64,000 bases of DNA, taken from the IMG/VR virus record IMGVR_UViG_3300027766_000001; one strand, given 5' to 3'. The stretch's first letter is position 1. Each line of letters starts with the position of its first letter. The translations under genes were made by a program, and so were the position numbers. Of the stretch, positions 1 to 64,000 are shown one piece after another. A model generated the notes under the pieces. It worked only from the letters and a program-made list of their open reading frames with translations, made no database searches and had not been told where the DNA came from. This DNA comes from a virus (taxonomy: Duplodnaviria; Caudoviricetes).

Positions 1-249
1 AATGAGGCGATTGCCAGCCTGAAGGACACCCAGCTCACGGCTTCAGAGAAGAGAACCATTCTCAATGAAATCGAGCAGATGAACAAAATCATTGCCGAGA
101 CAGACAACGATTGGTCTGTGCCGGGTCGCATTGCTATTTTAATTCGCAGCAGTCAACGTGACCAGATGCGTAACAAACGTCTGCAGCAAGACCTCGAAGC
201 TTTGTTAAACAACCCGCTGTACGCCACAGCAGCCAAATACTCCGTATAA
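1..249 (+). CDS. 3' end of an internal head/ejection protein (phiKZ gp83/84/86-like family), partial
   Basis: Frame 1 is open from base 1 to TAA at 247-249: ...RLQQDLEALLNNPLYATAAKYSV*. The LExLxxNxLY ending resembles this phiKZ-like head family (recalled). Not in the ORF track because it is 5'-truncated. Confidence 0.7.
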   Translation, partial: NEAIASLKDTQLTASEKRTILNEIEQMNKIIAETDNDWSVPGRIAILIRSSQRDQMRNKRLQQDLEALLNNPLYATAAKYSV

Positions 250-254
250 AGGAA

Positions 255-758
255 ATGAAGATGATCATCGTAAATGCAACAACTTTAAAAGCCAACGTCA
301 TTGCTGTGCGCGGTATGGGTGAGATCCCGTCAACCCTGCGTGAAGATCTGGTGATCTTTGGTCTGGCCCGTGTGATTGCGTACGGCACTGCAATTCCACC
401 TGAGCCGGTGGCTAACCCGGTTGCGTTCTTTGATGAGAACTCCGGTGAAGTCAAAGCAACCGTTGCCCAGGTTAACGAGAACACCGTGCTGAACCTGCGT
501 AAAGTGGTTGAGCTTGCCGGTGTGATCTACCGTGCCCGTTACGATATGGTGCACAACTCTCTGAGCCAACCGGCGCAGGCACTCTGTCAGCAGGCACTGG
601 TCGCCAGCGGTCAGTACAACTTCCCGCAGGCTATCGCCGATGCACTGTCGCAGTCTGAACAGTCTGATGACCTGGGTCGCTCCATTGGCTTCGCTCTGAA
701 CCTCTTTGCTGTTATCAGCGTACCGGGTGCAGGCGACGTTACCACTGACGAAGAGTAA
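255..758 (+). CDS. hypothetical virion-associated protein
   Basis: 167-aa ORF with AAGGA RBS, tightly packed in the head-protein operon. Confidence 0.8.
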   Translation: MKMIIVNATTLKANVIAVRGMGEIPSTLREDLVIFGLARVIAYGTAIPPEPVANPVAFFDENSGEVKATVAQVNENTVLNLRKVVELAGVIYRARYDMVHNSLSQPAQALCQQALVASGQYNFPQAIADALSQSEQSDDLGRSIGFALNLFAVISVPGAGDVTTDEE

Positions 759-767
759 GAGGTTGCC

Positions 768-2162
768 ATGTCTTTAGAAATGATTACGAGCTTCATGCAA
801 CCTAACGGCAATGTGCCGAAGTCTGCGCTGACTGTGGTGAAGAAGCCCAACAACGAAGTCGAAACCATTCTACCGGGTGATGACAAAGCCATCACTGCTT
901 CACTTGAAGCTGTGCGTGAAGTCATCGTGCTGCGTGACCGTGTTGCCAGTGAAGGTATGTCGCGTGAAGTGATTCGTCAGCTGCAGATGGTTGCACCGTC
1001 TGCCGTGCCCAATGGCTACGGTCTGGAAGCCTTTACTGAGCTGCCAACCAACGTCATGATGAAAGCCGGCATGGAGTCCATGACGGCAACAGTGCTCGAT
1101 GCGCTGAACAAGCTGATCAAGTTCCTCATTGAGAAACTGAAAGTCGGTTTTAATCTGCTGATCGATTCGTACAAGTCACTGACCGGTATTTCACCTTCGG
1201 CGTACAAGCTTGCTAAGCAGGAAGTGTATGCGGATGCCATGATGAAGAACTGGCGTACGGTGATGGGGTCGGATCTGGATGAATGTATCCTCGCGTCTCT
1301 GCGTGCCAGCTCGACCGATGAAGTCGGTGCCCAGTTAACCATCGACGGTTTCTTTAATGACACTGATGGTATCTGTGACAACCTCATTGCATTCGAACCG
1401 CTGATTGCACAGTTGCAACGTGCCACTGAAGACCTGCTGGTTGAATCCGGCATCAACATGGCTGCGTACAACCGCATCGTGTCCTCTAATCGTCAAGCAG
1501 CATCTGACGAAGACATGGTGAAAGCAACACAGCGCGTCAGAGGGATGATCGATACGCCTAACATCCAGAAGATCAGTAAGCTGCTGGAACAGTTAGCGAA
1601 GAAGGTGGTCGAGTCTAAGCTGTATAAGCCTGATGACAAAACCGGCAAAGCCATCGTTGACCGTCTGCGCAGTGAGCGCTTCCGTGATATCCTGGTCGGT
1701 CTGCATGATGCGTGTCGTCAGCAGCGCCCCCTGGTGCTGAAGTCCACTGAAGGTTTCATTGAAGCCAAACAGCAGAACTTCGATCAGATCGTTGATCGTC
1801 TGAAGAACTTCACACCGGTTGATGCTAAGAACGCCCGTGAGTTCAAGCAGGAGCTGGATAAGCTGTCTGTGCAACAGAGTCTGGTTGCCGGTGACATCAG
1901 TGGCTTCCCGCAAGCTTGCGCTGACTTCCTGAATCAGCAGAACGACGTGAAGGCTGTGGTTGATGTGGTGCGTGAAATCACCGCCAACTACGCCGAGACC
2001 GTGTTCAAGATGACGGCGTTCCGTAACCGTGTGCGTCAGATCAAAGTCGTGAAGATGGTTTCTGATGATCCGGCGTCACAGGCCTTTGAAGCCAACGAAG
2101 AGCAGATGGACAAAATCCGTAAGTTCGTCAAAGACTGGATCACCCGTGCCACGTCGCTGTAA
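768..2162 (+). CDS. internal head (ejection) protein, protease-processed
   Basis: 464 aa, GAGG RBS, helical composition, GYGLE|AF and AGME|SM motifs about 90-105 aa from the N-terminus. Confidence 0.75.
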   Translation: MSLEMITSFMQPNGNVPKSALTVVKKPNNEVETILPGDDKAITASLEAVREVIVLRDRVASEGMSREVIRQLQMVAPSAVPNGYGLEAFTELPTNVMMKAGMESMTATVLDALNKLIKFLIEKLKVGFNLLIDSYKSLTGISPSAYKLAKQEVYADAMMKNWRTVMGSDLDECILASLRASSTDEVGAQLTIDGFFNDTDGICDNLIAFEPLIAQLQRATEDLLVESGINMAAYNRIVSSNRQAASDEDMVKATQRVRGMIDTPNIQKISKLLEQLAKKVVESKLYKPDDKTGKAIVDRLRSERFRDILVGLHDACRQQRPLVLKSTEGFIEAKQQNFDQIVDRLKNFTPVDAKNAREFKQELDKLSVQQSLVAGDISGFPQACADFLNQQNDVKAVVDVVREITANYAETVFKMTAFRNRVRQIKVVKMVSDDPASQAFEANEEQMDKIRKFVKDWITRATSL

Positions 2163-2171
2163 GGAGCTAAC

Positions 2172-3431
2172 ATGACTACCTTAGCGGACTCTATCCGTAG
2201 CACGATTAACCTGACCGATGATCTCATTACGTTACTGCAACGCGCTGAGATGCTGGAGACGTTAACCAAAGAGCACACTGAGTTCTCTGGGATGTACGAC
2301 AAGATCCGTGACAAGATCATGTTCATCACCGGCTCCATGGAGTCAATTGATGAGCACGGGATTTCACAAGAGATCATTACCAGCATCCATGTGCAATTGC
2401 CAGGTATCGCTGAAGAGGTACCGGTCAACGGTTACACCCAAGCACTGTCCAGGCTGAACGTGGGTTATGCACTGGAGTCGCTGTCAGACGGTAAGCAGCA
2501 TCTCATTGCCGGTGGTATCAGTGGTGTCATTGTTATCATCATCAAAGCACTGAAGTGGTGTCTTGCCACGCTCAAGGGGTATCTGAAGTCACGCCGTGAA
2601 ATCAACCGGGTTGGTTTAGCGGTAACCGGGAATGCCAATCGTCTGGGTGCGACTGACACACCGGCAGATATCCTTGATCGTCTGACCAAAAGCAAAGACT
2701 TCATCGATGCGGCAAACGGCTATAACTGGCTGATCTCTATCCGTGAAGAAACGGATGCGCCGTTTACCTTTGATAGCAACGCGCTTACCGAATGGTGGCC
2801 CGAGTTGTCAAAAGAGATGGTGTATGAGTTTGAAGCCATTAAAGCCATGTACCAGGCCATGGGTGAAGGTGTCCTCATCAAACCCAACGTGTCGACTGTC
2901 AAAGACTCGGCTGCCTTCTGCCGTTTCTTTAAAGCCCTGCCACAAGGTGTGGGTCGTGACGGGAAACCGTTTAGCCGGGATGCCGCGGTCACCGATTTCC
3001 AGCGCAGCCCAACTGTAGCACTCACCAACCTGAACTCCCGTCTGGGTCAGATGTTCTTGTTACCCAAGATTGATGACAAAGACGCGATGGCACGTAACCT
3101 GATTCGTATTGGTCGCAGCATTGAAACCTATACGTTGATTGACCGTGTGGTGTACGACGGGTTAAACAGTGTGGAAGTCAACCATACCTTTGACCGTCTG
3201 CATACCGAGTTCAGTGCGTTCTACAAGAGCTTGCAGTCGCAGAAGTACACGGCGCCGCAAGATCACGTGGATGCCTTTGTTCAAGTGGTGAACAAGTACG
3301 CTGAGAAGATGAACTGCTATTCTCGTCTGATCACCGTGGTTGCCTACCTGGATTCCATGAGTTACACGGCCGGTGCCTCACTGGCTGAGTTCGTGGCACG
3401 CTGGACAGCAGAAATGGAAAGTCGCATATAA
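2172..3431 (+). CDS. internal head (ejection) protein, protease-processed paralog
   Basis: 419 aa, AGGAG RBS; same propeptide layout as the upstream gene (GSME|SI, YALE|SL, then a hydrophobic helix). Confidence 0.75.
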   Translation: MTTLADSIRSTINLTDDLITLLQRAEMLETLTKEHTEFSGMYDKIRDKIMFITGSMESIDEHGISQEIITSIHVQLPGIAEEVPVNGYTQALSRLNVGYALESLSDGKQHLIAGGISGVIVIIIKALKWCLATLKGYLKSRREINRVGLAVTGNANRLGATDTPADILDRLTKSKDFIDAANGYNWLISIREETDAPFTFDSNALTEWWPELSKEMVYEFEAIKAMYQAMGEGVLIKPNVSTVKDSAAFCRFFKALPQGVGRDGKPFSRDAAVTDFQRSPTVALTNLNSRLGQMFLLPKIDDKDAMARNLIRIGRSIETYTLIDRVVYDGLNSVEVNHTFDRLHTEFSAFYKSLQSQKYTAPQDHVDAFVQVVNKYAEKMNCYSRLITVVAYLDSMSYTAGASLAEFVARWTAEMESRI

Positions 3432-3491
3432 AGCACAGAGGCCTCCTCTCCCCGTGAAGGGAGAGGAGTGCCCCTTATGCCGATTATGCCG
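3432..3491. terminator. bidirectional hairpin terminator with two TTATGCCG motifs
   Basis: CTCCTCTCCC/GGGAGAGGAG stem (3443-3468) between convergent genes; TTATGCCG at 3475 and 3484. Confidence 0.8.
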
Positions 3492-6438
3492 TGAGGTTGG
3501 ATTTGGAATCGCTGTGTTTCAGGAAGTTCACGGTGATGTCTTCTACCACGGTCAAGCCGCCGTTGGAAGTCACATCGAGACGCTTCTTGATTGCACAACG
3601 CAGGGTTGGGTCAGACACGGTCAGTACCTGGATATCCTGATCTGGACCAAAGCCCGGGATACGAATGTCCACGATATCGCTGGTACGGTACTGACGCAGT
3701 GCATCCACGGTATCGCTGACAGAGAAGGTTTCCTGTGCCAGGATATCCGTAATCACCGTTGGGATCACTGACTTGAGGTTATCACGCAGAGACGTGTTCT
3801 TGTAGCCGGTATCGGTCAAGTACACATCAAAGGAGAACGCCACCGCAGCAGAGATCTGGCGAGCTTCTTTGGCATTCGCTGTCACATCAATGTAGCCCAG
3901 CGTTTGCTTCGGACGGAACACCACCTTGGTGAGGTTAAGCAGCTTCTTCGTCACCACAGGCATGTCGTTGGTTACCCACGACACCAACTGATTGATAACA
4001 TCCGTGATGTACGTGGCATCCAGGGAGTTACTGGAGAAGTAGTACGCCGCATCCAGACCTACCATGTCAAACTCATGGAGCACAACACGCTGGTTGATTG
4101 GAATTGGGTTACCCTGGTCATCGTACTTCACATCACCCTTGTGATAACGGATCATGGTCTGGCCTTCTGCATCGAGACGCAGATCACCTTTGGCATGCAG
4201 CTTGATCGGGTTACCTGATGCATCAAACACCAACTGCTGACGATCGTCACGCTCCCACTCATCCGCCTCGTAACGCCAGAACACATCTTCCTCGTATTTC
4301 TTGTACGCCACATCAGACGGCAGCGGACGAGCACGGGTATACATGTTGTCCAGGGCATCACCAAACTTCAGCTGGTAACGCTGTTCAGTTACTGCCACCA
4401 TTTCACGATCCAGGTATTCCCGACCCAGCAGCTTATCACTGTCCGACAGTACTACGTCGTTCGGTGACTTGTTCTTGCTGATGCAGTTCAGAATGGTAAA
4501 CGACCCTGACATCGGTGTTTTCAGTTTCGATGGCAGGTTACCAAACTGACCAAAGGAGGTCAGGATCAACTGGTTCGCTTCGGTGATATCCATGTTGGAC
4601 GTTAACTGGAATTCCCAGACACGTTCACGGGTGTCAGTGCGACCCACGATCTTGCCGTTCAGATACGCATAGCTGCTTTCCTCATCCGGTAGGAACAACA
4701 TCTGCATCATCACGTCAGCATCATCCAGGTTCTTGTAGTAATCCCCGGAGGCAGTCGTCAGCTTCAGCACATACCCGTTGTCGCCTTTGGCAAACGCGTA
4801 GTTACCGATCCCCACTTCCACACCAACGGAGTTGTTCTCACTCAAGAACTCACGGTAGGCCACTTCCGGACGGTCCATGTCATAGACGCGGGTCACGAAC
4901 GCATCGTTGTTGGCATCCAGCACATAGTAGAACGGACTGTACAGGAACAGGCCTTTGTTGATCATGACGGCAACGTCTTCGACTTTGCTGCCATTGATCT
5001 CAGCCATCCGGGCATTGGACACCATGGTGTATACACCGTCCACCACTTCGTACAACGCTTTGGGTGAAATGGTAATCCGATTCCCGTTGTCGTGTACTGC
5101 GTTGTTGGTGACCAACTGCTCCATGGTCATCTGTGCTGTGATAATGCCTGTGCCCACTGCAGTAGTGAGTTTCTTGTTCAACTGCGTTCCGACCATGCGG
5201 CTTGCCTGGTAGGTGCGGCTGGTTACAAGGTCTTCCACTTTCAGCACGTCATACCCAAGCTTACTCAGGGTGGCGTTAATCTGACCCGGGGTAATTGGGA
5301 TATCCGTTTGGTTACCGTCGTAGATCACCTGGTTACGCAGATCTGCAAACGACATGGCATTGGTACCACCTGACAGCGTGCCATTCGTGAGAATCGTCTT
5401 CTCGTTGAACACCGTGATCGGTGTAGAAAACTTATCGAGCTGACGCGACTCGTAGTTGAAGTCTAACCACTTAGCCGCAATCTGTGCCCCGGTCACCACT
5501 GTCGGTTCCAGGTACAAGGCGCCTTTTGAGGTATAGATGTCAACACGCACCTGACGCCCAATCCCCACACCGTTGGATATATAGATTTCGGGCAGACGCA
5601 CTTCAACGGTATTCTCCAATACCTTCAGCACAAACGTTAAACGGTTAATGTCAAACGTTTGATCGCTGTGGGTGGAATAGGCTTCATCCCAGTCAGCATC
5701 CGTGGAGGTACGCGTCCAGACACGAGCATAGTAGAAGTAATCCCCGTTTAAGGAGAAGGTGTTCTTGTACGCTGTGGCGGCTGTGATCATCCCGTAGTAC
5801 GGCGTCGCTGTAAACTGACGCATGCTCAATTCGATGTACAAGTACTCGACGTTGTTCATCGTGGCAATGCGCCAATCGATCTGGTTGGTTTCCAGTGTCA
5901 GCAGCGGAGTGGGTTGTGAGACGTCCCACACCACCATGAACCCGCCGTGCTTCATCACACGGATCTCCAGTGGATACTCCTGACTGAAGTCCGCACCTGC
6001 CACACTGTAAACCGAGTTACGTGGGAAGACCAGTTTCGAGTAGACACTGTCAATGTCGTCGTTGGACGATTCGGCAACCCGCACAGCACGCTGGCGCACT
6101 TCCTCGGCGTTGAGGATCAACACAAACGGCAAACGTGATGGTGTGGAGAAACGACCGTCGTAGTCTTCATCGGACATGTGACGGTACAGGTCTTCCTGGC
6201 TGTTGGCTTGCACTGGATAGAAACCGGCGATGGTATCGGCCATTGCCTGCATGCTGGCCGCGTTCATCAGTGCCGACATTTCCATGGCATACCAGAACGG
6301 GTGGTTGGCATCGGGAATATCAATCTCACCGTTCATGGCTTTGTCTAACAGATCCATTGAAAGATCCATCATGCTTGACGGATCATACCGCACGGCTAAA
6401 ATGCGGTCCTTCACCGACAGATTTAGTAAGTCACTCAT
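3484..6438 (-). CDS. large virion structural protein, probable baseplate wedge (phiKZ gp87-like)
   Basis: 984 aa, GAGG RBS; size, divergent position beside the gp88/89-like genes and N-terminal DPxSMM..HPF..ME motif recalled from phiKZ-like phages. Confidence 0.7.
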   Translation of the reverse strand: MSDLLNLSVKDRILAVRYDPSSMMDLSMDLLDKAMNGEIDIPDANHPFWYAMEMSALMNAASMQAMADTIAGFYPVQANSQEDLYRHMSDEDYDGRFSTPSRLPFVLILNAEEVRQRAVRVAESSNDDIDSVYSKLVFPRNSVYSVAGADFSQEYPLEIRVMKHGGFMVVWDVSQPTPLLTLETNQIDWRIATMNNVEYLYIELSMRQFTATPYYGMITAATAYKNTFSLNGDYFYYARVWTRTSTDADWDEAYSTHSDQTFDINRLTFVLKVLENTVEVRLPEIYISNGVGIGRQVRVDIYTSKGALYLEPTVVTGAQIAAKWLDFNYESRQLDKFSTPITVFNEKTILTNGTLSGGTNAMSFADLRNQVIYDGNQTDIPITPGQINATLSKLGYDVLKVEDLVTSRTYQASRMVGTQLNKKLTTAVGTGIITAQMTMEQLVTNNAVHDNGNRITISPKALYEVVDGVYTMVSNARMAEINGSKVEDVAVMINKGLFLYSPFYYVLDANNDAFVTRVYDMDRPEVAYREFLSENNSVGVEVGIGNYAFAKGDNGYVLKLTTASGDYYKNLDDADVMMQMLFLPDEESSYAYLNGKIVGRTDTRERVWEFQLTSNMDITEANQLILTSFGQFGNLPSKLKTPMSGSFTILNCISKNKSPNDVVLSDSDKLLGREYLDREMVAVTEQRYQLKFGDALDNMYTRARPLPSDVAYKKYEEDVFWRYEADEWERDDRQQLVFDASGNPIKLHAKGDLRLDAEGQTMIRYHKGDVKYDDQGNPIPINQRVVLHEFDMVGLDAAYYFSSNSLDATYITDVINQLVSWVTNDMPVVTKKLLNLTKVVFRPKQTLGYIDVTANAKEARQISAAVAFSFDVYLTDTGYKNTSLRDNLKSVIPTVITDILAQETFSVSDTVDALRQYRTSDIVDIRIPGFGPDQDIQVLTVSDPTLRCAIKKRLDVTSNGGLTVVEDITVNFLKHSDSKSNLTA

Positions 6439-6452
6439 ATCAGCCTCTAAGC

Positions 6453-7526
6453 TTAGAAGTCACCACGGAAACTGCTCTGCGTGGTAGCTTTAGGGTTGGA
6501 CAGGTTAAGGTCCTTTGGAACCCACCATTCAAATTCGTTGGTATTGAGATCGATGCGCGGATACCCGACGAAGTTGTACACAGCGTATTCCTGCGGTGTT
6601 AACTTGCGGTAGAAGTTCGTGCGGTTACCGTCTTTCATCTGCGGGTTGAACATGGTGACACAAGAGTTGAAATCTTGAATCAGCGACATGGTGTTATACC
6701 GGAACCCGACACATGACCACTGGCAACTGATCTGGTTGTTGGCTTTGATCAGCGGTGTGTCTTTGGTGGTCGCATAATCAAATGCCGCACCGATTGGGTT
6801 GGTATTACAAATCGCAGAATACGGCGCACCGATCTTGGTCACGTAGCGATACGTTTGATCGAGCACCACACGGTAGATGCGCATGGTGTAGTCGATGTAG
6901 TTGTTCACGATCGCATCCCAGTACGGCACCATCTCACCCAGGTACACCGCTGACCCATAGGTCTGCAGCAAATCCAGGATCATGGTCACCGGGTCACCCG
7001 AGACGTTACCAAAGGACGCACTCAACTGATACGCTTCATTGAACTCCGATTGACCATCGATCATCTGCCAGGTTTCTTTACGTGCACCGGGTGCTGCGGT
7101 AAACAAGTCCACCACAATATCCGGAAAGCCCGTTAACGATTCCAGCGTGTTACCCAGGATTGGAACGAAGGCTTGCGCATTATCAAACAGACGACTGTAG
7201 GATTTACGCTGCACGGTTCCGATCGCATCGAACATTGATCGTATAGCACCGGGAATTGTATCCGGGTTATTTGTGGCCAATGCGTAGAGCTTTTCTTTCC
7301 GAAGAAGATTATCGTATGATAAGTTAAGAATCGGCCGTGTGAAGAAGGTATATCCCATCACGTCACGGTTTATCGGAAGAAATGCCGCGCGGTTACTAAA
7401 CTTGTTATAGCCGTAGTAGTTATTTGCAAGAGCGGATGAGACGCTTCCGTGTCCGGCCGCCCGTGCTGCTGCGTCGATTTCATCCATCCATAGGTTCGGG
7501 TTAAAGGTGGTGCTATCGTCGGCCAT
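6453..7526 (-). CDS. virion structural protein (phiKZ gp88-like; tail/baseplate)
   Basis: 357 aa; GYTFFTRPxLNL motif; co-oriented upstream of the 984-aa gene; synteny. Confidence 0.65.
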   Translation of the reverse strand: MADDSTTFNPNLWMDEIDAAARAAGHGSVSSALANNYYGYNKFSNRAAFLPINRDVMGYTFFTRPILNLSYDNLLRKEKLYALATNNPDTIPGAIRSMFDAIGTVQRKSYSRLFDNAQAFVPILGNTLESLTGFPDIVVDLFTAAPGARKETWQMIDGQSEFNEAYQLSASFGNVSGDPVTMILDLLQTYGSAVYLGEMVPYWDAIVNNYIDYTMRIYRVVLDQTYRYVTKIGAPYSAICNTNPIGAAFDYATTKDTPLIKANNQISCQWSCVGFRYNTMSLIQDFNSCVTMFNPQMKDGNRTNFYRKLTPQEYAVYNFVGYPRIDLNTNEFEWWVPKDLNLSNPKATTQSSFRGDF

Positions 7527-7579
7527 TCCTGAGTTCCTCGAAAATCATTTTAAATTTGTCTCTGAAAGGAGTGACGTAT

Positions 7580-8761
7580 ATGTTACCAGTTGTCACTGGC
7601 GTGGTTACATTAGCTACGACTTTAGCATCGCTGGCTAGTTGGTTTTCCAAAGCCAAAGAGAAAGCAAAAGACGCAGGCATCGATCTGGATAAAACCCTGC
7701 AGGCAATCAGTGCAGCGGGTAACTCCGATCTGATCAGCTTCACCAAAGTGTGCCGTATGGAACCTCTGGTGTTACTGGACGACCGTCTCCGTAACGATCC
7801 GGTTACCCCGGACATTATGCAGGTGATCACCAGTATCGTCGCAGGCTACTACCTCCAGACCTTTGCCCTCCTCGGTCAGGTCAGCGGTGTGGATGTGATC
7901 GGCACCCTGGACAAGCTCAATCCAGCCCGTACGGGTATTGGCCTGAACTCGTTCGATAACCCGAACACTGATTACATTAATACGCACCGGGTCGTTAATA
8001 GTTCCGTTCCGTTCTATAGTATCGGGATGGAAGCGCTGTTAGATGAGCCCGTTCCCCCGTCAGCAACCGCTGGCAAAGACAGCAAAACCAGCCTGTCGGT
8101 GCCGGGTAACATTGCTGACATTACTCAAGCCTCCAACCTGGCTGTGGGTAAAATGATTAAGGCGGTGATCACCGCTAACGGTAACTCGGTTGAAGTGCCG
8201 ATTACCATCCGTGTGAAACCGATTAGCACGGACTCGAACTCTATCGCCAGCACGCTTGCGATCGGCACCACCAAGAACAACGTGAAAGAGCGCTGGCAGC
8301 GTTTCCGTGCCGGTGAGCTGACGTTCTCTAACTTGCTCTTTATGGACGACGTTGTGCAGCAGCACAAATCTATCCTGATTAAAGACAAGTCAGGCTTTTA
8401 TGCCGAAGTGGTACGTCGTGCTAACGGTAACCTGGCGAAAGGCATTACCAGCGGTAACCTGTCCATGGCCACCAACTCCAACATCATTGTCATCACGGCG
8501 TCGACCGCCCAGGCAGTGGCGCGTGAGCTTGGCGGTAGCCTGGATAACTTCCAGATCCGCGAAGGCGTGTTTAAGAACGTCTACTCCAACATGCTGGTCG
8601 TGGTTAACCAAGACAGCGCGATGGTGACCTTCTACTACCGTGGCGAGCGCACCGGTACAAACGTGTCGGCGTACGATCTGAAACTGTCCAGCAAAGGCAA
8701 TGGTCCGGACATCATGTCGATCTTCACGGCATTTGCTGAAAACAAAATTCCACCACTCTAA
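7580..8761 (+). CDS. inner-body/head protein (phiKZ gp89-like)
   Basis: ATG at 7580 after AAGGAG RBS (track uses TTG at 7556); DLISFTKVCRMEPLVLLD motif; IGME|AL candidate cleavage site. Confidence 0.75.
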   Translation: MLPVVTGVVTLATTLASLASWFSKAKEKAKDAGIDLDKTLQAISAAGNSDLISFTKVCRMEPLVLLDDRLRNDPVTPDIMQVITSIVAGYYLQTFALLGQVSGVDVIGTLDKLNPARTGIGLNSFDNPNTDYINTHRVVNSSVPFYSIGMEALLDEPVPPSATAGKDSKTSLSVPGNIADITQASNLAVGKMIKAVITANGNSVEVPITIRVKPISTDSNSIASTLAIGTTKNNVKERWQRFRAGELTFSNLLFMDDVVQQHKSILIKDKSGFYAEVVRRANGNLAKGITSGNLSMATNSNIIVITASTAQAVARELGGSLDNFQIREGVFKNVYSNMLVVVNQDSAMVTFYYRGERTGTNVSAYDLKLSSKGNGPDIMSIFTAFAENKIPPL

Positions 8762-8773
8762 GGGATCGGGTTG

Positions 8774-9676
8774 ATGAACATTTTTGACTACGCCAAATCC
8801 ATCTTCTCTGATGGCATTGAAAAACGCGATCTGCTCAGTGAAGTGGATCGCCTGGAAACGGAACTGAACAAGTTCACGTTGAACGGTTACAAACAGGCGG
8901 TAGCGTTGGGCCTGAAAGCCGATGGTCCGAACTACTACTGTAAGTCGATCAGCAAGGCTTACGAAGGCGTACGTAACCAACAGCGTCTGCGTGCGGTAGA
9001 CATCATTGAAGGCACGTTCCTGAGTCTGTCGCAGCTGACCCTGACCCTGCCGTGGCTGCGCAAGCAGATCGAGCGTGAATCAAAGCAGAAGATCGTGCCA
9101 GAGAACCTGGACTTCAAAACCGCGAACTTCCTGCGTTACATTGATTCCATCGACTTCTACCTGCGCTATGCCCGCTCTATGCTGCTGGTGATCTCCACGA
9201 TCAAATCCAGCGACAACGAAGCGGCGTACCAGCTGGACAAGCAGGTGCTGATGGCCGAAGCGAAGTTCCTGACAGAAACCGGTAGCTTCTTCGTTTACCT
9301 GGTCGGTCTGTTCTCACAGCCGGTACTGGTTACCGAGAAGCTGTTTGATGCGGTACCAACCGTGGTGGTTTCCGAAGCGGATGAAGCGGTTGTGGCAACC
9401 GTGCTGGGGAATAAAGTCAACGCCTTCCAGAATGGCTTGATCCCGGCACGCTTCAACATCTTCTTTATTATCGGTAAACGTCGTGCTGAGCGTCGTGTTG
9501 CCCGTCTGCGTCAAGCCGAAGCAGCAGCGTCAGCCATTGAGCTGACTCTGAACAAGCTGCAGGAGCAGAAAGCCGGCGGTAGCGATGACCCAACATTGGA
9601 TAAGCAGATTGCGTATTACACCAATGTGCTGAACAAGTTGAACTTCGAAATCGAAACCATCAGCGCTGAAGCCTAA
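8774..9676 (+). CDS. inner-body/head protein (phiKZ gp90-like)
   Basis: About 300 aa, helical, C-terminal LDKQIAYY coiled coil; synteny after the gp89-like gene. Confidence 0.7.
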   Translation: MNIFDYAKSIFSDGIEKRDLLSEVDRLETELNKFTLNGYKQAVALGLKADGPNYYCKSISKAYEGVRNQQRLRAVDIIEGTFLSLSQLTLTLPWLRKQIERESKQKIVPENLDFKTANFLRYIDSIDFYLRYARSMLLVISTIKSSDNEAAYQLDKQVLMAEAKFLTETGSFFVYLVGLFSQPVLVTEKLFDAVPTVVVSEADEAVVATVLGNKVNAFQNGLIPARFNIFFIIGKRRAERRVARLRQAEAAASAIELTLNKLQEQKAGGSDDPTLDKQIAYYTNVLNKLNFEIETISAEA

Positions 9677-9685
9677 GGAGCCGTC

Positions 9686-10219
9686 ATGGTCGCCCGAGCA
9701 TTTACCGGCGCGGACGCAATTTACGATACAGGCTTTACCTCCTATGCACCACGCAGCAACGTGAAGTTAGAACGCGATGTTGACGTGGTGCTGCTGTATC
9801 GTGAGCAGATTGCTAATCCCGCTGTTTATGAAAACTGGAACTACAAAGAACGTGTCCTGGAAACCGCGGCACGTTTACTGTTCCCGTTAGCGCCTTGGGT
9901 TATGGCCCAGCGTGCTAACACCATGCACTCCAAACACTCACTGATGTTTGTGCGTGACCTCGCCAAGGTAGCCCTTGGCGGTGAGCGAGATATGTCGGTT
10001 CGGATGCGCATGACGCTGATGACTGACAGTGCAGTGCTGTCAAACCCGCTGGAGTTACGGGGTGACATCGATAAGCTGGACACCTATCTGCCAATGGCAC
10101 TGGTGAATCAGCTGCGCGATGCAAACAGCGGCAATGCGTTGGCCAACCTGACCGATACACCGGATAAGCTACGGGATTTGGTTCAGTCATTATATGTCAT
10201 GTTTGGTACGGGTCGCTAA
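9686..10219 (+). CDS. conserved hypothetical protein (phiKZ gp91-like position)
   Basis: 177 aa, AGGAG RBS, within the head operon. Confidence 0.7.
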   Translation: MVARAFTGADAIYDTGFTSYAPRSNVKLERDVDVVLLYREQIANPAVYENWNYKERVLETAARLLFPLAPWVMAQRANTMHSKHSLMFVRDLAKVALGGERDMSVRMRMTLMTDSAVLSNPLELRGDIDKLDTYLPMALVNQLRDANSGNALANLTDTPDKLRDLVQSLYVMFGTGR

Positions 10220-10255
10220 GGCCCGTATCATCTATCTATCACAAGAGGAATTACA

Positions 10256-11740
10256 ATGAGTTCACTTATCCTTGCTCAGCTGATCGGTGAAGGCCTGGAG
10301 TCATTCGAAGACGCCGCTGCTGCACCTGTAACTGCTGACACTGCAACCGACGCACCTGCGGTTCCTTCTGTTGACGTCACTGTCTGCGAAGAAGAGATCG
10401 CTGTGGTTCAAGCTGCGGGCGAAGCTGCTTCTGCTGAAACGGCGATCGTTGCATCTGCTGATGCGGTGGTTGAAGCAGAGTGCCTGGTTGATGCACAGAC
10501 CGAAGTGGTTGTGCAGACTGCGCAGGTTACTGCTTCTATGGAGTCTTTCATCGGTGCGCCGATGACCAAACATGACGCGCAAGCTCTGCAGATGCGTGTG
10601 CTTCAGGCAACCAAAGGCCAGTACGCTGCCGGCCAGGTTGTGGGTTCACTGGAAGCCTTCGGCACCGACATCACTACTGATGACGCGCTGAACGCTGGCC
10701 TGGAAGGTCTGGGCGAATTCCTGAAAGAAGCCCGTAACAAACTGTCTGGTATGGTCGGCGTGCTGCGTGCGAAAATGGCTGGCTTCTTTAAAGATGCTCA
10801 CGTCAGCTTCGACAAAGTCTCTGCCCGTGCTGCTGCGGTTGAACGTCTGGCGAAAAACACCTCTGGTGAGTCTAACGCGTCTGCACTGCAGCTGCCGCTG
10901 GACACGGCCTGGCATCTGGTGAAAGACGGTAAGGTTGTCACCAACTTTGCGAAAGAGATGGGTGACCTGGCCAAGTTCGCTGAACTCGTGCTGAAAGAAA
11001 ACAACTCCTCTGTTTCTGAGCACCGTCGTAAGTTCATCGAGCTGGTGTCTCCGCTGATCAGCTGCAATCTGGAAGAAGCGAACAAACTGGCAAAACAGAT
11101 TTCCGACTGGAAGCTGCCGAAGCCGGATTACGCGAAAACCAAAATCCCTACCAGCTCACGTACCACTGACCTGTATCGCTCTGACGTCCTGATGGGCGAC
11201 GAAGCACTGTTCGTGGCACTGCCGACTGACGTTTCCAGCAACACCGATAACGTTGCTCAACGTCTGGCTGCACTGAGCTCTGTGTACTTCGGTCTGGAAG
11301 TGGGTCTGAAAGATGTGGCGAAGCGTCCGAACAAACTGGACGTGGCTATCGACACACTGAAGCCGGCTGAGATCGTGAAGATCGCTGAAACCATCACTGC
11401 AGTTCTGGGCGACATCAAAGTGTACGCGAAGACCTGGGGTGCGTGGGACGAAGCGAACAGCGATCTGGATCGTCTGATGACTGTCCTGGCGACTGTGCAG
11501 TGGGAAGGCGATACTGAGAACTACGAAGGTGCGGTGACCAGTGCTGCAGGTACCACAGTTTATGTGAGTACCCTGAACACCCGCGTTGCTGACGCGATCT
11601 GGTACATCAACGCTGCGTACGGTTATATGGCAACTACGCCGACTATCCTGCTGGCGAAGAAACTGATCGTGCTGATGAACCGTGCACTGGAAGTGTGCGA
11701 ACGTTCACTGGCGACCTACAGCGACAACAACCTGAAATAA
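10256..11740 (+). CDS. internal head protein, phiKZ gp93-family
   Basis: 494 aa, strongly optimised codons; acidic Ala-rich propeptide with EGLE|SF, ASME|SF, GSLE|AF, AGLE|GL sites. Confidence 0.8.
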   Translation: MSSLILAQLIGEGLESFEDAAAAPVTADTATDAPAVPSVDVTVCEEEIAVVQAAGEAASAETAIVASADAVVEAECLVDAQTEVVVQTAQVTASMESFIGAPMTKHDAQALQMRVLQATKGQYAAGQVVGSLEAFGTDITTDDALNAGLEGLGEFLKEARNKLSGMVGVLRAKMAGFFKDAHVSFDKVSARAAAVERLAKNTSGESNASALQLPLDTAWHLVKDGKVVTNFAKEMGDLAKFAELVLKENNSSVSEHRRKFIELVSPLISCNLEEANKLAKQISDWKLPKPDYAKTKIPTSSRTTDLYRSDVLMGDEALFVALPTDVSSNTDNVAQRLAALSSVYFGLEVGLKDVAKRPNKLDVAIDTLKPAEIVKIAETITAVLGDIKVYAKTWGAWDEANSDLDRLMTVLATVQWEGDTENYEGAVTSAAGTTVYVSTLNTRVADAIWYINAAYGYMATTPTILLAKKLIVLMNRALEVCERSLATYSDNNLK

Positions 11741-11746
11741 GGAAAT

Positions 11747-13090
11747 GTGGAAATGCGCAATCTGCTTTTAGACATGGCGCTTTCCACTGGACTGGAGGAG
11801 CTTAATGCTCCTCCTGTTTCCGATGTGGGTCCGTCATCAATCAACGATTTAATTGTAGCAGAAACAAACCTGGCACGAGCAACCACTTTGGTGACTCAGG
11901 CCGACACTGATGTCAGTGAAGCAAAATCAAACCTCGCCGATCTGACCCGTCTGGCCACAGGGCTGGAAGGGTTGATGATCGAGGTTGCTCAGGTTGAAAA
12001 TCCAGCTGGTCCGTCTGAAGATGAACTCGCGGCTTTGCGTGTCTCGGCTATGGCGGTGCGTCGTGAGTTCCTGAGTCGCGATCAACGCCGTGTGGTCGAT
12101 AACATCGCAGAAGGACGCCTGGAAGGTTCAGTTGAAGGTCTGGGCGATATCATTAAAAATGTCTCCACCAAACTGGGCTTTGCTATTGGTAACTTCTGGG
12201 ATGGCGTTAAACGCACCATGGGGACCAGTAAACAGACCACTCAACGTGCAGGCGCACTCATTGATGACCTGACGCGTCGTGTCCAGGGTCTGCCTGATAT
12301 CGAGTATTCGACCAAGCTTGAGAAAGCGCAAGCCCTGGCGGTTACGTTGGGTAAACAGGTTGACCTTCGTGGTTCTCTGGCTGACATCGTTCCGGCAACT
12401 GATGATTGGTATCGCCGTAACATCAATCTGCTGATAGACAAAATTGGTGTGCTGAGCACGGACATTGAAACCGTGTTAAACACCACCACTGAGGATGGCT
12501 TCAATGCAGCCACTGCTGCGGTGTTGCCTCACCTGACAGTGCCGACCCCGGAGTCTGTGACTGTTTCGACCGGCGTGGCCAACGGTAAGCACTTTACCTT
12601 TGACGTGTTTGACATTCACGAATCAGCATCTGGTCGCACCCTTGCTGCGTATATTGCACGCCCTGAGCGTAATGCGCAAATCGGTAGCGGGTACTTCGAT
12701 GTGGCCAATGCGGTAAGCGTATCCTTTATGGATCTGTGTAATGTCCGTAAACCTAATCCAACCCCGACCACTGTGACCCTGACCAAAGCAGAGATGCTGA
12801 ACGGTCTGGCTCAGCTGCGTCAGGCGGTAGGAAACATCGATGCTTACCTCAATCAGATGGATGTGGTGTACAAAGCGTACAACACGTATCAGACGTCGAT
12901 TCGTCCGTACGACAGCTTCATCAAAAATGCATGGGTCAGTAAGAACGTGCAGGCTCAGGTCTCTGCTCATGCAGGTGCGATCCTGTCGCTGTTCGAAATG
13001 ACAATCCTCCCTACTGCCAGCACGTTAGCCCTTATCACGGATATGGCCGGCGTTATTAAAACACTTGTGTACAGCTCTGACCTGAGCTAA
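11747..13090 (+). CDS. internal head protein, gp93-family paralog
   Basis: 447 aa; TGLE|EL, TGLE|GL, GSVE|GL sites spaced as in the neighbours. Confidence 0.75.
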   Translation: MEMRNLLLDMALSTGLEELNAPPVSDVGPSSINDLIVAETNLARATTLVTQADTDVSEAKSNLADLTRLATGLEGLMIEVAQVENPAGPSEDELAALRVSAMAVRREFLSRDQRRVVDNIAEGRLEGSVEGLGDIIKNVSTKLGFAIGNFWDGVKRTMGTSKQTTQRAGALIDDLTRRVQGLPDIEYSTKLEKAQALAVTLGKQVDLRGSLADIVPATDDWYRRNINLLIDKIGVLSTDIETVLNTTTEDGFNAATAAVLPHLTVPTPESVTVSTGVANGKHFTFDVFDIHESASGRTLAAYIARPERNAQIGSGYFDVANAVSVSFMDLCNVRKPNPTPTTVTLTKAEMLNGLAQLRQAVGNIDAYLNQMDVVYKAYNTYQTSIRPYDSFIKNAWVSKNVQAQVSAHAGAILSLFEMTILPTASTLALITDMAGVIKTLVYSSDLS

Positions 13091-13101
13091 AGGAAAACAC
13101 G

Positions 13102-14565
13102 ATGTCTGAAATGTCAGCGCTTTTGTTTGGCATTGGGAACGAGGCTTTTGAGGAGCCTCTTCCTGTTTCTACCGGTTATGTTCCTGAAGCGGTTGATCAC
13201 ACAGAGTTGGTCAACGCTGATGATGCCATGCGTGCTTCAGACGCTGAACTCAGTGACCAGATGGATAAGGTGCGTAAATTGACGGATGCGGTTGCGTATG
13301 CACGGGATGTGCGGGATACCATCACTGAGGTGGAAGCTCGTGAACTTCGGTCTCGTGTGATTGCGGTATTGGGTGATGATGCCGGTCCTCGCCTGATGGG
13401 GTCGATGGAAAGCTATAATGGACCATTGGCCGGTCAGCTGTTGGATGCGGGGCTTGAAGGGATCGGAAGTATGTTGCGCACCGCACTGGCTGCGCTGATC
13501 AAACTGATCCGGACGGGTTTTCGTATCATGATGCAATTCATCACCTCTGCGAAGCTGGTGCTGGGGCGTCAGTTAAAAGCCTTGGGTGAACTGCGTCGGG
13601 CAACCAACGATAAGCTGGAAGGCTGGGAAGAGTTTCAAATCAGTTGGGGTAACAACAGCGGCTTGTCTATTAAGACCGGTCCTGGTTCGGCAAGTGGGAT
13701 TACTCCCATTACACCTATCACCCCAATTACTCCAATCACGCCGATCACACCCATTACACCTATCAGTCCGATCGGTGGGCGTCCTAAGCAGTTGTCTCCA
13801 GCGTATGCCCGTCTGTTGGCAATGACTGAAGGGAACGTGCTGAAAGCACCTGACAACGTGTCAGCTGCACTGCGTAACACAGCAAGGATCATGAAGTCTG
13901 CAGTTATCCCAACTGTTGATGGCGTGAACCGTCATTTCGCTGCAGTGCTCGATATGCTGGAAGATGCAGATCGCATGGACATGGATCAGCGTTACAAAGC
14001 TGTGAACCAGTTGGCTTACGATAAGTTCCTGCCAATGAATGCACTGTTGGTTGGACGTGAGTCGAACAAGTTCGGTACACTGTTAAGCACCACCCCGGTG
14101 TTAGGTGATTATGAGTTGCGTATGTCGATCAGTCCATTGAACCTGGTAACGGGTCATGCTGACAACATGGGTGATAAAGAAGGTGCGTTACGTAACCTGG
14201 GATTGACCTCTATCAATTTCAGCCGTACTGCGAAATCATCCGACACAGGCACGCCGGTGTTCACCTCACTGTCACGTCAGGAAGCCCTGCTGTCTATTGC
14301 CAGCGTTGAGGACTTACTGAAGACCGTTATCGATTACGGTCTGGATACCACTGCGGCTAGACTGGGTAGTGAAGCAGACAAAGTAGCAACGCGTGTCCTT
14401 CCCCGTTTAACCGACGGGCGTGATGATGCCTTTACTACGCAGATGACCGTTGCCATTGGTACGTTGTCTCGTCTGACCAACATGCTGCCACAGTCGGTGG
14501 TATCGTATACCAACAACTTGACTAATGCTGTGAAGCAGTACGTCGAAATCAGCGCTCAGCTGTAA
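13102..14565 (+). CDS. internal head protein, gp93-family paralog with a (Pro-Ile-Thr)n insert
   Basis: 487 aa; IGNE|AF, GSME|SY, AGLE|GI sites; PIT repeat at 13696-13776. Confidence 0.75.
   Translation: MSEMSALLFGIGNEAFEEPLPVSTGYVPEAVDHTELVNADDAMRASDAELSDQMDKVRKLTDAVAYARDVRDTITEVEARELRSRVIAVLGDDAGPRLMGSMESYNGPLAGQLLDAGLEGIGSMLRTALAALIKLIRTGFRIMMQFITSAKLVLGRQLKALGELRRATNDKLEGWEEFQISWGNNSGLSIKTGPGSASGITPITPITPITPITPITPITPISPIGGRPKQLSPAYARLLAMTEGNVLKAPDNVSAALRNTARIMKSAVIPTVDGVNRHFAAVLDMLEDADRMDMDQRYKAVNQLAYDKFLPMNALLVGRESNKFGTLLSTTPVLGDYELRMSISPLNLVTGHADNMGDKEGALRNLGLTSINFSRTAKSSDTGTPVFTSLSRQEALLSIASVEDLLKTVIDYGLDTTAARLGSEADKVATRVLPRLTDGRDDAFTTQMTVAIGTLSRLTNMLPQSVVSYTNNLTNAVKQYVEISAQL
13696..13776 (+). 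repeat. in-frame 9-bp-unit tandem repeat encoding GIT(PIT)6-PIS-PIG
   Basis: Read directly from the sequence; all four Pro codons are used, so the units have diverged synonymously. Confidence 0.95.
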
Positions 14566-14638
14566 AACACGAGTAACCATCGTCTTTAACTCATTATATG
14601 TACCACCCGTGCTGGTACCACGGGTTATTGACGATGCG

Positions 14639-14654
14639 TTATTTCATGAAATAA
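14639..14654. promoter_or_regulatory. perfect 16-bp loopless palindrome TTATTTCATGAAATAA upstream of an RBS
   Basis: Self-complementary, checked by hand; ends 3 nt before the GGAG RBS of the gene at 14670. Function unknown. Confidence 0.5.
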
Positions 14655-14669
14655 TACGGAGTACGACAG

Positions 14670-16136
14670 ATGAATTTACTCGATCAACTCCTGCTTGATG
14701 CAGGTAACGAAGCATTCGATGAGACCCCGCCTGCAGCAGTAGAACCTGTTGTACCGGTGGTTGAGCCAGTTGTGCCTGTTGAAGAGCCACAGCCGGAAGA
14801 TGCGGGTGCTCTCGCTGCTGCGATTGCAGTTGTGGCTGAGCTGGAAGCAGAACGCGACTACGAGCAGGGTAATACCCGTATTGCTCAGCTGGACAGCGAA
14901 CTGGCAAGTGAAGAGCGCGCTGTAGAAAGCGCAAGCGCTGCAGTAGCTCACATTGAGCAGGTGCAGGCTGGTCTGGAACACTTCATCGAAGTGGGTTCTA
15001 TCTCTGCGAAAACTGCAGGTCTGCTGCAGGATCAGATTAACCATGCCATGGGCACTCTCGGTAAATCTGGTCTGACCGTAACCAGCGGTGGTCTCGAAGC
15101 GTTCGGTGATGATCCGGACCAGATGCTGGTCGTTCTCTCTGCTGGCCTGAATGCGCTGGACGAAGAGAAGAAAGGCCTGGGTGAGCGTGCGAAGAATGCT
15201 GTGAAAGGTGTTCTGGGTACGATTGCTAAATTCGCTGCTGAGATCCTGAACCAGGCTAAACGTCACGAAGCGAAAGCGACTGAGCTTGAAGCGGCCATCA
15301 AAGGCAAACCTGAGAAAGAAGTGAAGATCTCCAGCCAGGCGCTGATGGTCGGCAAAGAATTCTCGAAAGACATTGCTGGCGACCTGAACAAGTTCAAAGA
15401 CAAACTGGTGAAAGGTTCCGCGACTGCTATGCAGGATCGCAGCAACTGGTTCTTCAAAGCCCTGCCAGGTATCATCGCTGACATCAATGGCGCTGAAACG
15501 GCTGACGCAGCTGTGGCTGCTGCGGCGAAACTGCAGATCCCTGCGATCAAAGGTGTGACCGTATCGGTTAAAGACGAAGATGGCATGAGCCTGAAACGTT
15601 CTGACGTGGTACTGGGTAACTACGCTCTGTTCGAAATGGCGACCAAAGCACCGGCTCCGACCGACACTGCTTCTGCCATTGCGTTCCTGCGTGCTGCATC
15701 AAAAGCGCGTGTGTCTATCAAGCGCGCTGGCGTACCTGCGCCGGAAGCACTGACTGTGACCCTGGGCGAAGCACAAGCGGCTAAAATTCTGGGTGCAGTA
15801 AAAGGCGTGCTGACCGAGACCACTGCGCTGAAAGGTATCATTGATACCATCAGCAAACAGTCTCTGGAACTTGATGCCAACGGTAAAGGCGATGGCGATA
15901 AAGATGTGCGTAAAATCGCATCTGCTGCCTCTGCTCTGCCTGACGGTCTGGTGGATACCGTATCTCAGCTGCCGCGTACTGCTACGCGCGCTGCCATGGA
16001 TGTGGTTGAAGCTTCTCTGGCTGTGGTCTCTTCTTTCGCTAAAGGTGGCAAAGCTGATAAAGCTGAGAAACCTCAGAAAGACGAAGCGAAGAAAGACGAA
16101 AAGCCAGCTGACGACAAGTCTGGTGACGCTGAGTAA
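14670..16136 (+). CDS. internal head protein, gp93-family paralog (likely abundant)
   Basis: 488 aa, very strong codon bias; AGNE|AF, AGLE|HF, GGLE|AF sites; has its own upstream intergenic leader. Confidence 0.8.
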   Translation: MNLLDQLLLDAGNEAFDETPPAAVEPVVPVVEPVVPVEEPQPEDAGALAAAIAVVAELEAERDYEQGNTRIAQLDSELASEERAVESASAAVAHIEQVQAGLEHFIEVGSISAKTAGLLQDQINHAMGTLGKSGLTVTSGGLEAFGDDPDQMLVVLSAGLNALDEEKKGLGERAKNAVKGVLGTIAKFAAEILNQAKRHEAKATELEAAIKGKPEKEVKISSQALMVGKEFSKDIAGDLNKFKDKLVKGSATAMQDRSNWFFKALPGIIADINGAETADAAVAAAAKLQIPAIKGVTVSVKDEDGMSLKRSDVVLGNYALFEMATKAPAPTDTASAIAFLRAASKARVSIKRAGVPAPEALTVTLGEAQAAKILGAVKGVLTETTALKGIIDTISKQSLELDANGKGDGDKDVRKIASAASALPDGLVDTVSQLPRTATRAAMDVVEASLAVVSSFAKGGKADKAEKPQKDEAKKDEKPADDKSGDAE

Positions 16137-16156
16137 GCCTGTCATTAACTAATACT

Positions 16157-16189
16157 GGGGGAGGGGGTTTCCCCTCTCCCTTTATTCCG
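16157..16189 (+). terminator. hairpin terminator followed by TTTATTCCG (variant of the TTATGCCG motif)
   Basis: 10-bp G-rich/C-rich stem 16157-16180 with GTTT loop, then TTTATTCCG. Confidence 0.75.
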
Positions 16190-16206
16190 CCCTAATAGGT
16201 GAAACC

Positions 16207-18528
16207 ATGAGTGACGGACTATCCTTGGGTGTTCAACACCAAATGCTGGTTGCGGAGTATTCTCCTCAGGTAGCAGACAAACACCAGGCGATTGATGACA
16301 TTACTGAAAAGCTGAGCGATGAGGCTCTCGATCTGTCAGACGGTAATGAAGCATTGGTGATGATTGCGGCCCATGCGCCAGAATCAGTGCCCAGTGATCT
16401 GGAGTTGGAAGTGTTGCTGCAACGGGTGAAAGACACCGTGCTGGCATACATGGAGACTCATGCGGGGACGACGCTGAACGTTGAGCGTAATGATCCGCTG
16501 GTTGACGTAGGTCTGGAAGACTACAAACAAACCCTGATTATGATCAAAGACCGGGTGATCAAAGCCCTGCGTTGGATCGGTAAACAAATCGTGTCGGCGT
16601 ATAAGCGCCTGAGCGACCGTCTGGGGCGTTTATCCATGCGCATGATGTATGTCGAGCGTAAGGTAGATTCATCCACTGACAATGCGTTACCGGGCGATAT
16701 GTGCGCACTCCCTGCATCAGCGGCGATGTTGTCGTTGTTAGGAAAGGCGCCACAGAACGCCGCAGAGGTAATGAACGCGGTCAACAAAGTGAAGTGGTTG
16801 TTCACTACAGTGCACAACGACTATAACTTGTACCAGCAAAGTTTCAAGCGTGCGATCGACGGCGGGACACGTGCAGATGCCTTGTCCTCGATTCAGGACT
16901 TCATGCGTCATTTAAGCAGTCGTCTGAATGCGCGTGTGGATTCACAGCGTAACGGTCACGAAGTCTTTAACCAGTTACCGAACGGGTATATTGTTGAGAT
17001 TGCCACCGGTGATTCCTTTACGGATTGCTGGGCGACCATTAACCGCACCAGTGTGGTTAACGTGTCAGGTGAAATGACCCGCCGTGCGGATCGTGCGAGT
17101 CTGTCCCGTTTAACCAGTGAGTTGCGTAACTTCCTCAAAGTGATCAACGAACTGTATGGGAAAGTGGGCAGTCGTCTGACCACGGATTTCCGTAACATCA
17201 CACGCGATGCTGAGAAAGGCATTATGGGTGATGACGCCGATGCCCGTGCCATTGAAGCGACTATCAACTGGTACACTGAGCAGCAAAACCGTCTGTTCTA
17301 TCGCAGCATGGTAATGGGGTGTTCGGTGATCTCTGCCGCACTCGATTATTGTGACATGTCTTTGCGTAAGCCCGGTACCGGTAATGAAGGGTACGTGGGC
17401 AAGAACAGCGGTGATGATGACGATGACGACGATGCACCAGTAACCGCAAGCAGCAATGTGGGTCAACTGGATACGTTGTTCCAGATCCGTCAGTATATGC
17501 TGGCAAACACGTCGGTGAATCTGCAGAAAGTCAGCGCTGCCTTAGAGGCCTTTAATACGGCTGATGAAGCAGACCAGTCAGTTGCCAAACTCATGACCCT
17601 TGACTTGGCGCCTCTGCGTCAGACTCTGGGTGATCTGGGTTACAATCACTGGGTGTGGGATAGCAATCCCAATATGGACAGTTCATACTCACCGTGTCTT
17701 AAGGACGCGCTGCGTTGTGCTGACACGGAGCTCGATGCTTTCAGTAATGGACAACTGGAGGAGTTCAAAGCCCTAATTGAAATACACTCACTCAACACGC
17801 CAACGGCTCGACGGGTCATGACGCGTGAAGGGTATTTAGGCGACAACGGTTATGTTCAGTATCTACTTAGTGATGGCCGAGTTCCGACGAATAGCGCTGG
17901 CGTCTGGGAAGGGGCCGCTAATGGCGTTGATACTCTTGGTACTGTACTTTCAAACCTTAGGGAGCGTACCCAACTGGTTGCGGGAAGTCTTACGGATAGC
18001 GATATCCTTGTAAGTAACCTGTATGATGCGTGTTCACAAGACACGCTACGAGAGTTTGCAGAAGCCGGAGACCTCCAACGTTTCACAGGCGGGTTCCATG
18101 TAAAAGGCTTGGCCGGCAGTTCCGCGTTTGGACCTGTGGTGGTTTACCGGGCAGGGTTAAGCGACTACGGTGACTTGACGAATGCAGCGATTACCGCCGG
18201 GTTCCCAATTTGCGATGCTGACACCAATGAGTTGATGTCTGACTTGTTGGCGAAACTTGCAGCGATGGACAAAACGTTTTGTGTGATCTGGGGTGAGCTT
18301 AACCAGGTTATGCAACGTGCACGCAGTGTGCAGAACATCCTGGCAGACAGCATGGCAACGTGTAACGACGGGAAAGCCGATCAGTGGATCATGGACGGGG
18401 TGAACTATCTCAACCTGCTGCTGAGCGAGCTGCGTTGGCAGAACCGCTTACTGCGTGATCTGGCGCTCTACCGTCAGGGTCTGGTATTGGCCATCGATCT
18501 CTATCAACACTGGGGAGGGTTTAAATGA
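16207..18528 (+). CDS. internal head protein, apparent fusion of two gp93-family units
   Basis: 773 aa; DGNE|AL and VGLE|DY in unit 1; TGNE|GY plus Asp7 linker and AALE|AF before unit 2; both halves end in similar amphipathic helices. Confidence 0.65.
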   Translation: MSDGLSLGVQHQMLVAEYSPQVADKHQAIDDITEKLSDEALDLSDGNEALVMIAAHAPESVPSDLELEVLLQRVKDTVLAYMETHAGTTLNVERNDPLVDVGLEDYKQTLIMIKDRVIKALRWIGKQIVSAYKRLSDRLGRLSMRMMYVERKVDSSTDNALPGDMCALPASAAMLSLLGKAPQNAAEVMNAVNKVKWLFTTVHNDYNLYQQSFKRAIDGGTRADALSSIQDFMRHLSSRLNARVDSQRNGHEVFNQLPNGYIVEIATGDSFTDCWATINRTSVVNVSGEMTRRADRASLSRLTSELRNFLKVINELYGKVGSRLTTDFRNITRDAEKGIMGDDADARAIEATINWYTEQQNRLFYRSMVMGCSVISAALDYCDMSLRKPGTGNEGYVGKNSGDDDDDDDAPVTASSNVGQLDTLFQIRQYMLANTSVNLQKVSAALEAFNTADEADQSVAKLMTLDLAPLRQTLGDLGYNHWVWDSNPNMDSSYSPCLKDALRCADTELDAFSNGQLEEFKALIEIHSLNTPTARRVMTREGYLGDNGYVQYLLSDGRVPTNSAGVWEGAANGVDTLGTVLSNLRERTQLVAGSLTDSDILVSNLYDACSQDTLREFAEAGDLQRFTGGFHVKGLAGSSAFGPVVVYRAGLSDYGDLTNAAITAGFPICDADTNELMSDLLAKLAAMDKTFCVIWGELNQVMQRARSVQNILADSMATCNDGKADQWIMDGVNYLNLLLSELRWQNRLLRDLALYRQGLVLAIDLYQHWGGFK

Positions 18529-18839
18529 AACCGGCTAAGCTTCCCTATTTGTACGAGTATCCGTTTGACTTTACACCGTATGCCCGTGTTCTCGCTGATC
18601 AAGTCGTAGGTCAAGCACCTACTGCGGAATTGGCGCAAGCATTGGCTGCGGTATCAGGTCACCCGTGGACCCTGGACTTTCAGAAAGCGTTTACGCTCTA
18701 TGGGGCTCGGGTATTCTACCGTGGACCGAACCAGGCGGAGTTTGCAACCAGCAGTCGGTTTAAGTACTGCATCGGGGTTCAGCTGAGTACGTATTACTTT
18801 AGCAAGAAACTCTATCTGGTATTCAACGTGATTGATTGA
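18525..18839 (+). CDS. stand-alone C-terminal domain of the baseplate adaptor paralog family
   Basis: 104 aa; LAQALAAVSGHPW..FTLYGARVFYRG aligns by eye with the C-domains of the genes at 48783, 49670 and 51408 (LAEVLSAVTGDPW, YTLYGATVLFNG). ATGA-type overlap with the upstream gene. Confidence 0.7.
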   Translation: MKPAKLPYLYEYPFDFTPYARVLADQVVGQAPTAELAQALAAVSGHPWTLDFQKAFTLYGARVFYRGPNQAEFATSSRFKYCIGVQLSTYYFSKKLYLVFNVID

Positions 18840-18840
18840 T

Positions 18841-18901
18841 CGGCATAAAAAGGTGTTTCCTTCCCTTTGCGGGGAAGGAAACCCTTTATGTAGTTATGCC
18901 G
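18841..18901. terminator. bidirectional terminator bracketed by CGGCATAA and TTATGCCG
   Basis: TTTCCTTCCC/GGGAAGGAAA stem; GCAA loop on the minus strand; convergent genes. Confidence 0.85.
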
Positions 18902-18903
18902 GT

Positions 18904-19581
18904 TTATTCTTCAACGAAGCTGTTAGGCAGGGTAGGTAACTTATCACCCACTTTCAGCGCATTAACACCGTCTTTGAATTCCCAGTAACGTTTGTAAGCA
19001 GCATCGATGCCAGAGAACAACCCCAGCATGTTCGTGATGATCTCGTCAGGGGTCAACGAGACAAACGTATTTTCGTAGGTACGGATGGCCACAGCGTCTT
19101 CCTGACCCGCTGCTTTACGCAGTTGAGCCACTTGAAACACGCCCAGCCAGTTTGGACGATCCTTGTCACCTGCTTGCAGATGGTACGTAATAGTCGCGCC
19201 GTCGACTTCTTTCTGGAACGGCAGACCAATAGACAGTTCAGTTTCAACCAGACTCAGTGCATCACTTAACAGCTTCGCACGGGTATCGTTGAACTTGATA
19301 CTTGGATCCGATTCGGTAATGACCCAAGTCTGGTACCACTCGCCGTCTTCACGCAGCTCAGGTTCACCCTGCACCACTGAATCACCTTCCGGCTGTTGCA
19401 CCGCATTGACCAGCGCATAACCATAGCTTGCGAGCTTATCAACCGGCAGCGTATCAGACGAGAAGATGGTCTGCTGGTTATCGGCACGCAGGTTACGGTA
19501 GTAACGCGGGTACTCTTTTGTATCAAGCTTAATCAGCGGTGTAGAACCATTGATTACGCTTACAGAAGTGGTTTCGCTCAT
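18904..19581 (-). CDS. tail-fibre assembly chaperone-like protein
   Basis: 225 aa directly downstream of the fibre gene; YPRY..LR, GEPELREDGEWYQTW and HLQ..DKDRPNW motifs typical of phage fibre-assembly proteins (DUF4376-like C-terminus, recalled). Confidence 0.6.
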   Translation of the reverse strand: MSETTSVSVINGSTPLIKLDTKEYPRYYRNLRADNQQTIFSSDTLPVDKLASYGYALVNAVQQPEGDSVVQGEPELREDGEWYQTWVITESDPSIKFNDTRAKLLSDALSLVETELSIGLPFQKEVDGATITYHLQAGDKDRPNWLGVFQVAQLRKAAGQEDAVAIRTYENTFVSLTPDEIITNMLGLFSGIDAAYKRYWEFKDGVNALKVGDKLPTLPNSFVEE

Positions 19582-19615
19582 AGCGTCCTCAATATCACAA
19601 AAAGAAAGGGCTGGA

Positions 19616-19641
19616 TAGAAAGGGGCCGAAGCCCCCGTCTA
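19616..19641 (-). terminator. cUUCGg hairpin between the fibre and chaperone genes
   Basis: Minus strand GGGGC-TTCG-GCCCC followed by a pyrimidine/U-rich tract. Confidence 0.65.
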
Positions 19642-23028
<3,387 letters not shown>

Positions 23029-23053
23029 TACAGTACCTTATTGATGTGTGTTA

Positions 23054-23575
23054 TTAAGAAGCTTCGACAACTAAATATTTACCGTCTTCGGTTGTCAGGG
23101 CGAAGTCATTCTCGGTCATGATGGCACCCGCTGGTGTACCAATGATTGCAACAGTTACTTGACCTTCCCACGCACGCGACCGGTTAGTCACGATAGTGTA
23201 AATAATGTTGCCATCCTGATCGAGGTTGTCGGGGTCAATGGGATTGGCTACCACTTCGGTAGGATCCAGCATTACCCCGTAACGTTCGTTGAATGCGGCA
23301 AGCACATCTGCAACGCCTTGCAGACTCGCCACGGTGAGCACCACTTTAAACCGGAACAGCGACTCCAGGTTCAAGCGGTTGAAATTTGCTAATACACTGC
23401 CAACGTACCCGCCACCAGGAATCGCCAGAATCGGGAGATTGGTATCTCCGTTAACCGGATTCAATACCTGATCAGGTGTGCCGAATCGGACTTGGGCAAG
23501 CGTTAACGAGGTCTTATTGTCCTTATTAAGCTGCTCAAGAATGATCTGGTCCGATGGCTGTTTCAGGATGGTCAT
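23054..23575 (-). CDS. stand-alone N-terminal domain of the baseplate adaptor family with C-terminal TEDG motif
   Basis: ATG at 23575 after AGGAG RBS (173 aa); YVGSVLANFNRLNL and NERYGVML match the N-domains of the genes at 48783, 49670 and 51408; ends IMTENDFALTTEDGKYLVVE. Confidence 0.7.
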   Translation of the reverse strand: MTILKQPSDQIILEQLNKDNKTSLTLAQVRFGTPDQVLNPVNGDTNLPILAIPGGGYVGSVLANFNRLNLESLFRFKVVLTVASLQGVADVLAAFNERYGVMLDPTEVVANPIDPDNLDQDGNIIYTIVTNRSRAWEGQVTVAIIGTPAGAIMTENDFALTTEDGKYLVVEAS

Positions 23576-23689
23576 ACAAGGTCTCCTAAACGCCGGTTTC
23601 GATTGATCATAGTATATTTTAAAAAATACATAACCGAACAATAAAGTGATGCCGAAATCGTATAGTCTTCTACTTTACTGGGGTTGTGT

Positions 23690-25228
23690 ATGCCTATCGT
23701 CAGACGCCAAATAAAGGAACAACATAAATCGATTATTCGTCCGGTGGTGATCGATGTGGTAAACGACCTGATTCGTTTCATGGAACTGAAACCTAACACC
23801 GACATTATCTTCAATGGCTATTCGGAAATTGCCCTGTTACCCAATGGGATTATCGGCATCAAAACCGACAACGGGAACAAAGAGAATATCCGCACCATTG
23901 GCCGTGAACGCATCTTCGTTAATATCGAAGAAGAGGAAACCGAAACCTCGTTGCTGGAAATGCCGGTGACCTACCCGGAGCAGGATTTCATCTTTGCGGA
24001 TCAGGACATCGGTGTTTTTGTGCGCCCGATTAAGAAACGTGCCGCTATTCGCCTGAACTTCAATAACCGCTTTACCTCACGTGCTGCAGCCGACCAATGG
24101 TTGAGCAACATGGAACAGTTATTGGCTCAGCTGGTAAAGGACTATGTCCATGAGGTGAAGTACAACTACGCGTATCCTGATGAAGTGATTGGGTTAATGC
24201 ACACGTTGTGGAAATATCGGGAAAACCAGGCAGGGTATGAGGAGAATTTCTCGACGTGGTTCCGGGGTCATTCCACCAACCGCTTAACGGCGATTGCGAA
24301 CATGAACGGGAGCCAAACCGATCTGGTGATTGGAGAGACCATGGATAACGTGGTCGGGGCGTGGGAGTTTGAGCGTCCGCCGTTTCCAACGAAAGCCAAT
24401 CAGTTAGGCGGGTGGCAAGCTGAGTTCTCGTACCGCTTTGAATTCGACAAAGCCATTGGCATGGTGATTCAGTATCCGATCATGATTCACAACCAACTGC
24501 TTGATGACACCATGATTCCGAAACGACGCTTACCGTCGTACCGTGGGAAGGTTTACCAGAAACCTGATCAGCAAACCCGCTATGAAGGCATTCAGCAGGA
24601 CCTGGGGCAGGAGTACAATCCAAACCTGACCGGTTGGATGATCTCACCGGATTACGACGAATGGCAGCTGCCGGTGTTCGACTACAAGTTCGTGCCGCAA
24701 TACCAGGTGCTGTTACAGTTGGATCCGAATGACTTGCGGGATGTGTTGGATTTACGGGAGATGGGCGATTACGCGTTTACTGAACGCACCCTTATGTATC
24801 TGCGGTATGTTAAGGCGGGTATCTTTGGTCACCATCAAAGCGTGATCCAAATTGCGGTCTTTGAAGACGACGACATGCTGGCGCCCGAGTCACTGGTGTT
24901 CGACCCGCTGACCTTTAAGATCCGCAGCACCTATGACCTGAACTTACGTAAACAGTATCGCGTGGTAGTGTACATCGATGCTGACCTACGCCGGTTATGG
25001 GAAAACACGGTATCGGATTTGAAAGACCGTGGGGTGTGGACCCAGGAAGTGGTGTCTGTGATCTACCCTGACCGTATCCCGCCTGTGGATGAGAACGGGC
25101 GTATTTCTGATGATGACTGGCAGAAGTTAATTGACGGGGTAGACTGGAGTAAACTCCCAGCGACCAATACGTTATACATCGGCCGTTTCACTATTATTGC
25201 GAGGAGTGAACGCAATGCCAATCGCTAA
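23690..25228 (+). CDS. virion structural protein (neck/head-tail region; phiKZ gp98-101 block by synteny)
   Basis: About 512 aa, long uninterrupted ORF; first gene of a four-gene overlapping operon. Confidence 0.6.
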   Translation: MPIVRRQIKEQHKSIIRPVVIDVVNDLIRFMELKPNTDIIFNGYSEIALLPNGIIGIKTDNGNKENIRTIGRERIFVNIEEEETETSLLEMPVTYPEQDFIFADQDIGVFVRPIKKRAAIRLNFNNRFTSRAAADQWLSNMEQLLAQLVKDYVHEVKYNYAYPDEVIGLMHTLWKYRENQAGYEENFSTWFRGHSTNRLTAIANMNGSQTDLVIGETMDNVVGAWEFERPPFPTKANQLGGWQAEFSYRFEFDKAIGMVIQYPIMIHNQLLDDTMIPKRRLPSYRGKVYQKPDQQTRYEGIQQDLGQEYNPNLTGWMISPDYDEWQLPVFDYKFVPQYQVLLQLDPNDLRDVLDLREMGDYAFTERTLMYLRYVKAGIFGHHQSVIQIAVFEDDDMLAPESLVFDPLTFKIRSTYDLNLRKQYRVVVYIDADLRRLWENTVSDLKDRGVWTQEVVSVIYPDRIPPVDENGRISDDDWQKLIDGVDWSKLPATNTLYIGRFTIIARSERNANR

Positions 25229-26504
25229 ACCAACGCCACCTAAACCAAGTGTGCCGTTACCGACGCCACCGGAGATCAAAAGCCCCGCTGTGGCAAACGA
25301 AGTCATTAACGCCGGTTACACACCGCTTAAGTCGTTAATGACCTACGCCTCAGGTCGGGCCTGGATGACGACGTTCTTTCGTCAGATCCTGGGCGCCGGC
25401 AGTGAACCCATGCCACCGCAGTTTGATGCAGCGTTATCGGTGCAGAGCTACCACTCAATCCGTAAATGCATTCTCAAAGTGCAGACGGAGCTTAACCGCA
25501 ACCCCGATGGCGAGAAAGGCTTGACCGAGGTCACCGGTGTGGCATTGCTTATGCCAGGGATCATTCCTAACTACGGGGATGCATTCTACGCCGATATCGG
25601 TGACGGCAACATGGGTCTCTTTGTGATCCATAACGTTGAGCAGATGTCGATCTACAACGACGCGGCTTACCAGATTGAATACGGGCTGCTGGATTACGTC
25701 ACCCCTGAGATCGAACGCCAGATGCGTGAGCGCACGGTGCAGACCTCGGTGTATGACATGGATTACGTGCACACCGGCAAGAACCCGATCATCGCCGCTG
25801 ACGAGTATTTTACCCGTGAGCGTTTAGAGCGCGAAGAGCAGTCGTTGATCGATCAGTTCTTTGGTCAGTTCTTTGACAAAGAGTTAGGGACCCTGTCCGT
25901 ACCCGACGGTAACACCGCCCGGTCATTGTACGACCCGTACCACACCCGCTTTGTGGATCGCTTGATTGAAAATGAAAAGCGTCCGTCACGACTGCGGATG
26001 ATGGTGCTGGATACCTCCATGGGTCGGGACAATGCACCGACCACGTTGTGGGATCTGTTGGTGAAACAAGACGTGCGTCAGTTCTCCTACGTTGCCCGCC
26101 AGATGCAGCAAGTGCCTACGCGCTATTTCCGTGGTGGGTCAGTGCTGATGGGGGGTGTGGCGTACAGCGGCTTTGACGATGTCATCTATCCTGTACAGAG
26201 CAGTGCACCGTTAATGCCAAACGACTTTGTACCGGGTCTTGCTGCAGACAACTCAGGGATGTTCTTCCGTGACCTGCAGTTCCTGACCAGCTACGTCTTC
26301 TCTGAGGCGTTCTACATGCAGCGTCGTATCGACATGACCATGTTAGAGCGCGAAGCCCATAATTTAATCACAGGCCAGCCAATTAATGTTGACAACGTGG
26401 ACCAGCTATTGAATGCGTATTACGAGACGTCGAAGCTGACGCAGTTCTATGCCTTCCCGATTCTGGTTGCACTGTGCCGCACGGCATCACAACGCCTGGT
26501 GTGA
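25215..26504 (+). CDS. virion structural protein (phiKZ gp98-101 block)
   Basis: ATG at 25215 after GAGGAG; Pro-rich N-terminus; IPNYGDAFYADIGDG motif recalled from phiKZ-like virion proteins. Confidence 0.65.
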   Translation: MPIAKPTPPKPSVPLPTPPEIKSPAVANEVINAGYTPLKSLMTYASGRAWMTTFFRQILGAGSEPMPPQFDAALSVQSYHSIRKCILKVQTELNRNPDGEKGLTEVTGVALLMPGIIPNYGDAFYADIGDGNMGLFVIHNVEQMSIYNDAAYQIEYGLLDYVTPEIERQMRERTVQTSVYDMDYVHTGKNPIIAADEYFTRERLEREEQSLIDQFFGQFFDKELGTLSVPDGNTARSLYDPYHTRFVDRLIENEKRPSRLRMMVLDTSMGRDNAPTTLWDLLVKQDVRQFSYVARQMQQVPTRYFRGGSVLMGGVAYSGFDDVIYPVQSSAPLMPNDFVPGLAADNSGMFFRDLQFLTSYVFSEAFYMQRRIDMTMLEREAHNLITGQPINVDNVDQLLNAYYETSKLTQFYAFPILVALCRTASQRLV

Positions 26505-26512
26505 GGTAAGTC

Positions 26513-27127
26513 ATGTTTGAGAGTCGCCACGATCATTTAAAGAGTGAAGTCAAACGTCTGCAAACGGTCATCTTTGATTGCCGCTATCAGTGTCGCATTA
26601 AACAGCGCGACCAGTACGACATGGACACGTTAATCAACCGCGGTATTCCGGTGACCGGGATTGACTGGATGGATAACCTGGCAGATGAGCAAGATGTGTC
26701 TCGTCTGCTGACCATTGACCAGATGGTGGAGTATTGTGACAAAGGGGTGAACTTCTGGTTAGACGATCCGAAGACCTACGCCGGTGTCATCTATACTGCT
26801 ATCACGGATTACATTCAGTACTACGCTGAACTGGCCGATGCCTATCCTAACCTGCCTATTCCGGATCAGGAAGACTTCGAGAAGCTCGATGGACTTGCCA
26901 CCAATATCTACCGCCTGTATCGGTGCTACGAGCAGCCGCGTGAGATGTCTGGTCTGCTGGGACGTATTGCGATGCGTCGCCGTTCATTTGCCCCGCAGGT
27001 TAGTCTGGCGCCGAAACCGCTCATGAACGATGACGGGTCAATTGAGCAGAAAGAGCACAAGTCATTGCTGCCCGTGTTAGGTTATCGTTTCACACCGCGT
27101 AAGGAGCCAACCAATAATGAGCATTGA
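26513..27127 (+). CDS. conserved hypothetical protein (phiKZ gp100-like position)
   Basis: 204 aa, GAGG RBS, within the operon. Confidence 0.65.
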   Translation: MFESRHDHLKSEVKRLQTVIFDCRYQCRIKQRDQYDMDTLINRGIPVTGIDWMDNLADEQDVSRLLTIDQMVEYCDKGVNFWLDDPKTYAGVIYTAITDYIQYYAELADAYPNLPIPDQEDFEKLDGLATNIYRLYRCYEQPREMSGLLGRIAMRRRSFAPQVSLAPKPLMNDDGSIEQKEHKSLLPVLGYRFTPRKEPTNNEH

Positions 27128-28463
27128 CAACACGGCGTTGATCAATGAGATCACGCTCATCGCCGCGAAGCAAAAGCGACCCGGTTACACAATGAATGCG
27201 GAGATCTACTTCGACACCACTGTTGTTAACGTTATTCGTGTGGCTAACTTGCTGCGGTACAATGACTACGTGGGAGCGTACGCTGAAGAGTGGACGATTG
27301 ACTTGGTGATCAACACCGGGCTCTACAACACGTATCTGATTGACAACGCGGACAAACTCAAGATCAACCTCATCATTGTGATGCAGGTGCCGGGTGAAGA
27401 TCCCGTGATCACGAAGCTGAACATGCGGGCGTTTCCTAAGAACACCGATGACAGTCGTGTGAAGCAAAACCGCACAGCGGACCTGAACCAGGCTGCAGTG
27501 GGTGAAATGGAGATCACCACGTATCAGTTCCATTTGCTGGACATTGCGGTGGAGCAGATGCGTACGATGCAAACCGGGGGTAACTATCCGGTCACATCCG
27601 CGTCATCGGTGCTGAGTGTGTTGTTAGGTGGTTCGGGGTCGATGCTGGATTTGCCTTTGGAACAGAAGCCGCAAGCGCCACAAATCGTGGAGCCTGATAC
27701 TCAGGTCGTAAAGAACCTGGTATCGGTGAAACAAGGCACCAACCTCTGTGACCTGGCAGGGTACTTGCAGCAACACTATGGTTTGTACAACACCCGCATT
27801 GGGTCGTACTACCATAACCGTACCTGGTATGTCTGGCCGTTGTATAACACCAAACGCTTTGAGTTAGCCCGCGCAACCCTGACCCTCATTAACGTACCGG
27901 CTGATCGCTTTCCAGAGATTGAGACCAGCTACGAGACCCGGGGTACCTCTACAGTCGTGTTACTGACGGGTGATGCCAAGTTCGAAGACAATTCCAACCG
28001 TCAGCAATATAACGACGGGAACGGAACCCGTGCGATTCGTGCCTCAGCGGTGTCAGGGGATGATGGTCGTGTAGTGGATTCCGGTGAAGTCTTGCTGAAA
28101 CGTAGTGAGACCAACACCGAGATCAAGACCAACGATCGTCGCAATGGTGTGGATTTTGTTCCTACCACCAACGAAGTCACGGACAATACAGCGCGTGTGT
28201 TAAGTCGTACAGCAACCGTTAATGGTACGACAGCACAATTCACTTGGCAAAGCAGTAACCCGGAGTTGGTCTATCCAGGGATGCCGGTGAAACTGCTGTA
28301 CTTGAAAGGAAACAAAGTGGTGCAGCGTTATGGGGTGGTGACCGCATTCGAATCGAACTACAGTCTGGCCCGTCCAGGACTGATGGATCGTGGGATGCTT
28401 TGTCGCAGCGCCATCACGGTATTCATCTCCAACGTGGACGACGAATACAACACCTCACTGTAA
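27117..28463 (+). CDS. baseplate hub-like virion protein (phiKZ gp101-like)
   Basis: 448 aa, AAGGAG RBS; WYVWPLYNT and W..SNPELVYPGMPVK motifs recalled from this family. Confidence 0.6.
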   Translation: MSIDNTALINEITLIAAKQKRPGYTMNAEIYFDTTVVNVIRVANLLRYNDYVGAYAEEWTIDLVINTGLYNTYLIDNADKLKINLIIVMQVPGEDPVITKLNMRAFPKNTDDSRVKQNRTADLNQAAVGEMEITTYQFHLLDIAVEQMRTMQTGGNYPVTSASSVLSVLLGGSGSMLDLPLEQKPQAPQIVEPDTQVVKNLVSVKQGTNLCDLAGYLQQHYGLYNTRIGSYYHNRTWYVWPLYNTKRFELARATLTLINVPADRFPEIETSYETRGTSTVVLLTGDAKFEDNSNRQQYNDGNGTRAIRASAVSGDDGRVVDSGEVLLKRSETNTEIKTNDRRNGVDFVPTTNEVTDNTARVLSRTATVNGTTAQFTWQSSNPELVYPGMPVKLLYLKGNKVVQRYGVVTAFESNYSLARPGLMDRGMLCRSAITVFISNVDDEYNTSL

Positions 28464-28470
28464 CCCATGG

Positions 28471-28502
28471 ATGACAGGAGTCACATCCTGTCATTTATGC
28501 CG
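28471..28502 (+). terminator. hairpin followed by TTATGCCG
   Basis: ATGACAGGA/TCCTGTCAT 9-bp stem followed immediately by TTATGCCG (28495-28502). Confidence 0.8.
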
Positions 28503-28518
28503 CTTTGAGCTGCAGATG

Positions 28519-28537
28519 ATTTCACACCTACATTACT
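28519..28537 (+). promoter_or_regulatory. putative phage early/middle promoter ATTTCACACCTACATTACT
   Basis: 18/19 identical to 36781-36799; both are intergenic, after a terminator and before non-structural genes; resembles the phiKZ TATTAC early consensus. Confidence 0.65.
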
Positions 28538-28573
28538 GCGATGATAACCCCTTCTATCTTTATCGGAGTACTT

Positions 28574-28963
28574 ATGACTAACAAAGCAAAAATGATCCCT
28601 GACCTGTCGGCCCTGCTCCTTTCACTGGAGCACGACGTAAAAGAATACCAGACCCGTTTCTTGCAGTGCGATGTAAGCGTCGCCCAGCCCTACCGTTACA
28701 TGGGTCTGTACCGTTTGCTTGGTTCACCGACCGCTGAGTTTATCAACAGTACCTGGTTTGCGCAGTCAGTAATAGAAACCGAGATGCTGCGGGACGATGT
28801 AGAGATTAACACAGCAGACCAATTAGATGAATACGTGAACGATTTCATGCAGAAGCTGGAAACGTTTAATCCGGGCTTTATCAACAACACGTATCTGCGC
28901 ACCACCCTTGAGCGCGCGTTCAACAACATCTACGATGCAAAAGGATTTAACGATGAAGAGTAA
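28574..28963 (+). CDS. hypothetical protein
   Basis: ATG at 28574 after GGAG RBS (129 aa). Confidence 0.7.
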   Translation: MTNKAKMIPDLSALLLSLEHDVKEYQTRFLQCDVSVAQPYRYMGLYRLLGSPTAEFINSTWFAQSVIETEMLRDDVEINTADQLDEYVNDFMQKLETFNPGFINNTYLRTTLERAFNNIYDAKGFNDEE

Positions 28964-29222
28964 GAAACTGAAAGAAACCATGATGGGTTTCTGTGGCGGG
29001 GTAACACTGGCAATGGCAGTTGTACTGATCGCCTATTGTTCTGTGGGCAAAGCGAATGCCTCTATGAGCGCGCCAGACGACCCCTACGCGATTCAATGCC
29101 TTGGTGACAAGTGTTACTATATTACCGGCAAAGAAGTCCCTGTGGCGGTGCTGAAGAAGTTAGAACGCGAAGCAATCACTGAAATGGCAAACAACCAGGG
29201 CGACGACAGCGAACATGAATAA
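28953..29222 (+). CDS. small hypothetical membrane/secreted protein
   Basis: ATG at 28953 after AAGGA; 89 aa with one N-terminal hydrophobic helix and two closely spaced Cys. Confidence 0.65.
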   Translation: MKSKKLKETMMGFCGGVTLAMAVVLIAYCSVGKANASMSAPDDPYAIQCLGDKCYYITGKEVPVAVLKKLEREAITEMANNQGDDSEHE

Positions 29223-29856
29223 GTACTTTGCAATTGAGGTGCCGGATGGCGGCGGGAAAACAACTTTGCTGGAATTGATTAAGGCAGAGTTCGACCGTCG
29301 AGGCGAGCGGTTTATTGCGTTAGAGGAACCAGGTGAGTCTGGTGATCGCGCAGAACTGCGTCGTATCATGACCGACCCACAGACCACCCTGGACTCCGCC
29401 GATAAGAATCTGATTCGTACCCTGCTGATGATGGCAGACCGGATCATGATTCGCAAAGGCGTACACGTAGCGACCCACGTTGGATTACCCATCCTGGCAT
29501 CTCGTTGCTTCATGTCTACTGTTGTATATCAGGGATTAATCGGCGGGGAGATGGAGCTCGTTGAATTGATCCTGGAACGCGCTAACCTGATCTATCCGGA
29601 TGTGATCTTTGTGTTAAAGGTAGAACCTGAAACACTAAGACAACGGATGTACGGTCGACGTGAGCTGGACGATTTAGAAAAGACGGTAGCTGAAGATGTT
29701 GAACGGTACATGCAAATGTACATCACAGCAGCGCCGGTTATCGAACGCATCACCAAAGGCAAAACCAAAATCATTTACCTGAATGGCAACGCAGCACCCA
29801 ACGAGGTGTATGAAGAAGCCATGACCCACATCAAGGAGTACATGGGATGGAACTGA
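29215..29856 (+). CDS. tmk: thymidylate (dTMP) kinase-like nucleotide kinase, divergent
   Basis: P-loop IEVPDGGGKTT, EEPG, MMADR, SRCFMSTVVYQG and PDVIFVLKV motifs in the order of the TMK fold. Confidence 0.8.
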   Translation: MNKYFAIEVPDGGGKTTLLELIKAEFDRRGERFIALEEPGESGDRAELRRIMTDPQTTLDSADKNLIRTLLMMADRIMIRKGVHVATHVGLPILASRCFMSTVVYQGLIGGEMELVELILERANLIYPDVIFVLKVEPETLRQRMYGRRELDDLEKTVAEDVERYMQMYITAAPVIERITKGKTKIIYLNGNAAPNEVYEEAMTHIKEYMGWN

Positions 29857-30185
29857 ACCTGTTAGCCCCACCTAACGAAACCATCTTAACCGAACTGCTG
29901 GGTTGGGGTGATGTGCCGTTTGATTGGGTGAGTGAACGTGCTAAGGATTTTGACGAAGCACTCGAACGTGAAACCAGAGGTTACGATCCGGTGTGGATCA
30001 CTAGTAACCTGCCGCGCCCTCATGACTGCGAATGGAAGCACATTTTCTTGATGCCCACTGTGCCGGCCTCAGAGAAGCATGCAGACCTAGTTAGTGTCAT
30101 GCGCAGTAAGATTGCCAGTATTGACAGTAAGCTCTTTAGAATCAATTGTGTGCACGCTGGCGTGGAATGCGTCGCGTTTATGTGA
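29847..30185 (+). CDS. hypothetical protein
   Basis: 112 aa overlapping tmk; AGGAG upstream. Confidence 0.6.
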   Translation: MELNLLAPPNETILTELLGWGDVPFDWVSERAKDFDEALERETRGYDPVWITSNLPRPHDCEWKHIFLMPTVPASEKHADLVSVMRSKIASIDSKLFRINCVHAGVECVAFM

Positions 30186-30211
30186 CTACCCTTAACCTGT
30201 GAGATGTAAAT

Positions 30212-30622
30212 ATGAAATTAGGCTATTATTACGGCTTGGTCTTTGACAAAGCTGCCAGCACATATGCCCTGCAAAAAGTTCAACGTATCAGTAACGGTGA
30301 ATCGGCAGTGGAAGCCTACACACGCTGGGTGAAAAAACTGGAGCAAGAAGACAAAGGTCGTTATACCACAATGGGTCTGACCTTTGGTGCCTTGCGCGTT
30401 GAGTACAATCACAAAACCGGAATGGGTACCGTGAAGGTCGGGTTCTCTGAAGTTGCTATGGTGACCCCACGTCCTTCTATTCTGTCAGTCGGATTCACCG
30501 GGGTGGCTAACCGCCCCATGTATCTGTCTGGCAAGCCTAACCCATTGCATGATAACACAACCCTGTCGCAAATCCGTGATGCCATTTTTGAGCATATTGC
30601 GGATGCGGTCTGGGTGATGTAG
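30212..30622 (+). CDS. hypothetical protein
   Basis: 136-aa ORF in the same operon. Confidence 0.65.
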   Translation: MKLGYYYGLVFDKAASTYALQKVQRISNGESAVEAYTRWVKKLEQEDKGRYTTMGLTFGALRVEYNHKTGMGTVKVGFSEVAMVTPRPSILSVGFTGVANRPMYLSGKPNPLHDNTTLSQIRDAIFEHIADAVWVM

Positions 30623-30629
30623 ACGAGGT

Positions 30630-31085
30630 ATGACCATGATCAGTTTACACACGAATCAGGGTACCTTTGACGAGTTAGTGGCGCTGCAGGAAGCGAAACC
30701 GCACAACCGTGGTAAAGGTGATCCCGCGTTCAACAAATTCCTGGCGCGCTTAAACGCAACCAAACAACTGCTGGTCCTTGCGGCCAGCACTGGTCGTCCA
30801 TTGAAAACCGTGTCAACGGTGTTCTATGTTCACCTGGCAGCAACCGAGATCGGGACCGCTATGGTCACGGATCTGTTTCAGAAACTCCAGCGCCGTGTCC
30901 GCAAAGACTTTATGCTGCACGAACAACCCGAAGGTGTAGAAGTTAAACCGTCAGCCATTCAACTGCGTTTTAACTTCTATGAACAAGAGGGCGATTGGTT
31001 CGAAGCGGTCACCATTCAGTGCTACGGTGTCTGGAGCAGTGCCAAGCAAGACTACCTTACTGCAGTATTGAATGAACTCAAATAA
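30630..31085 (+). CDS. hypothetical protein
   Basis: 151 aa, GAGG RBS, ends at a terminator. Confidence 0.7.
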   Translation: MTMISLHTNQGTFDELVALQEAKPHNRGKGDPAFNKFLARLNATKQLLVLAASTGRPLKTVSTVFYVHLAATEIGTAMVTDLFQKLQRRVRKDFMLHEQPEGVEVKPSAIQLRFNFYEQEGDWFEAVTIQCYGVWSSAKQDYLTAVLNELK

Positions 31086-31137
31086 CGGCATAAGCACTTA
31101 CCCTTCCCTTGCGGGTTGGGTAAGTGCAGTTATGCTG
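31086..31137. terminator. bidirectional terminator with CGGCATAA / TTATGCTG flanks
   Basis: GCACTTACCC/GGGTAAGTGC 10-bp stem between convergent genes. Confidence 0.85.
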
Positions 31138-31155
31138 ATCTTTTATTTTTTGGTA

Positions 31156-31845
31156 TTAACCTACCAATTCCAACACTGGACGCCACCCCACGTTAGGGTT
31201 GCCTGAATCGCGTCCTAAGGACGAAGCCGTCAATACCGACTCGTACCCAATACACATGGCATTGCTCTGGTTAGAGTTGAGCTGCTGCACCATACAGTGC
31301 TTACCCGGAATACCCAGATCAAGTGATGCCCACTTGCTACCATCAGGAGATGTTGCGTTGGTGTTCTTATCCACCGATTGCATCATCCGCCCCCACTCAG
31401 ACGGTTTGATATCAGCTTGTGCCGCCCAAGGGTAGTTGTTCGAGATACTCGGAAGCCGTATCAGGAACGTGCGTCCTTTAACAGTAATTGTCTTGTACTG
31501 ATTAACCCCTGCAACAACACTCTGGGGTCCGTTACCGTTTACGCCAAAGACAATGCCTTTGCTGTAGAAGGTAGTCCAGGCAATCCCAGTGGCCAAAGTC
31601 AGCAGTGGCCAGAACAGGATCTTACCGTCGACTTCAAACTTAGCCCAGTTAGGATTGTTACCTGAGGAGGTGAATCCAAACATGGTGCACAAAGCAGAAC
31701 CGGTAATCATTTCATCAGGGGTCAGTAAGCCGTAGTAACTGGTTGACTCGCCTGTGTCGCTGACATACGCCTTCTGTGTTGTGGCGGGACCCGGTCCTGT
31801 GACGCCTCCGGTTGCACGCGCACCTCCTAGCATACACTCTAACAT
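31156..31845 (-). CDS. virion structural protein of a jumbo-phage paralog family (GPGP..YYG..ELITG..WxKF.xDGK)
   Basis: ATG at 31845 after GGAG RBS (229 aa); motif pattern recalled from phiKZ-like virion paralogs. Confidence 0.65.
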   Translation of the reverse strand: MLECMLGGARATGGVTGPGPATTQKAYVSDTGESTSYYGLLTPDEMITGSALCTMFGFTSSGNNPNWAKFEVDGKILFWPLLTLATGIAWTTFYSKGIVFGVNGNGPQSVVAGVNQYKTITVKGRTFLIRLPSISNNYPWAAQADIKPSEWGRMMQSVDKNTNATSPDGSKWASLDLGIPGKHCMVQQLNSNQSNAMCIGYESVLTASSLGRDSGNPNVGWRPVLELVG

Positions 31846-31878
31846 AAGTGACTCCATGAATAACTGAATACATAACAT

Positions 31879-32104
31879 CGGCATAAAACCCATCCAACCT
31901 CCGTCCGCAGACAGAAGTCAGACAGGCGAAAACTCCAGTTCAGAATAGTCAATTAGTTAAAGTCGATCAAAGAATACGGTTACGCCGGTTAGGGCTTGTT
32001 TTGGTTTTGGGGTGTTGAAGGCGAAAAGCCTGATTTAAAAAAGAGGGGATACAGCATCCTGTGCATCCCCTTAAAAAGAACAACAAATTGCATTTCTGGT
32101 CATA
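31879..32104 (-). ncRNA. candidate small RNA or structured leader between DnaB and the virion gene
   Basis: Inside a 270-bp gap with no credible ORF; hairpin plus U-tract at 32034-32070; G.U-rich minus-strand hairpin at 31894-31921 followed by TTTTATGCCG. Confidence 0.3.
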
Positions 32105-32116
32105 CAATATACAGTG

Positions 32117-33649
32117 TTAGCCAAACCAAGGGTTCGCACCACCTTCTGCCATTGTGTCACCGGCCACGTGTTTACGTGACATGTCTTTACCATTGATGTC
32201 GTCCAGGATACCTGCTTCGCTGAACTTGTACACACAGAACTTATCACGCTCAGGGGTAATAGAGATCGTACGGTGCTTACCACGTTGCACACACATGTAC
32301 GTTTCTTCGCCCACACGCACCAGGTGGATAATGATCTCCACATCCACTTCCTGGTCAATCTTCGTACAGTTATCCCAATACCCTTTGTTCGCCGTCTCAC
32401 GTGGCAGGTCTTCTTCCATCCCGTTACGAACCAGCATCTTCGCAGCCGGACTTAACTGGTGAGGAGTAATGACACAGATACCACGGGCTGATGTGAAGTT
32501 ACGCACACGACGGAACAGGTCACGGTACTCTTGGCCCGCTACCCCTTTCTCACAACCGGACTTGTTGAACATCCCCAGGTAGTCGATCGTTAACAGGTGG
32601 ATCTCATAACCCATGTTCTCAAACTGCTTGATACGCTCGAACAGGTTACGGTAACCAAACTGTGACGGGTCAACACGACAGAAGTTCACTTCATAGCCGT
32701 TAATGGATAACGCTTCCATGACTTCTTTCGCAGCCGTGGCTTCATCGATGCTCTGGTGATCGTGCACCAAACCATCCACGTTAGCTTTAATACGCTTCCA
32801 CCAAGACACCATGTTATCGGTCATGTTGTTCTCAGACGAGATGTGCATGATCATTGGTTTCTTTTTCGGGTCACGCATATATGGCTTGTTGTGTACCGCG
32901 ATCTGACGTGTCAGGTCCATGGTGAAACCTGATTTGTTGTTGTGCTGCAATGCACCAATCAACACAAACTCAGAACGACGGAACCCACCGACTTCACCCA
33001 GCATACGGTTGATACCCTGGAAGCCCGTGCGCAACACCCCAAGGGTAGACGATTCTTCTTTCGCCTGCTTAAAGATGTGGCTCACCGCATTCAGGTCGCT
33101 GACCGACACTTCACTGACTACCGCCGGGTCAAACTGATCCGTGGTGGTAAGGTTCAGTGTTTCGATCTCTTCCATTAACTTGCCAACCGCGGTGTCAACG
33201 TCAACGTCTTCACCACCGTAGATAATAGGCATCGCTAACTTCTTGATCACCGCTTTGGCTTTACGACGGTTATCCCAGCTTTTCAGGTCACGGAAGATCT
33301 GGGTCACAATCTGGTTAGCGCGGTAGGGATCATCTTCACTTGAGTTGATGCCCATTTCCAGGGCTTGATACGTTGCCGCGTCTTGACCACAGTCATTGAG
33401 TAAACGCTGCATTAAATCTAAACGGTCTAACGGTTCATGCTTGCCACGACCAATCAACCAACGGATCGTTTTACGCAAAGCCAACTGCACAGAACGCATT
33501 TCATCGCTACCCATCGTTTCGACAGGTGCCGGAATATTCTCCATGAGTTCATCAACAAACTCGCTGTAATCGTCACCAGCTTCACCACCAACCACGGAGT
33601 GTTGGTAAAATAACGTAATAATCTTTATGAGAAGCAAACCAGTGTCCAT
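32117..33649 (-). CDS. dnaB: DnaB-like replicative helicase (phiKZ gp118-like)
   Basis: LRTGFQGINRML, Walker-A-like ALQHNNKS, LTIDYLG (Walker B), PHQLS and RGKHR motifs; ATG at 33649 after GAGGA. Confidence 0.9.
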   Translation of the reverse strand: MDTGLLLIKIITLFYQHSVVGGEAGDDYSEFVDELMENIPAPVETMGSDEMRSVQLALRKTIRWLIGRGKHEPLDRLDLMQRLLNDCGQDAATYQALEMGINSSEDDPYRANQIVTQIFRDLKSWDNRRKAKAVIKKLAMPIIYGGEDVDVDTAVGKLMEEIETLNLTTTDQFDPAVVSEVSVSDLNAVSHIFKQAKEESSTLGVLRTGFQGINRMLGEVGGFRRSEFVLIGALQHNNKSGFTMDLTRQIAVHNKPYMRDPKKKPMIMHISSENNMTDNMVSWWKRIKANVDGLVHDHQSIDEATAAKEVMEALSINGYEVNFCRVDPSQFGYRNLFERIKQFENMGYEIHLLTIDYLGMFNKSGCEKGVAGQEYRDLFRRVRNFTSARGICVITPHQLSPAAKMLVRNGMEEDLPRETANKGYWDNCTKIDQEVDVEIIIHLVRVGEETYMCVQRGKHRTISITPERDKFCVYKFSEAGILDDINGKDMSRKHVAGDTMAEGGANPWFG

Positions 33650-33673
33650 CACGTTCCTCGTTAAGGTGAAGTT

Positions 33674-34300
33674 ATGTTCAAAGAAAAAATTGTTATCGCC
33701 CCCGCACCGATCCTGCGAGCGTTGCGTGATAACCAGCTACCGTTAAAGGTGTTACTCGAACCAGAAAAATTGCTTAGTATATTATCCGTTCGTGACGTCA
33801 TTTTTTACAACGTCCTGAACACCATGGTATGTGGTCTGGATTTCCGCAAGTCACCCGCGGCGTATGCTAACGGCTTAACTAAAGCCCTGGCTGAACTCCC
33901 CTACTATTCTAATGGACTTATGGATGTCTTTACACAAGAAGAGTGGATAAAGTTCATAAGTACATATGAGAGCGACGTGCGAGCGGAGCAATCAGGGTTG
34001 AACAACCGGACGGTGTACGAGTATGCCACGGGTGAGACCTATGATGTAGAGGCGCACAAAAACGGTGAAGCCGTTGAGTACGACTTTAAGACCACTGTGT
34101 TAAATGGTGATACCGTCTGTGTGATGGTGGTACCGCGTGAAGACGCTACGTTGACAGATAGTATGCTAAGTCAGCGTTTGCTGCGTCAAGTGCTGTATGC
34201 TATGAACTCCATTACTGCGAAAGCGGATGAGTATAAATCACTTTACGTGGGTTATTGCACCAACTTAGTTAGCAATGCGATCGCGCAACGCAGTGTTTAA
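33674..34300 (+). CDS. conserved head-associated protein (phiKZ gp119-like position)
   Basis: 208 aa between DnaB and the major capsid gene, as in phiKZ synteny. Confidence 0.65.
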   Translation: MFKEKIVIAPAPILRALRDNQLPLKVLLEPEKLLSILSVRDVIFYNVLNTMVCGLDFRKSPAAYANGLTKALAELPYYSNGLMDVFTQEEWIKFISTYESDVRAEQSGLNNRTVYEYATGETYDVEAHKNGEAVEYDFKTTVLNGDTVCVMVVPREDATLTDSMLSQRLLRQVLYAMNSITAKADEYKSLYVGYCTNLVSNAIAQRSV

Positions 34301-34407
34301 ACCGAATAATAATAGTATGTTACTAACTACGTTATGACGTACTGTTACCCAGAGTGTTAGCGCAACACATATTCGGACCGGTAACCCTGGCTCCGGGTGT
34401 AATCGAA

Positions 34408-34421
34408 AACTTATATAAGTT
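34408..34421. promoter_or_regulatory. perfect 14-bp loopless palindrome AACTTATATAAGTT upstream of the capsid RBS
   Basis: Self-complementary, checked by hand; ends about 4 nt before GAAGGA. Confidence 0.45.
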
Positions 34422-34438
34422 ATTGAAGGAACTCCAAC

Positions 34439-36667
34439 ATGGCATTAAAAGTTCTCCATACGCAGCACAGTGCTTCACTGTTCAGCCGTATTCAAGGTGC
34501 AGTACAGAACGGTCAGTTCTCGGTTGCCGATGGCGTTGTCGCAGGTTACGGTCTGGAATCTCTGGACGACGTAAAAGCAGGTCAGCAGGTTTCTGCGATC
34601 GATGCTGCGAAACACGCGCTGAAATCAGCTGCTGGTGTTGGCGGTGCGATCGAAGCTGGCCTGGAAGGTTTCAACGACCAGCAGCTGGAAGCGGGCTCAA
34701 TCGCTGCGACCATCGTTGGTGACCTGTCTGGTTATAGCCGCGCAATGCAGTCTCGTGCTGCTAAAGCGATGAGCGATGGCTTCCAGTCTGTTAGCGGTTC
34801 ACGCTACGGCTCAGCCAACCCGAAACAGGGTTATGGTACTGAAGCGTTTGAACAGGCTCAGGAATTCGTTCCTCAGCAGGCTCAGACCATCGAGTACAAC
34901 ATCAAAGCGGCTAAACAGGACCCGGTTGGCGAAGCGTTCTTCCCTACCACTGTTCTGACTGCGAACGACATCGGCCTGGACGTTAAGATCCCGGTTGACA
35001 TCGTTGAACCTTTCGTCAAGCACAAAGCCACTGGCCAAGTGACTGACTGGCAGCGTAAGAAGCTGATCAACACCCTGCGTGATCCTTCTATCCTGCGTAA
35101 CGACGCGGTTAAACTGCTGCCGTACAAACCTGCTGATAAGTCTAACGACCAGTGGTTTGCTGCCGGTACTGATTTCACCGAAGTGCAGGGCGGCGAAGAT
35201 CTGCCAACTGCAGCTCTGAAACCAGGCGTGCGTGTAGGCTTCATCGGCCTGTGCTCTACTCCTTCACTCGTGCAGAACGGCGTGATGGACCACACTGACC
35301 AGATCGACAACAACGTCCGTCTGCAGTACGTGTGGATCAAAGTGAGCAACGCCGGTGGTACCACTGAGCTGTTCCGTCTGCGCACTGATAACCTGGATCG
35401 TTCTGCGTTCCAGAAAACTCAGGAAGGCGACAAGTTCCAGACTTCTCTGGACCTCGACGTTCTGGCATACCAGCTGAACGCTGGCCAGAAAACTGTTGCG
35501 GGTTCTAAGTCTGTCCTGCTGGCTCCGCTGACCACTGGTAAGCAGACCGTAGGCATCGCGCTGAAAATCAACGGCACCCTGAACCACGAGAAAGGTGACC
35601 TGGTTGTCAACGCCCTGGAACAGCCGCGCATCAGCCGCGTATACGACAACGATGCTCGTGAAGAAATCACGAACACCGCTGCTGTACAGACTGAGATCGC
35701 GAAACTGACCTTCGAATTCGCTGGTTACTACATCAAAGCTAACCTGCGTAACAGCAACTTCCGTACCCGCGAGCAGCGTATCGACCGTCAGACCAGCACC
35801 TATAAGTACCTGGTGCAGCTGGGCGCGCCGATCACTGCAGTAGCTCCGGCTACTAACGACTGGGGCCCGGTTGAAGCTGTTGCTGTTGAGCAGCTGTCTA
35901 CTGCAACCTACGCACGTAACTCCGCAATGGCTATCAGCCGTCTGCTGGACTACGTTGACTCCATGCGCGCTTCTGGCATCGCTAACAACGCCCTGTGGCA
36001 GCGTTACGATGAGAACGCCGTAGAAGGCGTTGGTAAAGCAGTTGTTGATGCCTGGTTTGGTGAAGGCGATTACAACATCAAGGATCTGGTGAACTCCACT
36101 GCGTCACACATGCGCCGTGAAGACATCAGCGAGCAGCTGTTGAACATCATCCGTAACTACGCCTACCGCATGAACGCCGAATCTGGTTACAACGTAGCCA
36201 TCGGCCTGCTGTACAACGAAACCACTCCGATGCTGCTGATCGGTACCGACAACATCATCGCGCAGTACCTGATGGAAGTCGGCGACCTGCGTACCGCTGG
36301 TATCTCTTTCAAAGTAACTGTTGTTACCTCTAACAACATCGAAATGAAAGGCAAAGTCATCATGACTCTGTCTCGCATGAAGTCCGGCGGTCTGGACCTC
36401 TGCACCTTCGGTATGCACCTGTGGGTACCTGAAATCGTTGCAACCGTTAAGATCATGCGTAACGGTAACTACGTTCAGGAAACCATGGTTCAGCCGCGTA
36501 ACCTGCACGTTGTTGTGTGCCCGATCATCGCTCACCTGACCATCTCTGGTCTGGACGAAGCGTACACCGGTTCTATCAACATCCCGGTTACCACCGGCGA
36601 CCTGGCTGCGAACATCGCTCAGACCGTTCTGAATGGCCTGAACGCACAGCCGGCTCAGGGCAGCTAA
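34439..36667 (+). CDS. major capsid protein (phiKZ gp120-like)
   Basis: 742 aa, strongest codon bias in the window; propeptide sites YGLE|SL, AGLE|GF, YGTE|AF; KQDPVGEAFFPT, LMEVGDLRT and QPRNLHV motifs; synteny with DnaB and the RNAP subunit. Confidence 0.9.
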   Translation: MALKVLHTQHSASLFSRIQGAVQNGQFSVADGVVAGYGLESLDDVKAGQQVSAIDAAKHALKSAAGVGGAIEAGLEGFNDQQLEAGSIAATIVGDLSGYSRAMQSRAAKAMSDGFQSVSGSRYGSANPKQGYGTEAFEQAQEFVPQQAQTIEYNIKAAKQDPVGEAFFPTTVLTANDIGLDVKIPVDIVEPFVKHKATGQVTDWQRKKLINTLRDPSILRNDAVKLLPYKPADKSNDQWFAAGTDFTEVQGGEDLPTAALKPGVRVGFIGLCSTPSLVQNGVMDHTDQIDNNVRLQYVWIKVSNAGGTTELFRLRTDNLDRSAFQKTQEGDKFQTSLDLDVLAYQLNAGQKTVAGSKSVLLAPLTTGKQTVGIALKINGTLNHEKGDLVVNALEQPRISRVYDNDAREEITNTAAVQTEIAKLTFEFAGYYIKANLRNSNFRTREQRIDRQTSTYKYLVQLGAPITAVAPATNDWGPVEAVAVEQLSTATYARNSAMAISRLLDYVDSMRASGIANNALWQRYDENAVEGVGKAVVDAWFGEGDYNIKDLVNSTASHMRREDISEQLLNIIRNYAYRMNAESGYNVAIGLLYNETTPMLLIGTDNIIAQYLMEVGDLRTAGISFKVTVVTSNNIEMKGKVIMTLSRMKSGGLDLCTFGMHLWVPEIVATVKIMRNGNYVQETMVQPRNLHVVVCPIIAHLTISGLDEAYTGSINIPVTTGDLAANIAQTVLNGLNAQPAQGS

Positions 36668-36753
36668 GCTAGCAATAGCTTGACGCCTACGACGTAAGTC
36701 GCGTAATCCAGGATCCTCTCTACTTCGGTAGAGGGGGTTCTGGTTTTATGCCG
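36666..36753 (+). terminator. capsid 3' UTR: GCAA and GTAA tetraloop hairpins, then a 16-bp cUUCGg terminator plus TTTTATGCCG
   Basis: Stems verified by hand at 36666-36681, 36690-36701 and about 36708-36743. Confidence 0.85.
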
Positions 36754-36780
36754 GCCTAGCTTTAATAACGAAGTAAAAAT

Positions 36781-36799
36781 ATTTCATACCTACATTACT
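36781..36799 (+). promoter_or_regulatory. putative phage early/middle promoter ATTTCATACCTACATTACT
   Basis: Near-identical copy at 28519; A-rich upstream; precedes the operon with the non-virion RNAP subunit. Confidence 0.7.
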
Positions 36800-36856
36800 A
36801 ATGTGTGACAGCAGACATGCTAGTTCGAGCTAAGCTGTTAGACGGAAGGTATCGTC

Positions 36857-37861
36857 ATGACCAACGACCGCCAATTCCTTGTGGATGATAGTAAGGATAA
36901 GTTCTTCGAATACGATGCAGACATTAAAACGTCGGTAACGATTCGCAGTAACTTGCATGTCCCATTGGTGGTAAGACAACGCAATGGGGTGAGCGCCGCT
37001 ATCCGCCCCAAATATGGGGCAGGGTATCATAGCGGGAATATAGTCGTGCAGATTGAGGTTCTGGCTAAGCCGGAAGTATTTCTGTACATTGATAACCAAT
37101 CTATGGAGTCTCTGCCAGAAGAATACCAAATTCTCTATCAAGCTATACAGACAATGAAAGATCGGGGTACCCAAGTAGGTAATATGCACTTTGCGCGTAT
37201 TAACTTAAAGTACAGCCGAGAATTCTTTGATCAACACGGTGGTGAGTTCTACTCCCCGTTAGCTGACGTGGTGTTGTCCCTAAAGTCAATTGAACAAGTT
37301 GGCGAACATCCGTTCTCACTGACCGCTATCCAACGTCGACAATCAGACCGGGTGACCCGGGATTACGATAACCTCGTGCTTTATGGTATCCAATTGATTG
37401 ATCGATTCGACCAACTCGGCCCCCGGTACATGAATATCGCTGGAGACGTTTTCCGTATCGACCCACTGCCGCTTGATGAGTTCACTGAACAACAAGCAGA
37501 CGGTTTGTATTTGTTGGGTACGCAGCCCATGCGAAGTGCTAAGGACATTTCGAACAGTGCACGTTCCGACTTTATTCCCCTTGACAAGTTATTGAAAGAC
37601 CCCAACAAGTACGGAGTATGGTCGAGCTTTGGTGAAGCACGTCATCAAGGTAATAAACAATTGGAAACCGCACAGAACGCCTTGGAGGTCGCACAGCGTG
37701 CCGGTGAGAAGAAAGACCGTCAGATTGAGAATTTAAAGAAAGAGCTGGACGAGGCCAAAACAAAGCACAAGCAAGAGGGTAGTCTTGTGTTGCATAAAGG
37801 GATGACGGAGTTAATTAAACTCGCAACCGCTATGATTGGCATCGTTAAATTATTAAAATAA
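36857..37861 (+). CDS. conserved hypothetical protein with C-terminal coiled coil and hydrophobic tail (phiKZ gp122-like position)
   Basis: 334 aa, GAAGG RBS, lies between the capsid and nvRNAP genes. Confidence 0.7.
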   Translation: MTNDRQFLVDDSKDKFFEYDADIKTSVTIRSNLHVPLVVRQRNGVSAAIRPKYGAGYHSGNIVVQIEVLAKPEVFLYIDNQSMESLPEEYQILYQAIQTMKDRGTQVGNMHFARINLKYSREFFDQHGGEFYSPLADVVLSLKSIEQVGEHPFSLTAIQRRQSDRVTRDYDNLVLYGIQLIDRFDQLGPRYMNIAGDVFRIDPLPLDEFTEQQADGLYLLGTQPMRSAKDISNSARSDFIPLDKLLKDPNKYGVWSSFGEARHQGNKQLETAQNALEVAQRAGEKKDRQIENLKKELDEAKTKHKQEGSLVLHKGMTELIKLATAMIGIVKLLK

Positions 37862-37870
37862 GGTAACATC

Positions 37871-39556
37871 ATGGATCCATTGCTCGAGAACATACTGAAG
37901 CCCATCATCGTTAAGATGAACCCGGATTTCTACGAAGGCCTGGTGAAGCGTGAGATGGACAAATCTCTGCATTACCTTGACCGTGTGTTTCGTAGTGCTT
38001 TTGGTAGTTTAGGATCTAACATTGAGTACGTTGGGTATCGCTGTTGCCGCCCTGATGAGGAATACCGTTTCAAGCTAAAACGTAACGGTGGGAACTCCGC
38101 ATCGAAAGTGCGTTATGAGTTGGCCCGATCGGATTTGCGTCTGGTGAAGTTTGACTTCATGATTGACGGTAAACCGATTCAGCCTTTGCTGTTGTATGTG
38201 CCGTATTGTGACGAGACTGGGTTGATGCATTTGCGTGGAACTGCGCACACCATCTCAGCCGTGGTAGAAGACCCGGGCGTATCCATTACGCAAGACGGTT
38301 GCTTCTTCCGTGTTACCTGCGACAAGATTGTGATTCGTCGTACCGTGCACACGATCTGTAAAGATGAAATCAACATCGTGCAGAAGCGTAAGCGGGTACA
38401 GAAGCACATCAACATCCCGTACGGTAAGATCTATCGTGCGAAACAGCAGAAAGCCAACACCAACAAAAACCCACCCACACCTTCATTGCCACATTACTTG
38501 TTTGCCAAGTTTGGGGTAACCCATGCGTTTCGTCATTTTGCGCGTGTAGAAGTGGTGTATGGAACGGAACTGGAAATCACCCCAGAGACGCATCCAGACA
38601 GTGAGTGGACGCGGTACTACAGTACTAAGGTTAACCACCCCAACAACAAACGTCCTATGGATTGGGCGCCGTCCAATGCCGCTATGGCTGTACGGGCAAT
38701 TAACCCAAGTAACCTGACTGAGATCATGGTGGCTGGGTATTTCTACGTGGCTGACTGTTACCCACAAGAGTTTGTGCCTGGCTTCTCTGACGAACCAGAA
38801 CACTGGCGCTTGATGATGGGTAAGATGGTGTTTAACCGTCAAGTCAAACACGTGCAGATGTCAGACTACCTGCGTCCTCACTTCGAGTCGTTAGACACGT
38901 ACCTCGATGCAATGGCGCAAGAGAACCTGGCAGAAGAAGGGATTGTGTGTGAAGACATCTACGAGGTAATGGCGTACATCATTGCCAACCTGGATAGCAT
39001 GATTAACACGGTGAACCTGGCCAGTGTTTATGGTAAGAAGTTGGCAGTCTTACCCTACGTGCTGTCGCCCATCGTGCATGGGATCTTCTACACGAAGTTC
39101 AACTTGATGCAGCAGTGCAAGCAGTGGGATGTAAACCAGGAAACCGGTGAGCGTAAAATGCGCTTTACAGAAGCTAACTTGCTTGAAGCCTTTAAGCAGA
39201 ACTTGAAGCCGGAGGTCATTTACAAAGTAAAAGGTGCTGACCACGGTGAGATCAGTTCTATCGCGGCACCGGGTGATAACAAGCTGTTTAAGATCAACAA
39301 CAAGTTGGTCCTGCAGCAAAACGCGTCAGGTGGCAAAGGACGTCCCAGCACATCACCGATGGCTGATGACTCCAAGGGGCTCGATGTCAGTATTGCAGAC
39401 TGTAATGCATACTTACACAGCACCAAGCCAGACCCCACTGGCCGTTCTATCGCAAACCTGTACAAACCACTGCCGAACAACCGGTTCGAGCCGTCGGTCA
39501 AACACGACAAGTTGTTTACTGCTACACAGGCAATCATTACGCGTCGCAATATCTAA
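37871..39556 (+). CDS. non-virion RNA polymerase beta-type subunit (phiKZ gp123-like)
   Basis: 561 aa; YELARSDLRLVKF, LLYVPY, LPHYLFAKFG and KPDPTGRS motifs; position two genes after the capsid gene as in phiKZ. Confidence 0.8.
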   Translation: MDPLLENILKPIIVKMNPDFYEGLVKREMDKSLHYLDRVFRSAFGSLGSNIEYVGYRCCRPDEEYRFKLKRNGGNSASKVRYELARSDLRLVKFDFMIDGKPIQPLLLYVPYCDETGLMHLRGTAHTISAVVEDPGVSITQDGCFFRVTCDKIVIRRTVHTICKDEINIVQKRKRVQKHINIPYGKIYRAKQQKANTNKNPPTPSLPHYLFAKFGVTHAFRHFARVEVVYGTELEITPETHPDSEWTRYYSTKVNHPNNKRPMDWAPSNAAMAVRAINPSNLTEIMVAGYFYVADCYPQEFVPGFSDEPEHWRLMMGKMVFNRQVKHVQMSDYLRPHFESLDTYLDAMAQENLAEEGIVCEDIYEVMAYIIANLDSMINTVNLASVYGKKLAVLPYVLSPIVHGIFYTKFNLMQQCKQWDVNQETGERKMRFTEANLLEAFKQNLKPEVIYKVKGADHGEISSIAAPGDNKLFKINNKLVLQQNASGGKGRPSTSPMADDSKGLDVSIADCNAYLHSTKPDPTGRSIANLYKPLPNNRFEPSVKHDKLFTATQAIITRRNI

Positions 39557-39620
39557 CACGCCTTTACCTGTATGAGTAACGCTTGTAACCGCTTTCACAT
39601 TTAAACCACGGACATTTATT

Positions 39621-42185
39621 ATGCAACCTTTCTATCAGCAGCAGCCGATGAACATGTACCAGCCTCAGGGTGCGCCGCAGTTTTATCAACCACAGATGCC
39701 ACAACCGCAAATGTGGCAGCAGCCGCAGCCTCAGATGATGCAACAGCCTCAGCAGCAACCGCAGGTATCGCAGCAGCAAGTGATGCAGGCGTTAGCAACG
39801 TATGTTCAGCAGGCATCTAATGCAACGCAGATCGGGGCATATCTGTATCAGCGTTCATCTGGTCAGAACTGGCAGGACCCTGAATTCCAAGGTGCGGTTC
39901 AAGTAGGTGTTGCTTTTGTTATGTTGACACTGCGTACAACGCCAGGTCTGCCGATTCAGCAAGTGCTGAGCCGTGCGGTCACGGATACGTACAGCGTGAT
40001 GGTGATCATGAGTCTGGGTGCAAACCCGGGTATGGTAAGCACCATGCCGCAGCAGGTTCTGCAAGAGCTGTTACAAGACATTCCCCGTCTGCAACAGCAA
40101 CTGAACCAGGGTATGCAGTTAATTGGTAAGAATATTCAGATCCCTCTGTCTATTCCAGGTTACCAGGTAATGGCACAACACCCTACGGTTCAGCCGATGA
40201 TGCCGCAGATGATCCAGTATCAACAGCCGGGTATGCCAATGATGCAGCAACCAAGCATGCATCAGCAGTACGGTATTTCGCCTATGCAGCAACCAGGTCA
40301 GTCGCAAGGCGCGCACTTAGGTTACAGCAATGCGCGTTCTATGGTGCCACCTGCAGCCGCTGACAACCATCTGGGTGTCGCACCGGTGAAGATTGCACCA
40401 CCGGTCGCTAACGCCACTACCAGTAACGATAACGAGCTCGGTATCACGGCCCGTCAGGTAAGCTATGGTGTACACAATCCTAAGCCACTGTTGGCTGAAG
40501 ATCCGTTTGCGCCACAGCCTGCACAACAGCCGCAAGCCCAGTCTCAGCAACAGCCTGAACAACCACCGACCTTTAACCAGGGTGTGATGGAACAGTTCAG
40601 TACGCCGTCTCTGCAAACTGCGATCGATAACCAAATCAATCAGCACTATCCCAGCGACATTAACTTTGACCAAGTGGCTGAGTTAAGCAGTGAAGAAGAA
40701 GACGCACTGTTTAATCCGCCGGCTGACGAAGATTCCCGTCCGATGCCAAGCATGACTGAATTGTTTGCCAGCTCGTTTGGTCCAAACAAAGCAGATCCAT
40801 GGTCCGCACCGTACGGTGGTGTTGCAGGTGAAGTTGTACCTCAGCAGCACATCGTTCAGCAGCCTGAGCCTGTGGCACTTGCTCCGGTTAATCAAGCGCC
40901 TGTTGCGCCTGTTGCTTCTACGCCGGTACTCAGTGAAGAAGGTCTGCCGGATGGTTGGCTCTACACTGAGAAGTATTACGATGCACCGTCGGCTGACTTC
41001 TATGCAATCATGAAGAAAGCCCGTCGTCACAAATCCTGTCCATGGCCGATTGGCTACGATCGTCGCTATTGTACGCGTCTGTATCGTTACATGGAAGATG
41101 GCTCAATCGAACAGAAAATTGTTGGGGTACCTATGGATCGTCTCAAACACGACATCAGCCTGCTGGATACACCAGTGCCGACTGATAAAATCCGTGATGC
41201 GGAAATGGCCGACTTCGGTCCGTTGACGATCACCGGTGTCGGTGAAGCGGTGAAAATCATTAAAGACCCAGAAGTGACGCCAGAGATCCTGGAAGAGAAA
41301 CTGGGTGCGGACAGCATCTACACCATCGATAAGCCGGTGTATGCGTTGTCACGTCAGGAAGCGATGCTGCTGGGCTCACTCAAAGTGAAACCGATCATCG
41401 ATGAAGAGAAAACCAACGTACACGGTTTTGAAACCCAGATCCGTGAAATCAAACTCATCACCCAGCACGCTGAACTGACTACCCTGCTGGAAAACCCGGA
41501 TATCAACGCACTGACCATTGACTCAACGGTTCCTGACCTGATGCAACTGGCTGAAGCGATCCGTAATATCCGTACCAACAACTACCTGCCGGAGCGTGCG
41601 CTGCGTAAGATCACGGATTACATTCGTGACACGCTGAACGAAATGCTCTACGCAGACTACGGCTATGCCGGTGAAGTTGAACTGGAAAGTGAGCAGCCGC
41701 TGGAAGATGAGCTGGTTGAGTTCATTATGTACATGCAGAAAGACCCGTCTGATATGGACGTGTTGGATCGCATTCACAAGAACTGGGAAAACGTCCGTTC
41801 ACGCCTGTGTAAAGTTCTGACCGGTAATCCGCTGAAAGCTGCGCAGATGCAAATCGCGAAGCGTTACAACGGCACCGAAGAAGAGCAGAAGATGTTGGTT
41901 GAGCAGATGTCAACCGCCGTACTGCTGGAAGTGGCGTACAGCATCACCACGATGAACCGTACTGCTAAGCAGCTGCGTGCACATGACAACCAGCCTGCGT
42001 TCGTTACCATGCGTTCTGAGCGTCCTTATCTGCATCAGCTGATGAGCGACATCAAGAAACGTGGTAAAGCGACCGGTAGCGTTGTGACCAAGCACATCAT
42101 CATTACCCGTGACGGTATTGAGCTGGGCTTCTCACAAGCCGGTCTGGGTGCAGGCGATACCTTCCCAACCTGGTACATTAACTAA
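39621..42185 (+). CDS. large protein with Gln/Pro-rich low-complexity N-terminal region
   Basis: 854 aa; about the first 370 aa are Q/P/M-rich around a short helical segment; C-terminal half looks folded. Confidence 0.8.
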   Translation: MQPFYQQQPMNMYQPQGAPQFYQPQMPQPQMWQQPQPQMMQQPQQQPQVSQQQVMQALATYVQQASNATQIGAYLYQRSSGQNWQDPEFQGAVQVGVAFVMLTLRTTPGLPIQQVLSRAVTDTYSVMVIMSLGANPGMVSTMPQQVLQELLQDIPRLQQQLNQGMQLIGKNIQIPLSIPGYQVMAQHPTVQPMMPQMIQYQQPGMPMMQQPSMHQQYGISPMQQPGQSQGAHLGYSNARSMVPPAAADNHLGVAPVKIAPPVANATTSNDNELGITARQVSYGVHNPKPLLAEDPFAPQPAQQPQAQSQQQPEQPPTFNQGVMEQFSTPSLQTAIDNQINQHYPSDINFDQVAELSSEEEDALFNPPADEDSRPMPSMTELFASSFGPNKADPWSAPYGGVAGEVVPQQHIVQQPEPVALAPVNQAPVAPVASTPVLSEEGLPDGWLYTEKYYDAPSADFYAIMKKARRHKSCPWPIGYDRRYCTRLYRYMEDGSIEQKIVGVPMDRLKHDISLLDTPVPTDKIRDAEMADFGPLTITGVGEAVKIIKDPEVTPEILEEKLGADSIYTIDKPVYALSRQEAMLLGSLKVKPIIDEEKTNVHGFETQIREIKLITQHAELTTLLENPDINALTIDSTVPDLMQLAEAIRNIRTNNYLPERALRKITDYIRDTLNEMLYADYGYAGEVELESEQPLEDELVEFIMYMQKDPSDMDVLDRIHKNWENVRSRLCKVLTGNPLKAAQMQIAKRYNGTEEEQKMLVEQMSTAVLLEVAYSITTMNRTAKQLRAHDNQPAFVTMRSERPYLHQLMSDIKKRGKATGSVVTKHIIITRDGIELGFSQAGLGAGDTFPTWYIN

Positions 42186-42194
42186 TCGCATACG

Positions 42195-42223
42195 GCGAGG
42201 GCTTCGGCTCTCGCTTTATGCCG
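42195..42223 (+). terminator. cUUCGg hairpin followed by TTTATGCCG
   Basis: GCGAGGGC-TTCG-GCTCTCGC, then TTTATGCCG. Confidence 0.85.
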
Positions 42224-42254
42224 TCCTTTCTTTCTACTGTAAAACGAGACCTGT

Positions 42255-42446
42255 ATGATCACCAAAGAACAATACGACGCGGCCGACGCCTATCTGGATG
42301 AAAATAACCAGACAGCGTGGGTCGACTTAAGCAGCAGTGCAACCGAAGTGAAACTGGACGGGTGGTTCACCCTTGCGGATCTGGAAGCTGTAATTACTAT
42401 GAAGAAGTACTTACTCCAGAACCCAGAGGCGAAAACCGATGCGTGA
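42255..42446 (+). CDS. small hypothetical protein
   Basis: 63 aa, GAG upstream, overlaps the next ORF. Confidence 0.6.
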   Translation: MITKEQYDAADAYLDENNQTAWVDLSSSATEVKLDGWFTLADLEAVITMKKYLLQNPEAKTDA

Positions 42447-42756
42447 TCAACACTATGCAGCCAACTCACAAGTCATGCGCGATATCTTAGCAGAAATCGC
42501 CATGGACAGCTCACTGACGCGTTTACAGCAACGTGATCATGAGTTTGTATTGGCAGAACTCTCACGTCGCATGCAGGCCCGCTACGGCATCCAGGTAGCG
42601 CAGTTCAAACTTAACCCACGGGATTCTACCCGAATCACTGTGGATGCACTGGGTCAGGAGAATGTGTGCGGGAGTACACTGACCACCCACTTTGCAAATA
42701 CCGCTTTCATTTCTAAACGCAAGCATTATGCGTCGTGGAATGTTAACGCCCACTAA
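42439..42756 (+). CDS. hypothetical protein
   Basis: 105 aa, GAGG RBS, ends at a terminator. Confidence 0.65.
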   Translation: MRDQHYAANSQVMRDILAEIAMDSSLTRLQQRDHEFVLAELSRRMQARYGIQVAQFKLNPRDSTRITVDALGQENVCGSTLTTHFANTAFISKRKHYASWNVNAH

Positions 42757-42757
42757 C

Positions 42758-42830
42758 CGGCATAAAGACCGTGTCCTCTTCCTCCTTGCGGGGGAAGAGG
42801 CACGTGTCTCACTTATGCTTTCTTTTTTGG
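42758..42830. terminator. bidirectional terminator with CGGCATAA and TTATGCTT flanks
   Basis: CCTCTTCCTCC-TTGC-GGGGGAAGAGG stem between convergent genes. Confidence 0.85.
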
Positions 42831-42838
42831 TTTACTGC

Positions 42839-45800
42839 TTACGAGAAGTTCAGCTCGTCGTCAGCCGCCTTGTCGTCCTTAGAGTCTTTGTCTTTCCCCT
42901 CTTTGGCTTTCTTGGCTTCTTTCTTCTGCGTGCGCTTAGACTTGCGATCGCGACCCTTCGGTTTTCCATCACCGGCATCAGAGAACTCAAGGTCCTCGTT
43001 ACCGTCGCTGTTCTCATCGAAGTTAAGGTCAGAATCGTCGTGACGCTCGCCATCTTTGAAGTCCATGTCAGAGTGTTCGTCCTGACGGTGTTCTTCAAAG
43101 TCTTCTTCATTAAGGTCAACCGGTGGTGCGTCTGGATCGATTGGGTTGCCGTCTTTATCCAGCTCTGGTTCAGCAGGTTCAATCGGGTTACCATCTTTGT
43201 CCAGTTCAGGTTCAGGTACTTCATCTTCTGGGTTAGGTTCGCCTGGAACACCTTCGCCATTCGTTTCCGTAGCTTTACCTTCCTCACCTTCTGTTACTGC
43301 TCCGTCGGTGCTTTCTGCACTGAAGAGACTGGCTTCTGCACCTGCATCACTGGCAGCTGCTTCGCCCGTTGCCCCTTCGCCAGCATCTGCTCCAGGTTCT
43401 CCGCCGGCAGCGGTGTCGGCGAACGCGTCAGAATTATCAGTAGATTGACCGCTGAGATCATCAAGATCGTTACCACCGCCATTATCAGCAGAAAGGCTCG
43501 GATCAGCGTTGTCATTAAATGGATCAGAGGTCGCACCGGGGTCGGTGCCGTCGCTGTTAAAACCACCTTCCCCGCCTTCACCGCCCGGGTTACTAAACTC
43601 ATCAGCACCATTGTTAAATCCGCCCTCAGCTGGGTTGTTGTCAAGGTGACCGTCTGCTTCAAGCTTGGCAAAGGATTCCTGGATCTTGCCTTTCATCTCA
43701 TTGGACAGCTTGAGGTATTCGATCATCCCTTCCAGGGTCTGTTTGTTGTACGACACCATAGAGGCCAGCAGCGTAATCGATGCGTTAGACTCATCATCAA
43801 TTTCACACAGTGCGGTGATGTCTTCGTACGAGCCACTGCCCGCCATCCATTCACGCATTTTGTGTGAGACCAGGTTATTACGCCACATCTCAAACTTCGA
43901 GGTATCGGCACTGTCACCCAGGATGTAAGACAGGATGTCATCCGGGAACAGATCTTTGATGGCGTTCTCGTAGCGCTGACGCATCGTGTCATACGCCCGG
44001 TTCTGCTCATCAATATCCCCTTCCATCGGTTCAGGCAGCGTCAAGGTAATGGAGTTAATGAAGTTCACCAGAATGAAGTTCATCAGGGACTGATCGTTGT
44101 TATCAATCTCTGGGTGTTCTTCTTTGAGCTCCGCTAACTGTTCCTTCCCTTTCTTCGACGTGGGTGCCCACAACTTCTTGTTGTCCGCAATGATCTTGTA
44201 CAAGTCGTTCATCAGGTTACCTGACTTCATGACAATCTTCTGCACAAGTTCAGACAGGGTGTTACAGAACATCTTACGCTTCACACCTGTAGACTTACGG
44301 AACAAGGCGTTGTTATTGATGTGCTCAATCGCAAACTGCGCCGCGTTCTGAGTTGACAGCAGCGCCGGGTCCACTTCCCACATACCCCAGAGCATCTCCA
44401 GTAACCGGTCATTCCATTCAGCATCGGGTGGAGTGACGTTACGTTTGTCGTAAGACACATCCACATCAATGTCAGGGTAGCCCGGATGGCCATTGGTTTT
44501 CACGATCACACCGGCCTCATCCATGATGTTGATCACATCACGGGGGTTACGCGCACCAATCAATGAAGACATGGTCCGGTTACTGTTGAGGTGGGTGGTG
44601 ACGATGGCTTCAATGGTCTGGTCTGGCTCAGGGTTATCCGGATCCAGGTTGATACCCAGCGTGGTCACGTTGGTTGACGCAGAGATGTTCGCAAGCGTGG
44701 TAGAGATCACGTTGGCCATGGCCATTGATGCATACAGACGTGAACGCTCCAGCAGAGAACGACCGATACCAAAACGGTTGTAGTCGAAGGCAAAGTACAC
44801 CAACGCTTCTTCAGGAATAAAGAGCACTTTGGTTTTCAGGTTACGCATAGCACGCGCAAACATGATGTCTTTGATCTCGTCCGTCATACCGAGCGCTACC
44901 TTCTGTGCAAAGGTGCCGTTAACGATACGTTGTACCAGGTCTTTCTCGATGTCGTTGGTGACTTTCTTACGGAAGTCCACCATAGAGAACTGATCGGAGT
45001 TACCGCTCTTGTACTCTTGTGCCATCGCGATGATGCCTTTGGTGCCGTCAATGGCATTCGCCGTATCAGACTGGTTCTGCATCGGATCCTGGTACTTGTT
45101 CTCATTCATGGCGCTGGAGACCGCATTACCGTCACCGTCCAATACCACATACGCCCCGATGCGTGCACGCGGGTTACCCGGCAGATGGATAGGGACTACC
45201 GATTCCAACGGCAGGTCTTTCCACAGCACTGCGTCCACGTTCTCTTGCGTGAGCTCATCATCACGACGCATCTCCACGATGTCAGACTGTTTATAGTCAC
45301 GCTGTTTGAACAGCTGGTTATAAATGTCGACGTACTGGTCATCGCTCAGTGATTTCGCAATCGATGTACCGCCCCGACTGCCGTCTTTATTTTTTGGTTG
45401 GCCTTTCTCATCCAGCGCTTCGATGCCATAACTGCGGGTTGCTTGGTCGCGACGCAGACTGCGAGGGATTGCCACCTTCTTCGCCATGGCGTTACGGGCC
45501 AGGGTGAGTTTCAGTTGCGGCATACGCAAGATAGAGTCGTTGTCGGTCACCGTGACGTTATAGTTACTGTCACCCACGACGTTATTGGTCATCCCCACCG
45601 CTTCCCCGCTGAGCAGAGATTCGAGCGAGGCTTTCTTCACACCCGCGCTCAACGTCTTGTCATTATCACCCAACCAACCACGGGTTACAAACTCACCGTC
45701 TTTATAGTCGTCAACCAACGACTCCAGTGAGGCTTTAACATGACCGTTGATCACGTTGTCCAGTGAGGAGCTTGACAGCAACGCAATCGCTTCACCGCCT

Positions 45801-46249
45801 TTATAAAAGAGGACGTTAGCCAGGATGTCTGACAGGCGATCGGTAATTTTATAGTTGCCTTCAACATAATCCTCAACCCGATTCATCAGCAGGGTATTCA
45901 GGTCATTATTACGGCCTTCATACGACTCTGATTTGTAGGACAGGTTAATGGATGTTAAGTCACGAGGAGACAGGATGGCTGATTGCAAGATACTCAGCGC
46001 TTTAAAGGTACCCGGTACCGATTCCATCATCTCAGAGTTTGCGTCAATGGTAGTGCTGGTGATCTGAGAGATACGATCCAATGTCGCTTTAGGAATCTGG
46101 TCTTTGTTACCGGCTTGTCCTTTAGTTCTTGGTTTGTTGTCTTCAAGCGTCAGTAACTTCAGGACCGATTGAGAAACCGGGTCCTTATTCAGCGTGTTCA
46201 GTTTGGGCGTCTTTGCACCGGACACACCAGTTAATTTTTGATCAGCCAT
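42839..46249 (-). CDS. portal protein (phiKZ gp129-like) with long acidic C-terminal extension
   Basis: 1136 aa; PLESVVPIHLPGNP, YFAFDYNRFGIGRSLL and INLDPDNPEP motifs recalled from phiKZ-like portals; divergent from the gp128-like gene. Confidence 0.75.
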   Translation of the reverse strand: MADQKLTGVSGAKTPKLNTLNKDPVSQSVLKLLTLEDNKPRTKGQAGNKDQIPKATLDRISQITSTTIDANSEMMESVPGTFKALSILQSAILSPRDLTSINLSYKSESYEGRNNDLNTLLMNRVEDYVEGNYKITDRLSDILANVLFYKGGEAIALLSSSSLDNVINGHVKASLESLVDDYKDGEFVTRGWLGDNDKTLSAGVKKASLESLLSGEAVGMTNNVVGDSNYNVTVTDNDSILRMPQLKLTLARNAMAKKVAIPRSLRRDQATRSYGIEALDEKGQPKNKDGSRGGTSIAKSLSDDQYVDIYNQLFKQRDYKQSDIVEMRRDDELTQENVDAVLWKDLPLESVVPIHLPGNPRARIGAYVVLDGDGNAVSSAMNENKYQDPMQNQSDTANAIDGTKGIIAMAQEYKSGNSDQFSMVDFRKKVTNDIEKDLVQRIVNGTFAQKVALGMTDEIKDIMFARAMRNLKTKVLFIPEEALVYFAFDYNRFGIGRSLLERSRLYASMAMANVISTTLANISASTNVTTLGINLDPDNPEPDQTIEAIVTTHLNSNRTMSSLIGARNPRDVINIMDEAGVIVKTNGHPGYPDIDVDVSYDKRNVTPPDAEWNDRLLEMLWGMWEVDPALLSTQNAAQFAIEHINNNALFRKSTGVKRKMFCNTLSELVQKIVMKSGNLMNDLYKIIADNKKLWAPTSKKGKEQLAELKEEHPEIDNNDQSLMNFILVNFINSITLTLPEPMEGDIDEQNRAYDTMRQRYENAIKDLFPDDILSYILGDSADTSKFEMWRNNLVSHKMREWMAGSGSYEDITALCEIDDESNASITLLASMVSYNKQTLEGMIEYLKLSNEMKGKIQESFAKLEADGHLDNNPAEGGFNNGADEFSNPGGEGGEGGFNSDGTDPGATSDPFNDNADPSLSADNGGGNDLDDLSGQSTDNSDAFADTAAGGEPGADAGEGATGEAAASDAGAEASLFSAESTDGAVTEGEEGKATETNGEGVPGEPNPEDEVPEPELDKDGNPIEPAEPELDKDGNPIDPDAPPVDLNEEDFEEHRQDEHSDMDFKDGERHDDSDLNFDENSDGNEDLEFSDAGDGKPKGRDRKSKRTQKKEAKKAKEGKDKDSKDDKAADDELNFS

Positions 46250-46280
46250 TTATAAGGCTCCTTGTTTTCGGGAGATTCCG

Positions 46281-48737
46281 ATGAATTTAGACTATACGAT
46301 TTACGAGCAGGCTAACCTGTTGTTCGCTCGTACGATGGTGCTGCACTCCACACGCACAGCCGAGATCATGAATAAAGGAATGGCCTTGAAAGGGTTCGTA
46401 TATAATGCGGCCGACAAAAGGACATGGAAGTACTACATGAACCTGGCAGGGCAGTATCATCCGGATAACACCTTGATGCAGGTGCGCTCGCTTGACAACG
46501 GTGAGATGATTGACTTTACCGTAGAGAGCATGCAGATCCACGTCTCCACGGCGCGCAGTTATCAGTACGGCACTGACTACTATAATGAGCTGCTGTCCAA
46601 GTACCCGTCGCAGAAGCTATTGATCAACGGGATTCTGAATCCCATTCCGTTTGAGGTATCGATCAACGCAAACGAATTTGAGATCATCTGGCATGACACG
46701 TCATTGATTCTCGAAGGGGAAGACAACGTCCTGCCAAAACTGCAACAGTGGATCTACGGGTTTGTTAATCAGAATGAACACCTGAACTACACCAACCTGA
46801 CCGATGACCTGATGCATCATTACTTTGCCTCGCAGATTAAGATGCACACCGCGGTGCGTCTGATGCACATTCGTAATGAGAACATCGGCACCAGTTATGT
46901 CCATGACTTCCATATCTGGGCACACCTGGGTTCGCATGCAGGGTTAGAACGTTACCGCCCTTATCTCACCCGTAAGCAGGTATTGTGGCTGTACCGTAAC
47001 ATTGTTTACCTGATCCGTAACCCCGGTAAGCAGTTTGAATTCAGTAAGCTTATTCAGCACCTGTTAACCGAGCGCAGTATCCCATTGGCGGCGTACAATG
47101 CACAGCACTCTACGGAAACCCTGATTGAGAATGTGAAAGCGGGCGTGCGCTTTAAGCGTGAGCTGTTGAACATGCAGGACATGATCTCCAGTGATGCGTA
47201 TTTTCGTACCACCCGTGAGATCATGGAAGACCAGGTACCACTGGCGCGTGATAACAAGCTGATTGTGGAAGACGAAATCCCTAATACGTCTCTGGCGGTG
47301 CGTGCAAACCGTAATGCCAACATCCCGACCAAGGTGTTGGAATCGAGCATGCGTGACATGTCAGAATCCATTACCTACCCGCTCTCAGCCACCTTGTTGA
47401 ACGAGTGGGCTCGGATGGCCGCTACCGATCGCTACACGGCACTGGTCTCGATGGCAAACCCGAAGAATGGGTTGACCATGAGCATGACCGTGAAGGAAGC
47501 CTTCGTACTGTATCTGTACGCAATCTGGCAAGGACAGGGTCAGCCGTTAACCACGATCCCGCATTACCAGGCCACCATGTGTCTGAAGATCCCCCGTCCG
47601 ACCTTTGCACAGTTGAAAGCCCGACACGGCACGCAGTATGTGACTGATCGCTGGATTCTCCGGGCGATCAAAGATCAGCCTGATATGCCGTTGATCATCT
47701 CAACCGAGGCGTTTTACCACAAGGCGGTGGAAATCAACAGCGCTACCCAGATCCATCATGACATGTGGACTTACCGTAACCACATGGATGAGCGGGCCGG
47801 GATTGAGAAGATGTGTCTCGACCTTTATACGGATGTGATGTGCGACATGTGGGCCGGGATGACGTATGCAGACTTCTTCAAGAACCGGGGTTGGGATCTT
47901 ACGGAGATTCAGCCAGAAGACTGGAACACCATCGCCATCAACCTGATGAACATGGCAACCGGTTTGGACACGGCGGATACGCAACGTCTGGCAGATATTC
48001 AAAAGGCGATGCTGGAACTGACCCTGGAGTTGTCCTCGTACACCATCCAGGTGATTCGTAAGATCAACGATCAAGCGATTGCCATGCTGGACTACCCGAC
48101 GCTGCGTATGGGTGACATTCACATGCGCACCGGTCAGACCCATTGGCTGCAGGTGGGTGTGCGGATTGACGATGTGCACATGAAGCGTAAAGCCACGGTG
48201 GATATGGTTACGCAATCCAACAACATTGCAACCCACACCAGTTCCAAACGTCGTTGGGTCTATGACCTGAACATGACAGTGGGTGCAACGGCGGTGGCGC
48301 ATCCTAAGACCCGCTTCTACGCCTCAGGTGCGACCGCCCGTATCCAAGATACGTTGGAGGTAACACCCGTGGTCACGAAGAATCTGTTGGATGGTCTCTG
48401 GCCCGAACCGTTTGTGGATACCCGTCCGGTGATTGAGCAGGATCAGGTACTCGATGGACTGTGGTCGGATCCGAAGCCGGTGGGTGAACAGATGCTCGAT
48501 GGGTTGTGGGGTCAGGCGCACGATGTTGGTGATCAGATGCTGGACGGACTTTGGGGTAATGCACCCGGTATTGACCCGATCTTAGCAGAAGGCCTGGCGA
48601 TGGATAACGTGCCGGCAAACATGCGGGTGCTGAGTTCACTCTACAGCAAAACGCTGCCTAAAACGATTGATGTCAGTAACAATTCCGGCAGCACGAGTAG
48701 CAACAGCCTGGACGATGCCACGTGGGATCAATCGTGA
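46281..48737 (+). CDS. baseplate-type virion protein (phiKZ gp128-like)
   Basis: 818 aa; WKYYMNLAGQYHP, FHIWAHLGSH and WLYRNIVYL motifs; four LDGLW repeats near the C-terminus. Confidence 0.7.
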   Translation: MNLDYTIYEQANLLFARTMVLHSTRTAEIMNKGMALKGFVYNAADKRTWKYYMNLAGQYHPDNTLMQVRSLDNGEMIDFTVESMQIHVSTARSYQYGTDYYNELLSKYPSQKLLINGILNPIPFEVSINANEFEIIWHDTSLILEGEDNVLPKLQQWIYGFVNQNEHLNYTNLTDDLMHHYFASQIKMHTAVRLMHIRNENIGTSYVHDFHIWAHLGSHAGLERYRPYLTRKQVLWLYRNIVYLIRNPGKQFEFSKLIQHLLTERSIPLAAYNAQHSTETLIENVKAGVRFKRELLNMQDMISSDAYFRTTREIMEDQVPLARDNKLIVEDEIPNTSLAVRANRNANIPTKVLESSMRDMSESITYPLSATLLNEWARMAATDRYTALVSMANPKNGLTMSMTVKEAFVLYLYAIWQGQGQPLTTIPHYQATMCLKIPRPTFAQLKARHGTQYVTDRWILRAIKDQPDMPLIISTEAFYHKAVEINSATQIHHDMWTYRNHMDERAGIEKMCLDLYTDVMCDMWAGMTYADFFKNRGWDLTEIQPEDWNTIAINLMNMATGLDTADTQRLADIQKAMLELTLELSSYTIQVIRKINDQAIAMLDYPTLRMGDIHMRTGQTHWLQVGVRIDDVHMKRKATVDMVTQSNNIATHTSSKRRWVYDLNMTVGATAVAHPKTRFYASGATARIQDTLEVTPVVTKNLLDGLWPEPFVDTRPVIEQDQVLDGLWSDPKPVGEQMLDGLWGQAHDVGDQMLDGLWGNAPGIDPILAEGLAMDNVPANMRVLSSLYSKTLPKTIDVSNNSGSTSSNSLDDATWDQS
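48381..48554 (+). repeat. four (L/V/M)LDGLW peptide repeats
   Basis: NLLDGLW, QVLDGLW, QMLDGLW, QMLDGLW read directly from the ORF. Confidence 0.9.
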
Positions 48738-48782
48738 TCCATCCTATGTTATCCAGTATTTAACCCATGAAGGAGTGACCTT

Positions 48783-49667
48783 GTGACTACACAAATTGTG
48801 TATAAAGAAGGTACTGACTATTACGTGGTGGATCCATCCTTACCGTCCAGTGATCTGGTCTTTGGGTTGATTAACCACGATAACGGTACTAACTACACAC
48901 CCACCACACTGCGGCTCTCCACGCCGCAGGTGAACATGGACACTGTAAAGTTTCCACGTAACAGCAAGATCTTTGCGGTCACCCGTCCTGGTGCTGCTGT
49001 GCAGGGGTCAACCTGGTATTACTACGACCGTATCTCGTTGTCGTTCTATTTACAGAACTATCCCGAGATCGATGTCGAAGTGCCACCGGGTGCAACCACC
49101 ATGCAGGACCTGATCCCGTTCTTTAACGAAACCTTTAACATGGGGTTAACGAATGCGGATGTGCGTCCTGACCTGATCGACTTCTCACCGAACGCCATTA
49201 ACCGCTTCACGATCTCCACGGGCTCTCTGGCATGGCAGGATTCCGTACTGATCAATGTGGATGCAGCGAAGATCGATCTGGCGAAAGTCACGGGTGATGA
49301 CGAGCTTGATCTGATCCAGGTGGTGGCGGAACACCCCATGACTTACGGCGAGCTGTACGGTTACTGGACCAACACCAAACCGATTGGTCCGGTGTTGGTT
49401 GATATCCCGATGACCACCTTAGTGGACGACACACTCGCCCGTGCACTGACCAGCGTAACCGGTGACTTCTGGACCCACGAATCCAAACTGAGCCCAATGA
49501 ACCTGTTCAACGGCAAAGTGCTGTTCAACGGTCGCATCGTGGACCAAACGGATTGGCCGGGTAACGCAGACAAAGGGTACATGATGGTTGTGAACGTGGA
49601 CCCGACGTACTGCAGCGAGTTCCAGAACCCGCTTGTGTTGTACTATAACCGGGTACAGGGGACCTGA
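48783..49667 (+). CDS. baseplate/fibre adaptor paralog (phiKZ gp131-family-like N-domain plus C-domain)
   Basis: 294 aa, GTG start after AAGGAG; GSTWYYYDRISL N-domain and LARALTSVTGDFW C-domain. Confidence 0.7.
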   Translation: MTTQIVYKEGTDYYVVDPSLPSSDLVFGLINHDNGTNYTPTTLRLSTPQVNMDTVKFPRNSKIFAVTRPGAAVQGSTWYYYDRISLSFYLQNYPEIDVEVPPGATTMQDLIPFFNETFNMGLTNADVRPDLIDFSPNAINRFTISTGSLAWQDSVLINVDAAKIDLAKVTGDDELDLIQVVAEHPMTYGELYGYWTNTKPIGPVLVDIPMTTLVDDTLARALTSVTGDFWTHESKLSPMNLFNGKVLFNGRIVDQTDWPGNADKGYMMVVNVDPTYCSEFQNPLVLYYNRVQGT

Positions 49668-49669
49668 TC

Positions 49670-50491
49670 ATGAGCTTACAGAACATCGTGCATAAACGCA
49701 TCAATGATCTGATGGCACCGGCGTTTAACAAAGCGTTTGGCACCAGCCTGAAGATCACTGACTTTGACTTTATCTCTGTTGCTCCGGCAACGGGTGCAGT
49801 CAAGAACACCACCGGTATTGTGCGGGCCACTGAAAGCTCGAAAGCATACACCGGTCAGCGTCTGGTGAAGTACGATCGCCTCGATGCCACCGAACTGTTT
49901 TACGGTATTCCTAAGTTCATTGAACTGGGTGCCAGTCAGATCGATGAGTATGCGGTGGTCGGTTACCTGGCGCAGCGCTATGGCCTGGACATTAACGTGG
50001 CACACATTGCCTCGGTAACGTTGGGACAGGGTTATGCAGAGATTGCTTTTGCAGACAACTCGCCAATCATCCAAGGCAAAGTGCGCTTCAATTACTACCT
50101 CTCTTCTATCGACCTGAATGAGCTGATTGTGGATCCTGTGGTGGGTGGTATTCAAACCCCAGAGATCGGCAGTCAAGCCAACATCAGCATCTACTCTTAT
50201 CCGTTAGATTTGACATTTGTCAAGTATGACATAGAGGACGATGTCGTCGGTAGCAATGCACCTGCAGCGCTGGCCGAAGTTTTAAGTGCAGTGACAGGGG
50301 ATCCGTGGGTTATTTCCGCACAGTCAGGTGACTTTAACCTGGGTGAGGCGAAGCTGGTGTTCCAGGGCTTGAGCTCTGAGGCAAACAGCAAAGGCTATCC
50401 AGCCAACACCCACTTCCCGAAATGCGCGGTTTACCGCCTGTCTAACCTTTGCACGAACTTCACCGGTCTGTTGCTGGTCAACCTGTATTAA
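49670..50491 (+). CDS. baseplate/fibre adaptor paralog
   Basis: 273 aa; GQRLVKYDRLD and LAEVLSAVTGDPW. Confidence 0.7.
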   Translation: MSLQNIVHKRINDLMAPAFNKAFGTSLKITDFDFISVAPATGAVKNTTGIVRATESSKAYTGQRLVKYDRLDATELFYGIPKFIELGASQIDEYAVVGYLAQRYGLDINVAHIASVTLGQGYAEIAFADNSPIIQGKVRFNYYLSSIDLNELIVDPVVGGIQTPEIGSQANISIYSYPLDLTFVKYDIEDDVVGSNAPAALAEVLSAVTGDPWVISAQSGDFNLGEAKLVFQGLSSEANSKGYPANTHFPKCAVYRLSNLCTNFTGLLLVNLY

Positions 50492-50506
50492 AAAGGATTG
50501 CTATAA

Positions 50507-51391
50507 ATGAAACGTAACGTCCGCACTATTTACGGTAACATGCTGCAGGTTGCTAACCAGCTCGGTATCCCTCACCGTATTCTGGAGCGCTCCACCCTGA
50601 ACGAGAAGTTCGGGATGCTGGCGGGCACCACACCACCGAGCAGCACCAACCCCAAAGCCCAGTACTTCGTGATTGGCTACGGCGGTCACTTAGGTTACAT
50701 CGGCTCTAACGGCACGTACCTGTCAACAGCCATCGATCACCAACCGGATCATGCTGCACTGTACAAACACATTCCGTTTGTTCTGCGTGAACCGGGCAGT
50801 GACCTGTCTGCTGATCAGCGTGACAAGTATCGTCTGCGCACCATCTGGACCGATCCGGATACCGGTAAGAAATACATCTCTTACTGGGCGAAGGTTCTCA
50901 GCCTGGCGAACGTCGTGGTGCAGTCTAAGAAGACCGTACGTGATCCGGTAACTGGTGCCCTGGTACCAAGCGATTGGGCACCGGATTCTAACGCACTGAA
51001 CCCGAAACCGCCAACGCTTGACACCAACAACCTGGACAGCGTCGTGACATCTTCTTCGTTCTTCTCGGCAAACGCTGAGTTGGACCTGAGTCTGACGGCA
51101 CTGGATTGTACTGAGCTGCTGAACGTCGCCCGTATCATGTTCAAAGATGAAGCGTATGCGCTGGTCTCTGAATACGGTATCGTCTCCGGCGTGGATCAGG
51201 TGAATACCGGTGACAACGGCCTGGGTGGTACTATTCAGTACAAAGAGATCATCGGGGCACAGATCAACAACTTCATGACCAACCGCGGTGCGGCTGCAGA
51301 TGACTCTGATACCGGCATCGAATGTCTGGTGAACTACGGCGCGACCGAAGCCCTGGTTGCGGATAACGCCGTTAACGCCACAACACTGTAA
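50507..51391 (+). CDS. conserved virion structural protein (phiKZ gp139-like)
   Basis: 294 aa; RTIYGNML, YFVIGYGGH, HIPFVLRE and SEYGIVSGVD motifs recalled from phiKZ-like phages. Confidence 0.65.
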   Translation: MKRNVRTIYGNMLQVANQLGIPHRILERSTLNEKFGMLAGTTPPSSTNPKAQYFVIGYGGHLGYIGSNGTYLSTAIDHQPDHAALYKHIPFVLREPGSDLSADQRDKYRLRTIWTDPDTGKKYISYWAKVLSLANVVVQSKKTVRDPVTGALVPSDWAPDSNALNPKPPTLDTNNLDSVVTSSSFFSANAELDLSLTALDCTELLNVARIMFKDEAYALVSEYGIVSGVDQVNTGDNGLGGTIQYKEIIGAQINNFMTNRGAAADDSDTGIECLVNYGATEALVADNAVNATTL

Positions 51392-51407
51392 AGGGTGAAG
51401 GTCTCGG

Positions 51408-52244
51408 ATGAATATCTTTGATAAGAACCGTGAGACGTTGCTGTTCGACTTAATTGAAGAACACAACAAGATCACCATCAATCGGCAATACGCGGTACTG
51501 GCCAAATGGACCAACGGCACCGGGGTCAACGGCGTAGATGCTACAGTCGATGTGGAGTCCAACGACCCCACCTTCTATTACAACGTTAAACGTATCAGCT
51601 ACAGCAAGCTGGACCTCAATAACGAGTTCAAGTTACTGAACCCGAAACTGAAGTTCACCGCAACGGATACCAGTCACTCACTGCTCTCAGCGATCAATGC
51701 CAAATATGGCTTGCTCCTGACCACTGATGACATCCAGCTGACACAGGTCAACACCGCGGTCACGCCGTGGCAGTTCTACCTGCGGGCGAAAGCTGATTCA
51801 CCAATTGTCAAAAGCAATGTGCAAGGTGTGCTGTTTACCCTGGATGACAAGAACAACTACCTGAAAGATACCTTGAAGGTGTTGAAGTTAACCGGGCTGA
51901 ATCCACCGTCGTCTGACCTGGCTCGCATTCAGGGCCCGTTCATGACGTACCCGGCATTCAGTGCAGACAACGCCGCACTTGCGCGTTACATCGCAGGTTA
52001 CCAGATGACCACTCCCTCCAGTGACGACTGGGCGGTTGCTGACATTCTGTCAACAGTCACTGGCGAGACCTGGGGTTTTAGTCAGAGCAACTACACCTTA
52101 TACGGTGCGACGGTGTTGTTCAACGGCTTGACCTCTGTGGCGCGCAGCAACGGGTTCCATGTGAATACAGAACACACGTACGTGTTACTGTTGCAATGTG
52201 GGTCCGTGGGCAAAGTAGGTGGCTACGTAATGGTGCACTACTAA
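51408..52244 (+). CDS. baseplate/fibre adaptor paralog
   Basis: 278 aa; ISYSKLDL, INAKYGLLL, VADILSTVTGETW and YTLYGATVLFNG. Confidence 0.7.
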   Translation: MNIFDKNRETLLFDLIEEHNKITINRQYAVLAKWTNGTGVNGVDATVDVESNDPTFYYNVKRISYSKLDLNNEFKLLNPKLKFTATDTSHSLLSAINAKYGLLLTTDDIQLTQVNTAVTPWQFYLRAKADSPIVKSNVQGVLFTLDDKNNYLKDTLKVLKLTGLNPPSSDLARIQGPFMTYPAFSADNAALARYIAGYQMTTPSSDDWAVADILSTVTGETWGFSQSNYTLYGATVLFNGLTSVARSNGFHVNTEHTYVLLLQCGSVGKVGGYVMVHY

Positions 52245-52254
52245 AAATGGTGTA

Positions 52255-52270
52255 GTGGGGCTCGCCCCAC
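52255..52270 (+). terminator. short GC-rich hairpin at the end of the adaptor operon
   Basis: GTGGGG-CTCG-CCCCAC; no U-tract, so the terminator role is uncertain. Confidence 0.4.
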
Positions 52271-52287
52271 TCACTAAGTGAGGCGGT

Positions 52288-52902
52288 ATGGTTTTTCATG
52301 ATGGACGTCCCGTGGAACCGCTACGGGTGGTCAGTATCGACCCCGGTACCGAAACCATGGGGATTGCGTTATTGGGGTTGCATCCAATAACCCTGGAGCA
52401 GTCGTACATCGAAGCCTTCACTATGCGTGGGTCGGTGGTTAACTACTACTGGGGAAATGTGTTGCATGATGGCGATGGGCGTGACTCACGTCTGTTGGGA
52501 TTAGAAGGGCAGTTGTTGAATTATTTCCTGCGTGTGCAACCGCACATCGTGGTGTATGAAGATAACTACCTGGGCGCGTCCCCACAGTCGTATAAAGCGC
52601 TGATTGAAGCCTGCATGTGCATTAAGCACGCGATCTGGAAATACAACCCGTACTTGGCATCTTACACGGTGAAACCCAACCAGGCGAAATCCACGGTAGG
52701 GGCGATTCCGAAAAAGGGGATGTCCAAGGACGAGCGAAAAGAATTGGTGCGCCAAGGTCTGCTGCGCTATCAGCCACTACAGGTTCCCAGAGAGATTCTC
52801 CTGGCTTTGGACGAACACTCAGTGGATGCGGTAGCCATCGGAGCGTATGCACTGGAAGAGCTTAGCAGAGAGCTTCTGCTGGGCCAATGGAGAACACCAT
52901 GA
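52288..52902 (+). CDS. ruvC: RuvC-like Holliday junction resolvase
   Basis: SIDPGTETMG, VVYED, SKD and DEHSVDAVAIG catalytic motifs. Confidence 0.9.
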   Translation: MVFHDGRPVEPLRVVSIDPGTETMGIALLGLHPITLEQSYIEAFTMRGSVVNYYWGNVLHDGDGRDSRLLGLEGQLLNYFLRVQPHIVVYEDNYLGASPQSYKALIEACMCIKHAIWKYNPYLASYTVKPNQAKSTVGAIPKKGMSKDERKELVRQGLLRYQPLQVPREILLALDEHSVDAVAIGAYALEELSRELLLGQWRTP

Positions 52903-53291
52903 CTGATTCAACGGTTAAACCGGTTGATGCAGTGGTGGATGCAGATGAGAAAGTGTTGGACGCGTTACATGGTACATCCCACAGCCTTGCCTCGAAAGCG
53001 ATGGTACTCTGCGGGATGATGTCTGGTTTCACGGTCAATGCGTGTGCGCTGATGTTCTTTGTGATGTGTCTTATTCATGTGATACGCAACGGTGCCTGGC
53101 CGCCTAATGTGGGCTGGGGAATCACCTCTGTGATGTTAGCAGGTCCAGTACTGACCAACTGGCAGTTCATGGGTGTACGCAAGATTCTGACAGCGATCTT
53201 CTCCGAGCACAACTCGATGGGGTCCATTGTCAAAGAAGTGGTTGTCAGACGCATGGGTGGTACACCGCCTACTCCGCCTCCACAGCAGTAA
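52899..53291 (+). CDS. holin-like membrane protein
   Basis: ATG at 52899 (ATGA overlap with ruvC, GGAG RBS); 130 aa with 2-3 hydrophobic segments; converges on the spanin pair. Confidence 0.5.
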   Translation: MTDSTVKPVDAVVDADEKVLDALHGTSHSLASKAMVLCGMMSGFTVNACALMFFVMCLIHVIRNGAWPPNVGWGITSVMLAGPVLTNWQFMGVRKILTAIFSEHNSMGSIVKEVVVRRMGGTPPTPPPQQ

Positions 53292-53292
53292 T

Positions 53293-53343
53293 CGGCATAA
53301 AGGAACCCTGGGGCCGCTCACGCAGTCCCAGGGTTTTATGCCG
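53293..53343. terminator. bidirectional terminator with perfect CGGCATAA...TTATGCCG flanks
   Basis: AACCCTGGG/CCCAGGGTT stem between convergent genes. Confidence 0.85.
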
Positions 53344-53348
53344 GCTTG

Positions 53349-53801
53349 TTATTTAGGTGAGACCACACTGACCTGATTGCTCTGGTCGATGGCTTTCAAC
53401 AATCCCTTGGTATATTGCAGCAACGTGTTGTAGCGCTCTGCCTGATTATCACCGTCCAATCCAATCTTAATCAGAAAGAGACTGTAGTCATCGGGCAGCA
53501 CGTACTCGTTGTAATCCACGTTGTTGTAACTCGTTACCACCGGGCTTACGGTTGTCGTCACTTGCGTCGGTGTGGCTGCAGGCTTCGACGTATCCACCGC
53601 ATTGAACTGCGTGAGAAGACGTGAACTGAAGTCCGCTTTCGCAGGGCTGTCCAGACTGGCTGGAATTCCCTGCACCACAATCCGCTTAGCGTCCAGGGTT
53701 TGCTGGATAAGGGACGGGGCTGGTGTGACCTGCTGGCTGTTTGATTGACAACCGCACAGAACCATTACTAACCCCACGAGCAAGCCGAGCCGCTTCAGCA
53801 T
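53349..53801 (-). CDS. outer-membrane spanin lipoprotein (Rz1-like)
   Basis: ATG at 53801: MLKRLGLLVGLVMVLCG|C lipoprotein signal; begins inside the 3' end of the i-spanin in another frame. Confidence 0.75.
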   Translation of the reverse strand: MLKRLGLLVGLVMVLCGCQSNSQQVTPAPSLIQQTLDAKRIVVQGIPASLDSPAKADFSSRLLTQFNAVDTSKPAATPTQVTTTVSPVVTSYNNVDYNEYVLPDDYSLFLIKIGLDGDNQAERYNTLLQYTKGLLKAIDQSNQVSVVSPK

Positions 53802-54099
53802 CGTTAGTTGCTTTACGCTGTTCATAATCTGCATCCAATTTCTGCGTGAGTGCCATTTGCGATTTGGAGATATCCAGCATCTGGTTAGACACATTGGCAA
53901 GGTCCGAGAGCTGACCACGAATGGCCTTTAACTCGATCCCGTTTTGCTCGGTAACTTCTGATAACTTACCCAGTTCCTTGCCTGTGCTAAACAGTGCGTG
54001 AACAACCCACACAATAGCAACAACAAATACGATCTTTTGCCAGTTACCTAACAGGCTACTCAATCCGCCGGTGAGCAACGACTTTATACTAATGGCCAT
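53686..54099 (-). CDS. inner-membrane spanin (Rz-like)
   Basis: 137 aa; N-terminal transmembrane helix, coiled coil, and Rz-like LARGVSNGSVRLSI C-terminal motif. Confidence 0.75.
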   Translation of the reverse strand: MAISIKSLLTGGLSSLLGNWQKIVFVVAIVWVVHALFSTGKELGKLSEVTEQNGIELKAIRGQLSDLANVSNQMLDISKSQMALTQKLDADYEQRKATNDAEAARLARGVSNGSVRLSIKQPAGHTSPVPYPANPGR

Positions 54100-54108
54100 A
54101 GTCGATTC

Positions 54109-55338
54109 CTAAAAAGTGGTGATTTTAAACCAATAGGCCGTGGCATTCGTCCAAGGATCTGACATCAACGCGTAGTCGGTGATCAGCGCCTCGTTCTTAT
54201 AGCCCACGGTTGTGTTGAGTGCACCACGTTTCTTGAAATGGCTGGTTAGCAGACAGCAACGCGTCTCTCCGGGTCGCATTAACGGTTCAGCCAGAACACC
54301 GTTATTGAGCACCACAGGGACAGGCTCGTCATTGGGAACCGTGAACAAACCTGGCCAGGTATGGCGTTCTAACGGAACCAGTTCAAGATACAACAACGGA
54401 TTGTCAAAGACTACCCAGAAGCTCTGCGATAATAGCAGCCATGCCTTGTAAAAGGCTTCACTCGTCAATACGTGGTTGGCCATCACGTACGGCGAGTCCG
54501 GGTTGATATCAGCAGGGATACTGCTCAGATCAATGTAGTCACGGTCATAGAAGAACCGCTCTACCCAGTCGATGCGACCCGTTAAGAGGTTTGCCGTGGT
54601 ATCACTGATGAGTTGCAACACATCCTCTTGCCAATACATGACCCCGCCTATCACCAATGCCACCGATTTCCCCTTGGCATTGAATGGCAGTTTCAGCATC
54701 ATTTGCTCCTGGTACGAGGAGTAGGTGTCCGCTGCAACGAAGTCACCGTCACTGATCGGATAGATGCTGAGCGTGGAGAGATTATTAAAGGTCAAGACGC
54801 CTGTGTTGACTTCTGACGCTAAACGTGCATTGCGACACGCACCAAGCAAGTAGATACCATCATCGGTATGTACAGAACGGTGCACGTAACCATTAACCGT
54901 GAACAAGCCACGGTCAAATAGCGTCTGGTAATCGACCCCCTGTTTAGTGATTAACAGGTCTTCGGCATCTGCGAAGGTAAAGTCGACGTCGGGATGGGAT
55001 CTGATGAGTGTTGGCTTTTGTTTAAAGTCCCACGCATTCAGATTTGAGAACTTGGCGTGTCGCTCAACCAAGTTCGGGAGGGTATCCGTTGTGGTCAGTG
55101 CGCGAGTGCCCAGTGAGGCAAACCACTGACCGATAGTGCCCGTGAACCCGACCAGCTCAGCATAATAGTCTTGCAGGCGCAGGCAGGCTTTCTGTGGACG
55201 GAAGGTGTTGGTGACGATCACCCGGTTTTCCGTGTAGTTACGAACCACGTCCGCCACCTGTAGCGCGGAAATGTCATCGTTGACCAAACGTGGACGTGAG
55301 CCTTTCGTCTGGGAGATACAGGCGACATACTGGTACAT
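54109..55338 (-). CDS. conserved virion structural protein
   Basis: 409 aa, AAGGA RBS; LFTVNGYVH and VIGGVMYW motifs recalled from phiKZ-like virion proteins. Confidence 0.6.
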   Translation of the reverse strand: MYQYVACISQTKGSRPRLVNDDISALQVADVVRNYTENRVIVTNTFRPQKACLRLQDYYAELVGFTGTIGQWFASLGTRALTTTDTLPNLVERHAKFSNLNAWDFKQKPTLIRSHPDVDFTFADAEDLLITKQGVDYQTLFDRGLFTVNGYVHRSVHTDDGIYLLGACRNARLASEVNTGVLTFNNLSTLSIYPISDGDFVAADTYSSYQEQMMLKLPFNAKGKSVALVIGGVMYWQEDVLQLISDTTANLLTGRIDWVERFFYDRDYIDLSSIPADINPDSPYVMANHVLTSEAFYKAWLLLSQSFWVVFDNPLLYLELVPLERHTWPGLFTVPNDEPVPVVLNNGVLAEPLMRPGETRCCLLTSHFKKRGALNTTVGYKNEALITDYALMSDPWTNATAYWFKITTF

Positions 55339-55414
55339 AAACCGTCCTTAATGAAATTCAATCATATGTGTTCGTTACTTAATGTAAGCTATAAAATATC
55401 TTGGGAGATCGGCC

Positions 55415-56386
55415 ATGGCTTCGATTAACTTGGGTGATGTTGTTTACCCATTCAACCCACTTGCTACTGAAGCGGGTTCAGCAATTACCGGGGAAGACTA
55501 CACGCTGACTCCGGCCAACGGAAAGAACTACGTCACCATTGTGCCACGTGCTGCGCCGTTCTTCCGTCAAGACGTGAAGATCATCAACGCGGCGACCGGT
55601 GCAGAATTGAAAGAAGACCGTGACTATACGTTCGGCTTCTTATATAACCAGTTCTCACAGTTGCTCTATAAGGGCCTGTACGGCTGTATCACGTTCCATA
55701 ACTTGTCAGCGCCTGTTGCTATCAAGTTAGACTACAAAACGCTGGGTAACCCGTTTGTGCTCGATGGTGCGGCGTATGCGCAGCTTGTTGCAAACATCGT
55801 CAACAACCCACGTGAGATCTTCTGGGAACAGATCGTTAACCCACCGGCGACTTATCCACCGCTGCCGCATATCCACCCTGCTGACCAGACCGTGGATTAC
55901 CTGCAATACATCGATGCGATGAAAGTGGGTCAGGCGGTTGTAATCAATGCCATCGCACAGTATATGAGCTCACTTAATGATCATAAAGATCAGAAGGGTA
56001 ACCTGCATGGCTTGACCACCTCGGATCTGGTGCTGGAGAAAGTCAAGAACTTCCCGATGGCGACTACCCTTGATCTGCCAGGGAACAACGACCAGGTGTA
56101 CATGAGTCAGCTGATGGCGAAGAAACTCTATCAGTACATGTTCACCGGCCTGCCGCTGGTAGCACTGGACAGCGCGGTGATTGGTGAGTTGATGACGGCC
56201 CGTGCGACTACCATGATCCTGAGCGACCTGTACGATGCGGCACTGATGCAATCGGATGAGCAGGCTAACTTTAAACTGTGGCAATCCTACGTGGGTGCCT
56301 TGATCGTGAAAGCCTGTAAAGGCACGACCACGGTTATCACTGCACCGGCACGTAACGGAATCTTTGCACGTTTACTGGGACAATAA
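55415..56386 (+). CDS. tail-fibre/baseplate paralog (N-domain only type)
   Basis: 323 aa; YPFNP.., WEQIVNPPATYPPLPHIH and NLHGLT..LEKVKNFPMAT shared with the next two genes. Confidence 0.65.
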   Translation: MASINLGDVVYPFNPLATEAGSAITGEDYTLTPANGKNYVTIVPRAAPFFRQDVKIINAATGAELKEDRDYTFGFLYNQFSQLLYKGLYGCITFHNLSAPVAIKLDYKTLGNPFVLDGAAYAQLVANIVNNPREIFWEQIVNPPATYPPLPHIHPADQTVDYLQYIDAMKVGQAVVINAIAQYMSSLNDHKDQKGNLHGLTTSDLVLEKVKNFPMATTLDLPGNNDQVYMSQLMAKKLYQYMFTGLPLVALDSAVIGELMTARATTMILSDLYDAALMQSDEQANFKLWQSYVGALIVKACKGTTTVITAPARNGIFARLLGQ

Positions 56387-56389
56387 CTT

Positions 56390-57640
56390 ATGGGCTTTGA
56401 TATCCTCCGTTTAACGTACGACTCCACTGGGGTCGCTACGGCAAACAAGATCACCGATGACTTGATCGAGCTCCCCGCCGTAACGATCAACCGTGCGATT
56501 GTGTTAAAGCACGGCTTGTTCTACGTTAAGTCGTTGGTATTAAAGAAAGAAGACGGGACGCCACTGGTGAAATGGGTGGATTACCGTCCAGTGGCACCGG
56601 CAACCAAGACCTTCCGTGACCTGCGCAAGAAATCCGGTAAAGACGTGGCCGGCTGGATCATGATCGACACCAAATACGAAGGACGTGTTATTGCGGAGTA
56701 CCAGGCGGTTGGACATTACATTGGGCTTGCGAACGAAGACCTGATTGATATCCTGACTGCCCTGGCCAATGACCGTCGTCCGTATTACTGGGAGAACATC
56801 AAAGACCTGCCTACGGCGTTCCCACCGGCGTACCATGTGCACAACGTGGCTGACTTCTATCACTGGCTCCCCGCGACCAAAGCGCTGCTGCGTTATGCGT
56901 CTGCACTGGAGAACCTGAGTGCGTTGCCAAACCTTGACGACTTCGTGCCCGTACTGAACACGTTGCGTGACACCATCACGGCCAACTATGAAACGTTCTT
57001 TACGAAGCTGCAGGATCACCGTCGGGTCTATTCAAACCCGCACAAAGAGGTCAGCACGGCAGTGCCAGATCTGAATCTGCTGAAGAACTACCCGATGGCA
57101 ACATTGTCGGAAGCCCTCAACGGAAACACGGGTCGGTATATGTCACCGTCGATTGCCTCTCAGGCTGCGTATCAAACGCTCTTGAAGAACGACAGTGGTG
57201 TGGTGCACATTGGTCGTGTGCCGATGCTGCAGTTTGGCGATCTGACCACGAACCCGATTTCTTACACCGCAACCGGGTTCCAGTTGAAGATCAATGAAAC
57301 AGTACCTGCCATCATGGCCTCTAAACAGTTCACCCTGCCAATCACCACGATTCGCTTGAGTGACTGGGTAGCCGCACCGGCGAACAAAACGCTCTTCCTT
57401 TATGTGCGTATTCGTAACGGTCAAGCGTCGTATGAAGTGGCATCTGCAGCATCTCCAGAAACCACCACGTACATCAACGTTGGGTCGATCACCACCAACG
57501 CAACCGCGATCACCAACGTTGCCATTAACAAATTGTCGGGTATCGGCACAACACGCGTTTCCCCGACCAAGATTGGCTCCGCTATTGCGGTTACCCAAGG
57601 TCTGCCGTCTAAGCCCGGCACCTATGCGTGGAAGCCGTAA
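56390..57640 (+). CDS. tail-fibre/baseplate paralog (N-domain plus C-domain)
   Basis: 416 aa; WENIKDLPTAFPPAYHVH, NPHK..NYPMAT and C-terminal APANKTLFLYV. Confidence 0.65.
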   Translation: MGFDILRLTYDSTGVATANKITDDLIELPAVTINRAIVLKHGLFYVKSLVLKKEDGTPLVKWVDYRPVAPATKTFRDLRKKSGKDVAGWIMIDTKYEGRVIAEYQAVGHYIGLANEDLIDILTALANDRRPYYWENIKDLPTAFPPAYHVHNVADFYHWLPATKALLRYASALENLSALPNLDDFVPVLNTLRDTITANYETFFTKLQDHRRVYSNPHKEVSTAVPDLNLLKNYPMATLSEALNGNTGRYMSPSIASQAAYQTLLKNDSGVVHIGRVPMLQFGDLTTNPISYTATGFQLKINETVPAIMASKQFTLPITTIRLSDWVAAPANKTLFLYVRIRNGQASYEVASAASPETTTYINVGSITTNATAITNVAINKLSGIGTTRVSPTKIGSAIAVTQGLPSKPGTYAWKP

Positions 57641-57657
57641 GCAAACAGGAGTGGTAA

Positions 57658-60600
57658 ATGAACACACCCAACGTAGAACGCTATCCGTTTGATTACACCG
57701 GCGAGGCGTTAACTAACCGTGTGGAGAATGAAGAGCACATCATTCCACCGGGGGATAAGAACAAAATCATTGCCTTGCTCGAAGGGTGTGCGTTTAGTGA
57801 CAGTATTAAGCTGCGCTACCCAAGCGGGGATTACCTGCGCCCCTGGATTGATTACCAGCCGGTTAACCTCTATCCGGAAGCCACCAAGGCCACGGCGGAG
57901 TCATGCACCGGGATGGTCATGATCCTCAATGAAGCTGCAGTGGGGAAACTCATTGCCGAGTATCAATTGGTGGGTGGTCAGTACGGTCATAACTCCATGG
58001 CAGTTGAAGACCTGCTCTGGGCGGCAACCAAAGATGAACGTCCGGTATTCTGGCCTGACATTCATGATCGCCCGTTGGTCTTCCCACCGTCACCGCACAC
58101 GCATGACATCTTTAACGAGACGTATGCCTGGGATGCGCGTATCACCCTGGTGGATTACTGGGTGGCATCAGTGCTGGAGAAAGCAGATACTGACCGTGTA
58201 GAAAGTATCTTGCGTGCCGTGGATGTCGTGGATGAATACCTGGCCATGCGTCACATGCATGCGATGGAGCTCTTAGAACAGCATGCGGATACGGAAGACG
58301 CGCACGTCACCACCAAAGCACAGCTGGGTCTGGATAAACTAGATAACCTGAGCAAGGCAACACTTGATCAGGCCCGTGCCGGCAATCGTGCTGATTTGCG
58401 GCTGACAGTAGAAGGTGCGTCCGCTATCCTGAGTGATGCCTTAGAGGACTACTCCAGTAACCTGATGAAACAGGGTATCTTACCCATCAGTCGCTGGGGT
58501 AACTTGACTTACCTGCAACCGGGTGTGTCGGGGTCGTTTGAAGGCGCTGCACAGTATCAGTCCCATGACCGCTTTGTTCAGATGGTGGAAGTGGACGGAA
58601 CGTTTGTGCGACTGCGTCCGGGGTCGAACGGTGTGGACGTCGGGGTTTATTACGACTACATGCCGAATGCGATCACTAATGCAGTCACGGCTGAGATGGT
58701 GTACACCAACAACAAGTACACCCCCGCAGCGCTGAACCAGGCATACATCCCAAACCAGCTGATGCAGTCAGACGGTAACGTCATGATGGGGATGATGGTT
58801 GAGAAGGCGGCACTGCCGGCTATCAACACCAAGTACTGGGTAGCTATCCTGAACGGAACGTTGGATCACACCAAGCATAACTGCGTGGAAGTGACGAACA
58901 CCCAGGTGACACTGTCAAACGGTAATAAGCTTGATATGAACGCACGTAACACCAGTGTGTTCCAGTTAGGCGATCGTCTGTATACGGTGACCGGCGCATG
59001 GGATCAGAGTAACTACCGCACACCGGGTTCGGCGGCACAGACTACCCGTTTGGAATGGGCAGTTTGTTACCTTGAGCTGGCAACGGTCCGTGCAAGTCAG
59101 ACGGCGAGCCTGACCCAGATCACCGGCATCACTACCAGCTCACTGGGTCGTTCACGTTCGGGTAACACCATTATTGTAGCAGACCAGATCGCCGGTTATC
59201 CGGGTGAAGACGGAATTGCACAGTATAACGGATCAAACAAAAGCTGGAACGCGATTGCACGTGGCTGGGCATCGCCTATTTTGCGCGCCGGCGTGAATAC
59301 TGATGGTACGGTTAACTTGACCGGTATGTTGGTGTACAACCAGAACAGCCCGAACAACTCGGGTACGGGTCAGTGGGGTTTTCGTCTGACCTTCAACCCA
59401 TCGAGTAAGCAGGCGGTGATGCAGGACAACCCGCAGAAGCACCAATGGTACGATGATGCAAGCGGGGAGATCACCGGTGTGCTTTACACCAATGGCTCAA
59501 ACCTGACGCTGCATAACGTGTCACTGCTTCCAAGTACTGATGGGTATTCCGATTACGTTACCAGCCCCTATCTGACGTACGACGGATACATCTTCACGTC
59601 AGTGCGACACGGTTCCTCTGGGCAGAACGCTACGTTCAACATTCACAAAGTTAATGGGTTTACTAACCGTGATGAAGTGAATGCGAACCCAGCGAAGTTC
59701 ACCTATACCTTGCTGCGTAACTTTGTTGACTTCCCGCCGTATGGGTCGAATAACAAAGGTCTGTTGCGTCACCCGCAATTGTTCCCGAATAACGTACTGT
59801 TCTATCACGGTAAAGAAACGGTGAACATGAACAGTGTGTCGTTGTATCAGCAATTGGTGGGATCGCCTACGTATGCGTATAAGCTCCTGCAAACCGGTTC
59901 AGTGACGGGGTATGCACCAACAAACACCCGAACCTACACCAATATCCCCAACCCTCTTCGTGAGATCATTACTGAGATTGCGACATCGGGTGCGGTCACG
60001 ACCCATTGCGCGTGTGCGGGTCAGTGGTCACCAACAGGTCCGTCAGATGTTCAACCTGATCTTTCTACCTCGGGTCAGGCGGATGTCGTGCTGAGCGAGC
60101 TGAACGCGCAGATCAACCGTGTGGTAGCTGCAGCTAACGTCGGGTTAAGTAACTATAAAGGTTCCTTGGTCATTCCGCGCAACGGCAGTATACCTTTGAT
60201 GCTGAAAATCTCGGGGATCTTACCCCCAGATGCCACCACAGGTGTGCGTTACAGTTATCACATTGTAACCACGGTGACTTACAACGGTGGACGCACCGGT
60301 ACGATCAGTGGCTGGTCAGCTAACCTGGATGACATGCAAGCTGGCATCGTTTATACCGGTACGTATGATCTCGGGGTTAACAACCAGATCTTTGGTCACC
60401 TGTTCTATCAGGATACCGATGGCGGGTGGTTGTTTGTATTGGGTGGCTTCTTGCAAACACAGACAGTGGGCCCCGGTGCACAGATTGTTCTGGCGTACGG
60501 TAAGGTGAACCCTAACGGTCGCATGGGCGGGAATGCCTTTAAGATCCGCGGTGAATCACCTTACGGTGACTTGGGTTCTCGCATCCCGATTGCGTTCCCA

Positions 60601-61167
60601 GGTAAAGGTATCTATCTTACCGATTCCGATTCACCAGATGCAATTAATGCCCCGTACCCAATTCCGTATGTTTATCAGACGGGTGGTGGTTGGGCGTTGG
60701 TTGCTCGTCGCTTAGGCACCACGTTGGATTCGATCATCAACTGGAACTACGGTGACAAACTGGGTGAAGCAATTGTGCTTACCTCACATGTCGTAGAACA
60801 GGGCTGGATTCTGTACTTCACAGAAAAAGTGCCGGTGATCCTGAATGGCCGCGAAGGCACAACGGATCTGTCCTCGGTAGACCTGCGTAACATTGCAGCG
60901 TCGCCTGGGAGTAAAACGTTCTATGTCTATGTGAATGAGTCCAATGGTAAGATGACGTATGAAATCACCGTCACCGAGAAGACCCCGACCATGCAGTCGA
61001 TGTTCATCGGTACGATTGTGACGTCTGCGTCTCAGATCACCAAGATCGACATCACGAAGCGCTCGCGTATTGGTATCTATCAATTGTCGGATACGCAAAC
61101 CGGTATGTCGGTACCTGTGTCAACAGGCCTGCCATTCCAGACCGGCGACTGGTCGTGGGATTCATAA
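57658..61167 (+). CDS. long tail-fibre-like protein (N-domain, large beta-rich centre, C-domain; phiKZ gp145/146-like)
   Basis: 1169 aa; WPDIHDRPLVFPPSPHTH, HVTTKAQLGL, GILPISRWG..GSFEG and SPGSKTFYVYV. Confidence 0.7.
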   Translation: MNTPNVERYPFDYTGEALTNRVENEEHIIPPGDKNKIIALLEGCAFSDSIKLRYPSGDYLRPWIDYQPVNLYPEATKATAESCTGMVMILNEAAVGKLIAEYQLVGGQYGHNSMAVEDLLWAATKDERPVFWPDIHDRPLVFPPSPHTHDIFNETYAWDARITLVDYWVASVLEKADTDRVESILRAVDVVDEYLAMRHMHAMELLEQHADTEDAHVTTKAQLGLDKLDNLSKATLDQARAGNRADLRLTVEGASAILSDALEDYSSNLMKQGILPISRWGNLTYLQPGVSGSFEGAAQYQSHDRFVQMVEVDGTFVRLRPGSNGVDVGVYYDYMPNAITNAVTAEMVYTNNKYTPAALNQAYIPNQLMQSDGNVMMGMMVEKAALPAINTKYWVAILNGTLDHTKHNCVEVTNTQVTLSNGNKLDMNARNTSVFQLGDRLYTVTGAWDQSNYRTPGSAAQTTRLEWAVCYLELATVRASQTASLTQITGITTSSLGRSRSGNTIIVADQIAGYPGEDGIAQYNGSNKSWNAIARGWASPILRAGVNTDGTVNLTGMLVYNQNSPNNSGTGQWGFRLTFNPSSKQAVMQDNPQKHQWYDDASGEITGVLYTNGSNLTLHNVSLLPSTDGYSDYVTSPYLTYDGYIFTSVRHGSSGQNATFNIHKVNGFTNRDEVNANPAKFTYTLLRNFVDFPPYGSNNKGLLRHPQLFPNNVLFYHGKETVNMNSVSLYQQLVGSPTYAYKLLQTGSVTGYAPTNTRTYTNIPNPLREIITEIATSGAVTTHCACAGQWSPTGPSDVQPDLSTSGQADVVLSELNAQINRVVAAANVGLSNYKGSLVIPRNGSIPLMLKISGILPPDATTGVRYSYHIVTTVTYNGGRTGTISGWSANLDDMQAGIVYTGTYDLGVNNQIFGHLFYQDTDGGWLFVLGGFLQTQTVGPGAQIVLAYGKVNPNGRMGGNAFKIRGESPYGDLGSRIPIAFPGKGIYLTDSDSPDAINAPYPIPYVYQTGGGWALVARRLGTTLDSIINWNYGDKLGEAIVLTSHVVEQGWILYFTEKVPVILNGREGTTDLSSVDLRNIAASPGSKTFYVYVNESNGKMTYEITVTEKTPTMQSMFIGTIVTSASQITKIDITKRSRIGIYQLSDTQTGMSVPVSTGLPFQTGDWSWDS

Positions 61168-61170
61168 TGA

Positions 61171-61197
61171 GGGTGGGGTGATCCCACCCCACTTTTT
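61171..61197 (+). terminator. intrinsic terminator/attenuator between two fibre paralogs
   Basis: GGGTGGG/CCCACCC stem followed by TTTTT, just before the CAGGAGG RBS of the next gene. Confidence 0.6.
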
Positions 61198-61208
61198 CAG
61201 GAGGTTAC

Positions 61209-64000
61209 ATGTCCAGTTATGACGTACCAGGCTTAGAAGCTGGTTCATGGGGTGAGTTCTTCTCTGCACTGGAACACATGACCACGCGTTTGCAAAGTTC
61301 AAAGTTTAACAGCCGCGAGCAAGCAAAAGCATTGGTTGATCAGGTGCAGAAGAGCGCTATTGATAATTACAATTCTGCCATGGCCCAACTCATGCTCCAC
61401 ACGAGTGCGACTGGTGGGATCCACAACGTCGGCGCAATGACCGCAGGCTTAGGCCTGGTGGAAAATATTGCTGCCGCGACACTTGAGCAAATTTCCTCAG
61501 GCGGCTTCGATGATCTGTACATTACTGCTGACGGGTTCTCAACGTTAGCGGCCAAAGTGTTTGGTGACTTCTCAACAAAGTTACATTCACAAGGCATTAA
61601 CCCGATCTCTACGTACGGTGACCTCTCCTGGCTGCCACCTGATGTCTCCGGTTCCTTTGAAGGGGCGGGGATGGCTGGTTCCGGTAATGCCGGTGGGTTT
61701 AGCCTGATCGAAGATGACGGTACCTGGATTGGGTTGCGGCGCGGCACCAACGGGACGTCACAAGGTCTGTATTACTTCTACATGAGTAATGCTGAAGACC
61801 GCATTGACACAGCGGGCCCGGTACGCATGAACTTGCGTTACTCGCCGACTAACCGCCCCTCAGGGTTTGAGTGCCTCGACACCATCAGTTCTGATGTGGG
61901 GGTGATCGTTGGGCAGGGTTATGGACATGCAACGTACAACGGCTTTATTTCATTGACGAACGGCACCATGGATGTAACCAAGCACTATACCGGTTACTTC
62001 AATATCCAGACTGCCTTTGGTGACATCGGTGGCTGGGATCCGTTTGCCTCAGCGTGTATGGCGGGTAATTACGTTTATCTGTTTATCCCGACGTTCGCTG
62101 CAACCTCCTGGACCGTGCCAGAGGGCGCAGGGGTGTATGAATTCAAAGTCTTCCGTTGCCCTATTGCCCAAATCACGACAGGTGGTACAGTGACCTGGGA
62201 GGCAATGACGAACTGGAACTGCACCGGGTTGTGGGGTAACACCGGCGTGACACCCAATGTGCGCATTGCGTCAAACATGGTCAGTGCTAACCCGGCCAAC
62301 AAACCCTTCATGTTACACGAAGGACGTGCCTGGACTGCAACATACAGTGCGACGCACTCTGGTCGACGCACGATGTGTTGTGTGGATCCTGCAAACCCTA
62401 ACCAGATCCGTCTGGCAGTTTATCACACACTGTGGTCACAGTTGGCTAACGGCACCAGTGTCATGCCCAACATTGGTTACTCAATGCTGATCAACGTTGG
62501 CAATAAAACTGCGGCAGTGGAAGACGGGGCGGATTACATAAAACACGTATCACCGGATTCGAATACCTTATCATTCCAGTCCACTACGCTTATTCCGGCT
62601 GACAAACTCACCGGCTTCAACTATGCTGGGAACGTTTGGCCAAATACCCTGGTGACGGCACGTGGCTATATGCTGAGTCGTCTCTCAGGTAACCAGCCCG
62701 ATGAAACCAACCGGTTCACCCGCACAGAGCTGTCTAACTTTGTGAGTCGCTTTGATGCGTTGCGCGTTGGTAAACGAGTGGTGCGTCCTTTAACGAATGT
62801 GCCCGACCCGATTCGTGTGGGCTCGCAGTTTACTAACAACGCCATGAACCCGCGTATGTTACCTGGACTCAATCTGCTGTTTAACGGCACGGCGACCGCA
62901 CAGAGCGCACAGTGGACGTATGGCCGAGTCAAGCGTTTGCAATTCCTGGGCGATCCAACGTTTAACTACGGCACGATCAACTCCGGCGTGATCAAAGGCT
63001 GGGCACCTAACAGTACACGTATAGAGTTCCCGAACAACATCAGTTTTAACCAGGGTGTGTTCATTACGCGTACGGCGTCTGATGGTTCGCTTGTCTGCGA
63101 TGCGTCTGTTGCCTCCGGTCCAAGCAATCTGTCGAGTGCGGGCACCAGTATCAATAAAGACCTGACTATCTCAGGTTCGTTTAACTGGCAGCCGAATGAA
63201 GGGAACAGTATTGCGCTGAGTGCTGCTCGTCAGATCTTGGGCAAGCAGAACATCAGTCAGTACGCCTGGGTGTTGTATGTCCCGCAAGATGTGAACTTGC
63301 CGGTATTGATGGTGCTCTCAGCAACCACTGCACGTGATGATGCCATTGGTTTCCGGGCAACCATCGCATTGCTAGAACTGACTTATAATGGCGCACGTAC
63401 CGGTACAATCACAGGGTATACCCTGAAGCGTATCATCAAGTCACCAACGTGGGATCAGTTACCAGGTGGAGCGTATATCCAGTTTGAAACCATGGCCGGC
63501 ATCCAGTCGTATAAATGTGCAGATGGCACGTACATCATGTCGATCGGCGTCCCAACGGTATTAGGTGCTTATGGCGGTCAGTACGGCTGGCACTGGTATG
63601 CAGCGGTGAAACCTGGTACGAAGACGATCGAAGATAGCACGGTGAAGGAGTATAACCACGGTTACTACCCAACGTCTGCATTACCCTCTGGGTTTGTGCA
63701 CCCGAACTACGGGCTGTGCATGCTCGACTACCAGACTAACCAAGCGAACTACAGTGCGATCATGGCCATCAATGTCATGGCAGCTACCTACGACGAGTTT
63801 GTCGCGTGGCAGCCTAAGCAGAAGTTGATCATCGGGGCACAAGAAGTAGAGCAGGGTTGGATTGTGTACTTCACTGCGGATGCACCGGTGTTCTTGGCAG
63901 GGCGTGAATATACGCTTCCCGCCACGAGCATTGATCTGCGAAGCATCGACAGTTCACCTGGCAACAAAACGTTCTACGTGTATGTGCGTCTAGCGGTAAA
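61209..64000 (+). CDS. tail-fibre-like paralog lacking the N-domain, runs off the window (partial)
   Basis: Absent from the ORF track. ATG at 61209 after AGGAGG: MSSYDVPGLE...GINPISTYGDLSWLPPDVSGSFEG...; the same frame near the end reads EQGWIVYF..SPGNKTFYVYV. Both ends translated by hand; interior assumed open. Confidence 0.8.
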   Translation, partial: MSSYDVPGLEAGSWGEFFSALEHMTTRLQSSKFNSREQAKALVDQVQKSAIDNYNSAMAQLMLHTSATGGIHNVGAMTAGLGLVENIAAATLEQISSGGFDDLYITADGFSTLAAKVFGDFSTKLHSQGINPISTYGDLSWLPPDVSGSFEGAGMAGSGNAGGFSLIEDDGTWIGLRRGTNGTSQGLYYFYMSNAEDRIDTAGPVRMNLRYSPTNRPSGFECLDTISSDVGVIVGQGYGHATYNGFISLTNGTMDVTKHYTGYFNIQTAFGDIGGWDPFASACMAGNYVYLFIPTFAATSWTVPEGAGVYEFKVFRCPIAQITTGGTVTWEAMTNWNCTGLWGNTGVTPNVRIASNMVSANPANKPFMLHEGRAWTATYSATHSGRRTMCCVDPANPNQIRLAVYHTLWSQLANGTSVMPNIGYSMLINVGNKTAAVEDGADYIKHVSPDSNTLSFQSTTLIPADKLTGFNYAGNVWPNTLVTARGYMLSRLSGNQPDETNRFTRTELSNFVSRFDALRVGKRVVRPLTNVPDPIRVGSQFTNNAMNPRMLPGLNLLFNGTATAQSAQWTYGRVKRLQFLGDPTFNYGTINSGVIKGWAPNSTRIEFPNNISFNQGVFITRTASDGSLVCDASVASGPSNLSSAGTSINKDLTISGSFNWQPNEGNSIALSAARQILGKQNISQYAWVLYVPQDVNLPVLMVLSATTARDDAIGFRATIALLELTYNGARTGTITGYTLKRIIKSPTWDQLPGGAYIQFETMAGIQSYKCADGTYIMSIGVPTVLGAYGGQYGWHWYAAVKPGTKTIEDSTVKEYNHGYYPTSALPSGFVHPNYGLCMLDYQTNQANYSAIMAINVMAATYDEFVAWQPKQKLIIGAQEVEQGWIVYFTADAPVFLAGREYTLPATSIDLRSIDSSPGNKTFYVYVRLAV

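What the first reader, a model, noticed from the sequence alone, without database searches (positions are those of the whole stretch)
3432..53343. Conserved TTATGCCG motif replaces the poly-U tract after 3' hairpins: candidate phage-specific termination or mRNA 3'-end code
Seen: exact TTATGCCG, or its reverse complement CGGCATAA, at 3475, 3484, 18841(rc), 18894, 28495, 31086(rc), 31879(rc), 36746, 42216, 42758(rc), 53293(rc) and 53336. The 3484 copy overlaps a stop codon, leaving 11 clearly hairpin-associated copies. Variants occur at 16181 (TTTATTCCG), 31130 (TTATGCTG) and 42813 (TTATGCTT). The motif lies 0-15 nt 3' of a strong stem-loop on the strand just transcribed. At convergent junctions it appears on both sides of one hairpin, once per strand. 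A given 8-mer is expected about twice by chance in 128 kb of both strands, and I noticed only one coding-region copy (8398). Known: host-type intrinsic terminators need a U-tract, whereas phiKZ-like phages use their own virion and non-virion RNAPs, and the phiKZ late promoter core is TATG. Inference: hairpin plus UUAUGCCG is a sequence-specific signal. It could be a terminator element for the phage RNAPs, a nuclease or RNA-binding-protein tag on mRNA 3' ends (possibly tied to export through the nuclear shell), or a coupled terminator/TATG re-initiation site that makes antisense RNA at convergent junctions. I recall similar strings in other phiKZ-like genomes but not a functional description.
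Basis: partly seen in the sequence, partly recalled or inferred. Interest (0 to 1): 0.75.

Follow-up and report, generated by a model that had tools for sequence, protein, structure and literature searches.

The report
Jumbo-phage terminators with TTATGCCG tail
The repeated "GC-rich hairpin followed by TTATGCCG" is real, and it is this Erwinia/Salmonella giant phage's version of a transcription stop signal already mapped by experiment in phiKZ and 201phi2-1, so it is a new example of a known signal.

Summary
TTATGCCG occurs 13 times in the window against 1.5 expected. Twelve copies are non-coding or touch a stop codon, and they follow GC-rich hairpins with GNRA or UUCG loops.

The window comes from an unrecorded nucleus-forming-type jumbo phage. 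Its nearest relatives are Salmonella phage SA002, Erwinia pEa_SNUABM_37/48 and the Agricanvirus phages RAY and Ea35-70. It encodes a homologue of phiKZ gp123, the beta-like subunit of the non-virion RNA polymerase.

- **Enrichment in relatives:** SA002 has 48 copies against 5 controls, RAY 42 against 9, and SNUABM_37 57 against 17.
- **Position:** the motif lies at 41 of 60 convergent gene junctions but only 3 of 59 divergent ones.
- **Strand:** stems of one-directional copies hold 47 G·U pairs against 3 A·C.
- **Conservation:** orthologous stems diverge completely while the tail is kept.

Together these point to an RNA-level terminator, not a promoter or a DNA repeat.

The motif fits the published phiKZ terminator consensus, hairpin + TTATKYYGT (Putzeys 2024). 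There, RNA 3' ends map 3-8 nt after the stem. 201phi2-1 has the same motif, and its terminators also work with host polymerase.

The scan reached the same reading earlier for Goslar-like phages. The signal is newly noted for this clade. Why GCCG follows TTAT is still unknown.

The parts
3443..3491 (+). Terminator after gene 2172-3431(+): hairpin 3443-3468 (GTGA-type loop), then two TTATGCCG copies at 3475-3482 and 3484-3491. The second overlaps the stop codon of the convergent gene.
   Evidence: the SA002 orthologue keeps the first copy
3422..3468 (-). The same hairpin read on the - strand, after gene 3484-6438(-), with a degenerate tail TTTATATGCGA.
16157..16189 (+). Hairpin 16157-16180 with variant tail TTTATTCCG, at a co-directional junction.
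   Evidence: identical in SA002
18841..18901 (.). Bidirectional terminator at a convergent junction: hairpin about 18850-18887, TTATGCCG on - at 18841-18848 and on + at 18894-18901. On + it is preceded by the degenerate copy TTTATGTAG.
28471..28502 (+). One-directional terminator: hairpin 28471-28494, with TTATGCCG at 28495-28502 directly abutting the stem.
28527..28536 (+). CCTACATTAC box, 25 nt after the terminator tail. It is a likely early (virion RNAP) promoter, like phiKZ TATATTAC.
   Evidence: conserved at the same place in SA002 and RAY; phiKZ early promoter rows
31086..31151 (.). Bidirectional terminator at a convergent junction: hairpin 31094-31127, exact motif on - at 31086-31093, variant TTATGCTG on + at 31130-31137 followed by a T-run at 31141-31151.
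31879..31927 (-). One-directional terminator: hairpin 31888-31927 with several G·U pairs (stable only on the - strand RNA), and TTATGCCG at 31879-31886.
32044..32071 (-). Canonical hairpin plus T-run terminator directly after the DnaB-like helicase gene. It has no TTATG tail, and the T-run type is conserved in SA002 and RAY.
36708..36753 (+). Terminator after the major head protein gene: hairpin 36708-36743 (UUCG loop, 3 G·U pairs), then TTTTATGCCG with the motif at 36746-36753.
36789..36798 (+). Second CCTACATTAC box, ahead of the operon 36857-42185 that includes the gp123 homologue.
37871..39556 (+). Homologue of phiKZ gp123, the beta-like subunit of the non-virion RNAP that binds non-template TATG in phiKZ. 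Identity is 26%, and most pocket residues are kept.
   Evidence: PMC12809450
42195..42223 (+). Terminator ending the operon 36857-42185: hairpin 42195-42214 (UUCG loop), then TTTATGCCG with the motif at 42216-42223.
42758..42828 (.). Bidirectional terminator at a convergent junction: hairpin core 42775-42800, exact motif on - at 42758-42765, variant TTATGCTT on + at 42813-42820 followed by a T-run.
53293..53343 (.). Bidirectional terminator at a convergent junction: hairpin 53304-53335, with exact motifs on - at 53293-53300 and on + at 53336-53343.
8398..8405 (+). Coding-region copy with no strong hairpin, best read as a chance occurrence.
   Evidence: chance expectation 1.47

Best explanation
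[quoted passage not shown] The transcript folds into a GC-rich hairpin with a stable tetraloop. The next bases, (U)UUAU followed by GCCG, take the place of the usual U-tract. By analogy with phiKZ, the RNA ends a few nucleotides after the stem, within or just past UUAUG. At convergent gene pairs one hairpin serves both strands, so the tail appears on each side as CGGCATAA ... TTATGCCG. The same signal closes a late unit (the major head gene) and an operon that follows an early-type promoter box, so it probably works for both phage polymerases. What is shown: the motif, its hairpin association, its position and strand logic, its conservation, and selection at the RNA level. What is inferred from relatives: that RNA 3' ends form here. 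What is unknown: why the distal tail is GCCG.
For: - **Enrichment:** 13 copies against 1.47 expected in the window. SA002 has 48 against 5 controls, RAY 42 against 9 and pEa_SNUABM_37 57 against 17.
- **Hairpin association:** 80 of 103 copies meet a strict criterion, against 2.6% of random sites and 0 of 86 control 8-mers. The gap from stem to TTATG is 0-3 nt.
- **Junction logic:** the motif is present at 41 of 60 convergent junctions and 3 of 59 divergent ones. In co-directional gaps it is sense 43 times and antisense 16 times.
- **RNA-level selection:** one-directional hairpins hold 47 G·U against 3 A·C stem positions, and bidirectional ones 28 against 23.
- **Orthologous sites:** in window, SA002 and RAY the stems are entirely different but the tail and the UUCG or GNRA loops are kept.
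- **Consensus:** after hairpin + TTAT the next bases are G 0.62-0.73, C 0.63-0.74, C 0.65-0.69 and G 0.58-0.59. This fits the published phiKZ terminator consensus TTATKYYGT (PMC10914365).
- **Mapped 3' ends:** published phiKZ 3' ends, placed on the genome, fall 3-8 nt after the stem.
- **201phi2-1:** its motif A (n=59) resembles the phiKZ motif, and its terminators were active in a terminator trap.
- **Polymerase context:** the window encodes the nvRNAP beta-like subunit, and its relative RAY is a proven nucleus-forming phage with two msRNAPs (PMC10299810).
Against:
- Mapped 3' ends in phiKZ do not by themselves separate termination from processing to a protective hairpin.
- The tail is a poor U-tract: the canonical hairpin + U-run scan is not above chance (17 against 15.4). 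The mechanism may therefore differ from textbook intrinsic termination.
- Some co-directional copies sit only 20-40 nt before the next start codon with no visible promoter between them, for example 42216 -> 42255. These sites must be leaky or must allow re-initiation.
- My gene calls are ORF-based. The 13 antisense copies in SA002 co-directional gaps may reflect miscalled genes or bidirectional sites.
Confidence: 0.85

Rival explanations
1. The hairpin plus tail is mainly an RNA processing, stability or export signal. Transcripts run on and are trimmed back to the hairpin, or a protein binds UUAUGCCG, for example for export from the phage nucleus. The element would then not be a true termination site.
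For: The selection acts at the RNA level on the tail-bearing strand. The tail is sequence-conserved far beyond what a U-tract needs. 3'-end mapping in phiKZ cannot tell termination from trimming.
Against: In phiKZ the mapped 3' ends lie 3-8 nt after the stem, so much of the GYYG part may not remain in the RNA. 201phi2-1 terminators block downstream reporter expression in uninfected cells. No candidate binding protein is known. SPN3US, EL and AR9 carry TTTATTTT in the same position, which looks like an ordinary U-tract variant.
Confidence: 0.08
2. The TATG inside the tail is a late promoter of the non-virion RNAP (phiKZ late promoters are TATG with G as +1). The element would then be a coupled terminator and re-initiation site, giving antisense RNAs at convergent junctions.
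For: The phiKZ late promoter is TATG (PMC4666361). The window's gp123 homologue keeps most TATG-pocket residues. Some co-directional copies lie 20-40 nt before the next start codon with no other promoter visible. One phiKZ late TSS (P049) lies at a second TATG 5 nt after a terminator's TATG.
Against: The motif is at 41 of 60 convergent junctions but only 3 of 59 divergent ones, where promoters should be. Almost no intergenic copies lack a hairpin. Of 59 published phiKZ TSS rows read, none ends at a terminator's own TATG. Rows that contain hairpin + TTATG start 20-40 nt further on. A conserved candidate late promoter upstream of the major head gene (AATAGTATGT) has no hairpin and no CCG. A separate promoter-like box follows the tail.
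Confidence: 0.04
3. The elements are copies of a mobile or recombinogenic palindromic DNA repeat (REP/MITE-like), or binding sites for a DNA-binding protein, with no role in RNA.
For: At convergent junctions the whole unit is a long DNA palindrome (CGGCATAA-stem-TTATGCCG), and it recurs about 50 times per genome.
Against: Stem sequences are not conserved between copies or between orthologous sites; only the tail is. One-directional copies are not palindromic in the tail. G·U pairs outnumber A·C 47 to 3 on the tail-bearing strand, which has no meaning for duplex DNA. Positions are conserved across genomes that are only 75-83% identical.
Confidence: 0.03

Closest known systems
Conserved phiKZ terminator motif (Putzeys et al. 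2024, microLife, PMC10914365; bioRxiv 10.1101/2023.10.13.562163, Table S4) and 201phi2-1 terminator motif A (PMC11512511)
   Same: A GC-rich stem-loop, often with a pyrimidine-rich 5' arm and a purine-rich 3' arm, followed at once by (Y)TTAT and then K-Y-Y-G. TTATGCCG is one instance of TTATKYYG. Both lie at the ends of transcription units and are bidirectional at convergent genes. Both belong to phages with two multisubunit RNAPs.
   Different: Here the distal tail is almost fixed as GCCG, whereas phiKZ mostly has GT(Y) or GCT. The exact 8-mer is not enriched in phiKZ (6 copies against 9 controls). Stem sequences are more varied. No 3'-end mapping exists for this clade, and the Agricanvirus genome paper found no significant motifs (PMC6690015).
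Canonical bacterial intrinsic (Rho-independent) terminators
   Same: A GC-rich hairpin with a stable tetraloop, then a U-containing tail. In relatives the RNA ends a few nucleotides after the stem. Bidirectional use at convergent genes is shared, and 201phi2-1 examples work with host RNAP.
   Different: The tail has only 3-5 U, interrupted by A and followed by a conserved G-C-C-G. A standard hairpin + U-run scan does not exceed chance. A few true T-run terminators coexist in the window (32044-32071, 61173-61192).
phiKZ late promoter TATG (Yakunina 2015, PMC4666361; structure PMC12809450)
   Same: It shares the four letters TATG, which the beta-like subunit gp123 binds in the non-template strand. 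The window encodes a gp123 homologue.
   Different: Late promoters are not tied to hairpins and lie upstream of genes. The element here depends on a hairpin, lies downstream of genes, and is nearly absent from divergent junctions.
T7 RNAP class II (sequence-specific) pause/termination signal
   Same: It offers an analogy for a phage RNAP stop signal with a conserved sequence instead of a plain U-run (from my own knowledge, not tested here).
   Different: The T7 signal needs no hairpin, has a different sequence, and acts on a single-subunit RNAP.

Membership tests
phiKZ-type conserved terminator (hairpin + TTATKYYGT) | GC-rich stem-loop directly upstream of the tail | tested here: met
   80 of 103 copies have a stem of <= -15 kcal/mol ending within 4 nt. 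The gap is 0-3 nt. Loops are of UUCG or GNRA type.
phiKZ-type conserved terminator (hairpin + TTATKYYGT) | Tail sequence TTAT followed by K, Y, Y, G | tested here: met
   TTATGCCG fits exactly. Position frequencies after hairpin + TTAT in SA002 and RAY are G, C, C, G at 0.58-0.74.
phiKZ-type conserved terminator (hairpin + TTATKYYGT) | Located at 3' ends of transcription units, on the transcribed strand, and bidirectional at convergent genes | tested here: met
   41 of 60 convergent against 3 of 59 divergent junctions, and sense 43 against antisense 16 in co-directional gaps. The upstream gene is on the same strand in 82 of 95 copies.
phiKZ-type conserved terminator (hairpin + TTATKYYGT) | RNA 3' ends map at the tail | not testable with these tools
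In phiKZ the published ends lie 3-8 nt after the stem.
phiKZ-type conserved terminator (hairpin + TTATKYYGT) | Host genome is a phiKZ-like phage with its own multisubunit RNAPs | tested here: met
   The window's 37871-39556 is a gp123 homologue (tblastn E 9e-46). The major head protein and helicase match phiKZ-like PHROGs. The relative RAY is a proven nucleus-forming phage.
Canonical intrinsic terminator | U-tract of about 7-9 nt, mostly U, after the hairpin | tested here: not met
   The tail is (U)UUAU + GCCG. The standard scan finds 17 sites against 15.4 in shuffles.
phiKZ late promoter (TATG, G = +1) | Lies upstream of genes, including at divergent junctions, independent of hairpins | tested here: not met
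   3 of 59 divergent junctions carry the motif. Intergenic copies without a hairpin are rare.
phiKZ late promoter (TATG, G = +1) | Primary 5' ends at the G | not testable with these tools
   There are no data for this clade. In phiKZ, 0 of 59 TSS rows read end at a terminator's own TATG.
REP/MITE-like palindromic repeat | Conserved repeat sequence across copies, including the stem | tested here: not met
   Stems differ between copies and between orthologous sites, and only the tail is conserved.

The most novel reading that the evidence does not exclude
The tail could be a polymerase-specific stop element. As the phage RNAP transcribes past the hairpin, the same pocket of the beta-like subunit (gp123 homologue, window 37871-39556) that reads non-template TATG at late promoters might capture the TATG of the tail. 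That would hold the enzyme with the RNA end at UUAU|G while the hairpin forms, with GCCG acting as a downstream clamp. One protein pocket would then mark both starts and stops. The evidence does not exclude this: pocket residues are largely kept in lineages with TATG tails (phiKZ, this clade, Goslar) and less so in SPN3US and EL, whose tails are TTTATTTT. That trend, however, cannot be separated from overall divergence. Three points weigh against it. The pocket is described as incomplete in the transcribing complex. The same tail ends an operon that is probably transcribed by the virion RNAP. And 201phi2-1 terminators work with host RNAP.
Probability: 0.15. Interest if true: 0.65.

Novelty: new member of a known kind. 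Interest (0 to 1): 0.25.

Why it matters
The result gives a simple, testable rule for annotating transcription-unit ends in Agricanvirus- and SA002-like jumbo phages, where standard terminator predictors fail: a GC hairpin followed by YTTATGCCG, read on the transcribed strand. It also extends the phiKZ terminator motif to an enterobacterial clade. Comparison across lineages shows that TTAT is the shared core of the tail, while the next four bases differ: GCCG here, GYY in phiKZ, and TTTT in SPN3US, EL and AR9. This makes the open question precise: what do these non-canonical RNA polymerases read in the tail? It is not a new kind of element.

Tried and rejected
- **Literature string search:** searching for the 8-mer gave only primer-type hits.
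- **Automatic tail classification:** using RNAfold or my own stem finder was unreliable, because the tail pairs with the upstream CATAA at bidirectional sites and gets absorbed into the stem. I used motif-anchored tests instead.
- **AAAGGCGA:** this 8-mer looked more enriched than the motif, but it comes from collagen-like KGD repeats in gene 19642-23028(-).
- **Other lineages:** the exact 8-mer is not enriched in phiKZ, SPN3US, EL or AR9, and only mildly in 201phi2-1 and Goslar. Only the looser TTAT(K) tail is shared.
- **Pocket covariation:** comparing gp123 TATG-pocket residues with tail type was suggestive but inconclusive. There are only seven lineages, identity is about 17-26%, and the trend is confounded with overall divergence.
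- **Rfam:** no family matched.
- **Sigma-70-like promoters:** not enriched (10 found against 14.4 in shuffles).
- **Not run:** I built no covariance model of the element, because stems vary too much in length for a meaningful alignment.
Full report
**Observation.** TTATGCCG occurs 13 times on the two strands of the window, against 1.47 expected from dinucleotide-preserving shuffles (maximum 5). Twelve copies are intergenic or touch a stop codon, and they lie directly 3' of GC-rich hairpins with UUCG or GNRA-type loops. The thirteenth, at 8398, is in a coding frame without a strong hairpin and matches the chance expectation. One-mismatch variants are at background (47 matches against 42), so the exact word is under selection. 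An unbiased 8-mer scan puts it among the most over-represented words. The words ranked above it (AAAGGCGA and relatives) come from collagen-like KGD repeats in one gene.

**What the window is.** The nearest records are Salmonella phage SA002 (75-83% nucleotide identity), Erwinia phages pEa_SNUABM_37/48, and the Agricanvirus group, RAY and Ea35-70. The window carries several phiKZ-like genes:
- a phiKZ-type major head protein gene (34439-36667);
- a DnaB-like helicase (32117-33652, -);
- many virion proteins;
- at 37871-39556, a homologue of phiKZ gp123, the beta-like subunit of the non-virion RNA polymerase.

RAY is an experimentally shown nucleus-forming phage with two multisubunit RNAPs (PMC10299810). 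No genome is held for the window itself.

**The motif beyond the window.** SA002 has 48 copies against 5 for the reversed control word. RAY has 42 against 9, and pEa_SNUABM_37 has 57 against 17. In SA002 almost all copies follow a hairpin. Under a strict criterion, 80 of 103 copies in window + SA002 + RAY have a stem of at least -15 kcal/mol ending within 4 nt. The same holds for 2.6% of random positions and 0 of 86 control 8-mers. Conditioned only on hairpin + TTAT, the next four bases are G, C, C, G at 0.58-0.74 each.

**Terminator, promoter or DNA repeat?** Three tests separate these readings.
1. *Junction type.* The motif (TTATGC[CT]G) is present at 41 of 60 convergent junctions but at only 3 of 59 divergent ones. 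In co-directional gaps it is on the sense strand 43 times and antisense 16 times. Terminators should show this pattern, and promoters the opposite. All five convergent junctions in the window carry it.
2. *Strand asymmetry of wobble pairs.* In hairpins with a tail on one side only, stems hold 47 G·U against 3 A·C positions. In two-sided hairpins the numbers are 28 and 23. The structure is therefore selected as RNA on the strand that continues into UUAUGCCG.
3. *Orthologous sites.* After the major head gene, after the gp123 operon and elsewhere, the stems of window, SA002 and RAY share almost no sequence yet still pair. The tail and the loop type are kept.

This rules out a REP-like repeat. A separate conserved box, CCTACATTAC, follows the tail by 25-40 nt at 28527 and 36789. 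It sits at the same places in SA002 and RAY. It resembles the phiKZ early promoter (TATATTAC), which in phiKZ also follows terminator tails.

**Published knowledge.** Putzeys et al. 2024 mapped phiKZ RNA 3' ends by ONT-cappable-seq. For 61 terminators they reported a conserved stem-loop followed by TTAT, with the tail consensus TTATKYYGT (PMC10914365). TTATGCCG is one instance of that tail. I placed their Table S4 coordinates on the phiKZ genome, and the 3' ends fall 3-8 nt after the stem, inside TTATGY. The 201phi2-1 study found a motif (n=59) that 'strongly resembles' the phiKZ one. It also showed that eight terminators are active in uninfected P. chlororaphis (PMC11512511), so the signal does not depend on the phage polymerase. 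The Agricanvirus genome paper ran MEME and FIMO and reported nothing significant (PMC6690015), so the signal had not been described for this clade. Earlier follow-ups in this scan reached the same reading for Goslar-like phages. I had found the papers before reading those notes.

**The TATG coincidence.** phiKZ late promoters are TATG with G as +1 (PMC4666361), and gp123 binds these four bases in the non-template strand (PMC12809450). The window's gp123 homologue keeps F151, K158, K190, H331, S334, Q466 and S144, and has conservative changes at H185 and Y406. I read 59 of the published phiKZ start sites. None ends at a terminator's own TATG. Three lie 5-25 nt further on, one of them (P049) at a second TATG just 5 nt past the terminator's. 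Early and middle promoters follow at 30-40 nt. Upstream of the major head gene, window, SA002 and RAY share AATAGTATGT with no hairpin and no CCG, a likely late promoter. The tail is therefore not the late promoter.

It remains open whether the polymerase's TATG pocket helps it pause at the tail. Tails are TTATG-type in phiKZ, Goslar and this clade, but TTTATTTT in SPN3US and EL, and TTATTTT or T-runs in AR9. Pocket conservation follows the same split, but so does overall divergence.

**Mechanism proposed.** The hairpin forms in the nascent RNA, and the weak rU:dA-rich hybrid (UUUAU) lets the transcript go. GCCG lies at or just beyond the release point. The two variant tails in the window, TTATGCTG at 31130 and TTATGCTT at 42813, are each followed by a T-run. 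This fits the tail and a U-run being interchangeable parts of one function. Exact tails close both the major head gene (late) and the operon that starts after an early-type box and contains the gp123 homologue. Both phage polymerases therefore probably respond to the signal; this step is inference.

**Limits.**
- No RNA data exist for this clade.
- Gene calls are ORF-based.
- Termination and trimming are not separated even in phiKZ.
- Some co-directional copies lie 20-40 nt before the next start codon with no promoter between them, so those sites must be leaky or allow restart.

**Verdict.** I class it as a new member of a known kind, of modest interest.

Noticed in passing
window 19642-23028 (-): An 1128-aa protein full of collagen-like Gly-X-Y (KGD) repeats, probably a fibre. 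It explains the strongest 8-mer enrichments in the window (AAAGGCGA, AAAGGTGA).
   Followed up: partly
window 28527-28536 and 36789-36798 (+); SA002 genome-wide: A CCTACATTAC box (2 exact copies here, 13 in SA002 against 0.3 expected) lies 25-40 nt after terminator tails. It is conserved at orthologous sites in SA002 and RAY and resembles the phiKZ early promoter TATATTAC, so it is likely the virion-RNAP promoter of this clade.
   Followed up: partly
window 34301-34438 (+): Upstream of the major head gene, three blocks are conserved with SA002 and RAY: AATAGTATGT (a candidate late promoter with TATG), a GTGTTAGCGCAACAC palindrome, and ACTTATATAAGT just before the ribosome-binding site.
   Followed up: partly
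window 19615-19642 (-), 52262-52286 (+), 61173-61192 (+): GC hairpins without the TTATG tail sit directly before the next gene's ribosome-binding site inside operons. They are conserved as tail-less hairpins in SA002 and RAY, and may be attenuators or RNA-stabilising structures.
   Followed up: no
window 42216-42255 (+); SA002 5443, 50917, 55455: Some exact terminators are followed within 20-40 nt by a start codon with no promoter-like box between them. The downstream gene must depend on read-through or on restart at the tail.
   Followed up: no
SA002 genome; window 31141-31151, 42823-42828: Runs of eight or more T or A are about ten-fold over-represented in SA002 (70 against 6.9). They often sit a few bases after variant tails at convergent junctions.
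   Followed up: no
window 3475-3491 and 18885-18901 (+): Two tails occur in tandem with a 9-nt offset: TTATGCCG-A-TTATGCCG, and TTTATGTAG followed by TTATGCCG. A similar tandem (TTATGC-TATG) marks the one phiKZ late start site found next to a terminator (P049).
   Followed up: no
window 34439-39556 compared with the SA002 and RAY record ends: The window runs straight from the major head gene into the gp122/gp123-like genes. In the SA002 and RAY records that point is the arbitrary end and start of the sequence, so this genome is numbered differently or is circularly permuted.
   Followed up: no
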